A stretch of DNA of 42,634 bases. It comes from an uncultured Candidatus Saccharibacteria bacterium. Its GTDB lineage: Bacteria > Patescibacteriota > Minisyncoccia > Minisyncoccales > PWPS01. Shown piece by piece: positions 1-42,634 of the stretch (positions are counted from its first letter, which is position 1; each line of letters opens with the position of its first letter). The notes below the pieces were generated by a model. The model was given only the letters and a program-made list of their open reading frames with translations, did no database searches and had not been told where the DNA came from. The stretch covers positions 1 to 42,634 of the forward strand of contig CAZJEE010000006.1 of assembly GCA_964544985.1 (NCBI GenBank), in the 5' to 3' direction. The position numbers and the translations under genes are program-made.

Positions 1-124
1 ATTTTACCAGTTTTTGGTAAAACAAGGGTGTTACCTATGTATCTCATCTTATTCAGCGCAAGGCCTTTGACGAAATAAGTTTATTTAATATATAATAGAA
101 GGCAGAACATAATTAATTAAATAT

Positions 125-1057
125 ATGAAAAAAATTTTACCACCATTATTAATTGTTCTTTCTGTTTTTTTGGGAGTCTATTTTTTAAATCAAAAAGATA
201 TTAAAGAAGAAAAAGAAGTTCTCGCTGTTGCGAGTTTCTATCCTCTTTTCGATTTAACATCAAAGGTAGGGGGAGAAAGAATTAATGTTATAAACTTAAC
301 TCCTTATGGTGTTGACCCTCATGAATTTGAGCCATCTTTAAGAGACATATCAAATATAGAAAAAGCAGATATATTTTTATATAACGGAGCTGGACTTGAT
401 CCGTGGGCAGAAAAAAAAGGAAAAGAACTTGGAGAAAAAGGAGTTATTGTTTTAAATATGTCTTCATACTTTAATCTTCTAGAAGGAAATAATCAGCATC
501 ACGAAGACGAAGAAGATAATCATCATCACAAAGAAGATCCTCATATTTGGCTTGATCCCCTAATAATGAAAGAAATGATAAACATTATTTTGGATAATTT
601 AATTGAAATTGATCCTTCTGGTGAAAAATATTATAGAAAGAACGCTGAAGAAATAATCATTCTTTTTGAAGAATTAGATCAAGAATACCAAAATGAGCTT
701 AGTAACTGTCGCCTAGGCGGTATCGTTATCTCTCACGCATCAATTGGCTACTTGGCTAAAAGATATAATTTTGAAATGATTGCAATCTCTGGCATCTCCC
801 CCATTGAAGAACCATCCGCAAAAAAAATGGCTGAAATTACCGACATAGTAAAAGAAGAAAAAATAAATCATATCTTTTTTGAAACAACCATTCCTTCTAA
901 TCTTGCCGAAATTATTGCAAAAGAAACAGGTGCAGAAGTACTTGTCTTCAATCCTGTTGCTAGTCTTACCAAAAAAGAGATAGAAGAAGGAAAAGATTAT
1001 TTTTCTGTAATGAAAGACAATTTAACAAAACTCGAAACAGCTCTTGATTGTGAATAA
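125..1057 (+). CDS. znuA: Zinc/metal ABC transporter substrate-binding protein (ZnuA/TroA family)
   Basis: 310-aa ORF with an N-terminal hydrophobic signal/anchor (MKKILPPLLIVLSVFLGVYF). His/acid-rich loop NNQHHEDEEDNHHHKEDPHIWLDP is typical of Zn-specific cluster-9 binding proteins. Cognate ATPase and permease genes follow directly. Confidence 0.85.
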   Translation: MKKILPPLLIVLSVFLGVYFLNQKDIKEEKEVLAVASFYPLFDLTSKVGGERINVINLTPYGVDPHEFEPSLRDISNIEKADIFLYNGAGLDPWAEKKGKELGEKGVIVLNMSSYFNLLEGNNQHHEDEEDNHHHKEDPHIWLDPLIMKEMINIILDNLIEIDPSGEKYYRKNAEEIIILFEELDQEYQNELSNCRLGGIVISHASIGYLAKRYNFEMIAISGISPIEEPSAKKMAEITDIVKEEKINHIFFETTIPSNLAEIIAKETGAEVLVFNPVASLTKKEIEEGKDYFSVMKDNLTKLETALDCE

Positions 1058-1058
1058 A

Positions 1059-1742
1059 ATGGAAAAACTACAAATAGAAGTCAAAGAACTCTCCTTTTCT
1101 TATAACAGTCAAATCGTGCTTAATAATATTTCTTTTACTGTTGCAAAAGGAGATTATCTTGGAATCATCGGTCCAAACGGAGGAGGAAAAACAACTCTCG
1201 TTAAAGTTCTCTTGGGTCTTCTTCATCCTAAAAAAGGAACTGTTATTGTTCGTGGAACATGTGGTTATGTCCCACAAAAAGCTGCACAAGAGATTTCCGG
1301 GCTCCCAGCGACGGTTAGAGAAATCATAGAAAGTGGAGAGAAAAAAAACGAAGAAAGAATAAAAGAGGTAATGAATATTACTGATGTAGAAGATTATCAA
1401 AACAAATTAATATCAGAACTTTCTGGTGGTGAAAGACAAAAAGTTTTCATTGCACGTGCTCTGGTTAAAAACCCTGACATTTTGTTTCTTGACGAACCAA
1501 GTACGGGAGTAGATGTTGCTTCACAAGGAAAATTTTATTCTTTTTTAAAAGAATTAAACAAAAAAGGGATCACTATTATTTTCGTTTCCCACGACATAAA
1601 TGTAGTCGCCAGAGAAGCAAAAAACGTTCTCTGTGTGGGGGGTAAGAATCTCTGTTTTGGATCACCACAAGAAACGCTTACAGAAAAGAATATTGAAAAT
1701 TTATACGGAAGAAAAATTAAGTTTTTCCTTCATAATCATTAA
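1059..1742 (+). CDS. znuC: Metal ABC transporter ATP-binding protein
   Basis: Walker A GPNGGGKTT, ABC signature LSGGERQK, Walker B ILFLDEPS. The ORF track starts at TTG 1044, inside znuA. The in-frame ATG at 1059, just after the znuA stop (1055-1057), is the more likely start. Confidence 0.85.
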   Translation: MEKLQIEVKELSFSYNSQIVLNNISFTVAKGDYLGIIGPNGGGKTTLVKVLLGLLHPKKGTVIVRGTCGYVPQKAAQEISGLPATVREIIESGEKKNEERIKEVMNITDVEDYQNKLISELSGGERQKVFIARALVKNPDILFLDEPSTGVDVASQGKFYSFLKELNKKGITIIFVSHDINVVAREAKNVLCVGGKNLCFGSPQETLTEKNIENLYGRKIKFFLHNH

Positions 1743-1744
1743 CT

Positions 1745-2536
1745 ATGGAAATATTTAATTATGACTTTATGGTTAGGGCGTTTATCGCGGGCATTGCCAT
1801 TGCAATAACCGCTCCTCTTATTGGCACTTACCTTGTTGTTCGTCGTTACTCGTTGATGGCCGACACATTAGCTCATATCTCGCTACTTGGAATAACAATC
1901 GGCTTTTTCCTAAACATTTATCCACTCTTTTCTGCAGTTATTGTTTCTGTTTTTTCCGCTATCGTTATTGAAAAAATACGTTCTTTAAAAAAAATCCCTG
2001 GAGATGCACTTCTCGCTATATTTATTTCCGGAAGCTTGGCACTAACAGTTATTATTTTTAGTGTTATGGGAGGGGCAGGAATGAATCTTTTTGCTTTTCT
2101 CTTCGGTAGTGTTGCAACTGTTTCTTCGAGCGATCTTTACATCATCCTCTTTCTCTCTTTTTCTATTATCTTCTTCTTGCATTATTTCCGCAGAGAACTT
2201 TTTCTCTCTTCTTTAGACGAAGAAATCGCCAAGGTTGATGGCGTAAAAGTATCTTTACTAAACTACGTTCTGGTTGTTTTAACCGCTGCTTGTGTTTCTT
2301 TGTCGATTAAGATTATTGGAACCCTCCTTGTGGGAGCACTCATCGTAATACCTGTTATGACAGCAATCAACTTCAAAAAAGGTTTCTATATTACAAGAAA
2401 CATCGCACTCTTTATATCCCTTTTTAGTGTTACTTCTGGCCTCTTCTTCTCCTATTATCTGGGAGTCCCTAGTGGAGGAGCGGTGGTTGCCGTCCTTCTC
2501 ATCTTCTTCTCTTTTAGTTTTCTAAAGAATTCTTAG
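1745..2536 (+). CDS. znuB: Metal ABC transporter permease (ABC-3 family)
   Basis: 263-aa polytopic membrane protein directly after the ATPase, with the length and hydrophobicity pattern typical of ZnuB/TroC-type permeases. Confidence 0.8.
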   Translation: MEIFNYDFMVRAFIAGIAIAITAPLIGTYLVVRRYSLMADTLAHISLLGITIGFFLNIYPLFSAVIVSVFSAIVIEKIRSLKKIPGDALLAIFISGSLALTVIIFSVMGGAGMNLFAFLFGSVATVSSSDLYIILFLSFSIIFFLHYFRRELFLSSLDEEIAKVDGVKVSLLNYVLVVLTAACVSLSIKIIGTLLVGALIVIPVMTAINFKKGFYITRNIALFISLFSVTSGLFFSYYLGVPSGGAVVAVLLIFFSFSFLKNS

Positions 2537-3688
2537 AAATTTTAGTTTTCCTTTTTGGAGAACATCTCCTGATTTCAAATCATAATCTACGCTTTTTATC
2601 ACCTTTTCATTAACCTTAACGCCATCCTGCAATAAAACTCTTCTCGCTTCTCCTTTTGAAGAAGTGAGTTTGCTTTCAAAAAGAACTTCTATAACATTGT
2701 AGTCCTTTGGTTTAAACTCAGGCATTTCGCTCGGAGTTTCTTTTTTAGAAAATGTCTTAATAAAATAATCTTCAGCATCAACCGCCTTCTTCTCTGAATG
2801 ATACATTCTAACAATTTCCTTGGCGAGCTTTATTTTAACGTCTCTTGGATTTAATCCTCCTTCAATTGCCTTTTCATATTCTTTTATTTCTTTCATATCC
2901 ACCCTCGTTAGTAACGTAAAGTAACGGATAATAAGTTCATCGTTAAGAGACATCACTTTTCCAAACATATCATTCGGCGTATCGGCAAGATTAATAGTGT
3001 TCCCCATACTCGAGCTCATTTTTTTTCCGTCTAGTCCCTCAATTAGAGGGTTAGTAATAATATCTTGTGGATTCTGTTTGTAGTACTTTTGCAAACTTCT
3101 TCCTGTCAGAAGATTGAATCTTTGGTCTGTCCCACCAACTTCTACGTCAGCTTTTACCATCACCGAATCATAACCTTGCATAAGAGGATAAAGCAGTTCA
3201 CGAAGTGATATTCTTTTCCCTTCCTTCAATCTTTTACTAATATTCTCTCGTGAAATAAATTCATTAAGAGAAAAAATGTTTGCCTGAAGACTTATCTCCA
3301 TATAATTTAACTTCCCTAGCCACTCACTGTTGTGATAAATCTCGGCTTCGTCAAGATCAATGATCTTTCCGGCTTGCTCCTTATAATCCTTTAGGTTTTT
3401 TTGAATCTGTGCTTCTGTAAGCATCGGACGTTCACTGTCCTTATCTGATGTATCTCCGATAACCCCGGTAAAATCTCCGATAATAAATACTATTTTGTGC
3501 CCTAGTTTTTGGAAGTCTCGTAATTTCAAAAGAGGAATAGACCTCCCAAGATGAAGATTCGGACTTGTAGGGTCAATCCCCAATTTAAGGCGCAACTTTT
3601 TCTTTCCTTTTAATTTTTTCTCAAGGTTTTTTTTATCAATCACCTCATCTACGCCTCTCTCTAATAACTCTTTTATTTTTTGATCCAT
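2522..3688 (-). CDS. tyrS: Tyrosine--tRNA ligase
   Basis: Class I motifs: GIDPTSPNLHLGR (HIGH-like) and KMSSS (KMSKS-like), plus GDFTGVIGD. C-terminal S4-like RNA-binding segment SSKGEARRVLLQDGVKVNEKVI. At 388 aa it fits TyrRS rather than TrpRS. Confidence 0.85.
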   Translation of the reverse strand: MDQKIKELLERGVDEVIDKKNLEKKLKGKKKLRLKLGIDPTSPNLHLGRSIPLLKLRDFQKLGHKIVFIIGDFTGVIGDTSDKDSERPMLTEAQIQKNLKDYKEQAGKIIDLDEAEIYHNSEWLGKLNYMEISLQANIFSLNEFISRENISKRLKEGKRISLRELLYPLMQGYDSVMVKADVEVGGTDQRFNLLTGRSLQKYYKQNPQDIITNPLIEGLDGKKMSSSMGNTINLADTPNDMFGKVMSLNDELIIRYFTLLTRVDMKEIKEYEKAIEGGLNPRDVKIKLAKEIVRMYHSEKKAVDAEDYFIKTFSKKETPSEMPEFKPKDYNVIEVLFESKLTSSKGEARRVLLQDGVKVNEKVIKSVDYDLKSGDVLQKGKLKFLRIL

Positions 3689-3712
3689 ACTTTTAAGATA
3701 TTACTTTCTACT

Positions 3713-3741
3713 ATAATATCACGAGACTTTTATTTTCTCAA
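3713..3741 (-). promoter_or_regulatory. Candidate sigma70-type promoter for tyrS (TTGAGA-N17-TATTAT, with TG one base upstream of the -10)
   Basis: On the minus strand, TTGAGA lies at 3741-3736 and TATTAT at 3718-3713 with a 17-nt spacer. It ends about 25 nt before the tyrS ATG. An AT-rich background makes chance matches plausible. Confidence 0.3.
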
Positions 3742-3811
3742 TGAAAAAAGGAGAGAAGGAAAACTTTTATTTTCAGCGAGGTGCTTACTATAAAAGTTCC
3801 TATCTCTCCTT
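3741..3811 (-). terminator. Intrinsic terminator or attenuator hairpin between the small ORF and tyrS
   Basis: On the minus strand, arm 3811-3790 pairs with arm 3770-3748 (about 21 bp in blocks of 9+3+9 with small bulges, 19-nt loop). A run of U follows (plus-strand A44-A49). The element lies about 55 nt upstream of the tyrS start. Confidence 0.6.
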
Positions 3812-3858
3812 TATGGAGACGGATTCTTTCCTAATTGAAGAGAATCACGTTGTTTTCG

Positions 3859-3971
3859 GAGGAGAAAGAGGGTGTTTTTAGGTTCTTATTCGCTAATCTT
3901 TTGCTCTGCTTGTTTAAAGCAAACAGAGGAAGTATTTAGCATTACCCTAAAAGTCCTTAGTCTTTCTCCTC
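3859..3971 (-). promoter_or_regulatory. Candidate structured RNA element (three nested stems)
   Basis: Outer 11-bp stem 3859-3869/3961-3971 (gaggagaaaga/tctttctcctc), middle 7-bp stem 3876-3882/3946-3952, inner 9-bp hairpin 3904-3912/3920-3928. The single odd pair in the inner hairpin is G-U on the minus strand but C-A on the plus strand. Confidence 0.35.
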
Positions 3972-3983
3972 TTTTTTGGTGGA

Positions 3984-4175
3984 TTAGCTGTTCTCGCGCA
4001 AGACCTTGACAGCATCTTCGTACATATCAAGAAGTTCTTTACGCAGTAGTTCATCCTTCTCGATTCCAACTTTTTTCAAAGATGACCCGTATTTACGGAT
4101 ACCATCCTGAATGTTTTCTTCAAGAGAATAAACAATAACAGCTACCAGCAGTTGACGGTGATTAAATCCCGTCAT
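3984..4175 (-). CDS. Small hypothetical protein (63 aa)
   Basis: The ORF track starts at TTG 4199. The ATG at 4175 has a strong GGAGG Shine-Dalgarno (minus strand agggagggaggtgagaaaaATG). No family recognised. Confidence 0.55.
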   Translation of the reverse strand: MTGFNHRQLLVAVIVYSLEENIQDGIRKYGSSLKKVGIEKDELLRKELLDMYEDAVKVLRENS

Positions 4176-4282
4176 TTTTCTCACCTCCCTCCCTGGCAAG
4201 AATAAATAAGAAGAGGAAGAATGGAGAAATTGGAAAGAACTACTCTAGAAAATTTGGAGAAATCCTTCCCCTTCCTGTTTTT

Positions 4283-4311
4283 ATAATAATATTTTAATGG
4301 ACTGTTGTCAA
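4283..4311 (-). promoter_or_regulatory. Candidate promoter TTGACA-N17-TATTAT for the small ORF
   Basis: On the minus strand, a perfect -35 TTGACA lies at 4311-4306 and TATTAT at 4288-4283 with a 17-nt spacer. It sits about 105 nt upstream of the ATG at 4175. Confidence 0.4.
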
Positions 4312-4312
4312 G

Positions 4313-4822
4313 TCAAATTTCGTATAAATAGAGAGCGGAACTTTTCTCTGCTTTATCCACCTTAAGTGGAGTCCATCCTTCTATTGGCCAAACGAAAACA
4401 ACAACCCTCGCTCCTTTTTTCATTTCCTTTTTTAATTTCTCTTTAATTTTTGGGTATACTGCGGGTAAAAGAAAGAAATAAACGACGTCAGCATCGAAAA
4501 GATTGGCATTCATTATATCGCTGTACAATATTTTGATATTCTTTCTCTCTTTTTCAAAAATCTTTAAAAAATTAGCGAGAAGAAAAGGAAAGAGAGCTAT
4601 TTCAAAGCCCTCAGCCACTGCTCCCCTTTGGGCAGATGCAAAAATTATTCTACCGTCTCCACAACCTAAATCATAAATCTTCTCTCCCTTCTTAATGTCC
4701 GCTAACTTTAAAAATCTTTCTACTGTCTTTTTATCAGTTGGAATCCACGGCGCTCCTTTTATCCCCGCATAAGCACCGGTTAGGCAAAAAAGAAATATTA
4801 TAAATAGCAATACTTCAAGCAT
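4313..4822 (-). CDS. Membrane-anchored class I SAM-dependent methyltransferase
   Basis: N-terminal TM helix (MLEVLLFIIFLFCLTGAYAG), then GAPWIPT and SAM motif I YDLGCGDGRI. This layout resembles the N-terminally anchored lysine-methyltransferase type. The ATG at 4822 overlaps the cca stop as TAATG. The ORF track's TTG start at 4834 is less likely. Confidence 0.7.
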   Translation of the reverse strand: MLEVLLFIIFLFCLTGAYAGIKGAPWIPTDKKTVERFLKLADIKKGEKIYDLGCGDGRIIFASAQRGAVAEGFEIALFPFLLANFLKIFEKERKNIKILYSDIMNANLFDADVVYFFLLPAVYPKIKEKLKKEMKKGARVVVFVWPIEGWTPLKVDKAEKSSALYLYEI

Positions 4823-6270
4823 TATGTTACCCAATATCTTTTTTTGGTCATTTCATCACGCTTCGTTTCTACTTTTTCAATTTCTTGCTTTGCAGCATCT
4901 GCTTCTTTTTCAATCTCTTCAGGGCTTAACTTCTTTATTTTCTCTACTTCTTCCATTAAAACTTTTTTTTCGTTTAATTCTGGATTATTAATAACTTTTA
5001 GAAGGATAATACTTAAAACATCTCCAATTATTGGGCCGGGAGAAGTGCTCATTATCTCCATTACGTCGTTTCCGGTAATTTTTAACATGTTTGTGCTAAC
5101 TGCGTCTTGCGAAACTTTTTCTATAAGATACCTCATGTGTCGCAATCTGTACGGCTCTGCTTTTGGAACGCCAGACCCTATCCTATCGGCCATTCTTACC
5201 TCTAGAAGTTCTTCAATATTTTCTTTCCCTACTTTTCGCAAAAGTCTTCTTATTGAACTTTCTGAAACCTCCCCAACGTTATAATAAAAAAGATGATAGC
5301 GAACAAGAAGAGTTATCTTTTCTCTATCCTCTTTTTTAAATTTCAATCTGTTTAAGATGTTACGCGTCATCTTTGCTCCAATAACTTCGTGATTATGAAA
5401 AGTTGCCTCTTCTCCTTCTCCATGTTTTGATTTTGGTTTTCCGACATCATGAAGTAACGCCGCAATGCGAACATGAAAACTGAATTCTTTTTTAACCGCG
5501 TATCTTAGAGAATATATCGCATGCTTATAGCAATCATAAATATGATGTTTGCTTTGCGCTACTCCGTATCCCTCGACAAGCTCAGGAAGAAACTGCTCTA
5601 AAAGATTTAATTTTCTTAACTCTTCTATCCCCTCTGACGCACGAGGTGTCATTATTATCTTTACAAACTCATCTCTAATTCTTTCGCTCGATATATTTTT
5701 TAAAAGCTCTGCATTTTCTTTAATAGCTTCTTTTGTTCTCTTTTCAATTTCAAAATTTAAGGAACAAGCAAATCTTACCGCTCTCATCATTCTTAGCGCA
5801 TCTTCGGAAAATCTTTCTTCTGGACTACCAACAGCCCTAATTATTTTTTTTTCTAGGTCTTCTTTCCCAAAAAAAGGATCTATTAGTTCTTTTGAAAGAG
5901 AAACAGCCATCGCGTTGATCGTAAAGTCTCTTCTTTTTAAATCCTCCTTAATATCTTTTACAAAGATAATTTTTTCGGGGTGCCTTTGATCGCAATAATC
6001 GTCTTCTTCTCGATAGGTAGTAACTTCTATTTCTCTCAATCTTTCTTCTTTAGAATTCGTAAAAACAGTTACTGTTCCAAATTTATTATTATAAAGACTC
6101 TTTTTGAATATTTTTTCTACTTCTTTTGGGTCAGCGTTTGTTGCAACATCAAAATCTTTTGGTTCAACCCCTCGTAAAGTATCTCTAACACACCCTCCAA
6201 CGAGAAAGGCTTCATATCCTTCTTCTTCTATTTTTCTTATTATGTTTTCTACTTCTTTTGGAAAATTCAT
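4822..6270 (-). CDS. cca: CCA-adding tRNA nucleotidyltransferase with HD domain
   Basis: N-terminal nucleotidyltransferase motif LVGGCVRDTLRG...DFDVAT and an HD motif LLHDVGKP. The 482-aa length is typical. Confidence 0.85.
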   Translation of the reverse strand: MNFPKEVENIIRKIEEEGYEAFLVGGCVRDTLRGVEPKDFDVATNADPKEVEKIFKKSLYNNKFGTVTVFTNSKEERLREIEVTTYREEDDYCDQRHPEKIIFVKDIKEDLKRRDFTINAMAVSLSKELIDPFFGKEDLEKKIIRAVGSPEERFSEDALRMMRAVRFACSLNFEIEKRTKEAIKENAELLKNISSERIRDEFVKIIMTPRASEGIEELRKLNLLEQFLPELVEGYGVAQSKHHIYDCYKHAIYSLRYAVKKEFSFHVRIAALLHDVGKPKSKHGEGEEATFHNHEVIGAKMTRNILNRLKFKKEDREKITLLVRYHLFYYNVGEVSESSIRRLLRKVGKENIEELLEVRMADRIGSGVPKAEPYRLRHMRYLIEKVSQDAVSTNMLKITGNDVMEIMSTSPGPIIGDVLSIILLKVINNPELNEKKVLMEEVEKIKKLSPEEIEKEADAAKQEIEKVETKRDEMTKKRYWVT

Positions 6271-6353
6271 ATTTTTTAATTCTATTCTATTCGTCTTTCT
6301 TTTTCAAATAGATTGACACAAGTAATTTCTCTGGTATTGTAAAAATAACGCTT

Positions 6354-6427
6354 GCCCCGGTGGCTCAATTGGATAGAGCAACAGTCTTCGGAACTGTGGA
6401 TTGGGGGTTCGAATCCCTCCCGGGGCA
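6354..6427 (+). tRNA. tRNA-Arg (anticodon UCG)
   Basis: A 74-nt cloverleaf folded by hand: acceptor gccccgg/ccggggc, D arm gctc-aattggata-gagc, anticodon stem acagt/actgt with loop CUUCGGA, T arm ggggg-ttcgaat-ccctc, discriminator A. No CCA is encoded. Confidence 0.9.
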
Positions 6428-6470
6428 CTTTGACTTTCCATTTTTTCAAAAAAAAGCTATAATTATTAAC

Positions 6471-6860
6471 ATGAAAAAGAGAATAATATCTGTCACTTTA
6501 TTTTTTCTACTGATAGTAATCCCTCTTTTTACAAGTGCTCAAGGACTAGTCCCTTGTGGTCCTGGAACAGGAAAAGAGGTGTGTCAGTTATGTGATCTTT
6601 TTCAGCTTTTTGCCAATATTGTACAATTTTTGCTGGTAGTAATCGTTCCTCCGGTAGCTGCTCTTTTCTTTGTTTGGGGAGGAATACTTTTTTATACCGC
6701 AATGGGAGATTCTAGTAAGATTACAGCTGCAAGAAACGTATTAACAAGTGTAATTATCGGTATCGCAATAGTTTATGGTGCACACTTTTTGGTTTCAATG
6801 ATTCTTAATGCTCTAGGAGTAGTAGATGTTCAGTGGCCAAACATAAATATTTCTTGCTAG
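6471..6860 (+). CDS. Stand-alone VirB2/TrbC-like T4SS pilin (129 aa)
   Basis: Signal peptide, then GLVPCGPG...CQLCDL, then two TM helices joined by a short loop (VWGGILFYTAMGDSSKITAARNVLTSVIIG). The ORF track's GTG start at 6360 runs through the tRNA gene. The ATG at 6471 is the credible start. Confidence 0.7.
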   Translation: MKKRIISVTLFFLLIVIPLFTSAQGLVPCGPGTGKEVCQLCDLFQLFANIVQFLLVVIVPPVAALFFVWGGILFYTAMGDSSKITAARNVLTSVIIGIAIVYGAHFLVSMILNALGVVDVQWPNINISC

Positions 6861-6875
6861 CCTCTAAATATACAC

Positions 6876-6949
6876 GCCCCTGTAGCTCAGTCTGGCAGAG
6901 CAGCGGCCTCTTAAGCCGAGTGTCGTAGGTTCAAATCCTACCGGGGGCA
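6876..6949 (+). tRNA. tRNA-Lys (anticodon CUU)
   Basis: A 74-nt cloverleaf: acceptor gcccctg/cgggggc (one G-U pair), anticodon loop CUCUUAA, T arm gtagg-ttcaaat-cctac, discriminator A. No CCA is encoded. Confidence 0.9.
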
Positions 6950-6986
6950 CCCTTCGCTTTAAAAATTTAAATTAATAACAAATATC

Positions 6987-7241
6987 ATGTTAACAAAAGA
7001 AGAAGAAAAAGAGATTATAAAAGACAATAAAGATACGGGTGGTGTTGAATCACAGGTAACATTGCTTTCAGAACAAATCAAAAAACTTTTTGTCCATCTT
7101 AAAGAAAATCATAAAGACATCCATTCAAAAAGAGGACTTTTAGGAATGGTTAACAAAAGAAAAAAACTTTTACTTTATCTTAAAAAACAGGACGAAAAAA
7201 GATACCAAGATCTTATCAAAAAGATAGGACTTAAAAAATAA
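6987..7241 (+). CDS. rpsO: 30S ribosomal protein S15
   Basis: 84 aa with the characteristic LKENHKDIHSKRGLLGMVNKRKKLLLYL segment. It lies upstream of pnp, as in the classical rpsO-pnp arrangement. Confidence 0.9.
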   Translation: MLTKEEEKEIIKDNKDTGGVESQVTLLSEQIKKLFVHLKENHKDIHSKRGLLGMVNKRKKLLLYLKKQDEKRYQDLIKKIGLKK

Positions 7242-7244
7242 GAT

Positions 7245-7799
7245 ATGATTAACAAACACAAAGGACAACGCGTTGCCGTTTTTCTTGATGTTCAAAACCT
7301 CTATCACTCTGCAAAAAATCTTTACAACGCTCGAGTAGATTTTAGTAAAGTAGTGGAAACCGCCGTAAGCAAGAGAAATCTCATCCGCGCTTTCGCCTAC
7401 GTAATCAAAACAAAAACAGGAGAAGAAAAATCATTCTTTGAAGCTCTCATCAATCTCGGCATCGAAATCAGAGTTAAAGATCTCCAAGAGTTTTATGGTG
7501 GATTTAAAAAAGGAGACTGGGATGTCGGTCTTGCGGTTGATGCAATTCGTATGTCTCCAGCAATGGATGCTATTGTACTTGTTACGGGAGATGGAGATTT
7601 TGTCCCTCTCGTTGAATACTTAAAAAATAGAGGAAAGCGTGTAGAGGTGCTTGCTTTCGAACGTTCTGCTTCGTTAAAATTAAAAGAAGCTGCCGATGAG
7701 TTTATAAACCTCGAAGAAAATAGTAAAAGGTTTTTGTTAACATCAACGCCTCAAAAAAGAACTACAAGAAATAAAAAAAAATACAATGAAAAAGTTTAG
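7245..7799 (+). CDS. NYN/LabA-like domain protein (putative RNase)
   Basis: RVAVFLDVQNLYHSA at the N-terminus, then DVGLAVDAI and VLVTGDGDFVPLVEYLKNRGKRVEV. These are hallmarks of NYN (LabA-like) PIN-related domains. Confidence 0.75.
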   Translation: MINKHKGQRVAVFLDVQNLYHSAKNLYNARVDFSKVVETAVSKRNLIRAFAYVIKTKTGEEKSFFEALINLGIEIRVKDLQEFYGGFKKGDWDVGLAVDAIRMSPAMDAIVLVTGDGDFVPLVEYLKNRGKRVEVLAFERSASLKLKEAADEFINLEENSKRFLLTSTPQKRTTRNKKKYNEKV

Positions 7800-9870
7800 T
7801 TTAAACATTGGAGGAAGAGAGCTTTCTATGTCTTCGGAGAATTTAGCAGAAAAAGCAAACGGACAAGTATTGGTCCGCTACAACGATACTGTTGTTTTTG
7901 CTACCGCAGTAATGACTGATGAGGACGTAGATAAAGGATTTTTTCCTCTTTCGGTAAACTATGAAGAAAAGTTTTATGCAGCAGGAAAAATAAGTGGTTC
8001 TAGATACACAAGAAGAGAAGGAAAACCGTCAGATAGAGCGACGCTTATCTCTCGAATGATTGACAGAGCAATTCGCCCTAAGTTTCCAAAAGAGATGAAA
8101 AGAGAAGTTCAAATTATCGTTACTTGTCTTTCTTGGGATGAAGAAAATGATCCTGGAGTACTGGGAATGATCGCCGCCTCTCTTGCACTTCATGTGTCTG
8201 ATATTCCTTGGAACGGGCCTCTGGGTGCGGTACGTATTGGTAGAAACAATGACCATATTTTAAATCCAAATTATCAAGAAAGAGGAGAAGGTAAAACAGA
8301 TATCATTATCAGTGGTTTTTTTGACGAAGAAAAAGAATTTATTGTAAATATGATCGAAGGTACCTTTAAAGAAGAAACCGAATCATCTATTATGGACGCC
8401 TTTCTCTTTTCTCAAGAACCAGTCAAAAAGCTTTGTGACTTTCAAGATGAAATTAGGAAAGAAATTGGTAAAGAAAAAATAGAACTTCCTCTTTCTTTTT
8501 CAAATAAAGAAATTAAAGGTGTTATTAAAGAAAAAACGGAAAACCAATTATCCAAAATATTCAAAAAAGACAACAAGGAAGAAGAGGTTAAAAAATTAAA
8601 AGAAGAAGTTAAGGCTTTTATCAAAGAAACTTACAAGGAAGAAGAAGAAATTAAATATGCATTTTCTTGTCTTGAAGAAGTTATCGAAAAAGAAATAAGA
8701 GACAATATTCTAAAAAAAGGAGAAAGAATAGACGGGAGAAAACTCGATGAACTAAGAAAAATAAAATGTTCTGTTGGCATTCTTCCTCGAACTCACGGAT
8801 CAGCACTATTTGAAAGAGGAGAAACAAAAGCTCTTTCTATTATTACTCTCGGTGCACCAGGGGAACAGCAACTAATGGATGAAATGGAGTTTTCAGGAAA
8901 AAAACGTTTCATGCATCATTATAATTTTCCTCCCTACTCCGTTGGAGAAGTAAAACCGGTACGGGGTCCCGGAAGAAGAGAAATTGGCCACGGAATGATC
9001 GGTGAAAACGGCATACTTCCTCTAATCCCTGAAACCGAAATCTTCCCCTATACAATTCGCAGTGTTTCTGAAATTGTTTCTTCGAACGGATCAACTTCAA
9101 TGGCTTCAGTTTGTGGAACAACGCTCGCCTTAATGGACGCCGGCGTACCAATTAAAAGACCAGTCGCAGGAATCTCTATCGGCCTTGTAAAAGAAGGTAA
9201 AGATTTCAAGCTTCTTACAGATATTCAAGGGTTAGAGGATCATTACGGTGACATGGATTTCAAAGTTGCCGGTACAGAAGAAGGGGTGACAGTTATTCAG
9301 ATGGACGTAAAAATAGAGGGAATTACACTAGAAATAACAGAAAAAGCACTAGAGGCGGCAAAAAAGACCCGTCTCTGTCTACTCGAAGAAATCAAAAAAA
9401 CAATTTCTGAGCCTCGTAAAAATTTATCTCCATACGCTCCAAAAATAGTTACTTTAAAAATCAATCCAGAGAAAATTGGGGAGGTTATCGGTCCTAAGGG
9501 AAAAATTATTAACGAAATAATTGAAAAAACAAAAGTAGCAATTGATATAGAAGACACCGGACTTATTTCGATTACCTCGGAAGATGAAAAAGCCATAGAA
9601 ACCGCCGTTACGTGGATTAAAAATATTACAAGAGAAATTAAAGAGGGTGAAATATTTGACGGCCGAGTTATCAAAATTCTGGGATTCGGTGCTGTTGTAG
9701 AAATTCTTCCTGGACAAGAAGGGCTGTTACACATCTCTGAGATTGCGGACAGAAGAATCGAAAAAGTAGAAGACGAACTTAGTATTGATCAAATTGTTCA
9801 CGTAAAAGTTATTAAAAGAGAGGCAAACGGAAAAACTAGTCTTTCGATAAAACAGGCAAAGAAAGACTAA
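7786..9870 (+). CDS. pnp: Polyribonucleotide nucleotidyltransferase (PNPase)
   Basis: 694 aa with two RNase PH-like cores (GSALFERGETKAL, DHYGDMDFKVAGT), a KH segment (IGEVIGPKGKIINEI) and a C-terminal S1 domain (GEIFDGRVIKILGFGAVVEILPGQEGLLHISE). Confidence 0.95.
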   Translation: MKKFSLNIGGRELSMSSENLAEKANGQVLVRYNDTVVFATAVMTDEDVDKGFFPLSVNYEEKFYAAGKISGSRYTRREGKPSDRATLISRMIDRAIRPKFPKEMKREVQIIVTCLSWDEENDPGVLGMIAASLALHVSDIPWNGPLGAVRIGRNNDHILNPNYQERGEGKTDIIISGFFDEEKEFIVNMIEGTFKEETESSIMDAFLFSQEPVKKLCDFQDEIRKEIGKEKIELPLSFSNKEIKGVIKEKTENQLSKIFKKDNKEEEVKKLKEEVKAFIKETYKEEEEIKYAFSCLEEVIEKEIRDNILKKGERIDGRKLDELRKIKCSVGILPRTHGSALFERGETKALSIITLGAPGEQQLMDEMEFSGKKRFMHHYNFPPYSVGEVKPVRGPGRREIGHGMIGENGILPLIPETEIFPYTIRSVSEIVSSNGSTSMASVCGTTLALMDAGVPIKRPVAGISIGLVKEGKDFKLLTDIQGLEDHYGDMDFKVAGTEEGVTVIQMDVKIEGITLEITEKALEAAKKTRLCLLEEIKKTISEPRKNLSPYAPKIVTLKINPEKIGEVIGPKGKIINEIIEKTKVAIDIEDTGLISITSEDEKAIETAVTWIKNITREIKEGEIFDGRVIKILGFGAVVEILPGQEGLLHISEIADRRIEKVEDELSIDQIVHVKVIKREANGKTSLSIKQAKKD

Positions 9871-9937
9871 ATTCTATTAAGAATTTACATCACCTTTTTA
9901 TTTTGGTGTTTGAAAGGAACAAAAATGTTTTTTCCCT

Positions 9938-9965
9938 TTGCTTTTGTAAAATTTTACTCTATAAT
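9938..9965 (+). promoter_or_regulatory. Candidate promoter TTGCTT-N16-TATAAT ahead of the giant coiled-coil block
   Basis: A perfect -10 TATAAT at 9960-9965 and a partial -35 at 9938-9943, inside the 142-nt gap after pnp. Confidence 0.3.
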
Positions 9966-10012
9966 GAAAGAACACTTTTATACAAAATATTTTTGCTAAA
10001 TAAATAATAAAT

Positions 10013-13000
10013 ATGTCCGAAAAAAGTCAAAAAGGAGGGATCCGGACAATGAAAGGAGATATCGCCCGTATTCAAAGAGGTGGCCAAGAAGAAAAAAACA
10101 AACCATCAATAGATCTCTTGCTTAAAAAGGCAAGGGCAAAATCTGCTCAAAGTTTTGATAATCAAAATCAACTCTCCAACGTTCATCAAAAAGACCAAAT
10201 CGCCTCTCAAATAAAGAGAGAAAAAGATGCTCTTGCAGAAAAAAAGATCATTGAGGAAATAAAGAAAAGAGCAAAAGAACAGGCAAAAGAAGAAAATAAA
10301 CAACCATTACAAGAAGATACTGTTGAAGAAGAAGTAAACCCTATAAAAGAAGATGTCACTGAAGAAAAAAAAGAGACTACAGAAAAAAGTTTTGAAGAGA
10401 TAGAAATAGAACGACAAAGAGAGATAATAAAAGAAAAGGAAGAACAAACAAAAAAAGAAAAAGAGAATATTGAGGAAGAAAAAAATAATGAAAGAGGAAG
10501 AATTGAAAAAGACATCGAGAGAATAAAAGAAAAAAAACAAGAGATAGAAGGAAAACTAATTTCCGCAGTAGAAAAAAAGAGAGAAAGTGAAACAACAGAA
10601 GAAGAAATTAATAAAAATCTTTCTGATCTCGAAAACAAATATCCGACTACCATAACCGAAGATATTACTCTTCAAGAAAGAGAAGTTCTTTGGGATCAAG
10701 AAAAAGAAATCAATCAACTAAAAGAAGAGCTTTATCATCTCTATTTTACTCGCTTCTCAATTGGTCTTGAAGAAAAGATTTTACAAGAAGAATTGTCTTT
10801 AATCAAAAAAGAAGAGGTCCTTCTTTCCCTATCTTTATTGTTGTTAGAGATTGAAAAGAAAATTAATCTTCTCGAAAAAGATTTTGATTTTTTTGAAAAA
10901 ACAGAAAAAATAGTCTCGACAATAAAAGAGAAGCTTGAAAAAATTGTTTCCAAAGCAGAAGATGAAAAAAGGGCATACTGGGAAGAAACTCTCAAAAAAG
11001 AGATAGATACTTCTAGTGAAAGAAAAAACTTGCAAGAAAAAACCAGAGAAGATATCTCTTCCTTAAAAGAAGAACTACGCACAAAATTAGAAGAAGTAGA
11101 AGAAAAGAAAAAAGAAATTATTTCTCTGGGAACTGATTTAGAAAAAATAAGAGAAGAAGGAAAGGAAGAAAAAAGAAAAAAAGAGGAAGCTTTAAAGAGA
11201 TCTACTGAAGAAGTAGAAGAAGAAATTGAAAGAATAAAAAGAGAAAGAGAGGAAGCTCGTCAAAAAGAGAAAAAAAGACTTTTGGCAGAGAACGAAAGAA
11301 AAGAAGAGGAGATAAGGAGAGAAGAACGAAAGAAAGAAGAAGAGGAGATAAAAAAAGAAGAAAATCTTTTGCGTGAAAAGTGGGAAGAAGAAATGAGAAC
11401 AAAAATAGAGGAATTCTCTGCCAAGTTTTATAACCAGCAAGAAGAGAAACAAAGAGACGTAGAGGAAAAAGAAGAACATAAAAGAAAAATTGAAGAAGCC
11501 CTGCAAAGCACGATCCAGTACAAAGAAAGTGTAGAAATAAAGAAAAATCAATCCAGAAAAAATATTATCTCCCTTGAAGAGAACAGAGAAGATGCAATAA
11601 AAAGAGGAGAAGATGTTGAAAAGAAAGAATTAGAAATTCAACAAGTACAAAGAGCAACTCAAAATCCAGAAAAACAAAAAGAGATTGAAGATAAGAGATG
11701 GGAGATAGAAGACGAGAGAAAAAAAATAGAGAAAGAGAGGTGGGCCTGGGAGGAAAAAATAGAACTAGCAAAAAGCGACGATCAGCGTCTCTCTAATGAA
11801 TACTTTTCTGTACAAGCAGAAGAAAAAATACAACGCGAAAGACTCGATGTGATAGAAAAAGAAGAAGGTGTACTTAATTTACGTCTTACTACTATTAACC
11901 TTCATTCTAAAATTCAAACAATACAAACCGAAAAAGATTTTTTAAGCAAAATCTTAGAACAACTCTTTAGTAAAGAAAGAAGAACAAAAGAAAAACTAGA
12001 AATTCTTTCGAAGGTTAAAAAGATTGTTGAGGTAAGAGAAAACGACATTGAAGAAAGAAAGCGATCATCAAAAGATACTTTTGAAAGAAAGTTTTTGGAA
12101 GAAGAGAGGTGGCACCTTGAAGAACGTAGAAAATGTATTGAAGAAGAATCAAGAGATTGGATAGCTTATCTGCAAGAAATAAAAGAACGAACGACTGATC
12201 AAAAAAGAGCCTTTGTTACTTTAGAAAATCAAATTACTGAACTAGAAAAAGAACTTCGTGAAGTAGAAGAAAAAATAACCGAGGAAGAAAAAAATATTAA
12301 TCGCAGAAGAAAAGACTTAGAGAGGGCAAGAAAAAAAGAAACAGAAAGAAAGAGAATGGTGGAAGAAGAAGAAAAAGCCAAAGAAGAAAAGAATAAGAAG
12401 CTTGAAGAAATAAGAAGAAAGGAAAAAGAAGAGCAGGCGAAAGAAGATGAAGAGAGAAGAAAGAGAGAAGAAAGAGAGAAGAAGAAGAAGAAAGAAGAAG
12501 AAGAAAGGAAAAGAGAAGAAGAAGAAAGGAAAAAAAGAATGGAAGAGAAGAAGAAGGAAAAGGAAAAACTTTTCCGAGAGTTTGTTTCCGAAGAAAAACC
12601 GGTTCTTCTCTCACAAAGAGAAACACTTGAAGAAAGAGAGCAACTTCTTGAAGAAAAACTGTCACTTGTTTTGAAAAAAGAAACTTCTTTAAAAGACAAT
12701 ATAAAAATAATTATTGCCAAAGAAAAAGTACAAAACTCTACTCAAAAGGAAGAAGAACTTAAAAACAAAAGATGGCAACTTGAAGATAAAAGAAGGCTCT
12801 GTGAAAAGAAAAAATGGAAACTTGAAGAAAAAATAAAAGCAACAAAAGAAAGAAGAGAACAAATTGTCCGGATTCTCAAAAAAGAAGATGGATTAAGAGA
12901 AGAGGTCAAGAGATTAGCAGAAGTCTTGGGGCAAAAATTAGAAATACCCCAGGGCAAAGAAGCCACCTTTTTTGAAGACGAGACAACCAGACTTCCCTTA

Positions 13001-14494
13001 ATACAAGAGAAGAAGATTTCGTTAATAGATAAAAAAACCCTTTTAGACGAAAAAAACAAAGAACTACAAAGAAGATTAAAAGAAATCACAGAGAAAGAGT
13101 ATCTAATAGAAGAAAAAGAAAAAGAATTAGAAAACAAGAAGCTTAATACAAATAAAAATGAGGAAGAAAAAATCCTTTCTCTTTATTGGAAAATCAAAGA
13201 AGATCGCAGAGGCATTGAAGAGCAACGCTGGGAAATCGAGAAAGCGATTATCGATATACGGAGAGAAATCAAAGAAATTCTGAAATCTTTAGAAGAACTA
13301 CACGGAGAAGAAGAAGAAATAAAAATCAACAAAATCAAAAATGACCTGATAAAAAACAGTTTGTTTTTGAGAGAAAAAATAGTCCTTTATAAAGAAGAAT
13401 TTAGGAAAATAAAGGAAGAAGAAAGATCTCTCCGTGAAATGAATAAAGATCTTCATGATAAAAAAGAAGAGCTTGACAACAACTTTAGAAGAGCTCTTAG
13501 TGAAGAAAAAACCCTGAAAGAAAAAGAAAAATTGGCTGAAGAAGAAGCCTCTACCGCCGAAACATCGACTCGTAGAATATCCGCAGAAAAAAGAAGATGG
13601 TGGGCCGAAGAAGAGAGGAGGGAAAAAGAAAAAACAATTCTTTTTATTAAAAAAGAAATTTCTCTTCTTTCGAAAAAAATAGAAGAATTAAAATTAAAAA
13701 TAAATGACAACGCAAGAAAAAAGAATGAACTTCTTTTTAAAAAAGGACGTTTACTAGAAGAAAAAACCCTCCACTTCATCAAAAAAGAAAAAATAAGATT
13801 AAGAGAAGAAATAAGAGAGGTAAAAGAAAGAAAAAGACTTATTGAAAAAAAAGAAGAAGACGCTCAGAAGAAAATCGTTCTTTTAGAGGATAAGAAACAA
13901 ATAATACTTTCAAAAGAAAGAAAAATAGATGAAGAAAAGAAGAGGCTAGAACTCGAAGCATCAAGAGAAAAAAGCTTTAAAAAGAGAATGGAAATAAAAA
14001 AACGTAGATGGGAGGTAGAAGAAGATAGAAGACTTATTGAGAGTCAAAAATGGACTATTGAAGAAAATATAGAACAGCTAAAAAAAGAAGAGCTGATACT
14101 CAAAAGCAAAGAAAATGCGCTTGTCTCAAGAAAAAGCAAACTTTATATAAATTATAAATTGAAAGGCCTCTCCCCTTTACGTAAAAGAATAGCTTCTTCC
14201 TTAAACAGGCTCTCTTTTGAAAGAGGAAAAACGAAAAAAGAGCTTTCTTCTATCCTTTTGAAAGAGGAAAAACTTATAGCAAAGATTGAAGAATACAAAA
14301 ATAAAAAATCGGAAGAAGGAAAGATAGCCGAAGAAAAAAGATGGCTCTTAGAAGAGAAAAGAAGAAAGATAGAAGAGAAAAAATGGAACATACAAGAAAA
14401 ATTAAAAAACTGTGAGTTGGAAATAAAAATCTCTGAGAAAAAAATAGAAAATATCGATAAACAAGAAAAAGAATGGAGAGAAAAATTAAAATAA
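10013..14494 (+). CDS. Giant Glu/Lys/Arg-rich coiled-coil protein with a repeated W-x13-W motif (1493 aa)
   Basis: Uninterrupted 4.5-kb ORF on an almost pure-purine coding strand, with no signal peptide or TM segment. It has six full copies of [KR]-R-W-x-[ILV]-E-[DE]-x-R-[RK]-x-[ILC]-E-x-x-[RK]-W plus a half copy. No known family recognised. Confidence 0.8.
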   Translation: MSEKSQKGGIRTMKGDIARIQRGGQEEKNKPSIDLLLKKARAKSAQSFDNQNQLSNVHQKDQIASQIKREKDALAEKKIIEEIKKRAKEQAKEENKQPLQEDTVEEEVNPIKEDVTEEKKETTEKSFEEIEIERQREIIKEKEEQTKKEKENIEEEKNNERGRIEKDIERIKEKKQEIEGKLISAVEKKRESETTEEEINKNLSDLENKYPTTITEDITLQEREVLWDQEKEINQLKEELYHLYFTRFSIGLEEKILQEELSLIKKEEVLLSLSLLLLEIEKKINLLEKDFDFFEKTEKIVSTIKEKLEKIVSKAEDEKRAYWEETLKKEIDTSSERKNLQEKTREDISSLKEELRTKLEEVEEKKKEIISLGTDLEKIREEGKEEKRKKEEALKRSTEEVEEEIERIKREREEARQKEKKRLLAENERKEEEIRREERKKEEEEIKKEENLLREKWEEEMRTKIEEFSAKFYNQQEEKQRDVEEKEEHKRKIEEALQSTIQYKESVEIKKNQSRKNIISLEENREDAIKRGEDVEKKELEIQQVQRATQNPEKQKEIEDKRWEIEDERKKIEKERWAWEEKIELAKSDDQRLSNEYFSVQAEEKIQRERLDVIEKEEGVLNLRLTTINLHSKIQTIQTEKDFLSKILEQLFSKERRTKEKLEILSKVKKIVEVRENDIEERKRSSKDTFERKFLEEERWHLEERRKCIEEESRDWIAYLQEIKERTTDQKRAFVTLENQITELEKELREVEEKITEEEKNINRRRKDLERARKKETERKRMVEEEEKAKEEKNKKLEEIRRKEKEEQAKEDEERRKREEREKKKKKEEEERKREEEERKKRMEEKKKEKEKLFREFVSEEKPVLLSQRETLEEREQLLEEKLSLVLKKETSLKDNIKIIIAKEKVQNSTQKEEELKNKRWQLEDKRRLCEKKKWKLEEKIKATKERREQIVRILKKEDGLREEVKRLAEVLGQKLEIPQGKEATFFEDETTRLPLIQEKKISLIDKKTLLDEKNKELQRRLKEITEKEYLIEEKEKELENKKLNTNKNEEEKILSLYWKIKEDRRGIEEQRWEIEKAIIDIRREIKEILKSLEELHGEEEEIKINKIKNDLIKNSLFLREKIVLYKEEFRKIKEEERSLREMNKDLHDKKEELDNNFRRALSEEKTLKEKEKLAEEEASTAETSTRRISAEKRRWWAEEERREKEKTILFIKKEISLLSKKIEELKLKINDNARKKNELLFKKGRLLEEKTLHFIKKEKIRLREEIREVKERKRLIEKKEEDAQKKIVLLEDKKQIILSKERKIDEEKKRLELEASREKSFKKRMEIKKRRWEVEEDRRLIESQKWTIEENIEQLKKEELILKSKENALVSRKSKLYINYKLKGLSPLRKRIASSLNRLSFERGKTKKELSSILLKEEKLIAKIEEYKNKKSEEGKIAEEKRWLLEEKRRKIEEKKWNIQEKLKNCELEIKISEKKIENIDKQEKEWREKLK

Positions 14495-14541
14495 ATCACA
14501 GATTATTTGCATTATTTGCTAAATAAAAATAAAATTGGAAT

Positions 14542-17523
14542 ATGAATGATTCCGAGATCAAAAATTCTATTCAAGAAATAGAAGAAAAAATAAAAAATCT
14601 CAACCATAGGAAAGAGGAAATAGAAAGAAAACTCGAGGAGGTTGATTTTTTCATTGCAAGAAGTAATGAAAAAGAATCTCAAGTAAAAGAAAGTATCGAT
14701 TCTCTCAGAGAACAAATGAAATCTCTTGATGAAGAAGAAAGAAAAATAACGGAAGAAACGAGAATTTTAGCAGGTGATGACGTAGAGAAAGAAAGAGAAC
14801 TTGGAAAAAGAAGATGGGTTGTTGAAGATAAAAGAAAAGACATAGAAAAAGAACTCTGGAAGTGGGAAAATGAAGCGAAGAAGATTGAAGAGACTTCCCT
14901 TCTCTCCGAAAAAAATAATGAAAGAATTTCTTTTTTTGAAGAAAGAAAAGAAGTTGAAAAAGAACTTTTATCATTAGGAGAACGAAAAGAAGAAGTTGAA
15001 AAAGACCTCATCTTGACAGAACTAAAAACTAAAAAAGAAGAGTTTTCTCTTGCTCTGAAGAAAGAAGAGTTTTTAGAAGAGAAAAAGAGAAAGTGGGAAG
15101 ACCGTCTTGAAAAAATAATTGAAAAAGAAAAATTAATAGAGGAAGAAGAAAAATTAATAGAGGAAGAAGAAGAATCCACAGAAGAAAGTGGTTTAGATAG
15201 TCGAAGAGATATAAAAAAAAGACGTTGGGATGCGGGAGATAGAAGAAAAGAAATAGAAGCGAAAAGATGGGAGACAGAAGAAGAGCTCTCAAAGATAGAA
15301 GGTGAAATCGAAAAAGAAAAAAGACTTCTAAGAAAACTTAAAAACGATATTGACGAAAGAAAAGAAATGATAGCAGATACGGAAGAAGATCTAAGTGAAG
15401 AAGATGAGATCGAAAAAGACATCCTAGAAGAACAAAAGACTTCAGAAAAAGCTCCTCTAGGAAATATGGAGGAAATCACTGCTGGAGAAAAAGAAGCTTT
15501 ATCCGCAGAAAAAGAAGAGTTTATCGCAAAAATATCACGCGTTAAAGATAAGCTGGATTTAGTTTTGAAAAAAGAAAGAGAAATTGAAGAAAGCATCATA
15601 AAAATAAATAGAGAGAAAAAGTTATCAAAAGACACAGAGAAAGAGAAAGATTTTGCTGAAAAGTCGTGGCAGATGGAAGAAGAAAGAAGAGTTGTAGAAC
15701 AAGAACGCTGGCCCCTTGAAAGAGAGATAAAAGAAATGGAAGAAAAAGTGTGCGACATAGAAAAAAGAGAAAAAAATATATTAAGAAGAGAAGAAAAATC
15801 TTTAGAAAAAGAAAAAGAAACGGAAAGAGGAAAAGAACTAAGAGAAAGAGAAGAAAAGATAAAAGAACTAAGTAAGAAAAGAAGAGAAGAGGAAAAAAGC
15901 ACCTCACAAGAGGAAATAAAGATAAAAGAAGAAGAGATTGGTGAAGAACAAAAAACAAGAGAACTGCATCTCGAAAAAATTAGTATTGTTAGGGAAAAGC
16001 TCGACGAAGAACTATTTGACATACTAAAGCAAAAAAAGATCCTTGAACTCGAAATAGACAAGTGCAAAAGAGAAGAAGATCGAATCGGAAAAGATTTACA
16101 CGTCGTCAAGCAAGAAGAAAGAGATTTAAGGGAAAAGAAAAAAAACATTGAAGCAAGAGAAAGTATCACATACAGCGTTGAAGAAAAGGAAGAAATTGAA
16201 AGAAAAAGATGGGAAATAGAAGAAGAAATAAAAGAGATAGAGAAAAAAATATGGACTGTAAAAGAGCGGCTTAACGGCCCTAAAAACAAAAAGAGAGAAA
16301 TAGAAATCAAATACCGTCATCTTGTAAACAGAGAAGAATCAATTAAAAATAAAAAAGAAAGTGTTGCGCGCAAGGAAGAAAAAATAAGAATTGATGAGGA
16401 GCGTGACAGAATAAAACTAAGAAAATTTTTCTTAAATGAAGAAAAGAAAGAATTAGGATTGAAAAGAGTCCGTATAAAAGAAAAAGAAAGACATATTCAG
16501 GAGAAACTAGATGTTATTTTATCAAGAGAAAATGAAGTAGAAGAATTAGAAAAAGAAATTGAAAAAAAGAAAGAAAACACAGAAGACTCAACCGAAAAGA
16601 GAGAAATAGGAAAGGAACACTGGAAAATAGAAGAAAAAAGAAGAGAAATTGAAAAAGAAAAGTGGGAAATACAAGAAAAGATGGATGAAGTGAAAAAACG
16701 AGCAGAAAATGTAGAACTTCACTTTCAACAACTTCTAAATGAAGAAGAGAGATTGGATTCTCGTGACGGTAAACTCGAAAAGAAAAGAAAGACCATAGGA
16801 TTAAGGCAGAGAAAGAAAGGAAAGGAGAAAGAGCTTGACCGCGTTCAAGAGATAAGAGGAGCTTTAGAAGGAAAACGAGAAGATCTCTTGTTAAAGAAAG
16901 GAAAGGAGAAAGAGCTTTTCGAAGAAATCTATAGTAAAGAAGAAGATGCTAAAACTAGTGAAAGAAAACTTGAAGAAGAAGAACAGTTTGTCGAAAGCCA
17001 AATTGAAAAAAGAGAGATAGAAAAAAAGAGATGGGAGGCAGAATCTGAAAGAAGAGTCCTCGAGAGAGAACGTTGGGAAATCGAAGAAAGGATGAAAGAA
17101 ATAGAAAAAGAATTAAAGGAAGTTGATTTGATAATAGAAAGAGAAGAAAATATTATTAAAGAACTGGACGAAATAAATTTTGCTCTAGAGCAAGAAGGAG
17201 AAGATGCTCCAAAAAAAGACTATGTAAAAAAATATCAAGAGAAACCACGTCCCCTCCCCAAAAAAGAAGAGGCTCCTCCACCACCAAAAGAAGAAACTCT
17301 CCCGTCAAAAGAAGAAGAAGTTTTATTTGACTTAGACTTTTCTATGCCAGATGAAGAAGTTTTAAAAGAAGAAACTCCCCCAGCTCCACTAGAAAAAAAA
17401 GAAGAGCTTTCTGATTTAGATTTTTCTCTCCCAAAAAAAGAAGAAAATAATTCAGAAGAAGCTCCTACTGAAAGTAGTCCTAAGAAAAAAGAAGAACTTT
17501 CTGATTTAGATTTCCGTTTTTAA
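14542..17523 (+). CDS. Second giant Glu/Lys-rich coiled-coil paralog (993 aa) with W-x13-W motifs and a C-terminal Pro-rich tail carrying 3x DLDF motifs
   Basis: Six copies of the same W-x13-W motif, for example KRRWVVEDKRKDIEKELW and KKRWEAESERRVLERERW. The C-terminus reads EEVLFDLDFSMP...EELSDLDFSLP...EELSDLDFRF-stop. Confidence 0.8.
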   Translation: MNDSEIKNSIQEIEEKIKNLNHRKEEIERKLEEVDFFIARSNEKESQVKESIDSLREQMKSLDEEERKITEETRILAGDDVEKERELGKRRWVVEDKRKDIEKELWKWENEAKKIEETSLLSEKNNERISFFEERKEVEKELLSLGERKEEVEKDLILTELKTKKEEFSLALKKEEFLEEKKRKWEDRLEKIIEKEKLIEEEEKLIEEEEESTEESGLDSRRDIKKRRWDAGDRRKEIEAKRWETEEELSKIEGEIEKEKRLLRKLKNDIDERKEMIADTEEDLSEEDEIEKDILEEQKTSEKAPLGNMEEITAGEKEALSAEKEEFIAKISRVKDKLDLVLKKEREIEESIIKINREKKLSKDTEKEKDFAEKSWQMEEERRVVEQERWPLEREIKEMEEKVCDIEKREKNILRREEKSLEKEKETERGKELREREEKIKELSKKRREEEKSTSQEEIKIKEEEIGEEQKTRELHLEKISIVREKLDEELFDILKQKKILELEIDKCKREEDRIGKDLHVVKQEERDLREKKKNIEARESITYSVEEKEEIERKRWEIEEEIKEIEKKIWTVKERLNGPKNKKREIEIKYRHLVNREESIKNKKESVARKEEKIRIDEERDRIKLRKFFLNEEKKELGLKRVRIKEKERHIQEKLDVILSRENEVEELEKEIEKKKENTEDSTEKREIGKEHWKIEEKRREIEKEKWEIQEKMDEVKKRAENVELHFQQLLNEEERLDSRDGKLEKKRKTIGLRQRKKGKEKELDRVQEIRGALEGKREDLLLKKGKEKELFEEIYSKEEDAKTSERKLEEEEQFVESQIEKREIEKKRWEAESERRVLERERWEIEERMKEIEKELKEVDLIIEREENIIKELDEINFALEQEGEDAPKKDYVKKYQEKPRPLPKKEEAPPPPKEETLPSKEEEVLFDLDFSMPDEEVLKEETPPAPLEKKEELSDLDFSLPKKEENNSEEAPTESSPKKKEELSDLDFRF
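15130..15171 (+). repeat. Perfect 21-nt tandem duplication (2 copies) inside the second coiled-coil gene
   Basis: aaattaatagaggaagaagaa at 15130-15150 is repeated exactly at 15151-15171. It encodes KLIEEEE twice. Confidence 0.95.
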
Positions 17524-17541
17524 AAATTAGAATACAAAATT

Positions 17542-18102
17542 ATGCAAGTTGTGGAATCAATTAAAAAAGCACGAGAAAAAGGAATCAGCGATCAACTGAT
17601 TTTAAATGAAATAAGGAAACAAAATCCTGGAAAAGAGCCCTTTTTAAAAAAGGCTGAAGAGAGAGGTGCTTCATCTACCGATATACTAAATGAAATCATT
17701 AAACAAAATTCTCCCCAAGAAAATAGCATTACTCCTACAAATATTCCCTTTGTCAAAAAAGAAATTCCTTTTGTTGTTCCAGAGAAAAAAGATACCCCTT
17801 CTTCTTCACCAAAAGAAACTCAATCTAAAGAAGGAAAAACAATTCTAACAAAAGAAGCCCAAAAAAGAGAAGAAGAAATGAGAAATCAATTTCTAAAGAG
17901 AATTGAAGCAAAGGAGCGGGGAGAAGGAATGGGTGATAATAGTTTCTTCTCTTCTTCCTCACAGAAAATAGAAAGCTCTGGAGAGGAAATGATTACAAAT
18001 GTCTCGCCGCCCACCTTATCAAAAATGCCGACCTCTTTAATAGTTGTTGTTGGAATACTTTTTTTGGGTGCCTTTATTCTTTTAGCATTAAACTTCTTAT
18101 AA
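17542..18102 (+). CDS. Tail-anchored membrane protein with a duplicated N-terminal helical motif
   Basis: 186 aa. The N-terminus carries two copies of KKA[RE]E[KR]G-x-S-x-x-IL-NEI-x-KQN. The only TM helix is at the extreme C-terminus (LIVVVGILFLGAFILLALNFL-stop). Confidence 0.65.
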   Translation: MQVVESIKKAREKGISDQLILNEIRKQNPGKEPFLKKAEERGASSTDILNEIIKQNSPQENSITPTNIPFVKKEIPFVVPEKKDTPSSSPKETQSKEGKTILTKEAQKREEEMRNQFLKRIEAKERGEGMGDNSFFSSSSQKIESSGEEMITNVSPPTLSKMPTSLIVVVGILFLGAFILLALNFL

Positions 18103-18105
18103 CCT

Positions 18106-19110
18106 ATGAATTTTGCAGAATCAATCAAAAAAGCCAGAGAGCGAGGCATGCAGGACGAACAGATACTTGAGGCAATAAAAAAACAAAATCCCCACAAGGA
18201 AGATTTTTTTAATAGAGAAAAAAATAGAGGATTAACTTCTGCTAACATCTTAGATAATATTATTAATGAAGAAAAGATTCCCAAAAAAATACCCTTAGAA
18301 GAACCCACTATCCCCCCCGAGATAAAAGAACATATTCCGCCAAAACCTACAGAAGAAACAAAACTTTGGATGAGAATTTTTATTACTCTTGTCTTGATAT
18401 CTATCGCAGCAACTTCAATAACAATGTTCTATCGTGCATTTTTTGTCCCAAAACTAAAGCCAATAAATCCAGAAATAATTGTTCATGAAATACAAATACC
18501 AAGAGCAACTCCTCCTTCAATAAGGCTCTATCCCGAAAAAGATAGTATTGACAGGTTTGCAATTACGGCAAACGAGGAATACCTTCTTTATTTAAAAAAA
18601 ATTGTTCGCGATAATAAAGATGGAGAGTTGATACGCATAATTATTGATGATCAAAGAGATGGTGCAAAAAATATTCGCTCCTCTAATCTTGAAGATTTCT
18701 TTAACATTTTTCAAATTAAATTTCCTGAAAATATCTTTACAAAAATAGAAAAAGATTTTAATCTTTTTGTCTACACAAAAGAAATAACTGGAAGAATCGC
18801 ACTCTCTGTCAAATTTGACAAAAGTGTTCGTGATGATGTAGAGTGGACCCTAATGCGTCCTTGGGAAGAAACGATGGCTGAAGATTTCCGTTTTTTCTTT
18901 GCTGAATGGGACCAACAGATTTCTTCTGTTGGAGAGTTTTTAACTACAACCCACAAGGGAGATTTACCTGTTTCTTTTTCCATTCGTTATAAAGAAGGTA
19001 GTGGCGGTGCGGGGATATATTATGCCATCACAGAAGACCGACTTCTGTTTGCAACATCACTTGAGAGTATTAAAAATATTATTGAAAGATATTATTATCT
19101 AGGAAGATAA
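18106..19110 (+). CDS. Bitopic membrane protein with a paralogous N-terminal motif and a roughly 220-aa extracytoplasmic domain
   Basis: The N-terminus ESIKKARERGMQDEQILEAIKKQNP...NRGLTSANILDNIINEE parallels the preceding ORF. A central TM helix (LWMRIFITLVLISIAATSITMFY) is present. The start lies 3 nt after the previous stop. Confidence 0.65.
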   Translation: MNFAESIKKARERGMQDEQILEAIKKQNPHKEDFFNREKNRGLTSANILDNIINEEKIPKKIPLEEPTIPPEIKEHIPPKPTEETKLWMRIFITLVLISIAATSITMFYRAFFVPKLKPINPEIIVHEIQIPRATPPSIRLYPEKDSIDRFAITANEEYLLYLKKIVRDNKDGELIRIIIDDQRDGAKNIRSSNLEDFFNIFQIKFPENIFTKIEKDFNLFVYTKEITGRIALSVKFDKSVRDDVEWTLMRPWEETMAEDFRFFFAEWDQQISSVGEFLTTTHKGDLPVSFSIRYKEGSGGAGIYYAITEDRLLFATSLESIKNIIERYYYLGR

Positions 19111-19111
19111 A

Positions 19112-19465
19112 ATGGACAAAAAACAATTAGAAGGCTTAAAGAGAAAACTAGAAGAAAGCAGATCTTCACTTGAAGAATCCCTTCTTCGTTTTGCCAAAAA
19201 AGATGGGCTTGGTCAAGATAATTGGGATACGGTTTTTCCAAAAGTAGAAGGAAGTAGTATGGAAGAAAAAGCCGATGAGGTAGAAGAGTATTCTTCCCTT
19301 CTCCCGGTAGAGCATGCTTTGGAGTTGAAGTTAAGAAACGTTAATGATGCTCTAGAAAAGATAAAGAAAAATAATTATGGAAAATGTGAGGCTTGTGAGA
19401 AAGAGATACCTTTTAACAGATTATCTATAACTCCTGAAATTAAAAAATGTAAAAATTGCTCTTAA
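19112..19465 (+). CDS. TraR/DksA-family C4 zinc-finger protein
   Basis: 117 aa with a coiled-coil N-terminal part and a C-terminal CEACEKEIPFNRLSITPEIKKCKNC (CxxC-x17-CxxC). Confidence 0.8.
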   Translation: MDKKQLEGLKRKLEESRSSLEESLLRFAKKDGLGQDNWDTVFPKVEGSSMEEKADEVEEYSSLLPVEHALELKLRNVNDALEKIKKNNYGKCEACEKEIPFNRLSITPEIKKCKNCS

Positions 19466-19485
19466 TAAAAACTTTTTTCAATCAC

Positions 19486-19512
19486 AAAACCGGAGACTGT
19501 CTCCGGTTTTTT
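19486..19512. terminator. Bidirectional intrinsic terminator between convergent genes
   Basis: aaaaccggaga-ctg-tctccggtttt: a GC-containing 7-bp core extended by A/T pairs, with an A-run on one side and a T-run on the other. It sits between the stops at 19465 (+) and 19514 (-). Confidence 0.8.
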
Positions 19513-19513
19513 C

Positions 19514-20260
19514 TTATGGTCTTGCTCCTGTAGGAAGATGAGCGAAAGGATTTCTAATTTTCAAAGAGAGAACATCAAAGTGAAGATGACACCCGGTTCT
19601 TCCGATGGTTCTTCCAGTGTTTCCAACAGCCCCAATTTGCTTCCCTTGTGAAACATAGTCTCCCGTAGAAACATGTATATTTTGCATGTGAGCATACAAT
19701 ATAACAACCGATCCGTGATCAATTTTTACAAAATTTCCTGCCGGCCAACTTCCCCATCCGGTTTGAGTAACTCTGCCCGCCGCCGCCGCAACTATTGGGG
19801 TTCCACAATGATTATAAATGTCTACCGCGTTATAAGAATGAACTCTTTGTGATATCCTCCCTCCTGGAACAGGATTGATAAAAGAAGACCACGCAATTCT
19901 TGTTGTTGGAGTTGTTCTTATTACTGGTGGTGGAGGAGGAGTTCCTCCGGGAATAATCAATCTATCACCAGCAATAATCTTTTTTTCTTCGATATTATTA
20001 AAACTAAGAATATCCTCCGTCTTGGCCTTATGAATTTTTGCAATTTCACTTAATGTATCTCCTTTTTCGACATAATACATAACTCCGGTTGTAGGAAGTA
20101 TCAAAAGCTCTTCACCCTCTTTAATGGTATTTCCTTTAACATCATTGGCCCATCTTATTGTATCTGAAGAAATCCCAAACTTATCAGCGATAATAGAGAT
20201 GTTCTCTCCATCCTCTACCTTATAAGATATAAAACTTTCTCTTGATTCACTTGTCTCCAT
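19514..20260 (-). CDS. LysM-LysM-M23 peptidoglycan metallopeptidase (the ATG-defined ORF; the true N-terminus probably lies upstream)
   Basis: Two LysM repeats (YKVEDGENISIIADKFGISSDTIRWAN and YYVEKGDTLSEIAKIHKAKTEDILSFNN), a Pro-rich linker, and an M23 core (GTPIVAAAAGRV...YAHMQN...GRTGCHLHFDV). The frame stays open 330 nt upstream (see findings). Confidence 0.85.
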   Translation of the reverse strand: METSESRESFISYKVEDGENISIIADKFGISSDTIRWANDVKGNTIKEGEELLILPTTGVMYYVEKGDTLSEIAKIHKAKTEDILSFNNIEEKKIIAGDRLIIPGGTPPPPPVIRTTPTTRIAWSSFINPVPGGRISQRVHSYNAVDIYNHCGTPIVAAAAGRVTQTGWGSWPAGNFVKIDHGSVVILYAHMQNIHVSTGDYVSQGKQIGAVGNTGRTIGRTGCHLHFDVLSLKIRNPFAHLPTGARP

Positions 20261-20643
20261 TCCAAAAACTTGATTTTCTATAAAACAAGGAGAAGACTCT
20301 GCTAAAATAAAGTTTTCATATACAAAAGAAATATCTTCTAGGTTTTCAGCTATTGACTCTTCACAAGTAAGAAAAAGATCATCTCCATTTACTTTTTTGC
20401 CGTCATCGTTTTTCTCTGCAAAAAGTATTTCAGTTGCTGTAAAATAAAAAAATGAACTAAAAAAGAATAAAACAAAAAGAAGAAGGAGGTTTCCTTCTTT
20501 TGTTCTTTTCCTTTTATTAATTTTAATTATTGTATGAATGTTTTTTTTACACTTTAGAGGTACCCTTTCTACGGGGCTCCAAAAGAGGGTTTAAATTTAC
20601 AATAATTACTCTATAATAGTAATAATAAAGAGCCAAAAAGTCA

Positions 20644-21474
20644 ATGACTGAACTTACAAATACGCAAAAACTAAAATTACTACTTGAAAGACACTCTCTC
20701 TTTCTTTCAAAAAAAATGGGGCAGATTTTCCTCATTGATAAGTCTGCTTTAGAAAAAATAGTTGCCGCAGGAAATCTTTCAAAAGAAGATATCGTTATTG
20801 AAGTTGGCGCTGGGATAGGAACGCTTACTTTGGAGTTGTCCAAAAATGCCAAAAGAGTAATTGCAATAGAAAAAGATAAAAATCTTATCCCCTTACTAAA
20901 AGAAACTGTCGGGAAATTAAAAAATGTAGAAGTAATAAATGAAGACATTCTTTCTTATAAAATAAATGAGGTAGATTACAAGGTGGTGGCCAACGTTCCC
21001 TACTATATAACTTCAGCAATCATTCGAAAATTCTTAGAAGAAAAAAACCCACCAAAACTTCTCGTCTTAACGATTCAAAAAGAGGTAGCAAAAAGAATAA
21101 CCGCAAAACCTCCAAAAATGAATCTTTTGGCGGTGTCTGTACAGTTTTTTGCGACACCAAAAATAATTTCATATCTCTCTCCATGTTCCTTCTATCCTCA
21201 ACCAAAAGTAACTTCTTCCATTTTAAGCATTATTCCTTATAATAAAGAATATAAAGACTTACAAAAAAACTTCTTTCTCCTTGCTAAAGCAGGTTTTTCA
21301 CATCCTCGAAAACAGCTCGTAACAAACTTCCATCTTTTTAATGGTAAAGGAAAAGAAAAATTAATTCTTGCGTTAGAGAAAATGGAAAGTATTAGCATTG
21401 ATAAAAAAAGAAGAGCTGAAACATTAAGTATAGAAGAGTGGATTATCTTATCTAAAAAAATAAATGAAGTCTGA
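20644..21474 (+). CDS. rsmA: 16S rRNA (adenine1518/1519-N6)-dimethyltransferase
   Basis: GQIFLIDKSALEKIV, SAM motif EVGAGIGTLTLEL and VANVPYYITSAII are classical KsgA/RsmA motifs. Confidence 0.9.
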   Translation: MTELTNTQKLKLLLERHSLFLSKKMGQIFLIDKSALEKIVAAGNLSKEDIVIEVGAGIGTLTLELSKNAKRVIAIEKDKNLIPLLKETVGKLKNVEVINEDILSYKINEVDYKVVANVPYYITSAIIRKFLEEKNPPKLLVLTIQKEVAKRITAKPPKMNLLAVSVQFFATPKIISYLSPCSFYPQPKVTSSILSIIPYNKEYKDLQKNFFLLAKAGFSHPRKQLVTNFHLFNGKGKEKLILALEKMESISIDKKRRAETLSIEEWIILSKKINEV

Positions 21475-22129
21475 AGATAAAAAAACACTTTATATCAGCA
21501 TCGCTATGATTATCTTTTTAGCGACTGTTTCTTTTTGGAGATTCAAGAGAATTGGTAACGCTGATTTTAATTTTTCTCTCTCCTCCTATAAAGAGATTGG
21601 GGTTCCTAATTTTGATGATATTTTTTCTGAGGAAAATTTAGAAGAAATTGCAAAAAAAATTGATTTTGGAAAAGAAGAAGAAGAGAAAAACATTATTTAC
21701 GCAAGGCAGGTTATTAAAGATAGGGTAAGATTTGATTATCCATCTTCTTGGGCAATATCAAGTGAAGAGAACTTAAAAGACTTAAATGTTTTGTTTGTTG
21801 CTTATGCGGATAAAGTAGTTTATCCTTCCGTTATTGCTGTTATTGAAATGGAAACGGACAATCCAGAGACTGCAGTAGAAATGTTTAAGGAAGAGATAGA
21901 AAAAGAAGGGAAGATTTTAGATGCTTCATTCCAAGAAATATCTGAAAATGAATATTTTTCAACTATTTCTGTTGATTATTCTAAAGAATTAAAGGGGAGC
22001 TACACAACTAAAGTATTTTTAATTGACGATAAGTGCTATTTATTTTCTGTCACCTTTTTTGGTGAAAAACTATCTACGTCGCAAATTATCATCGATTATA
22101 TTATTTCTTCTATTCAAATAATCAATTAG
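21464..22129 (+). CDS. Bitopic membrane protein of unknown function (N-terminal TM helix plus a roughly 190-aa extracytoplasmic domain)
   Basis: TM helix LYISIAMIIFLATVSFW followed by a mixed alpha/beta-looking domain. It lies directly upstream of the T4SS-like operon. Its size and topology resemble VirB8-type components, but I see no sequence motif to confirm this. Confidence 0.5.
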   Translation: MKSEDKKTLYISIAMIIFLATVSFWRFKRIGNADFNFSLSSYKEIGVPNFDDIFSEENLEEIAKKIDFGKEEEEKNIIYARQVIKDRVRFDYPSSWAISSEENLKDLNVLFVAYADKVVYPSVIAVIEMETDNPETAVEMFKEEIEKEGKILDASFQEISENEYFSTISVDYSKELKGSYTTKVFLIDDKCYLFSVTFFGEKLSTSQIIIDYIISSIQIIN

Positions 22130-22153
22130 CTGTGATAGAATTCAAAAATAAAT

Positions 22154-22981
22154 ATGTGTTTATCTAAAAAACTTATACTTATATTTTTTCTTGCCGTTTT
22201 TCTGATATTCCCAATAATTATTTACGGAACAGAAATTAACTGGCCATCAGCTCCACTAACAGGAGTCTCTCTTTCGGATGATTCTGAATTTCACGATCTC
22301 ATCGCTTACACTTATGGGTGGGGAATTGGATTAGGTGGGCTTCTAACGTTTGCAATGTTTGTCGTCGCTGGCATTGAGTGGATGACATCCGGTGGTAACC
22401 CAAGCAAACAAGCAAAGGCAAAAGCAAGAATAACGTCAGTTCTTCTTGGACTAAGTCTTCTTTTGTCTTCTTGGCTGATACTAAATACAATCAATCCTCA
22501 ACTAACTGTCCTCACGCCTCTTCCATCACTCTGGGACGACAACATGTATGAAGATGAAGAACTTCTATATGATGAAAAAGATTTGCCTTGTGAGTTTGTT
22601 GTTTTTTATGAAAAATCTGATTTTTCTGGAACAACGAGCGGTCCCATTTATCCTCAAGAACAAGGCTATACAAACATTAATCTTTTGATGGATTATCAGT
22701 CTGGTAAGGCGTTCCGCCAAATGACCGAAGAAGAAAAAGAAATAGTGGAAAAATTTGGCCCAGATTTTTTCCACAGGAGAGAAATTTATAACAACAACTA
22801 TATTGAACCCGGTCCGTGTATAATTACAATATATGAAGAAAAAAAGGAAGGACTTTTTAAAAAGAATGCTTGTGGAAAAATTATAGGAACAATCACTTTC
22901 CCTAATAAAAACTTTGCACATGCTTTATTTGGAGAAGTTGAGAAAAAAATAACTTGCTTCGTTGTAGAAGATGTTAATTGA
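22154..22981 (+). CDS. VirB2-like pilin hairpin fused to a roughly 150-aa C-terminal domain (275 aa)
   Basis: Signal peptide, then a two-helix hairpin VAGIEWMTSGGNPSKQAKAKARITSVLLGLSLLLSSWLILNTINPQL shared with four other ORFs here. The C-terminal domain contains FVVFYEKSDFSG. Confidence 0.65.
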   Translation: MCLSKKLILIFFLAVFLIFPIIIYGTEINWPSAPLTGVSLSDDSEFHDLIAYTYGWGIGLGGLLTFAMFVVAGIEWMTSGGNPSKQAKAKARITSVLLGLSLLLSSWLILNTINPQLTVLTPLPSLWDDNMYEDEELLYDEKDLPCEFVVFYEKSDFSGTTSGPIYPQEQGYTNINLLMDYQSGKAFRQMTEEEKEIVEKFGPDFFHRREIYNNNYIEPGPCIITIYEEKKEGLFKKNACGKIIGTITFPNKNFAHALFGEVEKKITCFVVEDVN

Positions 22982-24995
22982 TAAAAAAAAATTGTTTTCG
23001 TTATCTACAAAAATAATCTTTTTTATTTTTCTTTTTGTATTAGTTCCAATTGCCGTAGATGGTTTTGCTCTTGACGCAGGAATGATGGCCCTTGATGCTA
23101 TTTCAGAAAAAACAGGTCCTCTAATGACGTTATTTATGGGATCTTACTTTTTCTTTGCAATTAGTCTTATGGGTTTATGGATTAGCACAACCCTTCTCCA
23201 GGCAGTAATTGATATTAGTCCAGAGGCTCTAACTGTAATGGGGGGAAATGCATCAGCAATGGTCCAAGCCGGATGGAGCTTTACTGTTGGAATAGGGAAT
23301 ATGCTCCTTCTTATCGCCTTCGTAGTTATTGCATTAGCAACCATTTTAGGATACGAAAATTATCATCTGAAAAAACTTCTTCCCCGATTAGTTGTCGTCG
23401 CCTTCTTAATGAACTTTACTCTACTTTTTGTTGGACTGGGAATTGATGTCTCTAACTTTCTTTTTAATTCAGTTGCAAAACAATTTTCAGAAGACGGAGG
23501 AAATATACTTTATAATGCCATAAAACCTCTTCTTACTTTGGGTGGAGAAATTAATTTAAAAATTTTTGGTCTTTTTACCAGTATTGTTGTTGCTCTTCTA
23601 GTTCCCTATTTAAATGTTGCAATTCAAGTGGGATGGATACTCTTTTTCCCTACACAGATTTTACCAATTATAATACAGCTTCTTGTTTACGGAATGATTA
23701 TGTTTTTGATGACAGGGACTTTCTTATTTTATTTCGTTGTTTTTGTCGCACGCATATTTATTATCCAAATACTGGCGATTCTTGGTCCTTTGGCCTTCTT
23801 TTCTTTAATCTTCTCTGAAACACAAAAATGGTGGAAAAAATGGTTGGAATACCTTATCCAGTGGCTTTCTGTCGGAGTAATTTTTATTTTTTTAATGTAT
23901 GTCGGTCTTGCTCTTGCTCCATTAACAAGTTCTTTAATTGAACCAGCTGCAGAAGATGCTCCTGCTTTTATTTCAAAGCTTCTAAGTAGCAATCTCATAG
24001 CTCACCTTATTCTTCTTATCTATTTTATGGTTATTCTTAGTGTCGTTAAAAGCTTTATCCCTGATCTCGCAAAAGCAATTGTCGCTCAAGGAACAGCACT
24101 TATTAAAGCAGCTGTCCCTTATGCGGGAGCAATTGGAAGCGGTGGTAAAAAATATTATCAACATCAAATGTCAGAAAGCAAGCCCTTCCAAGATATGATG
24201 TCTGATTGGTCTAAGTCTATCCCCACAACTCCAGGAGGAGGAAATGTTTGGGAAAGAGCTAAAAGTTTTGCTTTGAGAAGAATTGGCACAAGGTTGGGTC
24301 CAGAAATAAGAGAAGCTGAAAAGAAATCCGCTAATGAATTTGCAGATAAATTAAAGGGAGCTTCTCCAGAAAAAATGGCAAATGCTTACAGAAGTGCTAT
24401 GGGAGGAACAGCGGGAGTAGAAAAATTAGGAGCAATTCTTGCCGCCAAAGAGGCTGGTGTTGTGACGGAATTTTTAGAAGGTCTTAAAGACGTTTTAACT
24501 AGTAATGAATTTGATCAAATTTATAAAAAGGCTGAATCTTCTGGTCTAAAGAGTGACCTTAAAAGAGCTCTCCCTGTTCATTTTATAGAACATGAAACAA
24601 GAGGCCTTTCGGGTGCTAATAAAGAACAAAAAATTAAAGAACTTGTATTGGGAAATCTTAAGGGAGATAAAATGGAAAAAGCAGCACCTCAAATCGTTGA
24701 CGCAATAAATAAAGGAACCACAGAACAGCAGAGTCTTGGTCATCAATTTATGAAAGCAATTATGGAGTCTCAAGACACCTCTTATTTAAAGAACTTCATC
24801 AAGGGGTCTAGTGGTGTCAGTGGTGTTAAAGTAGCAGATGAATATCTTGGTGCGTGGGCTGCAGCAGCAGGAAGAAATCCAAACAACCCGGAACATCTCT
24901 ATAATGCACTAAAAGAAATTAATCCTCAGATGGCAAAAGAGATAAGAACTAGACCTGGTAATATTCTTCTTAATGTAAAACCTCCAACACCATAA
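22971..24995 (+). CDS. VirB6/TrbL-like polytopic membrane protein with a roughly 300-aa soluble C-terminal domain (674 aa)
   Basis: Many TM helices. The segment KLLPRLVVVAFLMNFTLLFVGLGIDVSNFLFNS is paralogous to one in the 25479 ORF. Its position next to VirB3/VirB4-like genes supports the call, which rests on architecture and context. Confidence 0.55.
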   Translation: MLIDKKKLFSLSTKIIFFIFLFVLVPIAVDGFALDAGMMALDAISEKTGPLMTLFMGSYFFFAISLMGLWISTTLLQAVIDISPEALTVMGGNASAMVQAGWSFTVGIGNMLLLIAFVVIALATILGYENYHLKKLLPRLVVVAFLMNFTLLFVGLGIDVSNFLFNSVAKQFSEDGGNILYNAIKPLLTLGGEINLKIFGLFTSIVVALLVPYLNVAIQVGWILFFPTQILPIIIQLLVYGMIMFLMTGTFLFYFVVFVARIFIIQILAILGPLAFFSLIFSETQKWWKKWLEYLIQWLSVGVIFIFLMYVGLALAPLTSSLIEPAAEDAPAFISKLLSSNLIAHLILLIYFMVILSVVKSFIPDLAKAIVAQGTALIKAAVPYAGAIGSGGKKYYQHQMSESKPFQDMMSDWSKSIPTTPGGGNVWERAKSFALRRIGTRLGPEIREAEKKSANEFADKLKGASPEKMANAYRSAMGGTAGVEKLGAILAAKEAGVVTEFLEGLKDVLTSNEFDQIYKKAESSGLKSDLKRALPVHFIEHETRGLSGANKEQKIKELVLGNLKGDKMEKAAPQIVDAINKGTTEQQSLGHQFMKAIMESQDTSYLKNFIKGSSGVSGVKVADEYLGAWAAAAGRNPNNPEHLYNALKEINPQMAKEIRTRPGNILLNVKPPTP

Positions 24996-25012
24996 TAAAA
25001 AATATAGAAATC

Positions 25013-25432
25013 ATGCTTAAAAAATACACGCAAAAAGAATATCATGATTTGTACGAATCTCTCCCTAAAAAAATGCAACATCTTTTTTGGGAAGATGATA
25101 TATCAAATCGTATTGAAAAGATATCTGAAAGATTTGAATTAACTAATAAAGAAATATGGCGAATTACTGAAATTATTGCTCATCTTTTTTTGGGAATTCT
25201 TCCTCCCGAGCACATCAGCTCAGTGATTCAAAAAGAAATTATCTTAAAAGAAGATTTTTCCAAGAAACTTGCGACCGAAGTTATCCGCTTTATAGTTTAT
25301 CCAACTCAACATCTTTTGAAAGAGGTTTATAGTGCCGAAGACTTTCAAAATATTGGAACAGAAAAAATCAATGAAGCAAAAAAGTTTAATAATAGAAAAG
25401 AAGAAGATCTTTATAGAGAACCCATAGATTAA
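25013..25432 (+). CDS. Small soluble protein ending in LYREPID (139 aa)
   Basis: Paralogous to ORF 26990. Both share the ...G-x-LP-x-E... core, a KK-rich tail and a C-terminal YREPI motif. No known family recognised. Confidence 0.6.
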   Translation: MLKKYTQKEYHDLYESLPKKMQHLFWEDDISNRIEKISERFELTNKEIWRITEIIAHLFLGILPPEHISSVIQKEIILKEDFSKKLATEVIRFIVYPTQHLLKEVYSAEDFQNIGTEKINEAKKFNNRKEEDLYREPID

Positions 25433-25478
25433 AAATGTCCTTGACAATAGGGCTATTAAAATAATAAACTGAAGGGAG

Positions 25479-26987
25479 ATGATAAAAAAAATAAAAGAAA
25501 AAAAGATAATTCTCGGAGTTCTCTTGGTTTTAATGATTGTCTCTCTCCCTCTTTTCTTCGCTGACGGAATCACAAATATTGGAGAGCTAACCGCCAGTGC
25601 AATTACTGGAGTGTTTCTCCTTACTACAGCTACTATTTCTTTCGTTTTTTCTACATTTGCAGATTGGTTTTTAAGAATAACTCTTAGTCCAGAATTTATT
25701 AATGTTCCTTATACTCCTGGAGGGGCAGGAGGAGGAAATGAATTTGTCTTCTATGGATGGAGTATTGTGAGAGATTTTGTTAACATGTTCTTTATTTTAA
25801 TTTTAATAATCATCGGACTTTCTACATCATTACAGTTTGAAACTTACAAGTGGCAAAAAACACTGCCTCGTCTTGTTCTTGTTGCGCTCCTTGTAAACTT
25901 TACTCCCGTCATCTTGGGAGTGTTTATCGATTTTACTAACTCGATGATGAACTACTTTGTCGCATCTATTGCCGATGAATCATTTTTTATCGCCAGAATA
26001 GGTAGGCTTTACGAAACCATGGCTTCGAATTTAGCGATTGCCAAATGGACAAGTTATACTGGAGAAATAATCACTCCAGTAGCAATGATGGTTATCTTTA
26101 CTTTGTTCAATCTTTTTACCGGAATTATCTATTCTCTTTACGGAGCTTTATTTGCCTTACGCTATGTCGCTATCTGGCTTCTTGTTATTATCTCTCCTTT
26201 TGGTCTTTTCTGTTATATCCTTCCTGCAACACAACCATTTTTTAAAACATGGCTCAGATGGTTTGTTGGGTGGTGTATTGTAGGAATTACGGGAGCATTC
26301 TTTCTCTATCTTGGAGAAATAATGTTTCAGGCAAGTGCTAGTAATATAACTGAAGAAGTAATGATGCCATCAGTTACTAAGTATCATGAAATGGATATCG
26401 GAGCGTTCATTGAAGTTTTCCCACTCCTCATACCCCTTTTCTTTATCTTCTTTGGTTTTTTAGTTTCTCTATCTATTGCGTCCCTAGGATCAAAAGGAAT
26501 TATTGAAACCTTTCAAAGGGCATCCGGCTCTGCAAGAAAAGCAGCTTCTCAACTGCCCGGATCTACTTTTAAAGAAAAAACAATGGCCGCTTCTGCTGCT
26601 GTTAAAAATGCTTTTAGCCCTGGACCCATGTCTTCTCCGCTCTCTTCGGGAAAATCTTCAGATAAACCTTCTTTTGGTTCTGCAAAAAGTGGAATGCTCC
26701 ATAAGCGTGATATATCAGCTGGTACCTCTAATTCAGGTATAGGAATGAGAATGCCAATAACTGAAACAGCATCTATAGCAAGCGGAGGAATGGAAAATGC
26801 AACAAAAAATATTGCCGCTGAATTTAGTGAAAAAGCAAAACAAAAGCCAGATTCATTAAAGATTGACTCTGCTGGAAAACAACAAAATCAAGCCGACAAA
26901 AAATGTAGTGGTTGTGGAGCAACTGTTAGTGGTGACGCCACATTTTGCCCTCTCTGTAGAAAAAATGTATTACCACAAAAAGAATAA
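25479..26987 (+). CDS. Second VirB6/TrbL-like polytopic membrane protein with a disordered tail and C-terminal zinc ribbon (502 aa)
   Basis: KTLPRLVLVALLVNFTPVILGVFIDFTNSMMNY is paralogous to the 22971 ORF. It has a Ser/Gly/Ala-rich tail and a terminal CSGCGATVSGDATFCPLCRKN. Confidence 0.55.
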   Translation: MIKKIKEKKIILGVLLVLMIVSLPLFFADGITNIGELTASAITGVFLLTTATISFVFSTFADWFLRITLSPEFINVPYTPGGAGGGNEFVFYGWSIVRDFVNMFFILILIIIGLSTSLQFETYKWQKTLPRLVLVALLVNFTPVILGVFIDFTNSMMNYFVASIADESFFIARIGRLYETMASNLAIAKWTSYTGEIITPVAMMVIFTLFNLFTGIIYSLYGALFALRYVAIWLLVIISPFGLFCYILPATQPFFKTWLRWFVGWCIVGITGAFFLYLGEIMFQASASNITEEVMMPSVTKYHEMDIGAFIEVFPLLIPLFFIFFGFLVSLSIASLGSKGIIETFQRASGSARKAASQLPGSTFKEKTMAASAAVKNAFSPGPMSSPLSSGKSSDKPSFGSAKSGMLHKRDISAGTSNSGIGMRMPITETASIASGGMENATKNIAAEFSEKAKQKPDSLKIDSAGKQQNQADKKCSGCGATVSGDATFCPLCRKNVLPQKE

Positions 26988-26989
26988 AC

Positions 26990-27418
26990 ATGAATAAAGA
27001 AATAGACATTATTAACTTACAAGAAGAATATCCGGAATTTTTTGAAGCATTCTCTTCAGAGATTATTGAATTTGTCCTAAGCAAAAAAACTTCACAAAAA
27101 ATTGCCAATATCTGTATTGAAAATAAAATTACCGAAAAAGATTTGGTAGAAGGCATTGCTTTTCGCATCACCTATGTAATTTTTGGAAAACTTCCTAAAG
27201 AAAATCTTATAATAACCCTTAGAGACGGGCTAGAAATAAGTGAAGAAAAAGCAAAAAAGATATCAGAAAGTGTTGATAAAATAATTTTTTCCGAACTAGA
27301 AAGAATAAAGAATAAAAAAGATAAAGATATTGAAAAAAAAACCATTAAAAATGAAGAATCAGCTAAAATTGTAAAAGATGATTTTAAGAAAGACGCCTAT
27401 CGAGAGCCGATAGGATAA
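26990..27418 (+). CDS. Small soluble protein ending in AYREPIG (142 aa)
   Basis: Paralog of ORF 25013, in the same position immediately after a VirB6-like gene. Confidence 0.6.
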   Translation: MNKEIDIINLQEEYPEFFEAFSSEIIEFVLSKKTSQKIANICIENKITEKDLVEGIAFRITYVIFGKLPKENLIITLRDGLEISEEKAKKISESVDKIIFSELERIKNKKDKDIEKKTIKNEESAKIVKDDFKKDAYREPIG

Positions 27419-27423
27419 CTATA

Positions 27424-27834
27424 ATGCAATATAAAGTACCAAGACACGTAGATTATAAAGCCAAGATTGTTGGCCCAGCAACTTTTTCACAACTGTTATA
27501 TATCGGCGCAGCTGGTCTTGTCGTTCTTTTTTTATATTTCATTATGGGAGGATCTCCTTTTTTCCTTCCTATTGCAATTATCTTGGGAGCAGGAGGAGTA
27601 TCGCTCGCTTTTCTTCAAGTTGCAGGACAACCCCTTCCGGAATATGTTAGAAAAATGATTCTTTTTAGCATCTCTTCAAGAGAATACATCTGGGAGAAAA
27701 AAATTATTCCTCTAGAAGAAGCTTTTCCAAAAAGAATGAAAATTGTTCCCGAAGAAACAAAAGAAGAAGGCGGTCCTAAGTCAAAGAAAAGAGGAAGTCT
27801 TGGAGATATCGCTAGCAAGATAGAAACATTTTAA
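27424..27834 (+). CDS. PrgI-family (VirB3-like) T4SS membrane protein
   Basis: An N-terminal MQYKVPRHVDYKAKIVGPATFSQLLYIGAAGLVVLFLYF followed by a second TM helix is the typical PrgI/VirB3-like signature of Gram-positive-type T4SS. It lies directly upstream of VirB4. Confidence 0.7.
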   Translation: MQYKVPRHVDYKAKIVGPATFSQLLYIGAAGLVVLFLYFIMGGSPFFLPIAIILGAGGVSLAFLQVAGQPLPEYVRKMILFSISSREYIWEKKIIPLEEAFPKRMKIVPEETKEEGGPKSKKRGSLGDIASKIETF

Positions 27835-27857
27835 TTTTTTCTTCTAACTAAAATATT

Positions 27858-28484
27858 ATGGCGCCAAAAAGTGCACAAGATTTTATCCCCATCAAGCAAG
27901 TAAGAGATGGTATTATAATCCTTAAAAACAAGGGACTTAGATCAATTCTAATGGTTTCTTCTATTAATATTGCTCTTAAATCAAGAGACGAACAAGAAGC
28001 CATTCTTTATCAATTCCAATCCTTTCTAAATTCTCTTGATTTCCCCTGCCAGATTGTAGTGCAATCAAGAAAAACAAACATCACCGGCTATATCGAAAAG
28101 ATAAAAAAATTAGAAGAAGAGCAGAAAAATGAACTTTTAAAACAGCAAACTGCTGGTTACAGAGAATTTTTGGAAGAATTTGTTACTAGAGAGTCTATTT
28201 ATACTAAAAACTTTTTTGTTGTTGTGCCTTATTCTGTTCCCGCAATAGGAGGTTCAAAAAAAACCACAAAAGGAACCATTAATTTAAATGAAGATAGTTT
28301 TCAGAGAGGAAAAGATCAACTTTACCAAAGAATGGAATTTGTTGCTCTTGGTCTTCGTCGTTGTGGTTTACACTGTGCTCCTCTAACGACAATTGAAGTT
28401 ATCGAGCTTTTCTGGTCACTCTTCCATCCGAAAAGTGCGGAGAGTGGATATTATCCAGAGTTTCCTGAAGAGTTAACATCATAA
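27858..28484 (+). CDS. VirB4-family N-terminal domain encoded as a separate ORF (208 aa)
   Basis: FIPIKQVRDGIIILKNKGLRSILMVSSINIALKSRDEQEAILYQFQSFLNSLDFPCQIVVQS matches the N-terminal region of Gram-positive VirB4-type ATPases. It stops 4 nt before the ATPase ORF, in a different frame. Confidence 0.6.
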   Translation: MAPKSAQDFIPIKQVRDGIIILKNKGLRSILMVSSINIALKSRDEQEAILYQFQSFLNSLDFPCQIVVQSRKTNITGYIEKIKKLEEEQKNELLKQQTAGYREFLEEFVTRESIYTKNFFVVVPYSVPAIGGSKKTTKGTINLNEDSFQRGKDQLYQRMEFVALGLRRCGLHCAPLTTIEVIELFWSLFHPKSAESGYYPEFPEELTS

Positions 28485-28488
28485 AAAT

Positions 28489-30285
28489 ATGGGATTATTA
28501 GAAGATTTTAAAACATTAATTGGAAAAGGAGAAAACAGTTCTTCTTCTGAAGAAAAAACAAACTCGCTGAGAATCGTGGATGTTATTGCTCCTTCTTCAA
28601 TTCAAGAACTCCAAGGACAACTCCGCGTAGAAGAAAAGTTTTCAAGATCGTTTTTTGTTTTTTCTTATCCTCACTACATTACCGCTGGATGGGTTTCTCC
28701 AGTTATCAATCTTAATGTCCAACTAGATATATCTTTCTTTATTCATCCAGCAAGTACGGAAGATATTTTAAAGAAACTTCGTAAAAGATTAACAGAAGTA
28801 CAGGCAGAAATAATGGACACTGAAGAAAAAGGGCTGGTAAGAAACCCCATGCTCGAGACTGCTTATCAAGACATGGAAGAGTTAAGAGATCGCCTACAAT
28901 CCGCGCAAGAGAGAATGTTTTACTTTGGTCTTTACATCACAATCTATGGAGATTCTGAAAAAGAGATAGAAGAAACAGAAAGCGTATTAAGGTCTATCTT
29001 TGAATCAAAGGTTATTTATGTCCGTCCTGCTCTCTTCCAACAAGCGGCTGCTTTTACCAGTACATCCCCTTATGGAATGGATCTTTTACAAACTCATACT
29101 CCGATGAACACCGAACCACTTTCTAGTATCTTTCCTTTTATCTCTTTTGATCTAACGTCTTCTGATGGAATCCTTTACGGAGTAAATAAGCACAACCGCT
29201 CTCTTGTTCTCTTTGATCGCTTCTCTTTAGAGAACGCGAACGCAGTAATCTTTGGTACTTCTGGTGCTGGAAAATCTTATCTTGTTAAGCTCGATGTGCT
29301 TCGTTCTTTAATGAGTGGAATAGAAGTTATTATTGTCGACCCTGAAAACGAATACCGGACTCTTGCCGAGTCTGTCGGAGGTGCTTTCTTTAATATATCT
29401 CTTGGTTCATCACACCAAATTAATCCTTTTGATATTCCTATTCCAGGAGAAGGAGAAAGCGCTGCAGAAGTTTTAAGAACAAACACAATCAATCTTGTTG
29501 GACTCTTGCGTATTATGTTGAAAGGTCTCGGTCCTGAAGAAGATGCTCTCATCGATCAAGCAATTACCGAAACTTATGCTGCAAGAGATATCACCCCCGA
29601 GAGTGATCCTAATACTTGGGCGGATAAAGTTCCTTTACTTTCTGATTTAGAACAAATTTTAGAGTCTATGGAGGGAACAAGGCCACTTGTATTGCGCCTG
29701 AGAAGATTTACTCAAGGAACATACTCTAACTTTTTTAATCATCACACTAATATTTCGGTTGAGAACAATCTTACGGTTTTTGGTATTAGAGATCTTGAAG
29801 ACGAAATGAGACCTATCGCAATGTTTATTATCATGCGCTATATCTGGAAAACGGTCTCCTCTTCTCTGAAAAAAAGATTATTTGTGATTGATGAGGCTTG
29901 GCTGATGATGCAGAATGAAGATGGAGCATCTTTCCTTTTCGGTCTTGTAAAGAGAGCCAGAAAATACTGGCTTGGAGTTACTACAATTACTCAAGATGTT
30001 TCTGACTTTATGCAATCTGGTTACGGAAAACCAATTGTTACTAACTCAGCGCTAAAAATACTTTTAAAACAGTCTTCAGCAGTAATCGATATGATCCAAA
30101 AAGTTTTTAATCTTACAGAAGAAGAAAAATTCATTCTTCTTGAAGGAGAAGTAGGAGAGGGAATTTTCTTTGCTGGACAAAAGCACGTAGCAATCAAGAT
30201 AACCGCGTCTTACACAGAAGATCAGATTATTACCTCTTCGCCGGAAGAAATAGAAAAAATGAAAAAAGCAAAAGCTCGGTTTTAA
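28489..30285 (+). CDS. virB4: VirB4-family T4SS ATPase (middle and C-terminal ATPase domains)
   Basis: Walker A GTSGAGKSY, Walker B RLFVIDEAWLMM, and downstream TTITQDVSDF. It starts with the YP...GW segment that normally follows the VirB4 N-domain. The 208 + 598 aa total about 800 aa, the usual VirB4 length. Confidence 0.85.
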   Translation: MGLLEDFKTLIGKGENSSSSEEKTNSLRIVDVIAPSSIQELQGQLRVEEKFSRSFFVFSYPHYITAGWVSPVINLNVQLDISFFIHPASTEDILKKLRKRLTEVQAEIMDTEEKGLVRNPMLETAYQDMEELRDRLQSAQERMFYFGLYITIYGDSEKEIEETESVLRSIFESKVIYVRPALFQQAAAFTSTSPYGMDLLQTHTPMNTEPLSSIFPFISFDLTSSDGILYGVNKHNRSLVLFDRFSLENANAVIFGTSGAGKSYLVKLDVLRSLMSGIEVIIVDPENEYRTLAESVGGAFFNISLGSSHQINPFDIPIPGEGESAAEVLRTNTINLVGLLRIMLKGLGPEEDALIDQAITETYAARDITPESDPNTWADKVPLLSDLEQILESMEGTRPLVLRLRRFTQGTYSNFFNHHTNISVENNLTVFGIRDLEDEMRPIAMFIIMRYIWKTVSSSLKKRLFVIDEAWLMMQNEDGASFLFGLVKRARKYWLGVTTITQDVSDFMQSGYGKPIVTNSALKILLKQSSAVIDMIQKVFNLTEEEKFILLEGEVGEGIFFAGQKHVAIKITASYTEDQIITSSPEEIEKMKKAKARF

Positions 30286-30335
30286 TTTTTAAATTTTGTA
30301 TTATAATAAATAAATTACTATATAAAGCTAAATCT

Positions 30336-33300
30336 ATGAAAAAACTTCTTTTTTTGTCGCTATTAATTGCTATTTTTGTTGTTACGCCGTTTTTTGCTTT
30401 TTCACAGGAAATAATTTACCCAAGTATTCCTGGCGTTGCCGCTCCACAAGAATTTTTAAAAGAAGTTCAGTCACAGGAAGAGATTCTTCCTCTTTTTATG
30501 ACCTATTTTTTCCACCTGTTTTTAGTAGTTTCAATTGCTGTCGCCGTCAGCATCATGCTTTACGGTGGCTTTATTTACATTATTTCCTCTGGTGATCCAG
30601 AAAAAAGAAAACATGGAAAAAGTTGGATGCTTAGTGCGCTTCATGGATCTTTGATAGTTTTTGCTTCTTATTCTCTTTTATTTACTCTCGACTCTCAACT
30701 TGTTCTTTTTCAACAAAGAGAGATAGATAAGACGGGAACTGAAGGGAAGGTGGATTTAAAATGGGAAATAAAGAATGTTTATTATCAAATACCTTTTGGA
30801 CTTTTAATTGAAGACGCTATATTAAACGAAACCGCACAAAGCAAGCTTTACGATGTACTTAATGCAACATACAAAGCAGAAGATACTTCAAACGCAATAG
30901 AGCAAGGAAGTAAACAACTTTTAGAAATTATAGAGAAGTGCCCTGATAAAGAACCATGTTGTGGAGAAGGTGGAGACATTAACTCTCCTCCTATAAATAA
31001 AAAAGTAACTCCAAAGGAAGAAAAAAAAGCTCCTTTGTGGGTACTTGAAATAAATAAATTATTTGAAAAAACCGGCATCACAGATTGGGAAAAGCCAGAA
31101 AACGAAGTAATACTCACTTCTGAAAAAATTGATAAATCTCTTTTTAGTGAAGATTATGTTCAGATTAATCAACCAAATCTATTTAAGATAGCAGGCGTGG
31201 TGCCTCCTCTTGTCGATGGCAACGGAAAGCCAATCGGTTCTATTACATTTTCTTTTGGAGAAGAGTACACTGGGGGATTACACCGAGGAACGGATATCTC
31301 GGCGCCTCTTGGTAGCACAATTCAATCTACAACCGAGGGCTTTGTAATTTATGCAGGCGACATGGGAGGTACGGCAGGAGGTGCTGTCTCTATTCTTTAT
31401 CACGACGAAAAAACCGATACGCATTTTATTATTCATTATGTACATCTTGACATCAATAGTATCACACCTACGGCTGGAAAAAAAATATCCCAAGGGCAAA
31501 AGATAGGGGAAATAGGGACATCTGGAAGGGTTTTTATATCAGACAAGGATAAGGGACTTCTTCATTACGAGGTAATACTTCTTGATAAAGACACTGACAT
31601 TGGGCCAATAATAAGAGGAGAGTGTCTTTATACTTGCGGAAAAGCAATCGATCCCGTAAAAAATGGGTTTCTTAAAATAAATACGGATAAAACAAGTTAT
31701 CAAAATATCTTTTTTGCCTCTCTCTTTACCGCTTTTAATCCAACAACATCTCTTCTAACTTTGTCTTTTGTGATTCTTATCCTTCTTGCTTTCTTATTTT
31801 TATCTATCAAAGTAACTGCTCTACAGAAAAAAGTTCCTTTCACAAGAATTAGAAAAAGAAGTTTTACTTCTATTGTTTCTATTGTTCTTGTGCTTTCTCT
31901 CGCCCTTTCATCTCTTCCAATTAGTTATCTTCAAAAATCACCTTCCCTTGTTCTAAAAGAAAGTATTAAAATGCAAAATCAAACAGAGCTTTCATTTAGT
32001 CATCTAAATTTTAATATTGTTTTTGCAGAAAATAACGAAGGAAATTCATACTGGCAACACGTTTGGAAAGAAACAAAAGAAGGTGCTGTGTTGGGTGGAG
32101 CGACAGGAGCCACGGTTGGAGGTTTAGCTCTAGGTTATTTAGGGGCAGTTTTTGGAGCAGGAGGAGGAGGAGTACTGGGATTCGGAGTGGGTGCTATTCC
32201 TGGAGCAATATTAGGAGGAGCTCTTGGAACAGCAGTTGGCGGAGCAGGAGGTGCAATATTGGGAGGAGTAGCAGGAGGGCTTGTAAGAGGAGGATGGGCT
32301 CTTTTCACTTATGAAGAAGCAGAAGAAAAGTGTCCTGACAATAGTTCTCCTCAAATAGATCCTTGTGGAGAAGGCCAAACTGAAGTAGAACAAATAACAG
32401 ATCCTGATACCGGGAAAACCATTTATTGTTGTGAGGAGGAAGAAGAGGAAGAAGATACTTTTACAGAAAACTGTGAGTTTTATAAAGACGAATGTCCAGA
32501 CGGCTGTAATCTCGGAAATGACTCAACTGATTGTGGAGGAAATACTCCTTCACCATCTCACCTGTGTTGTTGTTGTGAAGAAGAAGAAGAAGAAAAATGT
32601 GGCAAAGAAGGAGAAGAATGTGATAATGAGAATCTATGTTGTGAAGAACTAAAATGTGAAGATGGAAAATGTATTGAAAAAGAGGAAGGAGAATGTTCCG
32701 ATGGCCTTGAAAAAGAAAGTGAAACTACTTGTAACCAAAAACAACTAGAAAGAGGATGTGAACCAGAGACTGTAAATGGGAAAGATATTTGTTGCTGTAA
32801 AGAAGAAATAGACTGTTCTCAGTTGTTTGGAGAAGATTATAGTCTTACCGATGAACCATCATGTTCTGAAGGACAAGCTAAACATGGCTGTGAAGAAATT
32901 CAAGATGAAGAAGGAAATGCCATAGGTTGTTGTTGTCCAGAAGAACCATTTTGTCTAGAAGACGGATGTGATGTCGCAGAAAAATGTCCTGAAGGAACTC
33001 TTAAAACCGATGAATTAGATGGAATGCTTTGTTGTTGTGAAGAGGAAGAAGAAGAGGAAGAAGAATGCCCTAAATGTCCTGATATTGCTTCTGCTGTACA
33101 AGCTAAAATAGGAGAAATAGAAGGACACATGACACAGCTTGCAAAAGACTTAGAAGCTCTTCTTTTAACAAAAGAACCTATTAAAGAAGACCTATATCAA
33201 TTATACAAAGTAGTGATGCTTAAAAGTTTAGGATATAAACAGGTTTTTGGATATAACTCTTTACTCCTTGAGAAAAGATACTATGAAAGAGGAGAGGTGG

Positions 33301-34451
33301 TTATTGATACCGATAGAGAAGTATCACAAATTGGAAAATACACCTGGGATTGGAGCCGCTGGATTAACAACATCCTTTATCGCATTGAATTAGGAGGAAG
33401 AGTAATCGAAGAAAATGATTCAGCAACTTTCTATCTAAGAATGCCTGAGTCAAAGAAGATTGTAGAAGATGCACTAAGATTGGCTAAAGAAGCAAAAGCT
33501 AATGATATTCAAAAGATAGGAAAAGATATTAGTGTAAAGAAGCCACAATCTCAGAACATATTCCAAAAAGTTTTCTCTTTGGTAACTGGAATATTCTCTG
33601 ATCTTGGATCAAAAGAAACTCTTGCTCAAACTGACATGAAAAAACTTCAAGATTATTTAGATGAACACAAAATAGATCCTGCAAAAATATCAGCTACTGA
33701 GTTTAACGAAATTGTGAAGAAGCTAGGAATAAGTACAGACCAAGGCCAAACACTAAGTGTCTTACAAAGAATGTCCCCTAGTGAATTTTTAGAATGTAAT
33801 ATGGAAATACCAATAGGAGAGGCTTTCGAACTAACATGGGCACATCTAATCGAGTTATTAGACACAATAGATAAATATGTTGAAGAAGGAAAGAAGCTTA
33901 TCGAACAACAAGCAAAGATGAATGAACTTGCTCGTCCTTGTGATTGTCCTTGTGAGGGAGACGAAAAGTGCCCTAATACTTGCGGGGCATGTAAACTAAC
34001 CTGTGATTTAAATGCAATAAAAGCTGCTCATCAAGAAGTTCTAAAAACAAGAGAAAAGATGAAAGAAATTGCCGCACACATTGTACTTCTTACTGATGGT
34101 CACTTTAATACCCCTACTGAAAATCTCTGTGACTCTCTAAATGAAGATGTAAGGGATGACGCAGAGAAGGTTTTGTGTGCCGGTGGAGGAAAAAAACTTA
34201 TCAGCAAACATGAATTAATTACTAGAAAGCTTAACTACTCTAGATTTAGTTTCGATGAATGTATCACTCGTCCAGAACACTTAGAGGATGTGTTGGGGGG
34301 AAAAAGAGCAGGAAAGCTTCCTTTCTTTGGGCCACTTGTTGAAGAAAAGGGAATCCCAAGATATACGAAGACAATAGTAAGCGGTTCTCGTGTCAACACA
34401 AGCGACTTTAATTGGTTCTGTTGTTCCGATTCAAAATTAGAAGATAAATAA
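30336..34451 (+). CDS. Giant modular surface protein: pilin hairpin, M23 peptidase, TM and Gly-zipper segments, poly-Cys/Glu region and a conserved Cys-knot C-module (1371 aa)
   Basis: Signal peptide plus hairpin LYGGFIYIISSGDPEKRKHGKSWMLSALHGSLIVFASYSLLFTLDSQL. M23 motifs LHRGTDISAPLGSTI, HYVHLD and GEIGTSG. Two internal TM helices and a Gly-rich stretch. 38 Cys in residues 666-914. The C-terminal roughly 450 aa is paralogous to ORF 35584. Confidence 0.8.
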   Translation: MKKLLFLSLLIAIFVVTPFFAFSQEIIYPSIPGVAAPQEFLKEVQSQEEILPLFMTYFFHLFLVVSIAVAVSIMLYGGFIYIISSGDPEKRKHGKSWMLSALHGSLIVFASYSLLFTLDSQLVLFQQREIDKTGTEGKVDLKWEIKNVYYQIPFGLLIEDAILNETAQSKLYDVLNATYKAEDTSNAIEQGSKQLLEIIEKCPDKEPCCGEGGDINSPPINKKVTPKEEKKAPLWVLEINKLFEKTGITDWEKPENEVILTSEKIDKSLFSEDYVQINQPNLFKIAGVVPPLVDGNGKPIGSITFSFGEEYTGGLHRGTDISAPLGSTIQSTTEGFVIYAGDMGGTAGGAVSILYHDEKTDTHFIIHYVHLDINSITPTAGKKISQGQKIGEIGTSGRVFISDKDKGLLHYEVILLDKDTDIGPIIRGECLYTCGKAIDPVKNGFLKINTDKTSYQNIFFASLFTAFNPTTSLLTLSFVILILLAFLFLSIKVTALQKKVPFTRIRKRSFTSIVSIVLVLSLALSSLPISYLQKSPSLVLKESIKMQNQTELSFSHLNFNIVFAENNEGNSYWQHVWKETKEGAVLGGATGATVGGLALGYLGAVFGAGGGGVLGFGVGAIPGAILGGALGTAVGGAGGAILGGVAGGLVRGGWALFTYEEAEEKCPDNSSPQIDPCGEGQTEVEQITDPDTGKTIYCCEEEEEEEDTFTENCEFYKDECPDGCNLGNDSTDCGGNTPSPSHLCCCCEEEEEEKCGKEGEECDNENLCCEELKCEDGKCIEKEEGECSDGLEKESETTCNQKQLERGCEPETVNGKDICCCKEEIDCSQLFGEDYSLTDEPSCSEGQAKHGCEEIQDEEGNAIGCCCPEEPFCLEDGCDVAEKCPEGTLKTDELDGMLCCCEEEEEEEEECPKCPDIASAVQAKIGEIEGHMTQLAKDLEALLLTKEPIKEDLYQLYKVVMLKSLGYKQVFGYNSLLLEKRYYERGEVVIDTDREVSQIGKYTWDWSRWINNILYRIELGGRVIEENDSATFYLRMPESKKIVEDALRLAKEAKANDIQKIGKDISVKKPQSQNIFQKVFSLVTGIFSDLGSKETLAQTDMKKLQDYLDEHKIDPAKISATEFNEIVKKLGISTDQGQTLSVLQRMSPSEFLECNMEIPIGEAFELTWAHLIELLDTIDKYVEEGKKLIEQQAKMNELARPCDCPCEGDEKCPNTCGACKLTCDLNAIKAAHQEVLKTREKMKEIAAHIVLLTDGHFNTPTENLCDSLNEDVRDDAEKVLCAGGGKKLISKHELITRKLNYSRFSFDECITRPEHLEDVLGGKRAGKLPFFGPLVEEKGIPRYTKTIVSGSRVNTSDFNWFCCSDSKLEDK

Positions 34452-34458
34452 ACCATAT

Positions 34459-35541
34459 ATGAAAAAAAAGATTCTACTTCTATGCCTCTTTTTCTTCCTT
34501 TTGCTCATTGTGTTTTTTGCCACCGATTCTTTTGTTTTCTCCCAAGGATTAGAAGTTGAATATCCTTCAATTGATAATTATCGTCCAGTAGCTGGTGGGT
34601 CAGAAGAGCTTCCTAATTACTTAAAATACATCATTCGCTTTCTTACACTTAGTGCCGGAATTGTTGTTTTTGGATCCCTTGTTTACGGAGGTTTTTTATG
34701 GATGACATCAGAAGGAGAACCATTAAAAGTTCAAAAAAGTAAAAAACAGATACTTTCTTCGTTTGTCGGTCTTCTGATTATCATCTCTTCTTTTGTTCTT
34801 CTTAATTCTATAAATCCTACCCTTGTTGAGTTGAAAAAAATAGAGATTATTGAAGTAGAAAATGTAAATTCACCAGGAGTTTACCTTTCTTTAAGTGGAT
34901 CTTTCCATGAAAGCAACTTCGAAGAAATGCAAAAAAATGTAAGGAAAATTACTTCTCCTGAAGGAGGGCTGGGAAACTTAAAAGGAAGAATAAAGGCTAT
35001 CCGAATCGTTAACCCTCTAGATGAAAATAATCAGCTAACCTATCGTTATATCGTTGTTTTACATGGCAAAGAAAACTTCAGAGGGCCGTGCGAGTTTATC
35101 TTAACCAACAATTCAGAACACAACTTTACAAACATTAGTGGTGATATTTTAGCAAATACCTTTTCTATTACTGTCTTTAGGGCTGAACGCTACGGACAGT
35201 CTCCGTACGGAAGAGTTGTTGTTTATAACAAGCCTGACTTTGAAGATAAATTTGGATCAGAAAGATTACTTACAACAACAACCGATAACTTCACTCCTTT
35301 AGCCGCCGGGACTCAGCCATGGTCAATAGAAATCGAAGGAGATTACGCAATTATTTTAGCTTCTGGATCAAGCTGGGATCAGATAAATGACGAATGTGTT
35401 GTCTTTGCCTCATCAAAGCCCATCCCTAATCTCACTAGTCATTACATGAACACCTGTAATCCGTTTCTCCTTTCCCACTTCTTCTCGGTCTATGACTCAT
35501 GTGCAACTCACTATGCACTTTTTCCTCTCTTTAGAAGATAA
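34459..35541 (+). CDS. VirB2-like pilin hairpin fused to a roughly 240-aa C-terminal domain (360 aa)
   Basis: Signal peptide, then VYGGFLWMTSEGEPLKVQKSKKQILSSFVGLLIIISSFVLLNSINPTL, then a beta-rich-looking domain (VVLHGKENFRGPCEF, VVVYNKPDFEDKFG). Confidence 0.65.
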   Translation: MKKKILLLCLFFFLLLIVFFATDSFVFSQGLEVEYPSIDNYRPVAGGSEELPNYLKYIIRFLTLSAGIVVFGSLVYGGFLWMTSEGEPLKVQKSKKQILSSFVGLLIIISSFVLLNSINPTLVELKKIEIIEVENVNSPGVYLSLSGSFHESNFEEMQKNVRKITSPEGGLGNLKGRIKAIRIVNPLDENNQLTYRYIVVLHGKENFRGPCEFILTNNSEHNFTNISGDILANTFSITVFRAERYGQSPYGRVVVYNKPDFEDKFGSERLLTTTTDNFTPLAAGTQPWSIEIEGDYAIILASGSSWDQINDECVVFASSKPIPNLTSHYMNTCNPFLLSHFFSVYDSCATHYALFPLFRR

Positions 35542-35583
35542 GTTTTAAGTTGTTTTTCTCTTTTTTTGCGATATAATTTTTAA

Positions 35584-38500
35584 ATGAAATTATTTTCATT
35601 CATAGTAATTTTTCTTTTACTTTTTTCCTTTATTGTCTCTGCTCAAACAGAGGTTATTTATCCGTCTCTTCCAGGAGTTCTCTCTCCTCAAGAAATTGCC
35701 AATCAAGTCCAGTCACAACAAGAGATCTTCCCTCTTTTTATGGCTTACCTTTTTCGCCTCCTTGTTGTTATTTCTGTCTCAGTTTGTTTGTCTATTATCC
35801 TTTATGGAGGACTTCTTTATCTTTTTTCCTCGGGAAATTCCGAAAAAAAACAAAATGCAAAAAGCTGGATATTAAGCGCCCTACATGGCGCTCTTATTAT
35901 TTTTATCTCTTACTCCCTTCTTCTGGCTCTTGATTCTCGACTGATTCTCTTTAATCTCAATGAATTAAAAAAGGGAAATGAGATAGAAAAAATTCACCTA
36001 GAGTGGATTATAAAACAAATTTATTTTCAGATACCGTTTGGTCTTTTAGTTGAGGAAGCAGCAACCAATGAAAATGCTCGCGATAGATTTTATGATATAT
36101 TAGATGCGCTCTACGATGCAGAAGACACCGCAGATGCAATAATCTGGGGAGGAAAAGATCTTTTAGGGATAATAGATGTCTGCCCAATAGGAATGGAATG
36201 TTGTGATGATTTTCCTTTTTGTGAGTGGCCACCGATACCCTTTGCAATACTTCAGCGGGAAAAAGAACCACGTCCTAATTTAAATTGTTTTTGGAACAGC
36301 ATGGCAAAAAGATCTGGAGTTCCTACAATATTAACACGTCCTCCTGTAAAACCACTTCCTTTGGATGCAGTAGATAACTTTCTTGATATAGTAGATACAA
36401 AGCATCATATCAAAATCACAATAAATGAACTTGAAGAAGTAGTAGAAAGTTTTTTTGATCCTCGTATAGAAAAAGGAGATCCTCTTTGGCCTCTTAGAGA
36501 ATCTTTACTGGAAATTATCCGCGAAGTAGATGAAATACTTGCTCATCAAAAAACTGGATTTGATTTAGTAATAGAAGTAAGAAAAATAACAAGAAAAATA
36601 GATTCTCTTATTAATGAATATCCTCTTTTAAAGGAGTCTCCTTTTTGGAATGTTTTAGAAAAAATGTCAGGAGATTGGCTATTAGGAAAAGAGTCATTTG
36701 CAAAAGGAGAATCTGGTTATCGAGATATTCCCTATATTGAACAAGACGATCTTCGATGGAGACATATTAGATATAATTACGATACCCTTTACTCTTCCGG
36801 TTGTCTTTTGGCTTCTACCACAATGGCTCTCAAAAGTTTTGGAATTGATGTGGACATTATCGAAGCATTACGTTTTTCAAAAGCAAATGGACACACAGGT
36901 ATTATGGGTGGAACTCTTTTTCCTTTTACTTGTCATTTTGCACAAACACACGGTTTAAATTGCAAAAGAATAACCAACCCTAGTCCTTCTCATTTCCCAG
37001 AAATGATTAGCTGGCTTGAAAATAAGGGGCCGATTGTAATTGGAGGAATCGGCCATCCTTGGAGTATGGGAGGAGGACACGCCATTCTTTTAACTGGAGT
37101 AGATAGGAATAAAAGAGTAGTATATCTTAACGATCCATCAAGAGCTTTCTTGCATTCAGTAACTTTCGGAGAAGTTTTAAGTAACATGCCTTTTGAACTC
37201 GGCTATATTTCAAAGAAAGAAATTGCAGAGGCTCCTCTTTTTATTGAAGATTCTTTACTATGTGAATCAACGCCTAACAAGATCCTTGGGAGTCATGGTG
37301 GAGGAGATGGCGATTGCCCTGAAATATCTTGTGCTATCCAAATAAAAATCAACGAAATACAGCTTTACATGTTTAAACACCAAAGAGACCTGTGGGTTAT
37401 ATTTTTTGCAAAGGATCTTAAAAAAGAAGGTCTTTATCAACTTTATAAAGCACTGATGCTAAAAAGTTTAGGCATAGAACATCTTCTAAGCTATACAGAT
37501 CTTCTGTTAGAAAAAAGTTATTATAATGAAAAAGAAGAAGTGGTAATTACAACAGACAGTGATTTTACAAAAATACATAGATACAATACTTCTGGAGAAA
37601 ACCCCTATATTTGGAACTGGCAAAAATGGATTAATAATATTGTTTATAAAAAAGATATTGACTGTCACGTTACAATCGCCAACGATCCTGCAACTTTTTA
37701 TTTAAGAAAACCTAGTGCAGACGAGATTATAAAAAACGCCTTAATAGAGCTTGCCTATCGCAGAAAACAAGCAGATATTCAATACTTGGAAATAGAAAAA
37801 TTAATTAAAAGAGACACCACCCTTATCGGTAAAGTAGAGGGTGTTGTTGAAGAAATCTTTAGTGACCCTTATCTAAATATCTTTTTTTCTTCTCCTTTCA
37901 TCAAAAAAGAAATAGGATCTCTTGGTATCTCTCCAGAAATAATTTGGTACTATCAACGTTTTTTAAAACAGTCTTCTCCCTTAGTAACTGCTTCGCTTTC
38001 TCCAAACTACAATGCTATTTTAGCTCTCAATAATTATTTTTTAGAAAACAACATCGACCCACAACTAATTTCTGAAGAAGAACTCCTCAAAATATTAAAG
38101 TTACTAGATATAAGTCCAGAAGAAATATCAATTTCAGAGATCAGAAACACTGACATTGCACATCCCAGCGAATACCTTTCTTGTGGAATGGAAATTCCCG
38201 TTGGAGAAACATTTGAGCTAATATGGGATCATTTTATAGATCTTTTGTTTGTTATGGACGGTTATATTGTGGAAGGGTTATATCTCTTAGAACTTCAAGA
38301 ATATATGAATTATTTAGCTTCGTTTTGCTCCTGTCCGTGCGTTGATCCATGCTGTGAGTGTGATCCTCCATATTCTGGAGCATGCACTCTATTTTGTGAC
38401 AAAGCTACAATTGCCGGTCTTTACTACGGAGAAATTATTCCAACAAGAATGAGAATGCTAAGTATTGCGGAATATATTAAACACTTAACTCAGGGATTTT

Positions 38501-38844
38501 TTAACAATCCTTCAGAAAATATTTGTATTTTAATTAATGAGGATATAAGAGACAACGAAGAAAAAATACTTTGCAATTCTGGTGGAAAAAAGTTTATCAC
38601 AAAACATGAACTAATTACTAGAAAATTAAATTATTCAAGACATGCTCTTGATGAATGCATAACTCGTCCCGAACAAGTGGGTGATATTTTAGACGCAACA
38701 AACGTAGGAAAAGTCACCGTGTTTGGCCCATTTGCTGAAAAAGAAAATCTTCAAAGATATACTAAAACAAAGATAGATAACGTAATGATAAATACTCATG
38801 AGTTTAATTGGTTCTGTTGCTCTGATACACGACTGGAAAAATAG
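35584..38844 (+). CDS. Giant modular surface protein: pilin hairpin, C39-like papain-fold Cys peptidase and a conserved Cys-knot C-module (1086 aa)
   Basis: The first roughly 210 aa and last roughly 500 aa are paralogous to ORF 30336. The middle carries IPYIEQDD...SSGCLLASTTMAL (Cys407), GGGHAILLTGVD (His499) and YLNDPS (Asp517), a C39-like peptidase pattern. Confidence 0.8.
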   Translation: MKLFSFIVIFLLLFSFIVSAQTEVIYPSLPGVLSPQEIANQVQSQQEIFPLFMAYLFRLLVVISVSVCLSIILYGGLLYLFSSGNSEKKQNAKSWILSALHGALIIFISYSLLLALDSRLILFNLNELKKGNEIEKIHLEWIIKQIYFQIPFGLLVEEAATNENARDRFYDILDALYDAEDTADAIIWGGKDLLGIIDVCPIGMECCDDFPFCEWPPIPFAILQREKEPRPNLNCFWNSMAKRSGVPTILTRPPVKPLPLDAVDNFLDIVDTKHHIKITINELEEVVESFFDPRIEKGDPLWPLRESLLEIIREVDEILAHQKTGFDLVIEVRKITRKIDSLINEYPLLKESPFWNVLEKMSGDWLLGKESFAKGESGYRDIPYIEQDDLRWRHIRYNYDTLYSSGCLLASTTMALKSFGIDVDIIEALRFSKANGHTGIMGGTLFPFTCHFAQTHGLNCKRITNPSPSHFPEMISWLENKGPIVIGGIGHPWSMGGGHAILLTGVDRNKRVVYLNDPSRAFLHSVTFGEVLSNMPFELGYISKKEIAEAPLFIEDSLLCESTPNKILGSHGGGDGDCPEISCAIQIKINEIQLYMFKHQRDLWVIFFAKDLKKEGLYQLYKALMLKSLGIEHLLSYTDLLLEKSYYNEKEEVVITTDSDFTKIHRYNTSGENPYIWNWQKWINNIVYKKDIDCHVTIANDPATFYLRKPSADEIIKNALIELAYRRKQADIQYLEIEKLIKRDTTLIGKVEGVVEEIFSDPYLNIFFSSPFIKKEIGSLGISPEIIWYYQRFLKQSSPLVTASLSPNYNAILALNNYFLENNIDPQLISEEELLKILKLLDISPEEISISEIRNTDIAHPSEYLSCGMEIPVGETFELIWDHFIDLLFVMDGYIVEGLYLLELQEYMNYLASFCSCPCVDPCCECDPPYSGACTLFCDKATIAGLYYGEIIPTRMRMLSIAEYIKHLTQGFFNNPSENICILINEDIRDNEEKILCNSGGKKFITKHELITRKLNYSRHALDECITRPEQVGDILDATNVGKVTVFGPFAEKENLQRYTKTKIDNVMINTHEFNWFCCSDTRLEK

Positions 38845-38923
38845 ATTTTTTATCGATCTTTTCCTTTTAAAAAGCAAAACTAAAAATATTTTATTATCTT
38901 AAATCTTTTTATAAAAATGTAAT

Positions 38924-40355
38924 ACGGAAATGATAATGTCATAGTAGAGGGAAATAGAAATGTCATAGTAATAGATAAATAATAAATTAAAATGTTAATG
39001 TCAATTATTAGTAAATAATTAACACTAGCATATGAAATATCTAACTATGACTAAAAAAGAAGTTAATCGACATGCCATTATCAAAAAACTAATCAATAAA
39101 GAAATCAATGGAACTCATGCTTCAGAACTTCTTAATCTATCAATTCGTCAGATTAAAAGATTAAAGATAAAAGTAAATGGAAATGGTCCAGAAGCATTGA
39201 CTCATGGTAATAGAGGAAAGCCTGGTAATCGTAGGATACCAAACAAGGGAAGAGAAAAGATAATAGAATTACTCCATAAACATTATCCAGACTTTAAACC
39301 AGGCTTTGCTTCAGAGAAACTAGATGAGATACACAATATCCAAAGAGATCCCAAGACCATCAGACAGATTATGATTAACGAAGAACTATGGAAACCTAAG
39401 ATTAAGAAAAAGAAAGAATATCATTCCTGGCGTCAAAGAAAGGCTTGTTATGGAGAAATGCAACAGTTTGATGGCTCATATGAACACTGGTTTTTGAAGA
39501 TAGAGGCCCCTATTGTTGCCTCTTAGCTTCGATAGACGATGCTACTAGCATTCCTACTAAAGCTAAGTTTGTTTCTGATGAAGGAGTATTTCCAGTCTTT
39601 GACTTCTGGAAAGAGTATTTAGAAGAATATGGTAAACCATATTCAATATATGTGGATAAATTCAGTACCTACAAGATGTCTCAAAAAGTAGTTTTAGCAA
39701 ATCACGATACCCTAACCCAATTCCAAAGAGCTATGAAAGAATTAAACATAGAACCCATAAGTGCTCATAGTGCTCAAGCTGAAGGAAGAATAGAGAGACT
39801 ATTCAATACCCTTCAAGATAGATTGATCAAAGAGATGCGTTTAGCTAACATTTCAACCATAGAACAGGGCAATAGATTCTTAAAAGAAGTCTTCTTACCT
39901 CAATACCGAGCCAAGTATAGTGTTGAACCAAGAAGTAAAGCTAATCTCCATAGAGCTTTGAATCAAAAAGAGAGAATTGAATTAGATTCAATCTTTTCCA
40001 GACAATATGTTCGTGTTATCAAGAATGACTTTACTATTAGTTTTAACAAACAATGGTATCAACTCTTAAAGAATCAACCAGTCACTATTTGCAAAAAAGA
40101 CACCATCATTGTTGAAGAACATTTAGATAATACTATTCAATTTAGGATCAGAGGAAAACATCTCAATCATCAGATTATCCCTAAAAGACCCAAGAAGATA
40201 AAAGATATTCCTTGGATTATTCCAGCTAAAAGATCTGTATATATTCCTCCGGTTGACCATCCATGGAGAAGAAGCTTTAATCCTTCCTTAAAAGTTTAAA
40301 AGGTTCAGGTATGACATTTCTAAATCCTTAGAAGTATGACATTTCTATTTCCCGT
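38924..40355 (+). mobile_element. IS element (ISNCY-like DDE transposase) with doubled terminal repeats
   Basis: A perfect 19-bp inverted repeat, gggaaatagaaatgtcata at 38949-38967 versus tatgacatttctatttccc at 40335-40353. A second, imperfect copy lies at each end (38924-38943 and 40309-40328). These repeats enclose the transposase reading frames. No target-site duplication is evident. Confidence 0.65.
39032..40299 (+). pseudogene. ISNCY-like transposase interrupted by a frameshift in a T5 run
   Basis: Frame 1 (39032-39526) encodes the HTH and the region up to QQFDGSYEHWF. Frame 2 opens at 39484 and continues (F)EDRGPYCCLLASIDDATS...IYVDKFSTYK...SAQAEGRIERLF to 40299, so the DDE residues are split across frames. 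The switch is at tggtttttgaag (39488-39499). Confidence 0.7.
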
Positions 40356-40376
40356 TGACAAAGCGGGCTGTTGATG

Positions 40377-40405
40377 TTGACAAATTTTATTTTTTATTTT
40401 ACAAT
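40377..40405 (+). promoter_or_regulatory. Candidate promoter TTGACA-N17-TACAAT for the lipoprotein gene
   Basis: A perfect -35 at 40377-40382, a 17-nt spacer, and TACAAT at 40400-40405, about 85 nt upstream of the ATG at 40492. Confidence 0.45.
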
Positions 40406-40491
40406 AGAGAAACATGATCCTTTTGCTCTTTAATAATTCTCCACGCTTTTTTACAGCGTGTTTAATATAATAATATAGGAGGTAGATTATA

Positions 40492-40995
40492 ATGAAGATA
40501 ATGGTATTTTCTTTGTTTCTTTTATTGCTCTTCTCTTCCTTTGGGTGTTCTTCAACAAAAGAAGAAAACGTCAACTTTTTTGAGGAAGATGTTTTTGCAG
40601 AAGAAGAGATTGCAGAGGAAAACAAAATTCCCGATTGGGATCCTCTTTTTGATCTTCTTCAAAAAGAAGAGGGTTTTGTTTTAAGCTACTTTGATGAAAC
40701 CCCCCTATCCATGGACTCCTCTCTTGTCTATTTTCAACAAAATATCATCATAGATTTTGTTGAAGAAAAGGTGGACTCTATTCGCCTTTTTGAAGGAAAC
40801 AAAATCCTTGGTTTCCAAATTGAAGAAAATTTTGTTGAGAAAGATATAATTTTTTATTTTGGAAAACCAAGCAAAAAAAGTATAGAGAACGAGAGGGTCT
40901 ACTTAATGTATCTCTTTCCTAAAAAAATAAAAATTTTGTTTTGGGAGGAGAAAGATGGGGGTAACCCCATGGCTGAAATAATGATGGATCATTAA
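40492..40995 (+). CDS. Probable secreted protein or lipoprotein (167 aa)
   Basis: Strong RBS (aggaggtagattataATG). Signal peptide MKIMVFSLFLLLLFSSFGC with Cys19 followed by an acidic stretch. The lipobox is non-ideal (SFGC). Confidence 0.6.
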   Translation: MKIMVFSLFLLLLFSSFGCSSTKEENVNFFEEDVFAEEEIAEENKIPDWDPLFDLLQKEEGFVLSYFDETPLSMDSSLVYFQQNIIIDFVEEKVDSIRLFEGNKILGFQIEENFVEKDIIFYFGKPSKKSIENERVYLMYLFPKKIKILFWEEKDGGNPMAEIMMDH

Positions 40996-41000
40996 AACAA

Positions 41001-41033
41001 AGGGGCACTACATTAACAGTAGTGCCCCTTTTT
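41001..41033 (+). terminator. Intrinsic terminator after the lipoprotein gene
   Basis: An 11-bp perfect stem, aggggcactac (41001-41011) with gtagtgcccct (41019-41029), a 7-nt loop, then TTTT. Confidence 0.8.
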
Positions 41034-42402
41034 ACGTGTCAAATCATTTAATATAGACACCGAAACTATCTTGTATGCATCACAGAAAATGACACCATAG
41101 AAGGAATTAATCTTTTTATACTAGGATCAACTTTTTTATAATTTTTCTCTAAATACACTGCATGAAGTTTCTTAATCTTTCTATCAATTTCTCTTTTTAA
41201 CTCGGCAGGATTTAAAAACTCATAAACTTTTGTTAATTCATCTTTTGTCTCTTGGTTTACTTGATTAGATTCCATGATTCTTCGGTAGGGAGTTTTTGCT
41301 TTATCGTATTTACGATGTATTCTCCCCTTAATTCTCTCTTTCTTTATTAGCTTCACAAAAGGTTGAAAAAAGTTTTTAAATAATCTTAATTCATTTCTAT
41401 ACAAATCATTCATAATATCAACTTCTTCTTGTGTGTCGTATCTTAGGTATCCAAACGGCTTTCTTACATGTGTTGAATTCTTTTGTTCAACAAAACAATT
41501 ATCGTTCTTCTTGTAAGGACGAGATCTTGAATATTCAAGATTTTCTTTTTGTGTATATTCGTACATATACCAATTCAAAAGATTGCTTCCGTTATCAGGA
41601 TGTATCTCTATCCAAATAATAGGAAACCTTTTTCTTGAATTATCCATACCTATTAATGTCCTTTCTTGTCCCTTACCTAAAAAAGCTTCACCTTCCCACC
41701 ATCCAAACAAGATATCAACTGTAGTAAGACTATTTGCATACTCTCCGCTTGCTGATGCCCCACAGTGCTCGACACAATCTAGTTGTATGTTTCCTGCGAT
41801 ATTTCTATCCAGATCAATACTTGTCTTTATTGGTACTTGATTTAATAATACGAAATCGCTTTTCTTTGTTGAATATTTGAAGTTTAACTTCAAGACTTCT
41901 TTTTCATGTTTAAGTTTTCTATCTATCGTAGCTGAGCTCATCCTTTTTAATTTCATTAAAACAGCTTCACTACATTCAATTTCTTTGAGTTCAATCAATC
42001 TATTTATTTCATCATTAATCAAGGGTTCTAATCTTTGTCCACATGGTCTATCAAATATATTCCAAACATCTACTAGAACTGGCTTAACTCTATTGTCATA
42101 ATATTGTTTTCTTTTCTTTCTTGTTTCTTTTAATTTTACCTTGTATCTAAACTTCTTGATTGTATATTTTCTATCTTGTCCAGTGTTTTTACAATACTCA
42201 TCAAGTATTTTACTTTTTATCTCCTCTTAAATATCTTTCTCTTAATGTTTCCATATATTGTTTTTTTGCTTCTATATCCATAATGATAATTTGCTTTATA
42301 CTCAGACTAATAATGTCTGCAAATTACCATATTTTCGGTGTCTTTTTAAATGATTTAAGCGATGTCTCCATGGTGTCATTTTAGATGATTTGATGCGTAA
42401 AA
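41030..42402 (-). mobile_element. Second IS element (rve-type DDE transposase) with imperfect, doubled terminal inverted repeats
   Basis: The left end ttttacgtgtcaaatcatttaatatagacacc (41030-41061) matches the reverse complement of the right end ggtgtcattttagatgatttgatgcgtaaaa (42372-42402) with about 5 differences. A second copy lies at 42333-42356. aaaatgacaccat at 41087-41099 mirrors 42370-42382. Confidence 0.6.
41066..42281 (-). pseudogene. DDE (integrase-core type) transposase interrupted by a +1 frameshift near its N-terminus
   Basis: The main frame (41066-42226) carries DCVEHCG, HPDNGSNLLN and SRSRPYKKNDNCFVEQKN. The ATG at 42281 opens a 23-codon frame (MDIEAKKQYMETLRERYLRGDKK-stop at 42210). 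This joins the main frame (SKILDEYCKNTGQDRKY...) only if one base near 42212 is skipped. Confidence 0.65.
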
Positions 42403-42403
42403 A

Positions 42404-42433
42404 TTGACGAATTAACTAGTTTTATGTTATAAT
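42404..42433 (+). promoter_or_regulatory. Candidate promoter TTGACG-N18-TATAAT (with TG at the extended -10 position)
   Basis: TTGACG at 42404-42409 and TGtTATAAT ending at 42433, about 90 nt upstream of the ATG at 42522. Its position is equivalent to the promoter of the paralogous gene at 40492. Confidence 0.4.
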
Positions 42434-42521
42434 GAAAACCATATAAAAAGGATCCGTTCTTTAACACGATGCTCCACGCTTTTAGGCGTGTTCATATACA
42501 AAAAAAAGGAGGGTAAAAAAA

Positions 42522-42634
42522 ATGAAAATTCTTTTGGCTTCTTTACTTGTTTTGCTCTTTTTGCTTACCGGATGCCAAACAGAAATAAACGAGGAGATAG
42601 TTGAACTCCCAGAGGAAGCAGAAATAAACGAGGA
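42522..42634 (+). CDS. Lipoprotein, 5' partial at the window edge
   Basis: RBS aaggagggtaaaaaaaATG. MKILLASLLVLLFLLTGC has a good lipobox (LTGC) followed by an acidic stretch, like ORF 40492. The window end truncates it. Confidence 0.6.
   Translation, partial: MKILLASLLVLLFLLTGCQTEINEEIVELPEEAEINE

What the first reader, a model, noticed from the sequence alone, without database searches (positions are those of the whole stretch)
10013..17523. Two tandem giant E/K/R-rich coiled-coil paralogs punctuated by a strictly spaced W-x13-W motif
Seen: 7.5 kb of almost pure-purine coding strand encodes proteins of 1493 and 993 aa with no TM segments and no signal peptide.

A bipartite motif is embedded in the charged low-complexity sequence: [KR]-R-W-x-[ILV]-E-[DE]-x-R-[RK]-x-[ILVC]-E-x-x-[RKL]-W-x-x-[EQ]-E.

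Six full copies occur in the first protein:
- KRWEIEDERKKIEKERW
- ERWHLEERRKCIEEESRDW
- KRWQLEDKRRLCEKKKW
- LYWKIKEDRRGIEEQRW
- RRWEVEEDRRLIESQKW
- KRWLLEEKRRKIEEKKW

There is also a half copy, KRRWWAEEERRE.

Six copies occur in the second protein:
- RRWVVEDKRKDIEKELW
- RRWDAGDRRKEIEAKRW
- KSWQMEEERRVVEQERW
- KRWEIEEEIKEIEKKIW
- EHWKIEEKRREIEKEKW
- KRWEAESERRVLERERW

The two Trp are 14 residues apart in 11 of the 12 copies and 16 apart in the other. That is two heptads, so both fall on the same helix face. Trp is otherwise nearly absent from these proteins. Copies recur roughly every 90-170 aa.

Both genes also share the string TTTGCTAAATAAA about 10-15 nt upstream of the ATG (9992-10004 and 14515-14527). 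This is weak evidence in AT-rich DNA.

Inference: conserved aromatic pairs in an otherwise degenerate coiled coil suggest periodic docking or membrane- or partner-binding sites on a long filament, ruler or scaffold. I do not recognise the repeat as a named family.
Basis: partly seen in the sequence, partly recalled or inferred. Interest (0 to 1): 0.75.

Follow-up and report, generated by a model that had tools for sequence, protein, structure and literature searches.

The report
Split, expanded Patescibacteria helical-hairpin envelope protein
The two giant charged proteins are real: they are the split-off and greatly lengthened inner part of an unnamed membrane protein, widespread in the tiny Patescibacteria, that ties a rigid helical rod inside the cell to cell-wall-binding domains outside.

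Summary
The W-x13-W motif is the conserved tip of a ~137-aa helix-turn-helix repeat. Protein A has 7 units and protein B has 6. AlphaFold2 (pLDDT 96.7) gives one tight turn per unit and 134-residue helices.

The repeat defines an unnamed family: 439 clusters at 50% identity, and all 32 genome loci are Patescibacteria. No Pfam, NCBIfam or PDB relative was found.

The usual member is one gene: an N-terminal IRTMKKDIA peptide, exactly 2 units (tips 137 aa apart in 81 of 101 cases, 130 in 10), one TM helix, and an outside domain that binds or cuts peptidoglycan. It nearly always sits between pnp and a DksA-like gene.

In this window and in relatives labelled Nealsonbacteria, that gene is split into four ORFs (A, B and the two downstream TM proteins) and the repeat has grown from 2 to 13 units. 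In split loci the soluble piece ends in LSDLDF[KR]F and the TM piece starts with a doubled 'SIKKAREKG.SD..IL' motif. Fused genes have neither, which suggests a non-covalent re-link.

Motif Trp are 100% conserved (one at 80-83% in each protein) among orthologs at 38-65% identity.

Function is inferred only: a cytoplasmic rod scaffold tied to the cell wall.

The parts
10013..14494 (+). Protein A (1493 aa). N-terminal piece of the split family gene: IRTMKGDIA peptide, about 460 aa of E/K-rich helix with no detectable units, then 7 hairpin units.
   Evidence: Orthologs of 1412-1610 aa in L033, L035, L037-L039 and 752 aa in L040.
10037..10075 (+). N-terminal peptide GIRTMKGDIARIQ of A. This is the family's hallmark N-terminal motif [ILV][RK]T[MLY]xxD[IL]A.
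   Evidence: Motif found in 90 of 151 family representatives, at a median position of 19. It occurs only once among the window's ORFs.
11423..14491 (+). Array of 7 units of about 137 aa in A (residues 471-1493). The RW-x13-W tips are at nt 11693-11743, 12104-12160 (x15), 12767-12817, 13181-13231, 13589-13624 (half copy, WW), 14003-14053 and 14336-14386.
   Evidence: Unit HMM gives 7 hits of 82-109 bits. Coordinates. Motif Trp are 100% conserved in 4 orthologs, except W700 at 80%.
12245..12502 (+). E/R/K-only insertion (A residues about 745-830) that lengthens one inter-tip distance from 137 to 221 aa. It resembles a single-alpha-helix (ER/K) spacer.
   Evidence: Sequence, spacing. The structural reading is inference only.
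14542..17523 (+). Protein B (993 aa). Middle piece of the split gene: 6 hairpin units, an acidic/Pro-rich tail and a C-terminal docking-type peptide.
   Evidence: Orthologs of 959-1120 aa.
14542..17196 (+). Array of 6 units in B (residues 1-885). Tips are at nt 14809-14859, 15220-15270, 15661-15711, 16204-16254, 16615-16665 and 17026-17076.
   Evidence: Unit HMM gives 6 hits of 83-102 bits. AF2 of residues 602-875: pLDDT 96.7, helices 2-78, 82-215 and 219-273. Motif Trp are 100% conserved in 5 orthologs, except W229 at 83%.
17197..17520 (+). Acidic/proline-rich tail of B with three [LF]xDLDF motifs (nt 17320-17349, 17404-17430, 17494-17520). The last, ELSDLDFRF, is the C-terminus.
   Evidence: The C-terminal [IL]SD[LF][DE]F[KR][FL] peptide is present in all split loci examined and in no fused gene.
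17542..18102 (+). Protein C (186 aa). Two 'SIKKAREKG.SD..IL..I.KQN' motifs (nt 17551-17709), a linker and a C-terminal TM anchor (nt about 18019-18093).
   Evidence: It clusters with the C-terminal part of the fused family proteins.
18106..19110 (+). Protein D (334 aa). Two of the same N-terminal motifs (18112-18270), a TM helix (18352-18444) and an alpha/beta outside domain (18445-19107). This is the TM and ecto-domain module of the ancestral gene.
   Evidence: blastp aligns residues 77-332 to the C-termini of fused members L015, L010, L005 and L014. 35 homologs found. AF2 pLDDT 85. No significant fold match.
19112..19465 (+). DksA/TraR-type C4 zinc-finger protein (117 aa). It starts 1 nt after D ends and is syntenic with the family in 29 of 33 loci.
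19486..19510 (+). Strong terminator-like hairpin (11 bp stem followed by a T run) that closes the A-B-C-D-dksA-like unit.
14506..14535 (+). Promoter-like element upstream of B (TTTGCA-N18-TAAAAT).
7786..9870 (+). pnp (PNPase), the conserved upstream neighbour of the family gene.

Best explanation
Overview: A and B are the cytoplasmic part of a four-ORF, split version of a Patescibacteria membrane protein family that has no name yet.

Building block. The unit is a ~137-aa helix-turn-helix repeat. Each 134-residue helix runs back along its neighbour as an antiparallel two-helix coiled coil.

The tip. Within about 30 residues on each side of every turn:
- The seam is made of Ile at heptad position d.
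- Conserved Glu at position a before the turn face conserved Arg at position a after the turn.
- The two Trp, with an Arg between them, lie at position b. They form a W-R-W stripe off the seam, which I infer to be a solvent-exposed binding surface.

Normal, fused form. It has an N-terminal IRTMKKDIA peptide, two units (a rod of about 20 nm with one W-tip at each end, the tip-to-tip length fixed at 137 aa or one heptad less), a linker, one TM helix, and outside domains that bind or cut peptidoglycan.

This lineage. The gene has been cut into A, B, C and D, and the rod module has been multiplied to 7 + 6 units.

Proposed mechanism (inferred):
1. The C-terminal LSDLDFRF peptide of B docks on the doubled 'KAREKG' helical motif at the N-termini of the TM proteins C and D. 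This re-attaches the cytoplasmic array to the membrane and wall module.
2. The W-R-W tips mediate homotypic or partner contacts, so the rods form a sub-membrane scaffold of defined spacing.
3. That scaffold positions or clusters the wall-binding or wall-cleaving ecto-domains, giving envelope organisation or division-type control.

Confidence by layer: about 0.9 for the identity, architecture and gene fission plus expansion; about 0.5 for the peptide-domain re-link; about 0.3 for the scaffold-to-wall function.
For: Shown:
- A 137-aa repeat unit conserved well beyond the 17-aa motif.
- AF2 of two units with a 45-sequence alignment: pLDDT 96.7, pTM 0.72, one 3-residue turn per unit lying 12 residues before the first Trp.
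- Heptad register from the family alignment. After the turn: d = Ile 88/95/102/109, a = Arg 92/99/106, b = W93, R100, W107. Before the turn: a = Glu 62/(69)/76, d = Ile 65/72.
- An exhaustive profile search found 439 clusters at E<=1e-3 and 237 at E<=1e-10.
- 137 of the 153 sequences scanned with the unit model (151 database proteins plus A and B) have exactly 2 units.
- Motif Trp are invariant or present in >=90% of 45 family members.
- Tip-to-tip spacing is 137 in 81 of 101 cases and 130 in 10.
- The N-terminal motif is present in 90 of 151 representatives, followed by a single TM.
- Ecto-domains include PG_binding_1, PG_binding_3, GH3, SH3_3 and Amidase_2.
- All 32 genome loci carry Patescibacteria-type titles.
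- Synteny is T4SS-pilin-like, rpsO, NYN, pnp, family gene, dksA-like. pnp is upstream in 28 loci and dksA-like is downstream in 29 of 33. Gaps to the dksA-like gene are mostly -4 to +20 nt.
- Window protein D aligns to the TM and ecto-domain region of fused members.
- The four-ORF layout is conserved in L033, L035, L037, L038 and L039. L040 has a three-ORF variant. Expanded arrays also occur in L024, L029, L030 and L031.
- Motif Trp are conserved at the same positions in orthologs at 38-65% identity, while non-motif Trp are not.
- The C-terminal [IL]SD[LF][DE]F[KR][FL] peptide and the N-terminal doubled KAREKG motif co-occur in every split locus of this clade. That includes the unexpanded 2-unit loci L004 and L018. 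Neither is seen in about 22 fused loci.
- Hydrophobic content is about 25%, as expected for a single a/d seam.
Against: - No experiment, expression data or interaction data exist.
- How more than 2 units pack (zig-zag of arms or side-by-side bundle) is unresolved.
- No homology to any characterised scaffold, division or wall-regulating protein.
- The ecto-domain of D has no recognisable fold and no PG-binding Pfam domain of its own.
- The neighbourhood is a housekeeping block that is syntenic across the phylum, so adjacency is weak functional evidence.
- Another split lineage (L041) lacks the LSDLDF tail. The re-link is therefore not the only solution.
Confidence: 0.45

Rival explanations
1. 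Trans-envelope signalling by sequestration. The rod holds the co-translated DksA/TraR-type RNA-polymerase-binding factor at the membrane and releases it according to cell-wall or host-contact status sensed by the ecto-domain, in the manner of an anti-sigma factor.
For: The DksA-like gene directly follows the family gene in 29 of 33 loci, often overlapping by 4 nt or separated by 1-20 nt. A terminator follows it. DksA-type factors are themselves coiled-coil hairpin proteins (established knowledge).
Against: There is one DksA-like gene for 2 tips in most genomes and for 13 tips here, so stoichiometry does not track it. The block is housekeeping synteny. There is no evidence of contact. The DksA-like protein scores below NCBIfam cut-offs for true DksA.
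Confidence: 0.15
2. Membrane-tethered RNA-decay scaffold. The rod organises PNPase and the NYN nuclease at the membrane, as RNase E or RNase Y do for degradosomes, and the Arg/Trp tips bind RNA or the enzymes.
For: The order rpsO, NYN, pnp, family gene is kept in most loci, and the median gap from pnp to the family gene is about 25 nt. The tips are rich in Arg and Trp.
Against: The outside domains are all wall-directed. The tips are also rich in conserved Glu, and B is net acidic. A perfect TATAAT box (9960-9965) upstream of A is conserved in orthologous loci, and a promoter-like element upstream of B is conserved too, so A and B may have promoters of their own.
Confidence: 0.1
3. Secreted or surface fibre, or a T4SS/pilus accessory protein, in line with the reader's T4SS link.
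For: A T4SS-like locus (pilin-like proteins, PrgI, VirB4/TraG-type ATPase) lies 3-20 kb downstream, and a pilin-like gene lies upstream. The same arrangement is seen in L035 and L037-L040.
Against: There is no signal peptide. In fused members the repeats lie on the N-terminal side of a single TM helix whose C-terminal side carries PG-binding domains, so the repeats are cytoplasmic. A terminator, a convergent M23/LysM gene and ksgA separate the loci.
Confidence: 0.05
4. Artefact or meaningless low-complexity ORFs: a mis-assembly of purine-rich repeats, or non-functional charged filler.
For: Low-complexity composition of 70-72% purine, with many short DNA tandem repeats.
Against: An independent assembly has identical ORF lengths and 19 differences in 9453 nt. 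Orthologs at 38-65% identity keep the frame, the unit number and the Trp positions. The units are 13-30% identical to each other, so they are not collapsible repeats.
Confidence: 0.02

Closest known systems
MapZ/LocZ, RodZ, and FtsN/DamX-type bitopic division and elongation proteins
   Same: The fused family member has the same overall layout: a cytoplasmic N-terminal interaction region, one TM helix, and an outside peptidoglycan-binding module. These proteins couple a cytoplasmic machine to the wall.
   Different: There is no sequence or fold relation. The only MapZ hit is noise, E 0.056 in 1 of 45 members. None of these proteins has a 137-aa hairpin repeat or W-R-W tips. Here the gene is split and the cytoplasmic part is multiplied.
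EzrA and spectrin-type repeat rods
   Same: A membrane-associated cytoplasmic rod built of tandem helical repeats with a conserved Trp in the repeat.
   Different: Spectrin and EzrA repeats are three-helix bundles of about 106 aa with two turns per repeat. This unit has one turn per 137 aa and 134-residue helices. There is no Pfam hit. The topology is also opposite to that of EzrA, which has an N-terminal TM.
SMC/Rad50 coiled-coil arms with a conserved apex (hinge or zinc hook)
   Same: Long intramolecular antiparallel coiled coils whose conserved tip is the interaction site. This is a useful analogy for tip-mediated association.
   Different: There are no ATPase heads, no CxxC hook and no hinge domain. 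The arms are about 10 nm per hairpin rather than about 50 nm.
Coiled-coil-rich cytoskeletal proteins (crescentin, FilP/Scy, Ccrp; tektin-like filaments were the best Foldseek matches)
   Same: Very long, charged helical proteins that form scaffolds. Tektin-type microtubule inner proteins were the top structural matches, though not significant (E >= 0.15).
   Different: Those proteins are parallel dimers or three-helix segments without a strict 137-aa hairpin period. No homology was detected.
ER/K single alpha-helix (SAH) spacers
   Same: Parts of A (for example residues 745-830 and about 380-470) are pure E/R/K stretches like SAH domains.
   Different: The repeat units themselves have about 25% hydrophobic residues in an a/d pattern and fold back as hairpins. 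They are not SAH.

Membership tests
Unnamed Patescibacteria 'RW-tip hairpin rod' family (defined here) | Repeat unit of about 137 aa that matches the unit profile | tested here: met
   A has 7 hits (82-109 bits) and B has 6 hits (83-102 bits). However, the profile was built from these same 13 units, so these scores are circular. The independent support is the profile search of 1.84 billion proteins, which found 439 clusters.
Unnamed Patescibacteria 'RW-tip hairpin rod' family (defined here) | R-W-x13-W tip motif about 12 residues after the turn, with tips 137 aa (or 130 aa) apart | tested here: met
Unnamed Patescibacteria 'RW-tip hairpin rod' family (defined here) | N-terminal [ILV][RK]T[MLY]xxD[IL]A peptide | tested here: met
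   A residues 10-18 read IRTMKGDIA. The motif is present in 90 of 151 family representatives.
Unnamed Patescibacteria 'RW-tip hairpin rod' family (defined here) | Single TM helix and a wall-associated ecto-domain C-terminal to the repeats | tested here: met
   Present, but on separate ORFs (C and D). D aligns to the TM and ecto-domain of fused members.
Unnamed Patescibacteria 'RW-tip hairpin rod' family (defined here) | Genomic position between pnp and a DksA/TraR-type gene | tested here: met
Spectrin / EzrA repeat | Three-helix bundle of about 106 aa (two turns per repeat); Pfam PF00435 or PF06160 match | tested here: not met
   One turn per 137 aa. No Pfam match.
SMC / Rad50 | ABC-type ATPase head domains flanking the coiled coil; hinge or zinc hook at the apex | tested here: not met
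   No SMC_N, hinge or hook hit in A or B. PDB SMC hits have E >= 0.04 and cover coiled coil only.
PspA / Vipp1 / ESCRT-III | Homology to the PspA_IM30 hairpin domain | tested here: not met
   No Pfam hit. PspA 4whe scores E 0.77.
DivIVA / GpsB | DivIVA N-terminal domain | tested here: not met
   No Pfam or NCBIfam hit.
MapZ/RodZ/FtsN-like bitopic wall-linked division proteins (functional class, not a homology family) | N-in single-pass topology with an extracellular peptidoglycan-binding or -cleaving domain | tested here: met
   Met for fused family members, which carry PG_binding_1, SH3_3, Amidase_2 or GH3 after the TM. For the window's D protein the ecto-domain has no recognisable PG-binding module.
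MapZ/RodZ/FtsN-like bitopic wall-linked division proteins (functional class, not a homology family) | Binding to FtsZ, FtsA or MreB, or mid-cell localisation | not testable with these tools
   Needs interaction or localisation experiments.
DksA/TraR (neighbouring gene 19112-19465) | C4 zinc finger PF01258 above the gathering score | tested here: met
   27.9 bits against a cut-off of 24.9. Below the NCBIfam equivalog cut-offs for true DksA.

The most novel reading that the evidence does not exclude
The family is a Patescibacteria-specific cortical cytoskeleton. Rods of fixed 20-nm length, each with a W-R-W tip at both ends, would self-assemble under the membrane into a periodic lattice. Through the TM and ecto-domain, that lattice would pattern peptidoglycan-binding and hydrolase modules on the outside.

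The lineage of this window would have turned the self-assembling 2-tip monomer into covalent 7- and 6-tip concatemers. It would have replaced the covalent membrane link by a newly evolved peptide-domain pair (LSDLDFRF with the doubled KAREKG motif). That would make it a natural example of gene fission rescued by a docking motif.
Probability: 0.15. Interest if true: 0.85.

Novelty: new variant of a known kind. Interest (0 to 1): 0.62.

Why it matters
- Patescibacteria (CPR) make up a large share of bacterial diversity, yet their cell biology is almost unknown and many classical shape and division factors appear to be missing.
- This family is widespread, syntenic, unnamed and unannotated. It has a confidently predicted and unusual architecture: a rod whose length is conserved to the residue, or to one heptad.
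- It is physically tied to peptidoglycan-binding or -cleaving domains. That makes it a concrete candidate for how these tiny cells couple cytoplasm and wall.
- The window lineage adds two evolutionary experiments that can be tested directly: a 2-to-13 expansion of the module, and a gene fission accompanied by a co-occurring peptide and receptor-motif pair.
- The repeat model (alignments A1 and A2) could be used at once to annotate hundreds of 'hypothetical' or 'SMC-like' proteins.

Tried and rejected
- Pfam and NCBIfam scans of A, B, C and D and of 45 family members gave nothing beyond noise-level coiled-coil hits.
- PDB sequence searches with the unit profile, the double-unit profile and full-length B gave only generic coiled coils, TPR-CHAT at E 1e-3 to 3e-3, and a CPR coiled coil (7o97) at E 0.011-0.63. 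I treat all of these as chance.
- Foldseek against the PDB, for both the rod model and the D protein model, found no match with E <= 0.001.
- The word-indexed homolog search performed poorly on this low-complexity family, returning 1 and 11 hits. The exhaustive profile search was needed.
- The window's own proteins are not on record by exact look-up.
The genome scan is therefore biased towards members that carry ERW[EQK]IEEK-type tips.
- I looked for extra degenerate units in A residues 1-470 and found none.
- I tried to class the 13 units as 'first' or 'second' canonical unit types and found no clear pattern.
- I looked for an extra hydrophobic stripe that would indicate a multi-helix sheet in the expanded arrays. 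Composition is the same as in 2-unit members.
- Four literature searches found no description of the family. A follow-up reading of one paper, PMC13580157, found no mention of the weak 7o97 hit.
- Cluster look-up gave no informative names.
- The antisense ORF 14679-16310 (543 aa) is rejected as a by-product of the purine-rich strand. Its product is rich in Ser, Phe and Leu.
Full report
**1. The observation**

ORFs 10013-14494 (A, 1493 aa) and 14542-17523 (B, 993 aa) are present as stated. E, K, R and D make up about half of the residues.

After residue shuffling one expects about 0.2 W-x13-W pairs per protein. Observed are 5 (plus one W-x15-W) in A and 6 in B, and none of 20000 shuffles reaches that.

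Small corrections apply. The coding strand is 70-72% purine. The copies are not loosely spaced: the first Trp of successive copies is mostly exactly 137 residues apart.

**2. The motif is the tip of a 137-aa helical hairpin repeat**

Anchoring the 13 copies on the first Trp shows conservation well beyond the 17-aa motif. A conserved L..I...E..IE.....IE.KE helix is followed by a short S/T/P/D-rich loop about 12 residues before the Trp.

AlphaFold2 on B residues 602-875 (two units, 45-sequence alignment) gives mean pLDDT 96.7 and pTM 0.72. The helices are 2-78, 82-215 and 219-273. That is one 3-residue turn per unit and a 134-residue helix between turns.

The family alignment sets the heptad register.
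- After the turn, position d is Ile (88, 95, 102, 109).
- After the turn, position a is a conserved Arg (92, 99, 106) and position e is Glu.
- W93, R100 and W107 all sit at position b.
- Before the turn, position d is Ile (65, 72) and position a is a conserved Glu (62, 76).

So the hairpin tip is an Ile zipper with Glu facing Arg across the seam, and a W-R-W stripe off the seam. That the stripe is solvent-exposed is my inference from the register. I had no model coordinates.

Hydrophobic content is about 25%, as expected for a single a/d seam. It is the same in the window's units and in the rest of the family.

**3. It is a large, unnamed family**

A profile of the 13 units was searched against 1.84 billion representative proteins. 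It found 439 clusters at E<=1e-3 and 237 at E<=1e-10.

Of the 153 sequences scanned locally with the unit profile (151 database proteins plus A and B), 137 have exactly two units. Only A and B have 6-7.

The typical member has this layout.
- An N-terminal peptide [ILV][RK]T[MLY]xxD[IL]A, found in 90 of 151 representatives.
- A low-complexity linker, then two units.
- A further linker, one TM helix and a C-terminal region.

The motif Trp are invariant, or present in at least 90%, of 45 members. The first Trp of unit 1 and of unit 2 are 137 residues apart in 81 of 101 cases and 130 apart (one heptad less) in 10. The length and phase of the central helix are therefore conserved. At about 1.5 Å per residue, 134 residues give roughly 20 nm between the two tips.

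The C-terminal regions carry PG_binding_1, PG_binding_3, GH3, SH3_3, Amidase_2 or a Cys-rich DUF7107. These are extracytoplasmic, wall-directed modules. With a single TM helix, the repeats must therefore be cytoplasmic.

Nothing in Pfam, NCBIfam or the PDB, by sequence or by fold, accounts for the repeat. Source names are absent or read 'hypothetical protein'. Four literature searches found no description.

**4. Taxonomy and genomic context**

A pattern scan of one genome per GTDB species returned 32 loci. All carry Patescibacteria-type titles: Nealsonbacteria, Paceibacterota/Parcubacteria, Staskawiczbacteria, and TPA bins labelled Saccharibacteria. I did not verify the Saccharibacteria labels. 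The scan is also biased towards tips that match the search peptides.

The neighbourhood is strikingly constant: T4SS-pilin-like gene, rpsO, NYN-domain gene, pnp, family gene, DksA/TraR-type zinc-finger gene, followed by CCA-adding enzyme, an M23/LysM peptidase or ksgA.

The DksA-like gene follows at -4 to about +20 nt in most loci. The median distance from pnp to the family gene is about 25 nt. In the window a strong terminator follows the DksA-like gene at 19486-19510.

**5. What is special here: fission and expansion**

The two small proteins downstream of B are C (17542-18102) and D (18106-19110). They cluster with the C-terminal part of the fused family proteins. D residues 77-332, the TM helix and ecto-domain, align to the C-termini of fused members L015, L010, L005 and L014.

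A keeps the family's N-terminal peptide (GGIRTMKGDIARI). So A, B, C and D follow the N-to-C order of one ancestral gene.

The four-ORF layout recurs in L033, L035, L037, L038 and L039: A of 1412-1610 aa, B of 993-1120 aa, a small protein of 181-229 aa, then a 330-358-aa TM protein. L040 has a three-ORF variant (A 752 aa, B 959 aa, then a 437-aa TM protein with no separate small protein). All six lie between pnp and the DksA-like gene. Expanded arrays also occur in the Nealsonbacteria loci L024 (7 units, cut by the contig end), L029 (1+4), L030 (3+6) and L031 (3).

L033 is an independent ENA assembly. It differs from the window at 19 of 9453 nt and has identical ORF lengths. This argues against mis-assembly.

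Among orthologs at 38-65% identity the motif Trp are conserved in every sequence, except W700 of A (80%) and W229 of B (83%), and the spacing pattern is kept. The non-motif Trp (A227, A323, B185) are not conserved.

The 13 units are only 13-30% identical to one another. The expansion is therefore old, and A and B are not recent block duplicates.

**6. A co-occurring peptide and receptor-motif pair at the fission point**

B ends in an acidic, Pro-rich tail with three [LF]xDLDF motifs. The last one, ELSDLDFRF, is the C-terminus. All B orthologs end in [IL]SDLDF[RKG]F.

C and D begin with a doubled 'SIKKAREKG.SD..IL..I.KQNP' motif. AF2 models it as two short helix-turn-helix pairs.

In every split locus of this clade the soluble piece ends with the peptide and the TM piece begins with the motif. 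This includes L004 and L018, which still have only two units. None of about 22 fused loci has either feature.

I infer that the peptide docks on the motif and re-links the halves non-covalently. Another lineage (L041, protein P0012) is split differently: it has no tail, and the TM protein carries its own IKTYRNDA peptide. Fission therefore happened more than once.

**7. How it most likely works**

Shown: the architecture, the conservation, the topology (by domain logic), the wall-directed ecto-domains, and the fission with expansion.

Inferred:
- The tips are binding surfaces.
- The rods form a sub-membrane scaffold of defined spacing. In this lineage the module is concatenated 13-fold and tethered through the peptide and motif pair.
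- The scaffold positions the wall-binding or wall-cleaving modules.

How more than two units pack could not be resolved. It could be a chain of hairpin arms of about 10 nm, pairs forming 20-nm rods joined at mid-helix breaks, or a side-by-side bundle. Insertions and Gly/Pro breaks occur at some mid-helix positions, for example B around 305-320 and the ER/K insertion at A 745-830.

Rival readings cannot be excluded.
- Sequestration of the co-translated DksA-like factor.
- A membrane RNA-decay scaffold with PNPase and the NYN protein.

A surface or T4SS role is unlikely on topology and operon grounds. An artefact is effectively excluded.

**8. Comparison with known systems**

In layout the fused protein resembles MapZ, RodZ, FtsN or DamX: a cytoplasmic interaction region, one TM helix and a wall-binding domain. 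As a rod it recalls EzrA or spectrin and the arms of SMC or Rad50. It fails the defining features of each (see the membership table) and shows no homology to any.

It is best described as a new family and a new repeat type within the general class of envelope-anchored coiled-coil scaffolds.

**9. The shared 13-mer**

TTTGCTAAATAAA occurs exactly twice in the window. Upstream of B it lies within a promoter-like element (TTTGCA-N18-TAAAAT, 14506-14535) that is conserved in four orthologous loci. Upstream of A the conserved feature is instead a perfect TATAAT at 9960-9965, and the 13-mer itself is not conserved.

**Verdict**

Function remains inferred.

Noticed in passing
window 6354-6428 and 6360-6860: tRNA-Arg(TCG) overlaps the mechanical GTG start of the T4SS-pilin-like ORF 6360-6860, so the real start of that gene must lie downstream. 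tRNA-Lys(CTT) is at 6876-6951.
   Followed up: partly
window 22154-38844: A T4SS-like locus. It holds several proteins with a T4SS_pilin-type N-terminus (22154, 30336, 34459, 35584), PrgI (27424), a VirB4/TraG P-loop ATPase (28489), and M23 and C39-like peptidase domains fused to pilin-like N-termini. The same block follows the family locus in L035 and L037-L040.
   Followed up: partly
window 30336-34451, especially about 32000-33000: The 1371-aa pilin-N-terminus/M23 protein contains a Gly-rich hydrophobic stretch followed by an unusual Cys/Glu-rich region (runs such as CCCCEEEEEE). This coincides with a local peak in GC skew.
   Followed up: no
window 14679-16310 (- strand): A 543-aa antisense ORF inside B. 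Its product is rich in Ser, Phe and Leu, and it is a by-product of the purine-rich sense strand, not a gene.
   Followed up: yes
window 7245-7799 and loci L001-L040: A NYN-domain (predicted nuclease) gene is inserted between rpsO and pnp in most Patescibacteria loci examined (24 of 33).
   Followed up: no
L037 1661 (start of the A ortholog): The called start is probably too far downstream. The upstream in-frame sequence reads MSDDNNQKGGVRTM..., which restores the family's N-terminal motif.
   Followed up: partly
L041 2486-5022: A different split form of the family. A 2-unit soluble protein (P0012) without a tail is followed by a TM protein that carries its own IKTYRNDA peptide and the conserved ecto-domain. 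The [IL][RK]T[MY]xxD peptide can therefore sit on either piece.
   Followed up: partly
window 10688-10912 (A residues about 226-300): A comparatively hydrophobic segment (…LLSLSLLLLEIEKKINLLEKDFDFFEK…) lies in the otherwise charged N-terminal region of A. It is not a predicted TM helix, and its role is unknown.
   Followed up: no
PDB 7o97 (hit): A solved coiled-coil fragment of a hypothetical protein from Candidatus Giovannonibacteria matches the N-terminal part of the unit profile weakly (E 0.011-0.63). It could be a distant relative or just coiled-coil noise.
   Followed up: partly
window 19514-20260 (- strand): A convergent LysM and M23 peptidase gene follows the DksA-like gene here and in 17 other loci. 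It is another wall-directed gene in the conserved block.
   Followed up: no

Follow-up and report, generated by a model that had tools for sequence, protein, structure and literature searches.

Gene organisation of the locus

The window, that is, the whole 42,634-nt stretch of DNA analysed, contains eleven co-directional ORFs on the + strand between positions 22154 and 38844. Twelve had been counted in the preliminary description, but the intergenic gaps, which gave the same range (-11 to +50 nt) when recomputed from the ORF coordinates, leave no space for a twelfth. One extra co-directional ORF (21464-22129), located 24 nt upstream of 22154 and not included in that description, is a conserved partner of the operon. 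A pilin gene lies 15 kb upstream of the operon, between tRNA-Arg and tRNA-Lys, and IS-like ORFs were visible at 39-42 kb of the window. The gene order described earlier was borne out by the Pfam and NCBIfam matches and by BLASTP between paralogues. The features are the following:

6471-6860, + strand: stand-alone VirB2-like pilin, 129 aa (PF18895 1.3e-8, TrbC 0.002)
21464-22129, + strand: up221, bitopic membrane protein (TM at 9-27) with a predicted outward-facing PsbP-like domain
22154-22981, + strand: pilin-hairpin fusion, 275 aa (PF18895 E=1.4e-9, above the curated cut-off)
22971-24995, + strand: VirB6-like polytopic protein a, 674 aa, ending in a long hydrophilic tail (from topology and Foldseek)
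25013-25432, + strand: YREPI protein a, 139 aa, with a soluble helical domain, a charged linker and a C-terminal DxYREPI(E)
25479-26987, + strand: VirB6-like polytopic protein b, 502 aa, bearing a zinc-ribbon-like CxxC-x10-CxxC motif at the C-terminus
26990-27418, + strand: YREPI protein b, 142 aa, ending in AYREPIG
27424-27834, + strand: PrgI/VirB3-like protein, 136 aa, 2 TM (PF12666 1.4e-8, 35.6 bits, above the cut-off)
27858-28484, + strand: TrsD-like ORF, the detached VirB4 N-terminal domain, 208 aa (from NCBIfam profiles)
28489-30285, + strand: VirB4 ATPase of CD1110 / MPF_FATA type, 598 aa (NF045971)
30336-34451, + strand: giant 1, 1371 aa (M23 4.4e-13, PF18895 3e-4)
34459-35541, + strand: 360-aa pilin-hairpin fusion whose C-terminal domain (240 aa) is of unknown fold (PF18895 4e-4)
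35584-38844, + strand: giant 2, 1086 aa (PF13529 1.5e-7, C70 2.9e-6, PF18895 7.5e-5)

The secretion core and its partners

The core of the T4SS has PrgI/VirB3, two channel proteins of VirB6-like type, and a VirB4 that is split into the TrsD-like N-domain ORF and the ATPase. The ATPase scored 354.9 bits against NF045971 (cut-off 325), covering model positions 181-734, and matched P-loop_TraG at 6e-26; the Walker A (GTSGAGKS) and Walker B (LFVIDEAW) motifs reported before were both found in its sequence. The ORF that precedes it matched VirB4_plasma at positions 103-234 (1.6e-13), TrsD (5.4e-9) and positions 2-171 of the CD1110 model. The earlier assignment to the Gram-positive-type T4SS is supported, the system being of MPF_FATA type.

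Neither of the VirB6-like proteins gave a sequence-profile match (Pfam, and NCBIfam for protein a). Protein a has ~9 hydrophobic segments, and the AF2 model of its residues 1-400 (pLDDT 85) had TrwI/VirB6 of R388 and DotA as the best Foldseek matches in the PDB (probability 0.99); the weak E-values (0.03-0.3) make the VirB6 assignment a tentative one. A member of its family, P0154, matched Pfam TrbL at 2.6e-5. Protein b is paralogous to protein a (28% identity over 239 aa, 1e-19); the zinc-ribbon motif is visible in its sequence, with Pfam matches of 0.002-0.08 that are all below the cut-off.

YREPI protein a has no TM and found no match in Pfam or the PDB; its motif is placed at the extreme C-terminus and is kept in 46 orthologues. 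YREPI protein b shares 23% identity with it (E=8e-6). No Pfam match was obtained for up221, but its profile detected CyanoP (2xb3, E=2.6e-5) and PnsL1 (0.01) in the PDB, and 21 orthologues occupy the same position, directly upstream of the pilin-fusion gene.

Pilin hairpins and the proteins that carry them

Four copies of a VirB2-like two-helix hairpin are present in the operon, each of them N-terminal in a larger protein (275-1371 aa). In the alignment of the hairpins, a signal-like segment precedes TM1, and a G..S.G.P.K loop connects TM1 with TM2; 6 positions are invariant. PF18895, a VirB2/TrbC-related family, remained below the curated cut-off in three of the four (30336, 34459 and 35584), and these three proteins are homologous to the 22154 protein (BLASTP 8e-14, phmmer). 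Alignment, PF18895 and BLASTP/phmmer agree with the preliminary description, which had noted one hairpin common to four operon ORFs and the gene at 6471. The relation to VirB2/TrbC proposed there also holds: the hairpin profile detected P0201 at 2.7e-60, P0201 detected TrbC at 1.2e-42, and 67 out of 87 related fusion proteins matched PF18895.

In the 22154 protein, a signal-like segment and the 2-TM hairpin (about residues 40-121) precede a C-terminal domain of 160 aa, which is of unknown fold and had no PDB match. The protein also matched the pilin-like model NF045849 (1e-4), and its gene adjoins the VirB6-like gene, which is the prgF position. The 34459 protein matched NF045849 at 3e-7 and the 22154 protein at 8e-14 (BLASTP), and is 63% identical to its orthologue in L003. 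A cytoplasmic loop with both ends outside is indicated by the signal-like segment, by the K/R-rich character of the loop and by the cargo, which is Cys-rich or a peptidase; with this topology, the fused 150-1250-aa domains would face the cell exterior. The fusion of the hairpin to large proteins claimed at the outset is supported, with the cargo placed outside the cell.

Giant 1 comprises, in this order, a signal-like segment, the pilin hairpin, a conserved N-domain and the M23 peptidase (315-415); behind the peptidase come further hydrophobic segments and Gly-zipper segments, then a region rich in Cys/Glu, and finally a C-terminal domain that is conserved and Cys-rich. The whole protein contains 56 Cys. 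The M23 domain has DipM, LytM and ShyA as relatives in the PDB, but its activity is uncertain because the usual HxH motif reads LLH. Giant 2 has the same scaffold with a papain-like Peptidase_C39_2 domain (381-518; sole PDB lead E=0.23) instead of M23. The two proteins are paralogues built on one scaffold with swapped peptidases, 46% identical in the N-terminal 246 aa and 42% over about 510 aligned C-terminal columns. No recognisable fold was found for their conserved C-terminal domain (in giant 2, AF2 pLDDT 54, and neither its sequence nor its fold found a match in the PDB). In relatives, M23 is inserted at other places in the scaffold. Giant 1 and giant 2 take up the slot just downstream of virB4, which in Gram-positive T4SS belongs to a wall hydrolase, CwlT in the case of ICEBs1.

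Hairpin fusions in related genomes

A survey of 80 related genomes yielded 100 hairpin ORFs at no more than 10 kb from virB4. Ninety-five of these 100 were fused to large domains and three were stand-alone; the hairpin was N-terminal with a long extension in 78 (median 465 aa) and C-terminal in 17. A broader HMM survey gave the same picture. Recurrent fused domains were C39_2 (5), M23 (4), Ig-like (4), LTD (2) and beta-helix (1), and tandem chains of 2-16 hairpins each also exist. The architecture seen in the window recurs in the virB4 neighbourhoods of related genomes, and the hairpins of this lineage, with its Nealsonbacteria/Paceibacteria-type T4SS, are as a rule fused. Literature searches returned no mention of hairpin fusion in T4SS, in agreement with the earlier remark that pilin-hydrolase fusions are undescribed.

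Comparison with known systems

The closest comparison is provided by the T4SS of Southlakia epibionticum ML1 (SEML1_0006-0019), taken together with the Patescibacteria T4SS clade (Quinonero-Coronel et al. 2025). Common to that clade and the window are VirB4 with an adjoining TrsD-like ORF, PrgI, two VirB6-like proteins, PF18895 pilins, large wall-hydrolase genes right after virB4, a cluster without relaxase or T4CP, and a chromosomal location (near dnaA in relatives). In contrast, the pilins of S. epibionticum are small, stand-alone and arrayed, whereas four hairpins of the window are fused to 150-1250-aa domains, and its hydrolases have no listed PF18895, unlike the giants. Between the VirB6 genes it carries an NTF2-like (VirB8-like) gene in place of the YREPI proteins, and no PsbP-like upstream partner occurs among the retrieved S. 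epibionticum T4SS annotations. This system, whose cluster contains neither relaxase nor T4CP, is essential, including the large peptidase and lysozyme gene after virB4 (PMC10633639).

The order prgF-prgH-prgI-prgJ-prgK of pCF10 (Enterococcus faecalis, MPF_FATA), which encodes VirB2-like, VirB6-like, PrgI, VirB4 and hydrolase proteins, is matched by the window, and both VirB4 proteins belong to the same NCBIfam family. However, pCF10 has T4CP, relaxase and LPXTG adhesins, its VirB4 is one protein instead of two, PrgK, with muramidase-type domains, is anchored differently at its N-terminus, and PrgF is unfused (75 aa). The hairpin HMM built here gave no match to PrgF. This VirB2-like subunit has been modelled on a VirB6 pentamer, its two termini lying outside (bioRxiv 10.64898/2025.12.18.695078).

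Gram-negative VirB2/TrbC/TraA pilins resemble the window hairpins in their signal sequence, two TM helices and short charged loop, and are linked to them by profile through PF18895 and TrbC. They are ~70-130 aa long, in many cases undergo processing or cyclisation, and polymerise into homopolymeric pili, whereas the operon proteins have 275-1371 aa. Matches to NCBIfam models of Mycoplasma ICE proteins (Mbov_0395 pilin-like, Mbov_0397 VirB4) were weak, all below curated cut-offs: 1e-4 and 3e-7 for two hairpin proteins, 1.6e-13 for the TrsD-like ORF and 3e-83 for VirB4. Those systems are mobile elements, unlike the T4SS of the window, and we know of no hairpin fusions in them.

Possible role of the hairpin fusions

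In the reading that we favour, on balance, the locus is a chromosomal Patescibacteria T4SS whose hairpins serve to attach enzymes and binding domains, exposed to the outside, to the VirB6 platform or to a pilus. The hairpin would be the module by which VirB2-like subunits assemble on the VirB6 pentamer, and its fusion would recruit other domains to the T4SS channel; alternatively, the fused domains may enter a short pilus-like conduit as minor, terminal or decorating subunits. The giants would fill the VirB1/PrgK-type hydrolase slot, carrying M23 and papain-like peptidases to where the apparatus crosses the cell's own wall and probably that of the host, and the smaller, highly variable fusions may be lineage-specific contact domains. 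Judging by the pilus geometry known from the literature, we estimate that ~1000 aa of cargo per subunit is sterically hard to fit in a canonical VirB2 helix; the giants would therefore be at most minor or anchored subunits.

It is also possible, although rather unlikely, that in the giants, and perhaps in all fusions, the hairpin does no more than anchor the protein by two helices, having been recycled from a pilin gene after duplication; the giants would then be ordinary hydrolases of VirB1 type, opening the wall of the cell itself for T4SS assembly, outside any pilus and without host contact, and the real pilin would be the 129-aa product of the gene at 6471. Their place in the PrgK and S. 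epibionticum wall-hydrolase slot suggests that they may be the machine's own hydrolases and not delivered cargo; Gram-positive VirB1 analogues are membrane-anchored, a stand-alone pilin is available, and the size of the giants would argue against polymerisation. However, one TM helix would suffice as an anchor, and yet hairpin and conserved loop motif are kept in 95 of 100 ORFs, the 17 C-terminal cases included; moreover, the first fusion gene retains its prgF-like place beside the VirB6-like gene, and the majority of the fused domains are not hydrolases.

Gram-negative VirB2/TrbC pilins (RP4 TrbC, Ti VirB2) are processed at both ends. By analogy, the fusions could be precursors that a protease cuts behind TM2, near a conserved INP motif, after Sec/YidC insertion, yielding a normal-sized pilin and a free secreted enzyme or adhesin, and the tandem chains would be polyproteins processed likewise. 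The conserved motif directly behind TM2 and the chains themselves fit this scheme, which we nevertheless regard as improbable: the operon showed neither a protease site nor a dedicated TraF-like maturation protease, secretion of the cargo would need no more than a signal peptide, and nothing in the sequence demonstrates cleavage.

Chromosomal setting and conjugation genes

The preliminary description had proposed a non-conjugative system lacking a coupling ATPase and a relaxase. No ORF of at least 130 aa in the 42-kb window matched the VirD4-type or relaxase families, so this absence stands within the window. It does not extend to the whole genome: many patescibacterial genomes encode VirD4 homologues at other loci (PMC12102498), and 42 kb do not allow such a conclusion. 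The operon is flanked in the window by housekeeping genes, and in relatives KsgA/DksA are conserved upstream and yidC-dnaA-dnaN downstream across dozens of species. This synteny argues against a mobile conjugative element. Absence of relaxase and T4CP beside virB4 is the published norm for Patescibacteria T4SS (Wang 2023; Quinonero-Coronel 2025; PMC12102498, PMC10633639). These systems are generally without relaxases; one patescibacterial data set contains 109 in total, 15 of them near virB4 (PMC12102498).

That an ordinary conjugative element continues just beyond the window with relaxase, oriT and VirD4 is very improbable. The conjugation-type family of VirB4, the IS-like ORFs and the VirD4 homologues of other patescibacterial genomes would fit it, but the recurrent housekeeping neighbourhood and the scarcity of relaxases oppose it, as does VirB4, conserved far more than KsgA (88-91% identical to the nearest relatives, where KsgA is ~50%). 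Hardly credible is an assembly or gene-calling artefact, with the long ORFs as chimeras (a concern raised at the outset) or as separate genes joined by read-through. The metagenomic source and the division of the giant scaffold into two ORFs in L019 and L032 would fit it, but independent ENA and JGI assemblies contain the same genes with identical sizes, the 1371-aa ORF included, other MAGs have the same architecture, 17 full-length relatives come from different sources, and both giant paralogues are conserved end to end.

With the small corrections given above, the original observation is confirmed. The locus is a chromosomal, vertically inherited T4SS typical of Patescibacteria, derived from a Gram-positive (MPF_FATA) conjugation machine, in a Nealsonbacteria-like member of Paceibacteria. 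It probably moves proteins or other macromolecules instead of conjugating DNA, and the fusion proteins may display or deliver cargo. Hairpin fusion bears on whether patescibacterial T4SS build any pilus.

Core T4SS components of the operon

Eleven co-directional ORFs were counted on the + strand between 22154 and 38844 of the window (G+C ~33%), not the twelve of the preliminary description, whose gap range of -11 to +50 nt between ORFs was reproduced. Profile searches matched the PF18895, PrgI and VirB4 families in the expected ORFs, and nearly all of the earlier gene labels held. The ORFs, in order, are as follows.

22154-22981, + strand: pilin fusion (275 aa); PF18895 (T4SS_pilin) 1.4e-9, above cut-off
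22971-24995, + strand: polytopic VirB6-like protein
25013-25432, + strand: YREPI protein
25479-26987, + strand: polytopic VirB6-like protein
26990-27418, + strand: YREPI protein
27424-27834, + strand: PrgI/VirB3 homologue; PF12666 35.6 bits (cut-off 27)
directly before virB4, + strand: TrsD-like ORF (208 aa)
28489-30285, + strand: VirB4 ATPase; P-loop_TraG; NCBIfam 'VirB4-like, CD1110 family' (NF045971), 354.9 bits (cut-off 325)
30336-34451, + strand: giant 1 (1371 aa); M23 4.4e-13; PF18895 3e-4, below cut-off
34459 (start), + strand: pilin fusion (360 aa); PF18895 4e-4, below cut-off
35584-38844, + strand: giant 2 (1086 aa); Peptidase_C39_2 (papain-like) 1.5e-7; PF18895 7.5e-5, below cut-off

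The VirB4 ATPase is of the Gram-positive CD1110/MPF_FATA type; its relatives number more than 8000, and the best-ranking ones are named Pacebacteria, Nealsonbacteria or Patescibacteria. The ATPase covers only positions 181-734 of the NF045971 model. The TrsD-like ORF that precedes it matched TrsD (5.4e-9) and the N-terminal positions of VirB4_plasma (1.6e-13), with all scores under the curated cut-offs, which are set for whole proteins and which a fragment would not be expected to reach. Since this 208-aa ORF supplies the N-terminal part of the VirB4/TrsD model that is absent from 28489-30285, VirB4 is indeed split, as had been proposed; the two ORFs adjoin in all 80 of the related loci analysed. 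A promoter scan gave a background number of sites (60 versus 58 expected), and it was therefore not used to set the operon boundaries.

The two polytopic proteins are paralogues of each other. Neither showed a match in Pfam, NCBIfam or PDB-sequence searches, the hhalign comparison with the single PrgH was not significant (E=0.067), and one of the 54 family members matched Pfam TrbL with 24.5 bits, just under the cut-off of 25.9. An AF2 model of residues 1-400 of the protein at 22971-24995 was confident (pLDDT 85), and when it was compared by Foldseek with 350,542 PDB chains, TrwI/VirB6 of R388 and DotA ranked first with E-values of only 0.03-0.3. Going by this fold ranking and the TrbL-matching family member, the polytopic proteins are probably VirB6-like.

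The YREPI proteins, also paralogues, are small and soluble, with orthologues in 46 loci and no relative in Pfam or PDB. Their C-terminal peptide D-x-Y-R-E-P-I-E, which follows a K/E/P-rich linker, is strictly conserved and looks like a docking motif.

The pilin hairpin and its kinship with VirB2/TrbC

In addition to the four operon fusions, a stand-alone pilin gene (129 aa) is present at 6471; its product matched PF18895 above cut-off (1.3e-8) and TrbC at 0.002. The three operon hairpins scoring below the PF18895 cut-off are homologous to those of 22154 and 6471, which score above it, and all five align over a signal-like segment, TM1, a G..S.G.P.K loop and TM2. With the window hairpin profile, 82,331 representative proteins reached E≤1e-3. 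One protein match from the collection searches, P0201, scored 2.7e-60 with this profile, 1.2e-42 with TrbC and 6.7e-80 with PF18895, thereby linking the hairpin to TrbC. The relationship to VirB2/TrbC put forward in the preliminary description is thus supported by PF18895 directly and by TrbC through P0201. Neither PrgF nor the PrgK N-terminus of pCF10 was detected by the hairpin HMM.

The size of a hairpin-only pilin fits the gene at 6471 alone; the operon hairpins belong to proteins of 275, 360, 1086 and 1371 aa. The C-terminal domains of the two smaller fusions gave no meaningful match in PDB, the best being a CFA/I fimbrial subunit (E=0.007) with no stretch passing. Directly after the signal-like segment, at the mature N-termini, the fusions starting at 22154, 30336, 34459 and 35584 share the motif E-[IV]-x-[YW]-PS-x-P, which is also found in the consensus of 87 relatives.

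The stand-alone gene is flanked by tRNA-Arg(tcg) and tRNA-Lys(ctt) (window 6354-6951). The mechanically listed ORF 6360-6860 overlaps a tRNA, and for this reason the ATG at 6471 is probably the true start.

Two giant hairpin proteins with peptidase domains

Giants 1 and 2 are paralogues, 46% identical in their N-terminal 246 aa and 42% across a C-terminal alignment of ~510 columns; they differ in the middle of the protein, where one carries M23 and the other a papain-like domain. Both are membrane-anchored and encoded next to virB4, as is the case for VirB1-type hydrolases, and no SLT or lysozyme family was matched in either. The M23 domain of giant 1 keeps HxxxD and an internal His, and the usual HxH reads L-L-H (residues ~400-415). 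Judging from these residues, its activity may be reduced, or its role may be regulatory as in DipM, the best PDB match. The C39_2 domain of giant 2 retains Cys and His; the PDB search with this domain returned a single lead at E=0.23, which we take to be Tae4-type amidase chains and which was not used as evidence.

The conserved C-terminal domain of the giants gave nothing in a profile search of PDB sequences, and its AF2 model was poor (pLDDT 54), with a best Foldseek E-value of 0.26 and no fold relative. In some relatives of the giants (protein matches P0012-P0015) M23 is inserted within this domain, and P0012 carries C39_2 as well. The placement of M23 in these proteins indicates that the scaffold accepts enzyme modules at several positions.

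Frequency of hairpin fusions in related loci

Eighty loci, all from MAGs named Pacebacteria, Nealsonbacteria or Patescibacteria, were obtained by scanning species-representative genomes, and hairpin ORFs within 10 kb of virB4 were counted, mapping the ORFs with our own HMM and phmmer. One hundred such ORFs were found, 78 of which have the hairpin at the N-terminus with a long extension behind it (proteins of 465 aa in the median and 1436 aa at most). The hairpin is C-terminal in 17, on proteins of 231-1090 aa, and internal in two; only three stand alone. With a broader HMM, derived from ~500 hairpins, the result was the same. The fusion architecture singled out in the preliminary description is the rule around virB4 in this lineage; the giant scaffold itself is rare (three of the 80 loci; 17 relatives in a large protein collection).

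The fusions form 87 clusters at 50% identity, and 67 of the cluster representatives matched PF18895 independently. Recognisable fused domains were Peptidase_C39_2 (five representatives), M23 (four), Ig-like (four), LTD (two) and NosD/beta-helix (one); most representatives have none.

The 17 C-terminal-hairpin proteins, found in loci L012, L014-L018, L020, L021, L045, L050, L055, L057, L074, L076 and L081, usually have their genes between ksgA and that of the N-hairpin protein; LysM/M23-like parts occur in some. Tandem hairpins, 2-16 in a single chain, were present in 138 of the 148 proteins re-scanned among the top 150 matches listed (P0199-P0346). P0201 has 11, and P0199 has 16 within 1775 aa; the contig of the latter (locus L084, 10001-15328), which also encodes ribosomal protein L39e and Cas4, looks archaeal.

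Genomic context and accessory proteins

A recurrent gene order was observed in the related loci: DksA, an M23/LysM gene on the opposite strand, KsgA, a bitopic protein, at least one hairpin fusion, VirB6-like plus YREPI (sometimes with a second pair), PrgI, the TrsD-like ORF and VirB4, often followed by more hairpin fusions. Downstream, many relatives have yidC, dnaA, dnaN, a class A PBP, tyrS and yebC, the conserved 630-aa neighbour being the class A PBP and not a T4CP. These neighbours place the T4SS locus in the chromosomal core close to the origin, in agreement with published work.

Comparison of the window with its nearest relatives gave identities of 88-91% for VirB4 and 81-88% for TrsD, against only ~50% for KsgA and 33-57% for the hairpin fusions and VirB6-like proteins. 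In the same genome pairs (loci L003-L006), VirB4 (28489-30285) and TrsD are thus far more conserved than the housekeeping KsgA (20644-21474).

After the operon, the window contains IS-like split ORFs (39032-40299) with only HTH_28/HTH_32 matches and a 318-aa ORF of no known family (41066-42022, - strand). Since these ORFs occupy the place where relatives have yidC-dnaA-dnaN-PBP-tyrS, and tyrS is found at 2522-3688 (- strand), the sequence suggests a rearrangement.

Upstream, up221 (21464-22129) is a bitopic protein whose PsbP-like domain (CyanoP 2xb3, E=2.6e-5 by profile) faces outwards; it overlaps the end of ksgA and ends 24 nt before the first pilin fusion, and 21 orthologues occupy the equivalent position. 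Possibly it is a T4SS accessory factor that has so far gone unrecognised. A VirB8-like identity was rejected, because the profile matches PsbP-like and not NTF2-like proteins.

Two K/E-rich coiled-coil giants with strong purine skew are encoded at 10013-14494 (1493 aa) and 14542-17523 (993 aa), with no TM segment and no Pfam match. The larger one has a repeated KRW..E(E/D).RR.IE..(K/R)W motif and is weakly tied to the smaller by phmmer.

Discussion

The system described here is a Patescibacteria T4SS of a known kind, derived from MPF_FATA. An essential T4SS that has pilin subunits but lacks recognisable coupling and relaxase proteins has been described in Southlakia epibionticum, the only species in which the need of a T4SS for host-dependent growth is known (Wang et al. 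2023, PMC10633639). Patescibacteria widely carry genes for VirB4, TrsD, PrgI, VirB6 and PF18895/VirB2-like proteins; relaxases seldom occur among them, and T4CP homologues mostly lie at a distance from virB4 (Quinonero-Coronel et al. 2025, PMC12102498). A 2025 review repeats this account. A T4SS without coupling ATPase or relaxase is, hence, already known.

The fused-pilin architecture, together with the peptidase-bearing giants, constitutes a lineage-wide variant of which no description was found in the literature. VirB2-like modules fused to other domains are mentioned neither in these T4SS papers nor under PF18895, fusion or peptidase terms, in agreement with the initial claim that pilin-hydrolase fusions are undescribed. 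The pilins of S. epibionticum are small stand-alone genes, in contrast to the fused hairpins of the operon, and no PF18895 is listed for its large peptidase (1114 aa) or for the lysozyme/Cys-protease protein after virB4. Current reviews speculate that VirB2-like 'pilin arrays' build a conjugative-type pilus. PrgF of pCF10 has been shown in a preprint to be a VirB2-like subunit, and the search reported there covered only proteins of 50-150 aa (bioRxiv 10.64898/2025.12.18.695078). The order prgF-prgG-prgH-prgI-prgJ-prgK of pCF10 (taken from NC_006827) is matched by the operon, so that the first fusion corresponds in position to VirB2 and the giants to the wall hydrolase.

Starting from the observed component identities, topology-relevant sequence features and synteny, we infer the following mechanism. 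The K/R-rich loop and the Cys-rich or peptidase cargo suggest a VirB2-like orientation of the hairpin, in which the loop is cytoplasmic and the two termini face outwards, so that the fused domains would be external. The hairpin would bring them to the VirB6 platform, or draw them into a short conduit resembling a pilus. The giants would serve as VirB1-type hydrolases of the system, possibly also on the host wall, and the variable smaller fusions as contact domains. An estimate of our own, based on the published geometry of pili, makes a helix of giants alone sterically implausible, and they would for that reason be minor or anchored subunits.

Two less likely rival explanations are that the hairpin is a plain recycled anchor, or that the fusions are pro-proteins cleaved after TM2. 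An ordinary conjugative element is poorly supported, given the housekeeping synteny in the relatives and the lack of relaxase and VirD4/TcpA-type coupling ATPase families among the window ORFs of at least 130 aa; the absence noted in the preliminary description stands for these 42 kb, whereas absence of a T4CP from the organism cannot be concluded from one window. An assembly or gene-calling artefact is also poorly supported, because independent ENA and JGI assemblies hold the same genes with identical sizes, which dispels the earlier concern that the long ORFs might be chimeras.

Beyond recruitment of fused domains by the hairpin, a broader and rather unlikely proposal treats the VirB2-like hairpin as a display module of general use that can polymerise. 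The Paceibacteria T4SS would then be a short conduit with outward-facing domains on its subunits, in which peptidase-bearing giants at the base or tip would cut the host wall, i.e. an enzyme-armed pilus for epibiotic attachment and for uptake or delivery, and the chains of 2-16 hairpins would be pre-assembled rings or segments.

In this Paceibacteria clade, large external domains, putative wall peptidases among them, are attached to 95 of the 100 VirB2-like modules near virB4, and this is a warning for surveys that count PF18895 matches as pilins or are restricted to proteins of 50-150 aa. Should the same be true beyond this clade, the apparatus may be a platform carrying enzymes and host-binding domains instead of a canonical pilus. 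Epibiotic growth depends on the T4SS in the only patescibacterial species in which this was examined, and the fusions are concrete candidates for host-contact and wall-breaching factors.

Follow-up and report, generated by a model that had tools for sequence, protein, structure and literature searches.

Two giant open reading frames that share both ends and differ in between lie directly behind a virB4 gene in an uncultured Candidatus Saccharibacteria bacterium, which raises the question of whether they are toxins carrying exchangeable lytic domains or components of the secretion machine itself. The window, i.e., the whole stretch of 42,634 nucleotides that was analysed, encodes ORF1 (30336..34451, 1371 aa) and ORF2 (35584..38844, 1086 aa), both at the positions given by a first-pass annotation of this DNA; all features described below lie on the same (+) strand. 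Each protein begins with a signal peptide, a VirB2-like hairpin and a stalk and ends with a two-part C-module (Cmod_a and Cmod_b). Between these, ORF1 carries an M23 domain, a second membrane hairpin, a Gly-rich and a Cys/Glu-rich region, and ORF2 a helical linker and a C39-like peptidase. At a probability of roughly 0.6, we read the giants as VirB2-like subunits of modular build by which envelope hydrolases are brought to the secretion machine, with fast-evolving exposed parts, making them functional analogues of PrgK, TraG and CwlT; as part of this reading, ORF1 and ORF2 would be old paralogs of one core extracytoplasmic component of a type IV secretion system (T4SS).

In pairwise BLASTP, the flanking modules are significantly similar. 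The N-module aligns from residues 5-248 of ORF1 to residues 3-246 of ORF2 (46% identity, E 8e-67) and the C-module from residues 914-1369 to residues 578-1085 (42% identity, E 8e-113), while the region between the two modules is without significant similarity. The similarity that the first-pass annotation had noticed over the last 450-500 aa is thereby borne out, and the peptide pairs quoted there all recur within the BLASTP alignments. Its N-terminal match is equally real but was drawn too short, at about 210 aa, since the shared N-module reaches approximately residue 245. A near-twin of ORF1, also of 1371 aa and 99.85% identical, is present in an independent assembly.

The secretion core upstream of ORF1 consists of genes for a PrgI/VirB3-like protein (27424..27834), a TrsD-like protein (27858..28484) and the VirB4 ATPase (28489..30285; NF045971 VirB4-like, E 8.5e-106, 354.9 bits against a cut-off of 325), the stop codon of virB4 being separated from the start of ORF1 by 50 bp. 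Further upstream, the secretion locus comprises a pilin gene (22154..22981), two mutually homologous polytopic membrane proteins (22971..24995 and 25479..26987) and two paralogs of about 140 aa (25013..25432 and 26990..27418). The families of these genes are also found upstream of PrgI in related loci, and a VirB6-like role may reside among them. Between the giants lies pilin360 (34459..35541; NF045849, E 3e-7), the partner gene that follows Cmod_b-bearing genes, whose product has a signal peptide, a VirB2-like hairpin and a C-domain of 235 aa. The locus is a chromosomal, monoderm, MPF-FATA-like T4SS of the Patescibacteria type, in which PrgI, TrsD and VirB4 are followed by the giants; no relaxase was seen within the window. 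It agrees with the published Patescibacteria system of PMC12102498 (TrsD, PrgI, VirB2 arrays, KsgA/RnpA neighbourhood), where peptidase and lysozyme homologues immediately 3' of virB4 are also given as essential in S. epibionticum.

The N-terminal anchor resembles a VirB2-like pilin. By hydropathy, hydrophobic segments span residues 1-28, 49-86 and 98-125 in ORF1 and residues 1-27, 47-84 and 94-123 in ORF2, so that in both proteins a signal peptide precedes a pair of hydrophobic helices with a short basic loop between them, SSGDPEKRKHGKS in ORF1 and SSGNSEKKQNAKS in ORF2; likewise, both are encoded together with VirB4 and other T4SS genes, as VirB2-like pilins are. In ORF1, the hairpin (30480..30710, aa ~49-125) leads into a conserved stalk (30711..31070, aa 126-245) comprising YYQIPFGLLIEDA, a long helix and the motif CPDKEPCC. 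In ORF2, 35722..36318 encodes both the hairpin (aa 47-123) and, behind it, the stalk (aa 124-245), as delineated by the T4SS_pilin match, hydropathy and the helices of an AlphaFold2 (AF2) model that places the hairpin helices at residues 48-81 and 86-116 and models the stalk with a pLDDT of 85-93. The scores against T4SS_pilin (PF18895) are 21.1 bits (E 3e-4) for ORF1 and 23.2 bits (E 7.5e-5) for ORF2, both below the cut-off of 26.6. Among the family members, 17 of 47 match this profile at E<1e-3, and the N-modules of some homologues score above the cut-off (P0036, the best, with 42.9 bits; P0026 with 40.4 bits). A literature search for citations of PF18895 yielded only the Patescibacteria T4SS pilin study and one structure-clustering preprint.

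The cassette of ORF1 was assigned to M23, at about 31186-31600, by the first-pass annotation, and Pfam places Peptidase_M23 (PF01551) at 31278..31580 (aa 315-415; E 4.4e-13, 49.7 bits against a cut-off of 28.7), with DipM, LytM and ShyA among its PDB relatives. Three zinc ligands are kept, H316, D320 and H410 (in HYE), and the HxxxD motif is intact (roles of the M23 zinc ligands after PMC8269130). The HxH motif is incomplete, as Leu408 stands at its first His and the protein reads LLHYE where relatives read HLHYE. This leucine is identical in the independent assembly. In the 17 other aligned M23 segments, HLH precedes Y, W or F, with the exception of the first M23 domain of P0031 (HIHFE), and in the family alignment most members are canonical, with the full HxxxD and HxH motifs. 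The catalytic competence of the ORF1 domain is uncertain because the first His of HxH is absent; having lost this non-ligand residue, the domain may be a weak or inactive enzyme.

Downstream of the M23 domain, hydropathy predicts two extra helices in ORF1 (aa 466-498 and 508-533) with a strongly basic loop, KKVPFTRIRKRS, between them, together forming a putative second membrane hairpin (31731..31934, aa 466-533). By composition, it is followed by a Gly-rich segment (aa ~578-655) and a low-complexity Cys/Glu-rich segment (aa 656-912), together covering 32067..33071, with 21 Gly in residues 601-650 and 38 Cys in residues 651-950; these segments have a partial counterpart in P0001. The membrane, Gly and Cys segments noted earlier are thus recovered. 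An extracytoplasmic location of all parts beyond the second hairpin helix, as proposed before, is plausible in outline. However, the chain of ORF1 probably re-enters the membrane once via the two extra helices, so that the outside location of all parts beyond helix 2 would not hold to the letter. The extra hairpin and the 1000-aa extension of ORF1 would be hard to fit into a pilus filament.

For ORF2, the C39-like domain proposed at about 36720-37200 corresponds to a papain-fold Peptidase_C39_2 match (PF13529) at 36724..37137 (aa 381-518; E 1.5e-7, 32.5 bits against a cut-off of 24), with Peptidase_C70 (PF12385) also matched at 27.7 bits (cut-off 19). The candidate residues Cys407, His499 and Asp517 are in place and conserved across 18 family members: Q387, C407 and H499 each at 90% or more of the 18 sequences, with position 517 alternating between Asp and Asn. 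The upstream Gln387 (oxyanion) completes the Gln/Cys/His/Asp-or-Asn catalytic set of this family, a conservation that points to selection for catalysis. "C39-like" here denotes the papain fold only and not the ABC-transporter C39 domain for bacteriocin processing; a C39 peptidase proper of the latter kind, which heads an ABC exporter and cleaves double-glycine leaders, was considered and rejected, as ORF2 lacks ABC transporter domains and lies inside a T4SS operon.

The C-module is a new, Cys-rich, two-part end module. In ORF1, Cmod_a (33075..33755, aa 914-1140) consists of helices and a small beta unit (DLYQLYK...NDSATFYL), and Cmod_b (33756..34448, aa 1141-1371) comprises CNMEIPIGE, long helices, a CxCPC knob, HELITRKLNYSR and NWFCC, modelled at a pLDDT of about 90. 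The C-module of ORF2 (37315..38841) has an insert of about 40 aa in Cmod_a (aa 578-854), followed by Cmod_b (aa 855-1086). No sequence match to the C-module was found in Pfam, NCBIfam or PDB, nor did fold comparison with PDB and BFVD yield one; the AF2 models, built from shallow alignments of 23-24 sequences, are of moderate confidence (pLDDT 73 and 67). The last, C-terminal 230 aa or so are the most conserved part of the giants, and in relatives there are also secreted proteins that consist of Cmod_b alone behind a signal peptide of their own.

In a complete HMMER run against 1.84 billion representatives, the C-module profile retrieved 49 proteins, mostly of the arrangement N-module, X, C-module, where X is M23, C39-like, both (P0012), two M23, C39 with Fib_succ_major, or unrelated sequence without a Pfam match. 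An exception is P0043, in which a signal peptide and a GH5-like glycosidase are fused to Cmod_b and the pilin N-module is missing. Across the survey sample of 56 related loci, PrgI, TrsD and VirB4 are followed in a conserved operon by a protein of ~150 aa, then by gene A, gene B and pilin360, and lastly by jag/yidC/rnpA. Gene A encodes the VirB2-like pilin hairpin, stalk and Cmod_a, after which comes an M23 domain, a C39-like domain or no hydrolase at all, and gene B encodes a signal peptide with Cmod_b. In most relatives, A and B are separate genes right after virB4, followed by the 360-aa pilin-type gene, which lies 3' of the Cmod_b gene in 48 of 64 cases. The split gene A of locus L035 is collinear with residues 1-517 of ORF2 (E 2e-28). 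Both ORF1 and ORF2 represent a fusion of A and B, the unit being present in duplicate in the window.

The notion of exchangeable hydrolase cassettes on one shared scaffold, already put forward in the first-pass annotation, is upheld by this survey and by loci L033 and L035, whose VirB4 and YidC proteins are each 96% identical and whose same slot holds M23 in L033 versus a C39-like domain in L035. Their A genes are 54% identical overall (BLASTP), with the similarity confined to about the first 350 aa (67-89% identical at the nucleotide level), and the slot lies inside a hypervariable island of ~4 kb within a 95% identical backbone. Such an outright domain swap between close relatives is a trait of polymorphic toxins, and the giants could be surface effectors whose scaffold displays interchangeable lytic domains against a host or competitor, independently of machine assembly. 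Cassette variety on a constant scaffold, the occurrence in one genome (L017) of two to three paralogs that differ in their hydrolase and the epibiotic, host-dependent lifestyle of the phylum described in PMC12102498 would suit this explanation, as would giant and pilin360 pairs with no virB4 within 8-10 kb in several Nealsonbacteria contigs (L004, L006, L007), so that physical linkage to the machine is not universal. We nevertheless consider it unlikely, and the toxin likeness suggested earlier is not supported as an assignment of the family. The variable domain is internal and not a C-terminal tip, the C-terminus being the most conserved part, and most genomes have one copy of the unit, at a fixed position beside virB4 in the core operon. 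No candidate immunity gene was found: the neighbour is pilin-type whether the slot holds M23, a C39-like domain, a GH5-like domain or no hydrolase, and the pilin360 C-domain assorts independently of hydrolase type (that of L035, a C39 locus, is closest to that of L038, an M23 locus, at 66%) and, therefore, is not a cognate immunity gene. Furthermore, plasmid and phage collections yielded no match.

The bacteria-killing T4SS effectors of Xanthomonas, the X-Tfes, are cytoplasmic substrates recognised by VirD4 via a C-terminal XVIPCD and are paired with immunity proteins. The giants resemble these and polymorphic toxins in their varied hydrolytic domains (peptidoglycan hydrolases among them) on a conserved module, their T4SS context and the swaps between close relatives; however, their Sec signals and membrane hairpins speak against cytoplasmic recognition by a coupling protein, and they have an exported conserved module, a fixed place in the operon and no immunity gene.

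It is distinctly improbable that the giants are adhesins or host-recognition subunits, whose hydrolase folds would mainly bind or regulate, like the catalytically dead LytM factors EnvC and NlpD, and whose C-module would be a receptor-binding tip. The leucine in the HxH motif of ORF1, members without a recognisable hydrolase (L016, L019, L022, L056), the rapid divergence of exposed domains and the report by T4SS surveys of no classical adhesins in Patescibacteria (PMC12102498) are compatible with this idea, yet most M23 domains of the family retain both motifs in full, the C39-like domains keep their catalytic set, and it is the putative tip that varies least of all parts, rather than most. 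That the C39-like or M23 domain processes pilins or exported proteins, in the manner of C39 leader cleavage or TraF-type pilin maturation, is very improbable indeed, as the C39-like and C70/AvrRpt2 matches of ORF2 (proteases of protein substrates) and five pilin-like genes in the window that could need processing are set against the lack of ABC transporter fusions and double-glycine leaders, the ordinary Sec-type signal peptides of the pilin-like proteins and a slot that may equally hold M23, a GH5-like glycosidase or nothing, a poor fit to one conserved processing step.

A better frame than the polymorphic toxin is a cell-wall hydrolase of the secretion machine fused to a VirB2-like pilin. 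The Gram-positive conjugation apparatus crosses the wall with the aid of hydrolases that cut it, among them PrgK (pCF10), TraG (pIP501), TcpG and CwlT (ICEBs1). Like these VirB1 analogues, summarised in part in PMC12102498, the giants are encoded in a T4SS operon next to virB4, have an N-terminal membrane anchor with a predicted extracytoplasmic remainder (signal peptides and hydropathy), carry at least one domain of the peptidoglycan-hydrolase type (of LytM/M23 or papain-fold kind, the latter being CHAP and NlpC/P60 in the known proteins) and occur in multi-domain combinations such as that of P0012. Unlike them, they are anchored by a two-helix VirB2-like hairpin with a conserved stalk and not by a single helix, and the papain-fold domain of ORF2 matches C39_2/C70 rather than CHAP; neither giant has an SLT, lysozyme or CHAP domain by Pfam. 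The large, conserved Cys-rich C-module and the dedicated pilin360 partner have no known counterpart among the Gram-positive T4SS hydrolases.

The modular type IV pilins, such as PilB and PilC of Streptococcus sanguinis, display on their filament a C-terminal globular module grafted onto a pilin. The concept is shared with the giants: one module, a pilin, serves anchoring or polymerisation, and a functional one is attached to its C-terminus; however, they are unrelated type IVa pilins with a prepilin peptidase and adhesive modules, and no homology is known. The VirB2-like pilin arrays of Patescibacteria T4SSs, as described in the available parts of Wang et al. 2023 (PMC10633639) and Quinonero-Coronel et al. 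2025 (PMC12102498), belong to the same kind of locus, with TrsD, PrgI and VirB4 and neighbours close to the origin; multiple divergent pilin genes of PF18895 are found near virB4, and hydrolases just downstream of it. Pilins and hydrolases are treated there as separate small proteins, unlike the giants, and nowhere do these parts mention a fusion of pilin and hydrolase, the C-module or the unit of gene A, gene B and pilin360.

If the giants are indeed hydrolase-bearing pilin-like subunits, the Sec signal peptide, hairpin and stalk would anchor each of them, and the hairpin would insert it into the membrane pool that feeds the machine with pilin-like subunits. Hydrolase and C-module would thereby be positioned outside the cell, at the machine or a pilus-like structure, where the hydrolases would cut peptide bonds of peptidoglycan and allow the apparatus to cross a wall, be it that of the cell itself or of its host. 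Since the slot holds only envelope-polymer hydrolases (M23, C39-like, GH5-like) or none, a wall substrate is favoured over one protein substrate. The presumably exposed hydrolase, Cmod_b knob and C-domain of pilin360 are shuffled and diverge fast, as expected where a variable partner surface is met.

More tentatively, and with the odds rather against it, the locus might build a VirB2-type pilus-like structure with enzyme subunits, the first "modular" pilins of the VirB2 family, bearing wall-cutting domains that can be interchanged, in which Cmod_b, as a Cys-rich fold not described before, and the dedicated partner pilin cap or organise the structure and the island behind virB4 is a host-range determinant with cassette exchange like that of phage tail fibres. 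The exchange of enzymes in one slot among related genomes points to how ultrasmall epibionts may breach cell walls.

Downstream of virB4, two giant open reading frames lie on the plus strand, ORF1 (30336-34451, 1371 aa) and ORF2 (35584-38844, 1086 aa), with a 360-aa pilin-type gene (pilin360; 34459-35541, plus strand) between them. Pairwise BLASTP recovered only two strong, collinear blocks, namely residues 5-248 of ORF1 with 3-246 of ORF2 (46% identity, E 8e-67) and 914-1369 with 578-1085 (42% identity, E 8e-113), the middles being unrelated to each other. The first-pass annotation, which had described giant paralogs with common N- and C-terminal modules, needed minor corrections only, and all peptide pairs cited there lie within these alignments. 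Its assignment of different middle domains was likewise borne out, each exceeding its Pfam cut-off: residues 315-415 of ORF1 match Peptidase_M23 (49.7 bits; cut-off 28.7), and residues 381-518 of ORF2 match Peptidase_C39_2 (32.5 bits; cut-off 24) as well as Peptidase_C70 (27.7 bits; cut-off 19). According to hydropathy, both proteins start with a signal peptide and a two-helix hairpin; the matches of these N-termini to T4SS_pilin (PF18895; 21.1 bits in ORF1 and 23.2 bits in ORF2) are below the cut-off of 26.6.

ORF1 contains two extra hydrophobic helices (466-498 and 508-533, hydropathy), which flank a basic loop and are followed by a Gly-rich and then a Cys/Glu-rich stretch. The latter (aa 656-912; window 32301-33071) is of low complexity and contains runs like CCCCEEEEEE, residues 651-900 including 35 Cys; a counterpart is recognisable only in the closest relative (P0001), and candidate roles are metal binding or that of a disulfide-rich spacer. 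Furthermore, the ORF1 stalk following the hairpin (window 30711-31070) and the start of Cmod_b, the second part of the C-terminal module (33756-34100), both display the succession strand, (Q/E)IPxG, long helix, Cys cluster. This likeness hints at an ancient internal repeat (hhalign P 9e-4 over 48 columns, with a probability of only 23%).

For the M23 domains, 18 segments were aligned, 16 of them from 14 proteins of the C-module family, together with ORF1 and a separate LysM-M23 protein of the window. The relatives possess canonical HxxxD and HLH(Y/W/F)E motifs; ORF1 has kept H316/D320 and H410, but shows LLHYE in place of the HLH-type motif, with the identical residue in a second, 99.85% identical assembly. 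The first His of HxH, which is missing from ORF1, is a catalytic, non-ligand residue in LytM; hence, activity of the ORF1 M23 domain is uncertain. M23 enzymes bind zinc through both named residues of HxxxD and through a single His of HxH, with the ligand His touching the Glu two residues on in the M23 structure (PMC8269130), a contact with which we equate H410-Y-E412 of ORF1. In the C39-like alignment (18 segments), conservation of Gln387, Cys407 and His499 is 90% or higher, and position 517 is occupied by Asp or Asn; this is the standard papain-fold set. A single-sequence search of the C39-like region against the PDB returned only Tae4 at a non-significant E of 0.35, which is compatible with a papain-like fold. 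The separate LysM-M23 protein (19514-20260, minus strand) is a canonical 2xLysM-M23 peptidoglycan hydrolase (M23 E 5e-24), encoded just upstream of the secretion genes and adjoining a DksA/TraR zinc-finger ORF at 19112-19465.

The C-terminal module (C-module), consisting of Cmod_a and Cmod_b, is without a model in Pfam or NCBIfam. A word-indexed search with it yielded only 8 proteins; a full scan by HMMER with its profile, covering 1.84 billion representatives, gave 49. Domain mapping of this family revealed constant N- and C-modules and variable content between them. The slot holds M23, C39-like, C39-like plus M23 (P0012), two M23 domains (P0018), C39-like plus Fib_succ_major (P0032), or a long middle without match (P0013, P0025), and M23 is often placed inside the C-module, between Cmod_a and Cmod_b (the last ~230 aa). 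A 1378-aa relative shares 44% identity with the N-module and 56% with the C-module of ORF1, its ~700-aa middle being unrelated. Cmod_b also stands alone, preceded only by a signal peptide, in short proteins of 260-310 aa. In P0043, a signal peptide replaces the pilin N-module and a GH5-like glycosidase is fused to Cmod_b; the equivalent genes of the related loci L031 and L032 (674-675 aa; Glyco_hydro_cc E 7e-11, Cellulase E 2.6e-8) carry the glycosidase at the N-terminus of the Cmod_b gene and not on the preceding gene (gene A, see below). This hydrolase still lies between Cmod_a and Cmod_b, across a gene boundary from the usual side.

Throughout the family, from the giants to the stand-alone proteins, six Cys of Cmod_b never vary, and conservation of a seventh is at least 90%. 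An AlphaFold2 model of the C-module from a 24-sequence alignment (pLDDT 73, pTM 0.68; Cmod_b ~90) places the CGMEIPxGE motif on a strand, two helices of 34-40 residues on either side of a low-confidence Cys-rich knob, and NWFCC at the end of a small alpha/beta unit. Foldseek searches with this model returned only helical-bundle noise (PDB best E 0.69, BFVD best E 0.20), and the Cmod_b profile only coiled-coil artefacts among PDB sequences; comparison of the C-module with plasmids and phages by tblastn gave no match. The hairpin and stalk helices were confirmed by the full ORF2 model (pLDDT 67), for which a PDB fold search returned nothing at E<0.3; the papain-like GtgE (E ~4) and, from R388, the VirB5/VirB6 stalk chains (E ~3.7, probability 0.06-0.08) were dismissed as noise. 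Both models are of moderate quality and derive from shallow alignments. Given that the C-module is exported, strongly conserved and paired with pilin360, we infer that it may have a structural or organising role in an exposed assembly. A function of Cmod_b as a cytoplasmic VirD4-recognition signal (XVIPCD-like) was rejected, since the stand-alone Cmod_b proteins carry signal peptides.

Directly upstream of ORF1, a VirB4 ATPase is encoded (28489-30285; NF045971, E 8.5e-106, above cut-off), preceded by TrsD-like (27858-28484) and PrgI/VirB3-like (27424-27834) genes. Farther upstream, the window encodes a PF18895 pilin (22154-22981), KsgA, two polytopic membrane proteins homologous to each other, and two paralogs of ~140 aa. 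This is the type IV secretion locus described from Patescibacteria chromosomes by Quinonero-Coronel et al. 2025 (PMC12102498), who report TrsD and PrgI beside VirB4, divergent VirB2-like pilin arrays, a usually absent relaxase, and KsgA/RnpA neighbours. The polytopic proteins occur in tandem duplicated gene pairs (22971-27418, plus strand; 674 aa plus 139 aa, then the homologues of 502 and 142 aa), a single such pair being present upstream of PrgI in relatives; they are plausible candidates for a VirB6-like role. A fifth VirB2-like pilin gene (6360-6860, plus strand, 166 aa; PF18895 E 2.4e-8, TrbC E 1.5e-3) is located among housekeeping genes ~15 kb from the main cluster. Two very large ORFs without Pfam match (10013-14494 and 14542-17523, plus strand; 1493 and 993 aa) precede the secretion locus by a few kb; they are composed of 23-26% Glu and 17-18% Lys and account for the strong local purine skew (AT skew reaching 0.49 and GC skew 0.39).

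For comparison, 56 loci (11 in GTDB genomes, 45 in metagenomes) were annotated with profiles built from the window's own modules. The GTDB records are titled as Candidatus Nealsonbacteria or Saccharibacteria MAGs, apart from two short contigs binned as Chloroflexi and Iainarchaeum and one 'Bacterium isolate', and many metagenome contigs bear sediment sample codes (SL_..._SED). The conserved order starts with a polytopic membrane protein, a ~140-aa protein, PrgI, TrsD, VirB4 and a ~150-aa ORF, followed by gene A (a pilin hairpin and stalk with a short Cmod_a, and after these M23, C39-like or no hydrolase), gene B (signal peptide and Cmod_b; with the fused GH5-like glycosidase in L031 and L032), a pilin360-type gene and, on the opposite strand, jag/khpB, yidC and rnpA. 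In split gene A, the jackhmmer matches to Cmod_a and Cmod_b overlap in part with the stalk, and profile drift may account for them; the short Cmod_a-like stretch there is backed only by direct BLASTP (E 6e-4 and 0.017). This gene order, together with the collinearity of the split gene A of L035 with ORF2 1-517 (E 2e-28), identifies ORF1 as a fusion that takes the exact place of genes A and B; pilin360 comes next, and ORF2 represents another fused copy. Downstream neighbours within the locus exist for 64 Cmod_b-bearing genes, and in 48 of these cases the gene directly downstream is of the pilin360 type. Because L013, L017 and L030 carry two or three giants per contig, each with its own pilin360 gene, the paralogy is old and shared. 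Some pairs of a giant and a pilin360 gene have no virB4 nearby. In the window, two adjacent split transposase-like ORFs directly after ORF2 (39032-39526, with an HTH_28/HTH_32 match, and 39652-40299, without Pfam match; plus strand) occupy the place of the pilin360-type gene or jag-yidC-rnpA of relatives, which may have been displaced here by an insertion.

The loci L033 and L035 capture a cassette exchange. Protein identity between them amounts to 96% for VirB4 and YidC, 94% for TrsD and 88% for Jag; it is 62% for gene B, 54% for gene A as a whole, 46% for pilin360 and 37% for the small ORF after virB4. Gene A is alike over about the first 350 aa, beyond which M23 (L033) stands against C39-like (L035). 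The flanks are mostly ~90-97% identical at the nucleotide level and enclose a mosaic island of ~4 kb from the virB4 end to the pilin360 end (L033 5650-9800), comprising the small ORF, gene A, gene B and pilin360. Within the island, DNA identity is 67-89% for the gene A hairpin and stalk, 35-42% for the hydrolase, and 35-49% for the pilin360 C-domain, the last a near-complete replacement. As the pilin360 C-domain of the C39 locus L035 is nearest to that of the M23 locus L038 (66%), hydrolase and C-domain assort independently. The idea of cassettes on a common scaffold is, thus, supported both by exchange between near-identical backgrounds and by independent module assortment.

Our best-supported reading, at a probability of roughly 0.6, regards ORF1 and ORF2 as modular VirB2-like secretion-machine subunits, which would bring envelope hydrolases outside the cell; in Gram-positive conjugation systems, a comparable task is done by membrane-anchored multi-domain hydrolases. 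The sub-threshold pilin matches of the two window proteins, the degenerate ORF1 M23 motif, the pairs of giant and pilin360 away from virB4 and the moderate structure models limit this reading. The slot is filled by a metallo-endopeptidase, a papain-fold peptidase/amidase, a glycosidase or nothing, a range that speaks for a wall polymer, and against a single protein, as the shared substrate. The wall acted on may be the producer's or the host's. With a core that is 95-96% identical, the rapid change of the exposed modules favours their meeting a variable partner surface. The likeness to polymorphic toxins pointed out in the first-pass annotation extends to domain replacement, which is common to both; however, neither of two defining features of such systems, a C-terminal variable tip and a cognate immunity gene, was found, which makes this an unlikely frame for the two giants. 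Pilin360 as a hydrolase-specific immunity protein is ruled out by the independence of its C-domain from hydrolase type.

The locus type, the pilin arrays and hydrolases near virB4 are already published. In the literature consulted, no hydrolase covalently fused to a VirB2-like hairpin, no Cmod_a/Cmod_b module, no unit of gene A, gene B and pilin360, and no hypervariable island after virB4 was found. The system is essential for epibiotic growth in Southlakia, the one species tested (Wang et al. 2023, PMC10633639), and its predicted pilus has been named the most intriguing open point by reviewers (PMC12857230). For annotation, the present family defines a domain family outside Pfam and NCBIfam coverage. 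For the substrate and mode of action of the Patescibacteria T4SS, it provides concrete handles: hydrolases covalently joined to VirB2-like hairpins; an exposed unit of three genes after virB4, which encode the pilin-hydrolase, the Cmod_b protein and the partner pilin; a conserved domain that is new and has no structural relative detected; and exposed parts swapped between genomes with a 95-96% identical machine core. The question of what the T4SS touches, thereby, becomes testable, both on the walls cut by the M23, C39-like and GH5-like domains and on the island as a setter of host range.

Follow-up and report, generated by a model that had tools for sequence, protein, structure and literature searches.

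An array of cysteine-run modules and poly-glutamate tracts in a type IV secretion-associated surface protein of a candidate phyla radiation bacterium

Introduction

What could a segment with 38 cysteines in 249 residues be doing in a large surface protein encoded beside a VirB4-type secretion machine? Patescibacteria, the candidate phyla radiation (CPR), depend on host cells, a lifestyle in which few machines have been implicated, their VirB4-type system and their pilin arrays among them (PMC12102498). The surface components of CPR secretion machinery are almost uncharacterised. Here, one such component was analysed in a window of 42,634 nucleotides (the whole stretch of DNA studied) from an uncultured, ultra-small bacterium. 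A preliminary description of this DNA had offered three options for the segment, namely a metallothionein-like module, a disulfide-stapled spacer or an acylation platform, and these are weighed below together with further readings.

Results

The segment belongs to a host ORF of 1371 aa (translated from positions 30336–34448), whose domains and neighbours are as follows.

27424–30285, plus strand: type IV secretion system (T4SS) core genes adjoining the host ORF, comprising a PrgI/VirB3-like gene, a TraC-like N-terminal ORF and a VirB4 P-loop ATPase (Pfam)
30336–34451, plus strand: host ORF, a VirB2-like-anchored, M23-domain, T4SS-associated surface protein (ORF list, Pfam, NCBIfam)
30336–30710, plus strand: predicted signal peptide and two-helix VirB2/T4SS_pilin-like membrane hairpin, aa 1–125 (hydropathy, PF18895, paralog alignment)
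31278–31580, plus strand: Peptidase_M23 domain, aa 315–415 (Pfam E = 4.4e-13, above the gathering score)
31752–31934, plus strand: two further predicted TM helices, about aa 473–497 and 511–533, around a Lys/Arg-rich loop (hydropathy, sequence)
32079–32300, plus strand: glycine-zipper-like Gly/Ala/Leu segment, aa 582–655, immediately ahead of the Cys region (sequence)
33066–34448, plus strand: C-terminal domain, aa 911–1371, starting with CPxCPDIA and mostly of predicted long helices (conservation, AlphaFold2)
35584–38844, plus strand: paralog without the Cys/Glu region and with a Peptidase_C39_2-like domain in place of M23 (Pfam, alignment)

VirB4 and PrgI are encoded directly upstream of the host ORF, the gene order of the T4SS core is kept at the ortholog locus L021, and four T4SS_pilin-like genes form an array at the locus. 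The absence of the Cys/Glu region from the paralog, already pointed out in the preliminary description, is borne out by alignment, which is restricted to aa 1–250 and 914–1371 of the host protein.

The N-terminus has the layout of a VirB2-like anchor, with a signal peptide, two hydrophobic helices, a short basic loop and virB4 nearby. Its hydropathy segments fall at aa 1–28, 49–86 and 98–125, and aa 1–125 share 46% identity with the paralog. The T4SS_pilin match (PF18895, aa 59–110) is weak, with 21.1 bits below the cut-off of 26.6, and the neighbouring ORF at 22154 scores 38.3 bits with this family. In NCBIfam, the host ORF matches no families other than those of the M23 type and the pilin-like Mbov_0395, the latter at 19.9 bits for a cut-off of 40. 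The Peptidase_M23 domain scores 49.7 bits against a gathering score of 28.7; its HxxxD motif reads HRGTD and its HxH position reads LLH, compared with NLH in the ortholog P0002 and HLH in P0003 and P0004 (all read by eye rather than from a structure alignment). The C-terminal domain is 42% identical to that of the paralog and 87% to that of P0002; no Pfam or NCBIfam model matches it, and its AlphaFold2 model of long helices (pLDDT 60) gave only non-significant helical-bundle noise against PDB folds in Foldseek.

The two further TM helices would bring the chain back outside, and the Gly/Ala/Leu segment that follows is only weakly hydrophobic (maximum 1.7). With the signal peptide, the VirB2-type hairpin and these two helices ahead of it, the Cys region is placed outside the membrane, some 130 residues beyond the last TM helix that is clear. 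In P0004 and P0006, the Cys region and the M23 domain are not separated by any TM helix, in keeping with this topology.

The preliminary count of 38 cysteines in aa 666–914 holds on translation, together with 60 Glu and 21 Asp in the 249 residues, and only the end coordinate, then given as 33083, was 6 nt too far (the region spans nt 32331–33077). All six Cys-run/Glu blocks described earlier were found as well, namely IYCCEEEEEEED at 696, HLCCCCEEEEEEK at 742, LCCEELK at 766, ICCCKEEID at 817, GCCCPEEP at 863 and LCCCEEEEEEEEE at 897, spaced by 24–51 aa. In 22 other ORFs of the window that were tallied, cysteine accounts for 0.69% of residues, and at least 38 cysteines in 249 residues have a binomial P of 2e-38. 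The region contains only two His and no C-x-C motif; C-x2-C pairs are absent inside aa 666–910, with CPKC at the boundary only.

An artefact of low-complexity assembly, which had been raised as a concern, is very unlikely, because L020, an independent ENA assembly of 8997 nt, runs collinear to positions 28792–37788 of the window at 99.94% identity with zero gaps, and repetitive DNA in the region is limited to TGT/GAA stretches of up to 34 nt. General halophilic acidity was considered as a cause of the poly-Glu tracts and rejected for the window, where housekeeping proteins are basic (pI 9.1 for TyrRS and 9.7 for KsgA) and the proteome is not generally acidic, so that poly-Glu is a local feature. 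In the soda-lake relatives (PMC6146748), halophilic acidity may contribute to poly-Glu.

The region resolves into six modules and a terminal tract.

32331–32432, plus strand: M1, type 2+2, C-x10-C-x20-CC, aa 666–699 (sequence, predicted hairpin)
32472–32576, plus strand: M2, type 4+4, C-x6-C-x3-C-x8-C-x10-CCCC, aa 713–747, followed by a poly-Glu spacer (sequence)
32598–32672, plus strand: M3, knottin-like, C-x6-C-x5-CC-x4-C-x4-C, aa 755–779 (spacing, weak PDB matches)
32694–32798, plus strand: M4, type 3+3, C-x11-C-x8-C-x10-CCC, aa 787–821 (sequence)
32814–32936, plus strand: M5, type 3+3 with FGEDY motif, C-x15-C-x8-C-x12-CCC, aa 827–867 (sequence, homologs)
32952–33038, plus strand: M6, type 3+3, C-x4-C-x5-C-x14-CCC, aa 873–901 (sequence)
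33039–33065, plus strand: terminal poly-Glu tract of 9 Glu, aa 902–910 (sequence)

Apart from M3, which is unlike the other modules in sequence, these modules obey what we call the n+n rule, by which n isolated cysteines precede a run whose length is likewise exactly n (2+2, 3+3 or 4+4), so that the window array consists of five n+n modules and one knottin-spaced unit. Across seven sequences the rule is satisfied by 30 of 35 Cys runs, which come from related sequences and are not independent, compared with a mean of 4.6 and a maximum of 15 in 100,000 token shuffles. The loose modular repeat noticed in the preliminary description is thus real, and the sharper rule behind it had been overlooked. 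Modules with 6 Cys are the most frequent (16 instances), loops range from 4 to 20 residues, and L, I or Y before the run and FGEDY/W are conserved. One rule-breaking module with 7 Cys is conserved in P0004 and L002. The n+n rule is previously undescribed. The preliminary description recognised no family, and none in Pfam, NCBIfam or the PDB accounts for the n+n modules.

Modules of the same kind occur in six other relatives, on contigs of the Candidatus Nealsonbacteria type. M1, followed by a poly-Glu spacer at aa 700–706, is missing from P0002 and has a homologous module in last position in P0006, L014 and L002. M2 is kept as 4+4 in P0002. At the position of M4, this syntenic ortholog carries a 2+2 instead of a 3+3 module, a paired change that favours stapling. 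M5 is the most widely conserved module, with orthologous modules in P0002, P0004, P0006, L019 and L014, and is still recognisable at 47–49% overall identity. The spacing class of M6 is shared by P0004, L002 and L019, and L014 has a rearranged module that keeps the 3+3 type. The terminal poly-Glu tract has 7 Glu in the ortholog.

Between the host protein and its ortholog, modules have been gained or lost and Glu-tract lengths vary, with 55% identity in the Cys region against 87–89% in the flanking domains. Nevertheless, 28 of 32 cysteines are conserved, as against 94 of 168 other residues (56%; Fisher p = 6e-4), and the earlier caveat that homologs might lack conserved Cys positions does not apply. 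Judged from these alignments, the Cys region is a real, conserved module array and not a free linker. In other family members a Cys-free Asp/Glu linker stands in its place, and by the same comparison the region is dispensable across the wider family, in which the Cys-free acidic linker substitutes for it.

Protein database searches with the Cys region alone carry no weight on distribution, because they missed the very proteins from which the profiles were made. When the Cys-region profile was run with HMMER over 1.84 billion representatives, and when the 4-sequence alignment (Glu runs trimmed) or the window segment served as query, zero matches resulted, source proteins included, although in a local search (1e-57 to 1e-90) the same profiles recover P0001, P0002, P0004 and P0006. 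The region and two homologous regions have no Pfam match at E up to 10, NCBIfam holds no stalk model, PDB sequence searches with the whole region and with M4–M6 found nothing, and tblastn against plasmids and phages was likewise empty. Nothing relevant was found in the literature on Cys-rich T4SS proteins in CPR or on Dsb systems in Patescibacteria.

The AlphaFold2 model of the region, which rested on only 4 sequences, has a mean pLDDT of 67 with 119 residues at 70–90. It consists mostly of short beta-hairpins, with each Cys run in the second hairpin strand, as in M1 (QTEVEQIT / TIYCCEE). Predicted confidence is 70–82 for M4–M6 and 76–82 for M5, and poly-Glu tracts, including the terminal one, are of low confidence or disordered. 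In Foldseek, the whole-region model had no significant global match and only local, knottin-sized matches to ProTx-II and U1-liotoxin, with a TM-target of 0.81 for ProTx-II (6mk4; rmsd 0.9 Å, 29 columns, probability 0.82) and a TM of 0.67 for 2kyj, at weak E-values of 3.5–3.9 for the knottins.

The inhibitor cystine knot (ICK) has the consensus CX3-7-CX3-6-CX0-5-CX1-4-CX4-13-C, and M3 fits it in spacing (C-x6-C-x5-C-x0-C-x4-C-x4-C), as does the equivalent in P0002. In phmmer against the PDB, 14 of 16 matches of M3 were ICK peptides (asteropsins and theraphotoxins among them), all weak (E = 0.09–1.7, best 0.088), including asteropsins, whose CPGEGEECDVEFNPCCPPLTC aligned weakly to CGKEGEECDNENLCCEELKC of M3. 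M3 has the Cys spacing of the knottin class, which includes spider theraphotoxins (ProTx-II, VSTx1, the DkTx lobes) and the acidic sponge asteropsins, but this likeness concerns one of six modules, is confined to the ortholog and the window protein, and rests on weak matches. Knottins are free secreted peptides, mostly eukaryotic, whereas M3 is a bead in a 1371-aa bacterial membrane protein.

Discussion

We suggest, with a probability of roughly 0.55, that the region is a disulfide-stapled, strongly anionic extracytoplasmic stalk rather than a metal store. Among the three options first proposed, the stapled spacer fits best with the n+n rule, the extracytoplasmic location, the predicted hairpins and the knottin-like unit. 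Its units would be six tiny beta-hairpin modules, each folding on its own and stapled by its cysteines, with disordered poly-glutamate spacers between them. Within each n+n module, the n isolated cysteines of the N-terminal loops would be matched by the n-Cys run ending the second hairpin strand, and on the simplest reading each run cysteine would bond one isolated cysteine, so that 2, 3 or 4 cystines centred on a single hub strand would lock a module of 35–50 residues. Conotoxin frameworks (C-C-CC; CCC-C-C-C) provide a precedent, as 2–3 adjacent cysteines can each bond to a separate distant cysteine in very small peptides; they have no sequence relationship to the region, come from another organism group and are free peptides rather than tandem poly-Glu-spaced arrays. 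The 3+3 modules also resemble three-disulfide mini-proteins in size (30–50 aa) and Cys count (6), whereas the ICK pattern differs in that the second-half cysteines of n+n modules all lie in one contiguous run. For another CPR surface filament, a cryo-EM study reports paired cysteines with proposed disulfides (bioRxiv 10.64898/2026.03.03.709456). The array would be inserted in a family-wide acidic linker between the membrane-anchored peptidoglycan-hydrolase part and the helical C-terminal domain, and could act as a protease- and denaturation-resistant anionic spacer that, in a Nealsonbacteria-like CPR cell, keeps the C-terminal domain at a distance from wall and membrane, beside the VirB4-type secretion machine of the cell. 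The bonds, their pairing pattern and the spacer role are all predictions from sequence and model.

The habitat of close relatives, anoxic and sulfide-rich soda-lake sediments (PMC6146748), weighs against stapling, as exposed disulfides may not persist there, and it gives some room to a rather unlikely alternative in which the modules are metal-thiolate units (Zn, Fe, Cu, Cd or Fe-S) of a surface metal-binding or metal-stabilised stalk. A 2+2 module would then form one tetrathiolate site, a 4+4 module two and a 3+3 module a binuclear or cluster site, with Glu tracts as hard ligands. Dense cysteines beside carboxylates, and 4 and 8 cysteines per module that suit tetrahedral sites, agree with this. 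So does a search of the window for DsbA/VKOR-type genes, which found none and which also counts against stapling: thioredoxin-like Pfam matches are absent from the window, and CxxC motifs occur there only in zinc-ribbon-like ORFs. Whole-protein Cys counts are also often odd (10 of 20 family proteins tallied; the four pilin-like proteins of the window have 4, 56, 4 and 26), and even-Cys parity was accordingly dropped as a sign of oxidative folding. Against metal stand the commonest count of 6 Cys, classic for three-disulfide mini-proteins and unusual for a metal site, the one unit resembling a cystine knot, and the run in a predicted beta-strand, along which successive side chains face opposite ways. 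The region shares high Cys content, CC pairs and the lack of a recognised enzymatic function with metallothioneins, but those are small cytoplasmic proteins with C-x-C/C-x-x-C clusters, about 30% Cys and almost no aromatics, whereas the region has 15% Cys, few His, none of these knuckles, and long structured loops with conserved hydrophobic and aromatic positions (F, Y, L, I), and is extracytoplasmic. It matches no metallothionein or zinc-finger model in Pfam at E up to 10 and no metallothionein in the PDB by sequence, and the two CxxC or CxxH knuckles of a zinc ribbon or zinc finger are not seen, CxxC being absent in aa 666–910. Composition, spacing and predicted location thus lend no support to the metallothionein-like module proposed earlier.

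The stapled stalk places the bonding partners inside each module. Cys runs could instead join the subunits of a wall-associated or pilus-like polymer to one another through intermolecular disulfides, as the pilin-like N-terminus, the pilin-like gene array and the common VirB2 arrays of Patescibacteria (PMC12102498) would allow; we regard this as improbable, because the equality of isolated and run cysteines in each module survives module loss or shuffling, which favours partners inside the module. It is more improbable still that the region is a fast-evolving low-complexity linker whose Cys and Glu arose by compositional drift or TGT/GAA slippage and which has no defined fold. Its dispensability in the paralog and most family members, its divergence from the ortholog, its variable modules and Glu lengths and the short GAA repeats are what such a linker would show, but cysteine positions are selectively conserved, the n+n rule goes far beyond shuffles, modules stay recognisable at 47–49% overall identity, and M4–M6 reach their predicted confidence from so few sequences. 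Eukaryotic Cys runs near membranes get acylated, and to our knowledge there is no bacterial S-acylation machinery for such runs. An S-acylation platform, for which the predicted location outside and far from the last TM helix leaves no support, and an assembly artefact, suggested by TGT/GAA-rich DNA but countered by the collinear assembly and six further homologous sequences from other samples, are together scarcely credible.

The host protein resembles the peptidoglycan hydrolases of monoderm T4SS (PrgK/TrsG/VirB1-like) in its M23 (LytM-type) domain and its position directly after VirB4/PrgI, and the C39/papain-like domain of the paralog likewise recalls their multidomain forms. With the Patescibacteria VirB2-like pilin arrays (PMC12102498), it shares the pilin-like hairpin, at a locus with its own pilin-like array; a term search of that paper found no fusion of pilin anchor and hydrolase, no helical C-terminal domain and no Cys/Glu stalk. 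To these systems the family adds a conserved helical C-terminal domain, a variable stalk and an array of ultra-small Cys modules that occurs in a few lineages and whose n+n grammar is simple and checkable.

As a tentative possibility, the n+n units could be an undescribed bacterial cystine-stapled 'Cys-run hub' fold, in which one strand would carry all acceptor cysteines, beside a genuine bacterial knottin, with the units shuffled, gained and lost at a recombination-prone linker because they would form a surface-exposed, host-facing part of CPR type IV secretion under diversifying selection. In a more exotic variant, thiolate–carboxylate beads may hold metal or iron–sulfur clusters on the cell surface, and metal-binding modules would constitute a new extracellular thiolate site. 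If the modules are instead disulfide-locked, they would offer a new minimal scaffold for peptide engineering alongside knottins, and would imply that proteins of an anaerobic CPR organism can fold oxidatively at its surface.

Composition and reality of the Cys/Glu region

The ORF at 30336–34451 (+) encodes 1371 aa, and residues 666–914 (nt 32331–33077) were counted to hold 38 Cys, 60 Glu, and 21 Asp, which upholds the figure of 38 Cys in the preliminary description; its six blocks of consecutive Cys were likewise all located, at aa 696, 742, 766, 817, 863, and 897. Cys makes up 0.69% of the window's other ORFs, and 38 or more Cys in 249 residues would arise with a binomial probability of 2e-38. 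The codons are nearly all TGT and GAA, as expected since the genome has 35% GC, and the window ORF list contains no competing ORF of at least 80 aa over the segment on either strand. DNA repeats in the region are only TGT/GAA motifs of at most 34 nt. L020, an 8997-nt ENA contig from a separate assembly, matches window positions 28792–37788 without gaps at 99.94% identity, and the same architecture recurs in P0002, the syntenic ortholog from Logan assembly L021. Judged from these sequence comparisons, the region is very unlikely to be an assembly artefact. The paralog (ORF 35584–38844, +) could be aligned only to aa 1–250 (46% identity) and aa 914–1371 (42%), confirming the absence of the region given in the preliminary description. 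The housekeeping proteins of the window are not acidic (TyrRS, pI 9.1; KsgA, pI 9.7), indicating that the poly-Glu is a local feature and no halophile signature of the whole proteome.

The n+n rule

Each region was cut after every Cys run, and the isolated Cys before the run were counted against run length. By a strict count, 30 of 35 runs are preceded by as many isolated Cys as the run itself contains (C..C..CC, C..C..C..CCC, or C..C..C..C..CCCC; hereafter n+n), compared with an average of 4.6 and at most 15 conforming runs when single-Cys and run tokens were reordered at random within each sequence (100,000 trials). The five exceptions are of three sorts, namely an additional C-x4-C pair that follows the CC in M3 of both the window protein and P0002, a separate 4-Cys CSWH module in the homolog P0006, and a conserved 7-Cys module in the homologs P0004 and L002. 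Runs are almost always preceded by a hydrophobic residue (L, I, Y, or V) and are followed by P/E and then E-E, and a turn of the form C-x-[DE]-G is repeatedly seen after isolated Cys.

Modules of the window protein
M1, 2+2
M2, 4+4
M3, C-x6-C-x5-CC-x4-C-x4-C
M4, 3+3
M5, 3+3
M6, 3+3

M1, M2, M4, M5, and M6 are mutually somewhat alike beyond composition (z 2–5 for most pairs), and M3 resembles none of them.

Homologs and module turnover

A full-length homolog search yielded 18 clusters. Family members occur in GTDB genomes labelled Candidatus Nealsonbacteria, some of whose contigs are evidently mis-binned, and the metagenome matches are mostly soda-lake sediment contigs (PMC6146748). Seven distinct sequences (the window protein P0001, P0002, P0004, P0006, L002, L014, and L019) carry a Cys-rich array directly before CPxCP; L007 coincides with the end of L019 and is not counted separately. 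In all remaining homologs, this place is taken by a strongly acidic Asp/Glu linker without Cys; the acidic linker is therefore family-wide, and the Cys modules were inserted into it in particular lineages.

The N-terminal part and the C-terminal domain share 89% and 87% identity, respectively, with the syntenic ortholog, the Cys region 55%, and the middle 31%. The Cys region keeps 28/32 Cys versus 94/168 other residues (p = 6e-4). M1 has no equivalent in the ortholog, and M4 is 2+2 there and 3+3 in the window, a joint difference of one isolated and one run Cys. M5, which bears an FGEDY/W motif, can be recognised in P0004, P0006, L014, and L019. An M1-like module stands first in the window and last in P0006, L014, and L002, so modules have been shuffled while the rule was kept.

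P0004 (L001, NCBI PWKK01000016) and P0007 (L018), from different soda-lake samples, differ at only 4 residues over the first ~550 aa and diverge completely beyond, one having the Cys-rich stalk and the other an acidic linker without Cys and another variant of the C-terminal domain, a pattern that suggests either cassette-like recombination at this linker or chimerism of the contigs. L010 (JGI Ga0208904_1007416) is 99.93% identical to window 33221–37756; its first 943 nt are AT-rich, unrelated to the window, and joined in frame, with the breakpoint 145 nt past the Cys region, and the junction would reflect either chimeric assembly or genuine rearrangement at the linker.

No counterpart of the n+n modules was found in Pfam, NCBIfam, or the PDB. 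Cys-region queries against large protein databases (word-indexed protein search and a 50%-representative HMMER library) returned nothing, not even the query source proteins, which local hmmsearch scores at 1e-57 to 1e-90. Regions of such biased composition are effectively invisible to these resources, and the empty results are thus no proof that the modules are rare.

Predicted structure

AlphaFold2 prediction of the 245-aa region from 4 sequences gave a mean pLDDT of 67, with 119 residues at 70–90, the best in M4–M6, and poly-Glu tracts below 50. Short beta-hairpins strung in a chain make up most of the model, with every Cys run predicted in the second hairpin strand. When a 33-aa query for M3 was searched against PDB sequences, 14 of 16 matches were inhibitor cystine knot (ICK) peptides (E = 0.09–1.7), including asteropsins, VSTx1, kappa-theraphotoxin-Gr3a, DkTx lobes, and JzTx-V. 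Foldseek with the region model gave local matches to ProTx-II (TM-target 0.81, rmsd 0.9 Å, 34% identity, 29 columns) and to U1-liotoxin, a disulfide-directed hairpin toxin. Weak singly, the sequence and fold matches are consistent together, and M3 appears knottin-like, not a proven knottin.

Host protein and genomic context

Parts of the host protein in order
N-terminus, signal peptide
after the signal peptide, VirB2-like hairpin (two TM helices with a basic loop)
between hairpin and M23, conserved segment of 130 aa
aa 315–415, Peptidase_M23
aa 473–533, two further TM helices around a Lys/Arg-rich loop
aa 582–655 (window 32079–32300), Gly-zipper-like stretch
aa 666–910, Cys/Glu region
aa 911–1371, conserved C-terminal domain, opening CPxCPDIA

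By the topology of its signal peptide, VirB2-type hairpin, and two further helices, the protein lies outside the membrane beyond aa 533. P0004 and P0006 have no hydrophobic segment between M23 and the Cys region, which puts the latter on the same side as the peptidoglycan hydrolase domain. Directly N-terminal of the Cys region, aa 582–655 form a 74-residue Gly/Ala/Leu/Val tract with recurrent GxxxG spacing (GAVLGGATGATVGGLALGYLGAVFGAGGGGVLGFGVGAIPGAILGG...), glycine-zipper-like and of uncertain membrane embedding. By eye, the M23 motifs (~aa 395–415, window ~31500–31580) keep HxxxD as HRGTD, and HxH reads LLH, with NLH in the ortholog and HLH in the homologs P0003 and P0004; the domain may have degenerated catalytically, as LytM-type activators have.

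Neither Pfam nor NCBIfam has a family for the C-terminal domain, whose model, mainly long helices, matched no PDB fold. Its Cys cluster PCDCPCEGDEKCPNTCGACKLTC (aa 1202–1223, window 33930–34020) and the terminal NWFCC motif (aa 1362–1363, window 34418–34430) are (nearly) invariant across the family, in which Cys totals are frequently odd. Unlike the stalk, this cluster could be a metal site. In the homologs P0007–P0013 and P0017, M23 sits inside the C-terminal domain (after its first ~160 aa) instead of upstream, so this domain is bipartite and tolerates whole-domain insertion.

Features of the window, which is chromosomal
~22154–38844, monoderm-type type IV secretion system (T4SS) cluster
22154, 30336, 34459, 35584, four T4SS_pilin-like hairpin proteins in the cluster
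in the cluster, PrgI
27858–28484, TraC-like N-terminal ORF, 208 aa, in the cluster
28489–30285, VirB4 P-loop ATPase ORF, 598 aa, in the cluster
39032–40299, directly 3' of the cluster, HTH_28 ORF (164 aa) and 215-aa ORF without Pfam match
10013–14494 and 14542–17523 (+), adjacent giant ORFs, 1493 and 993 aa, no Pfam match
chromosomal genes, ZnuA/ABC-3, TyrRS, CCA-adding enzyme, PNPase, KsgA

VirB2-like arrays adjoining virB4 have been described as a feature of Patescibacteria (PMC12102498). VirB4 apparently occupies the TraC-like and P-loop ORFs, a split that is no sequencing error because locus L021 shares it. The HTH_28 and 215-aa ORFs may be halves of a disrupted transposase/IS element. The two giant ORFs, with more than 50% charged residues (E 23–26%, K 17–18%, R ~9%), resemble long charged helices or coiled coils rich in E/K/R, and they make the purine skew extreme (AT skew up to 0.53, GC skew up to 0.44).

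Disulfides or metal

We favour, at a probability of roughly 0.55, disulfide stapling and a spacer role for the Cys/Glu region, since isolated and run Cys match one to one, Cys change is paired between orthologs, and the commonest module, 35–50 aa with six Cys, has the typical format of a three-disulfide mini-protein. Furthermore, the loops hold conserved hydrophobic and aromatic residues, one unit is cystine-knot-like, and the region is extracellular. Cys in a beta-strand run should alternate between faces, which would suit bonds to both sides better than convergence on one metal. Metal binding by the region appears rather unlikely. Nevertheless, the habitat of the relatives is anoxic and sulfidic (PMC6146748), no oxidative-folding gene is visible within the window, and whole-protein Cys parity is not consistently even across the family, all of which speak against disulfides.

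Compared with the tandem disulfide-rich mini-domains of extracellular stalks, a disulfide-stapled stalk here would be of the same kind, with one knottin-like unit; what is new in it is the n+n grammar and the setting, a VirB2-anchored hydrolase of a candidate phyla radiation T4SS.
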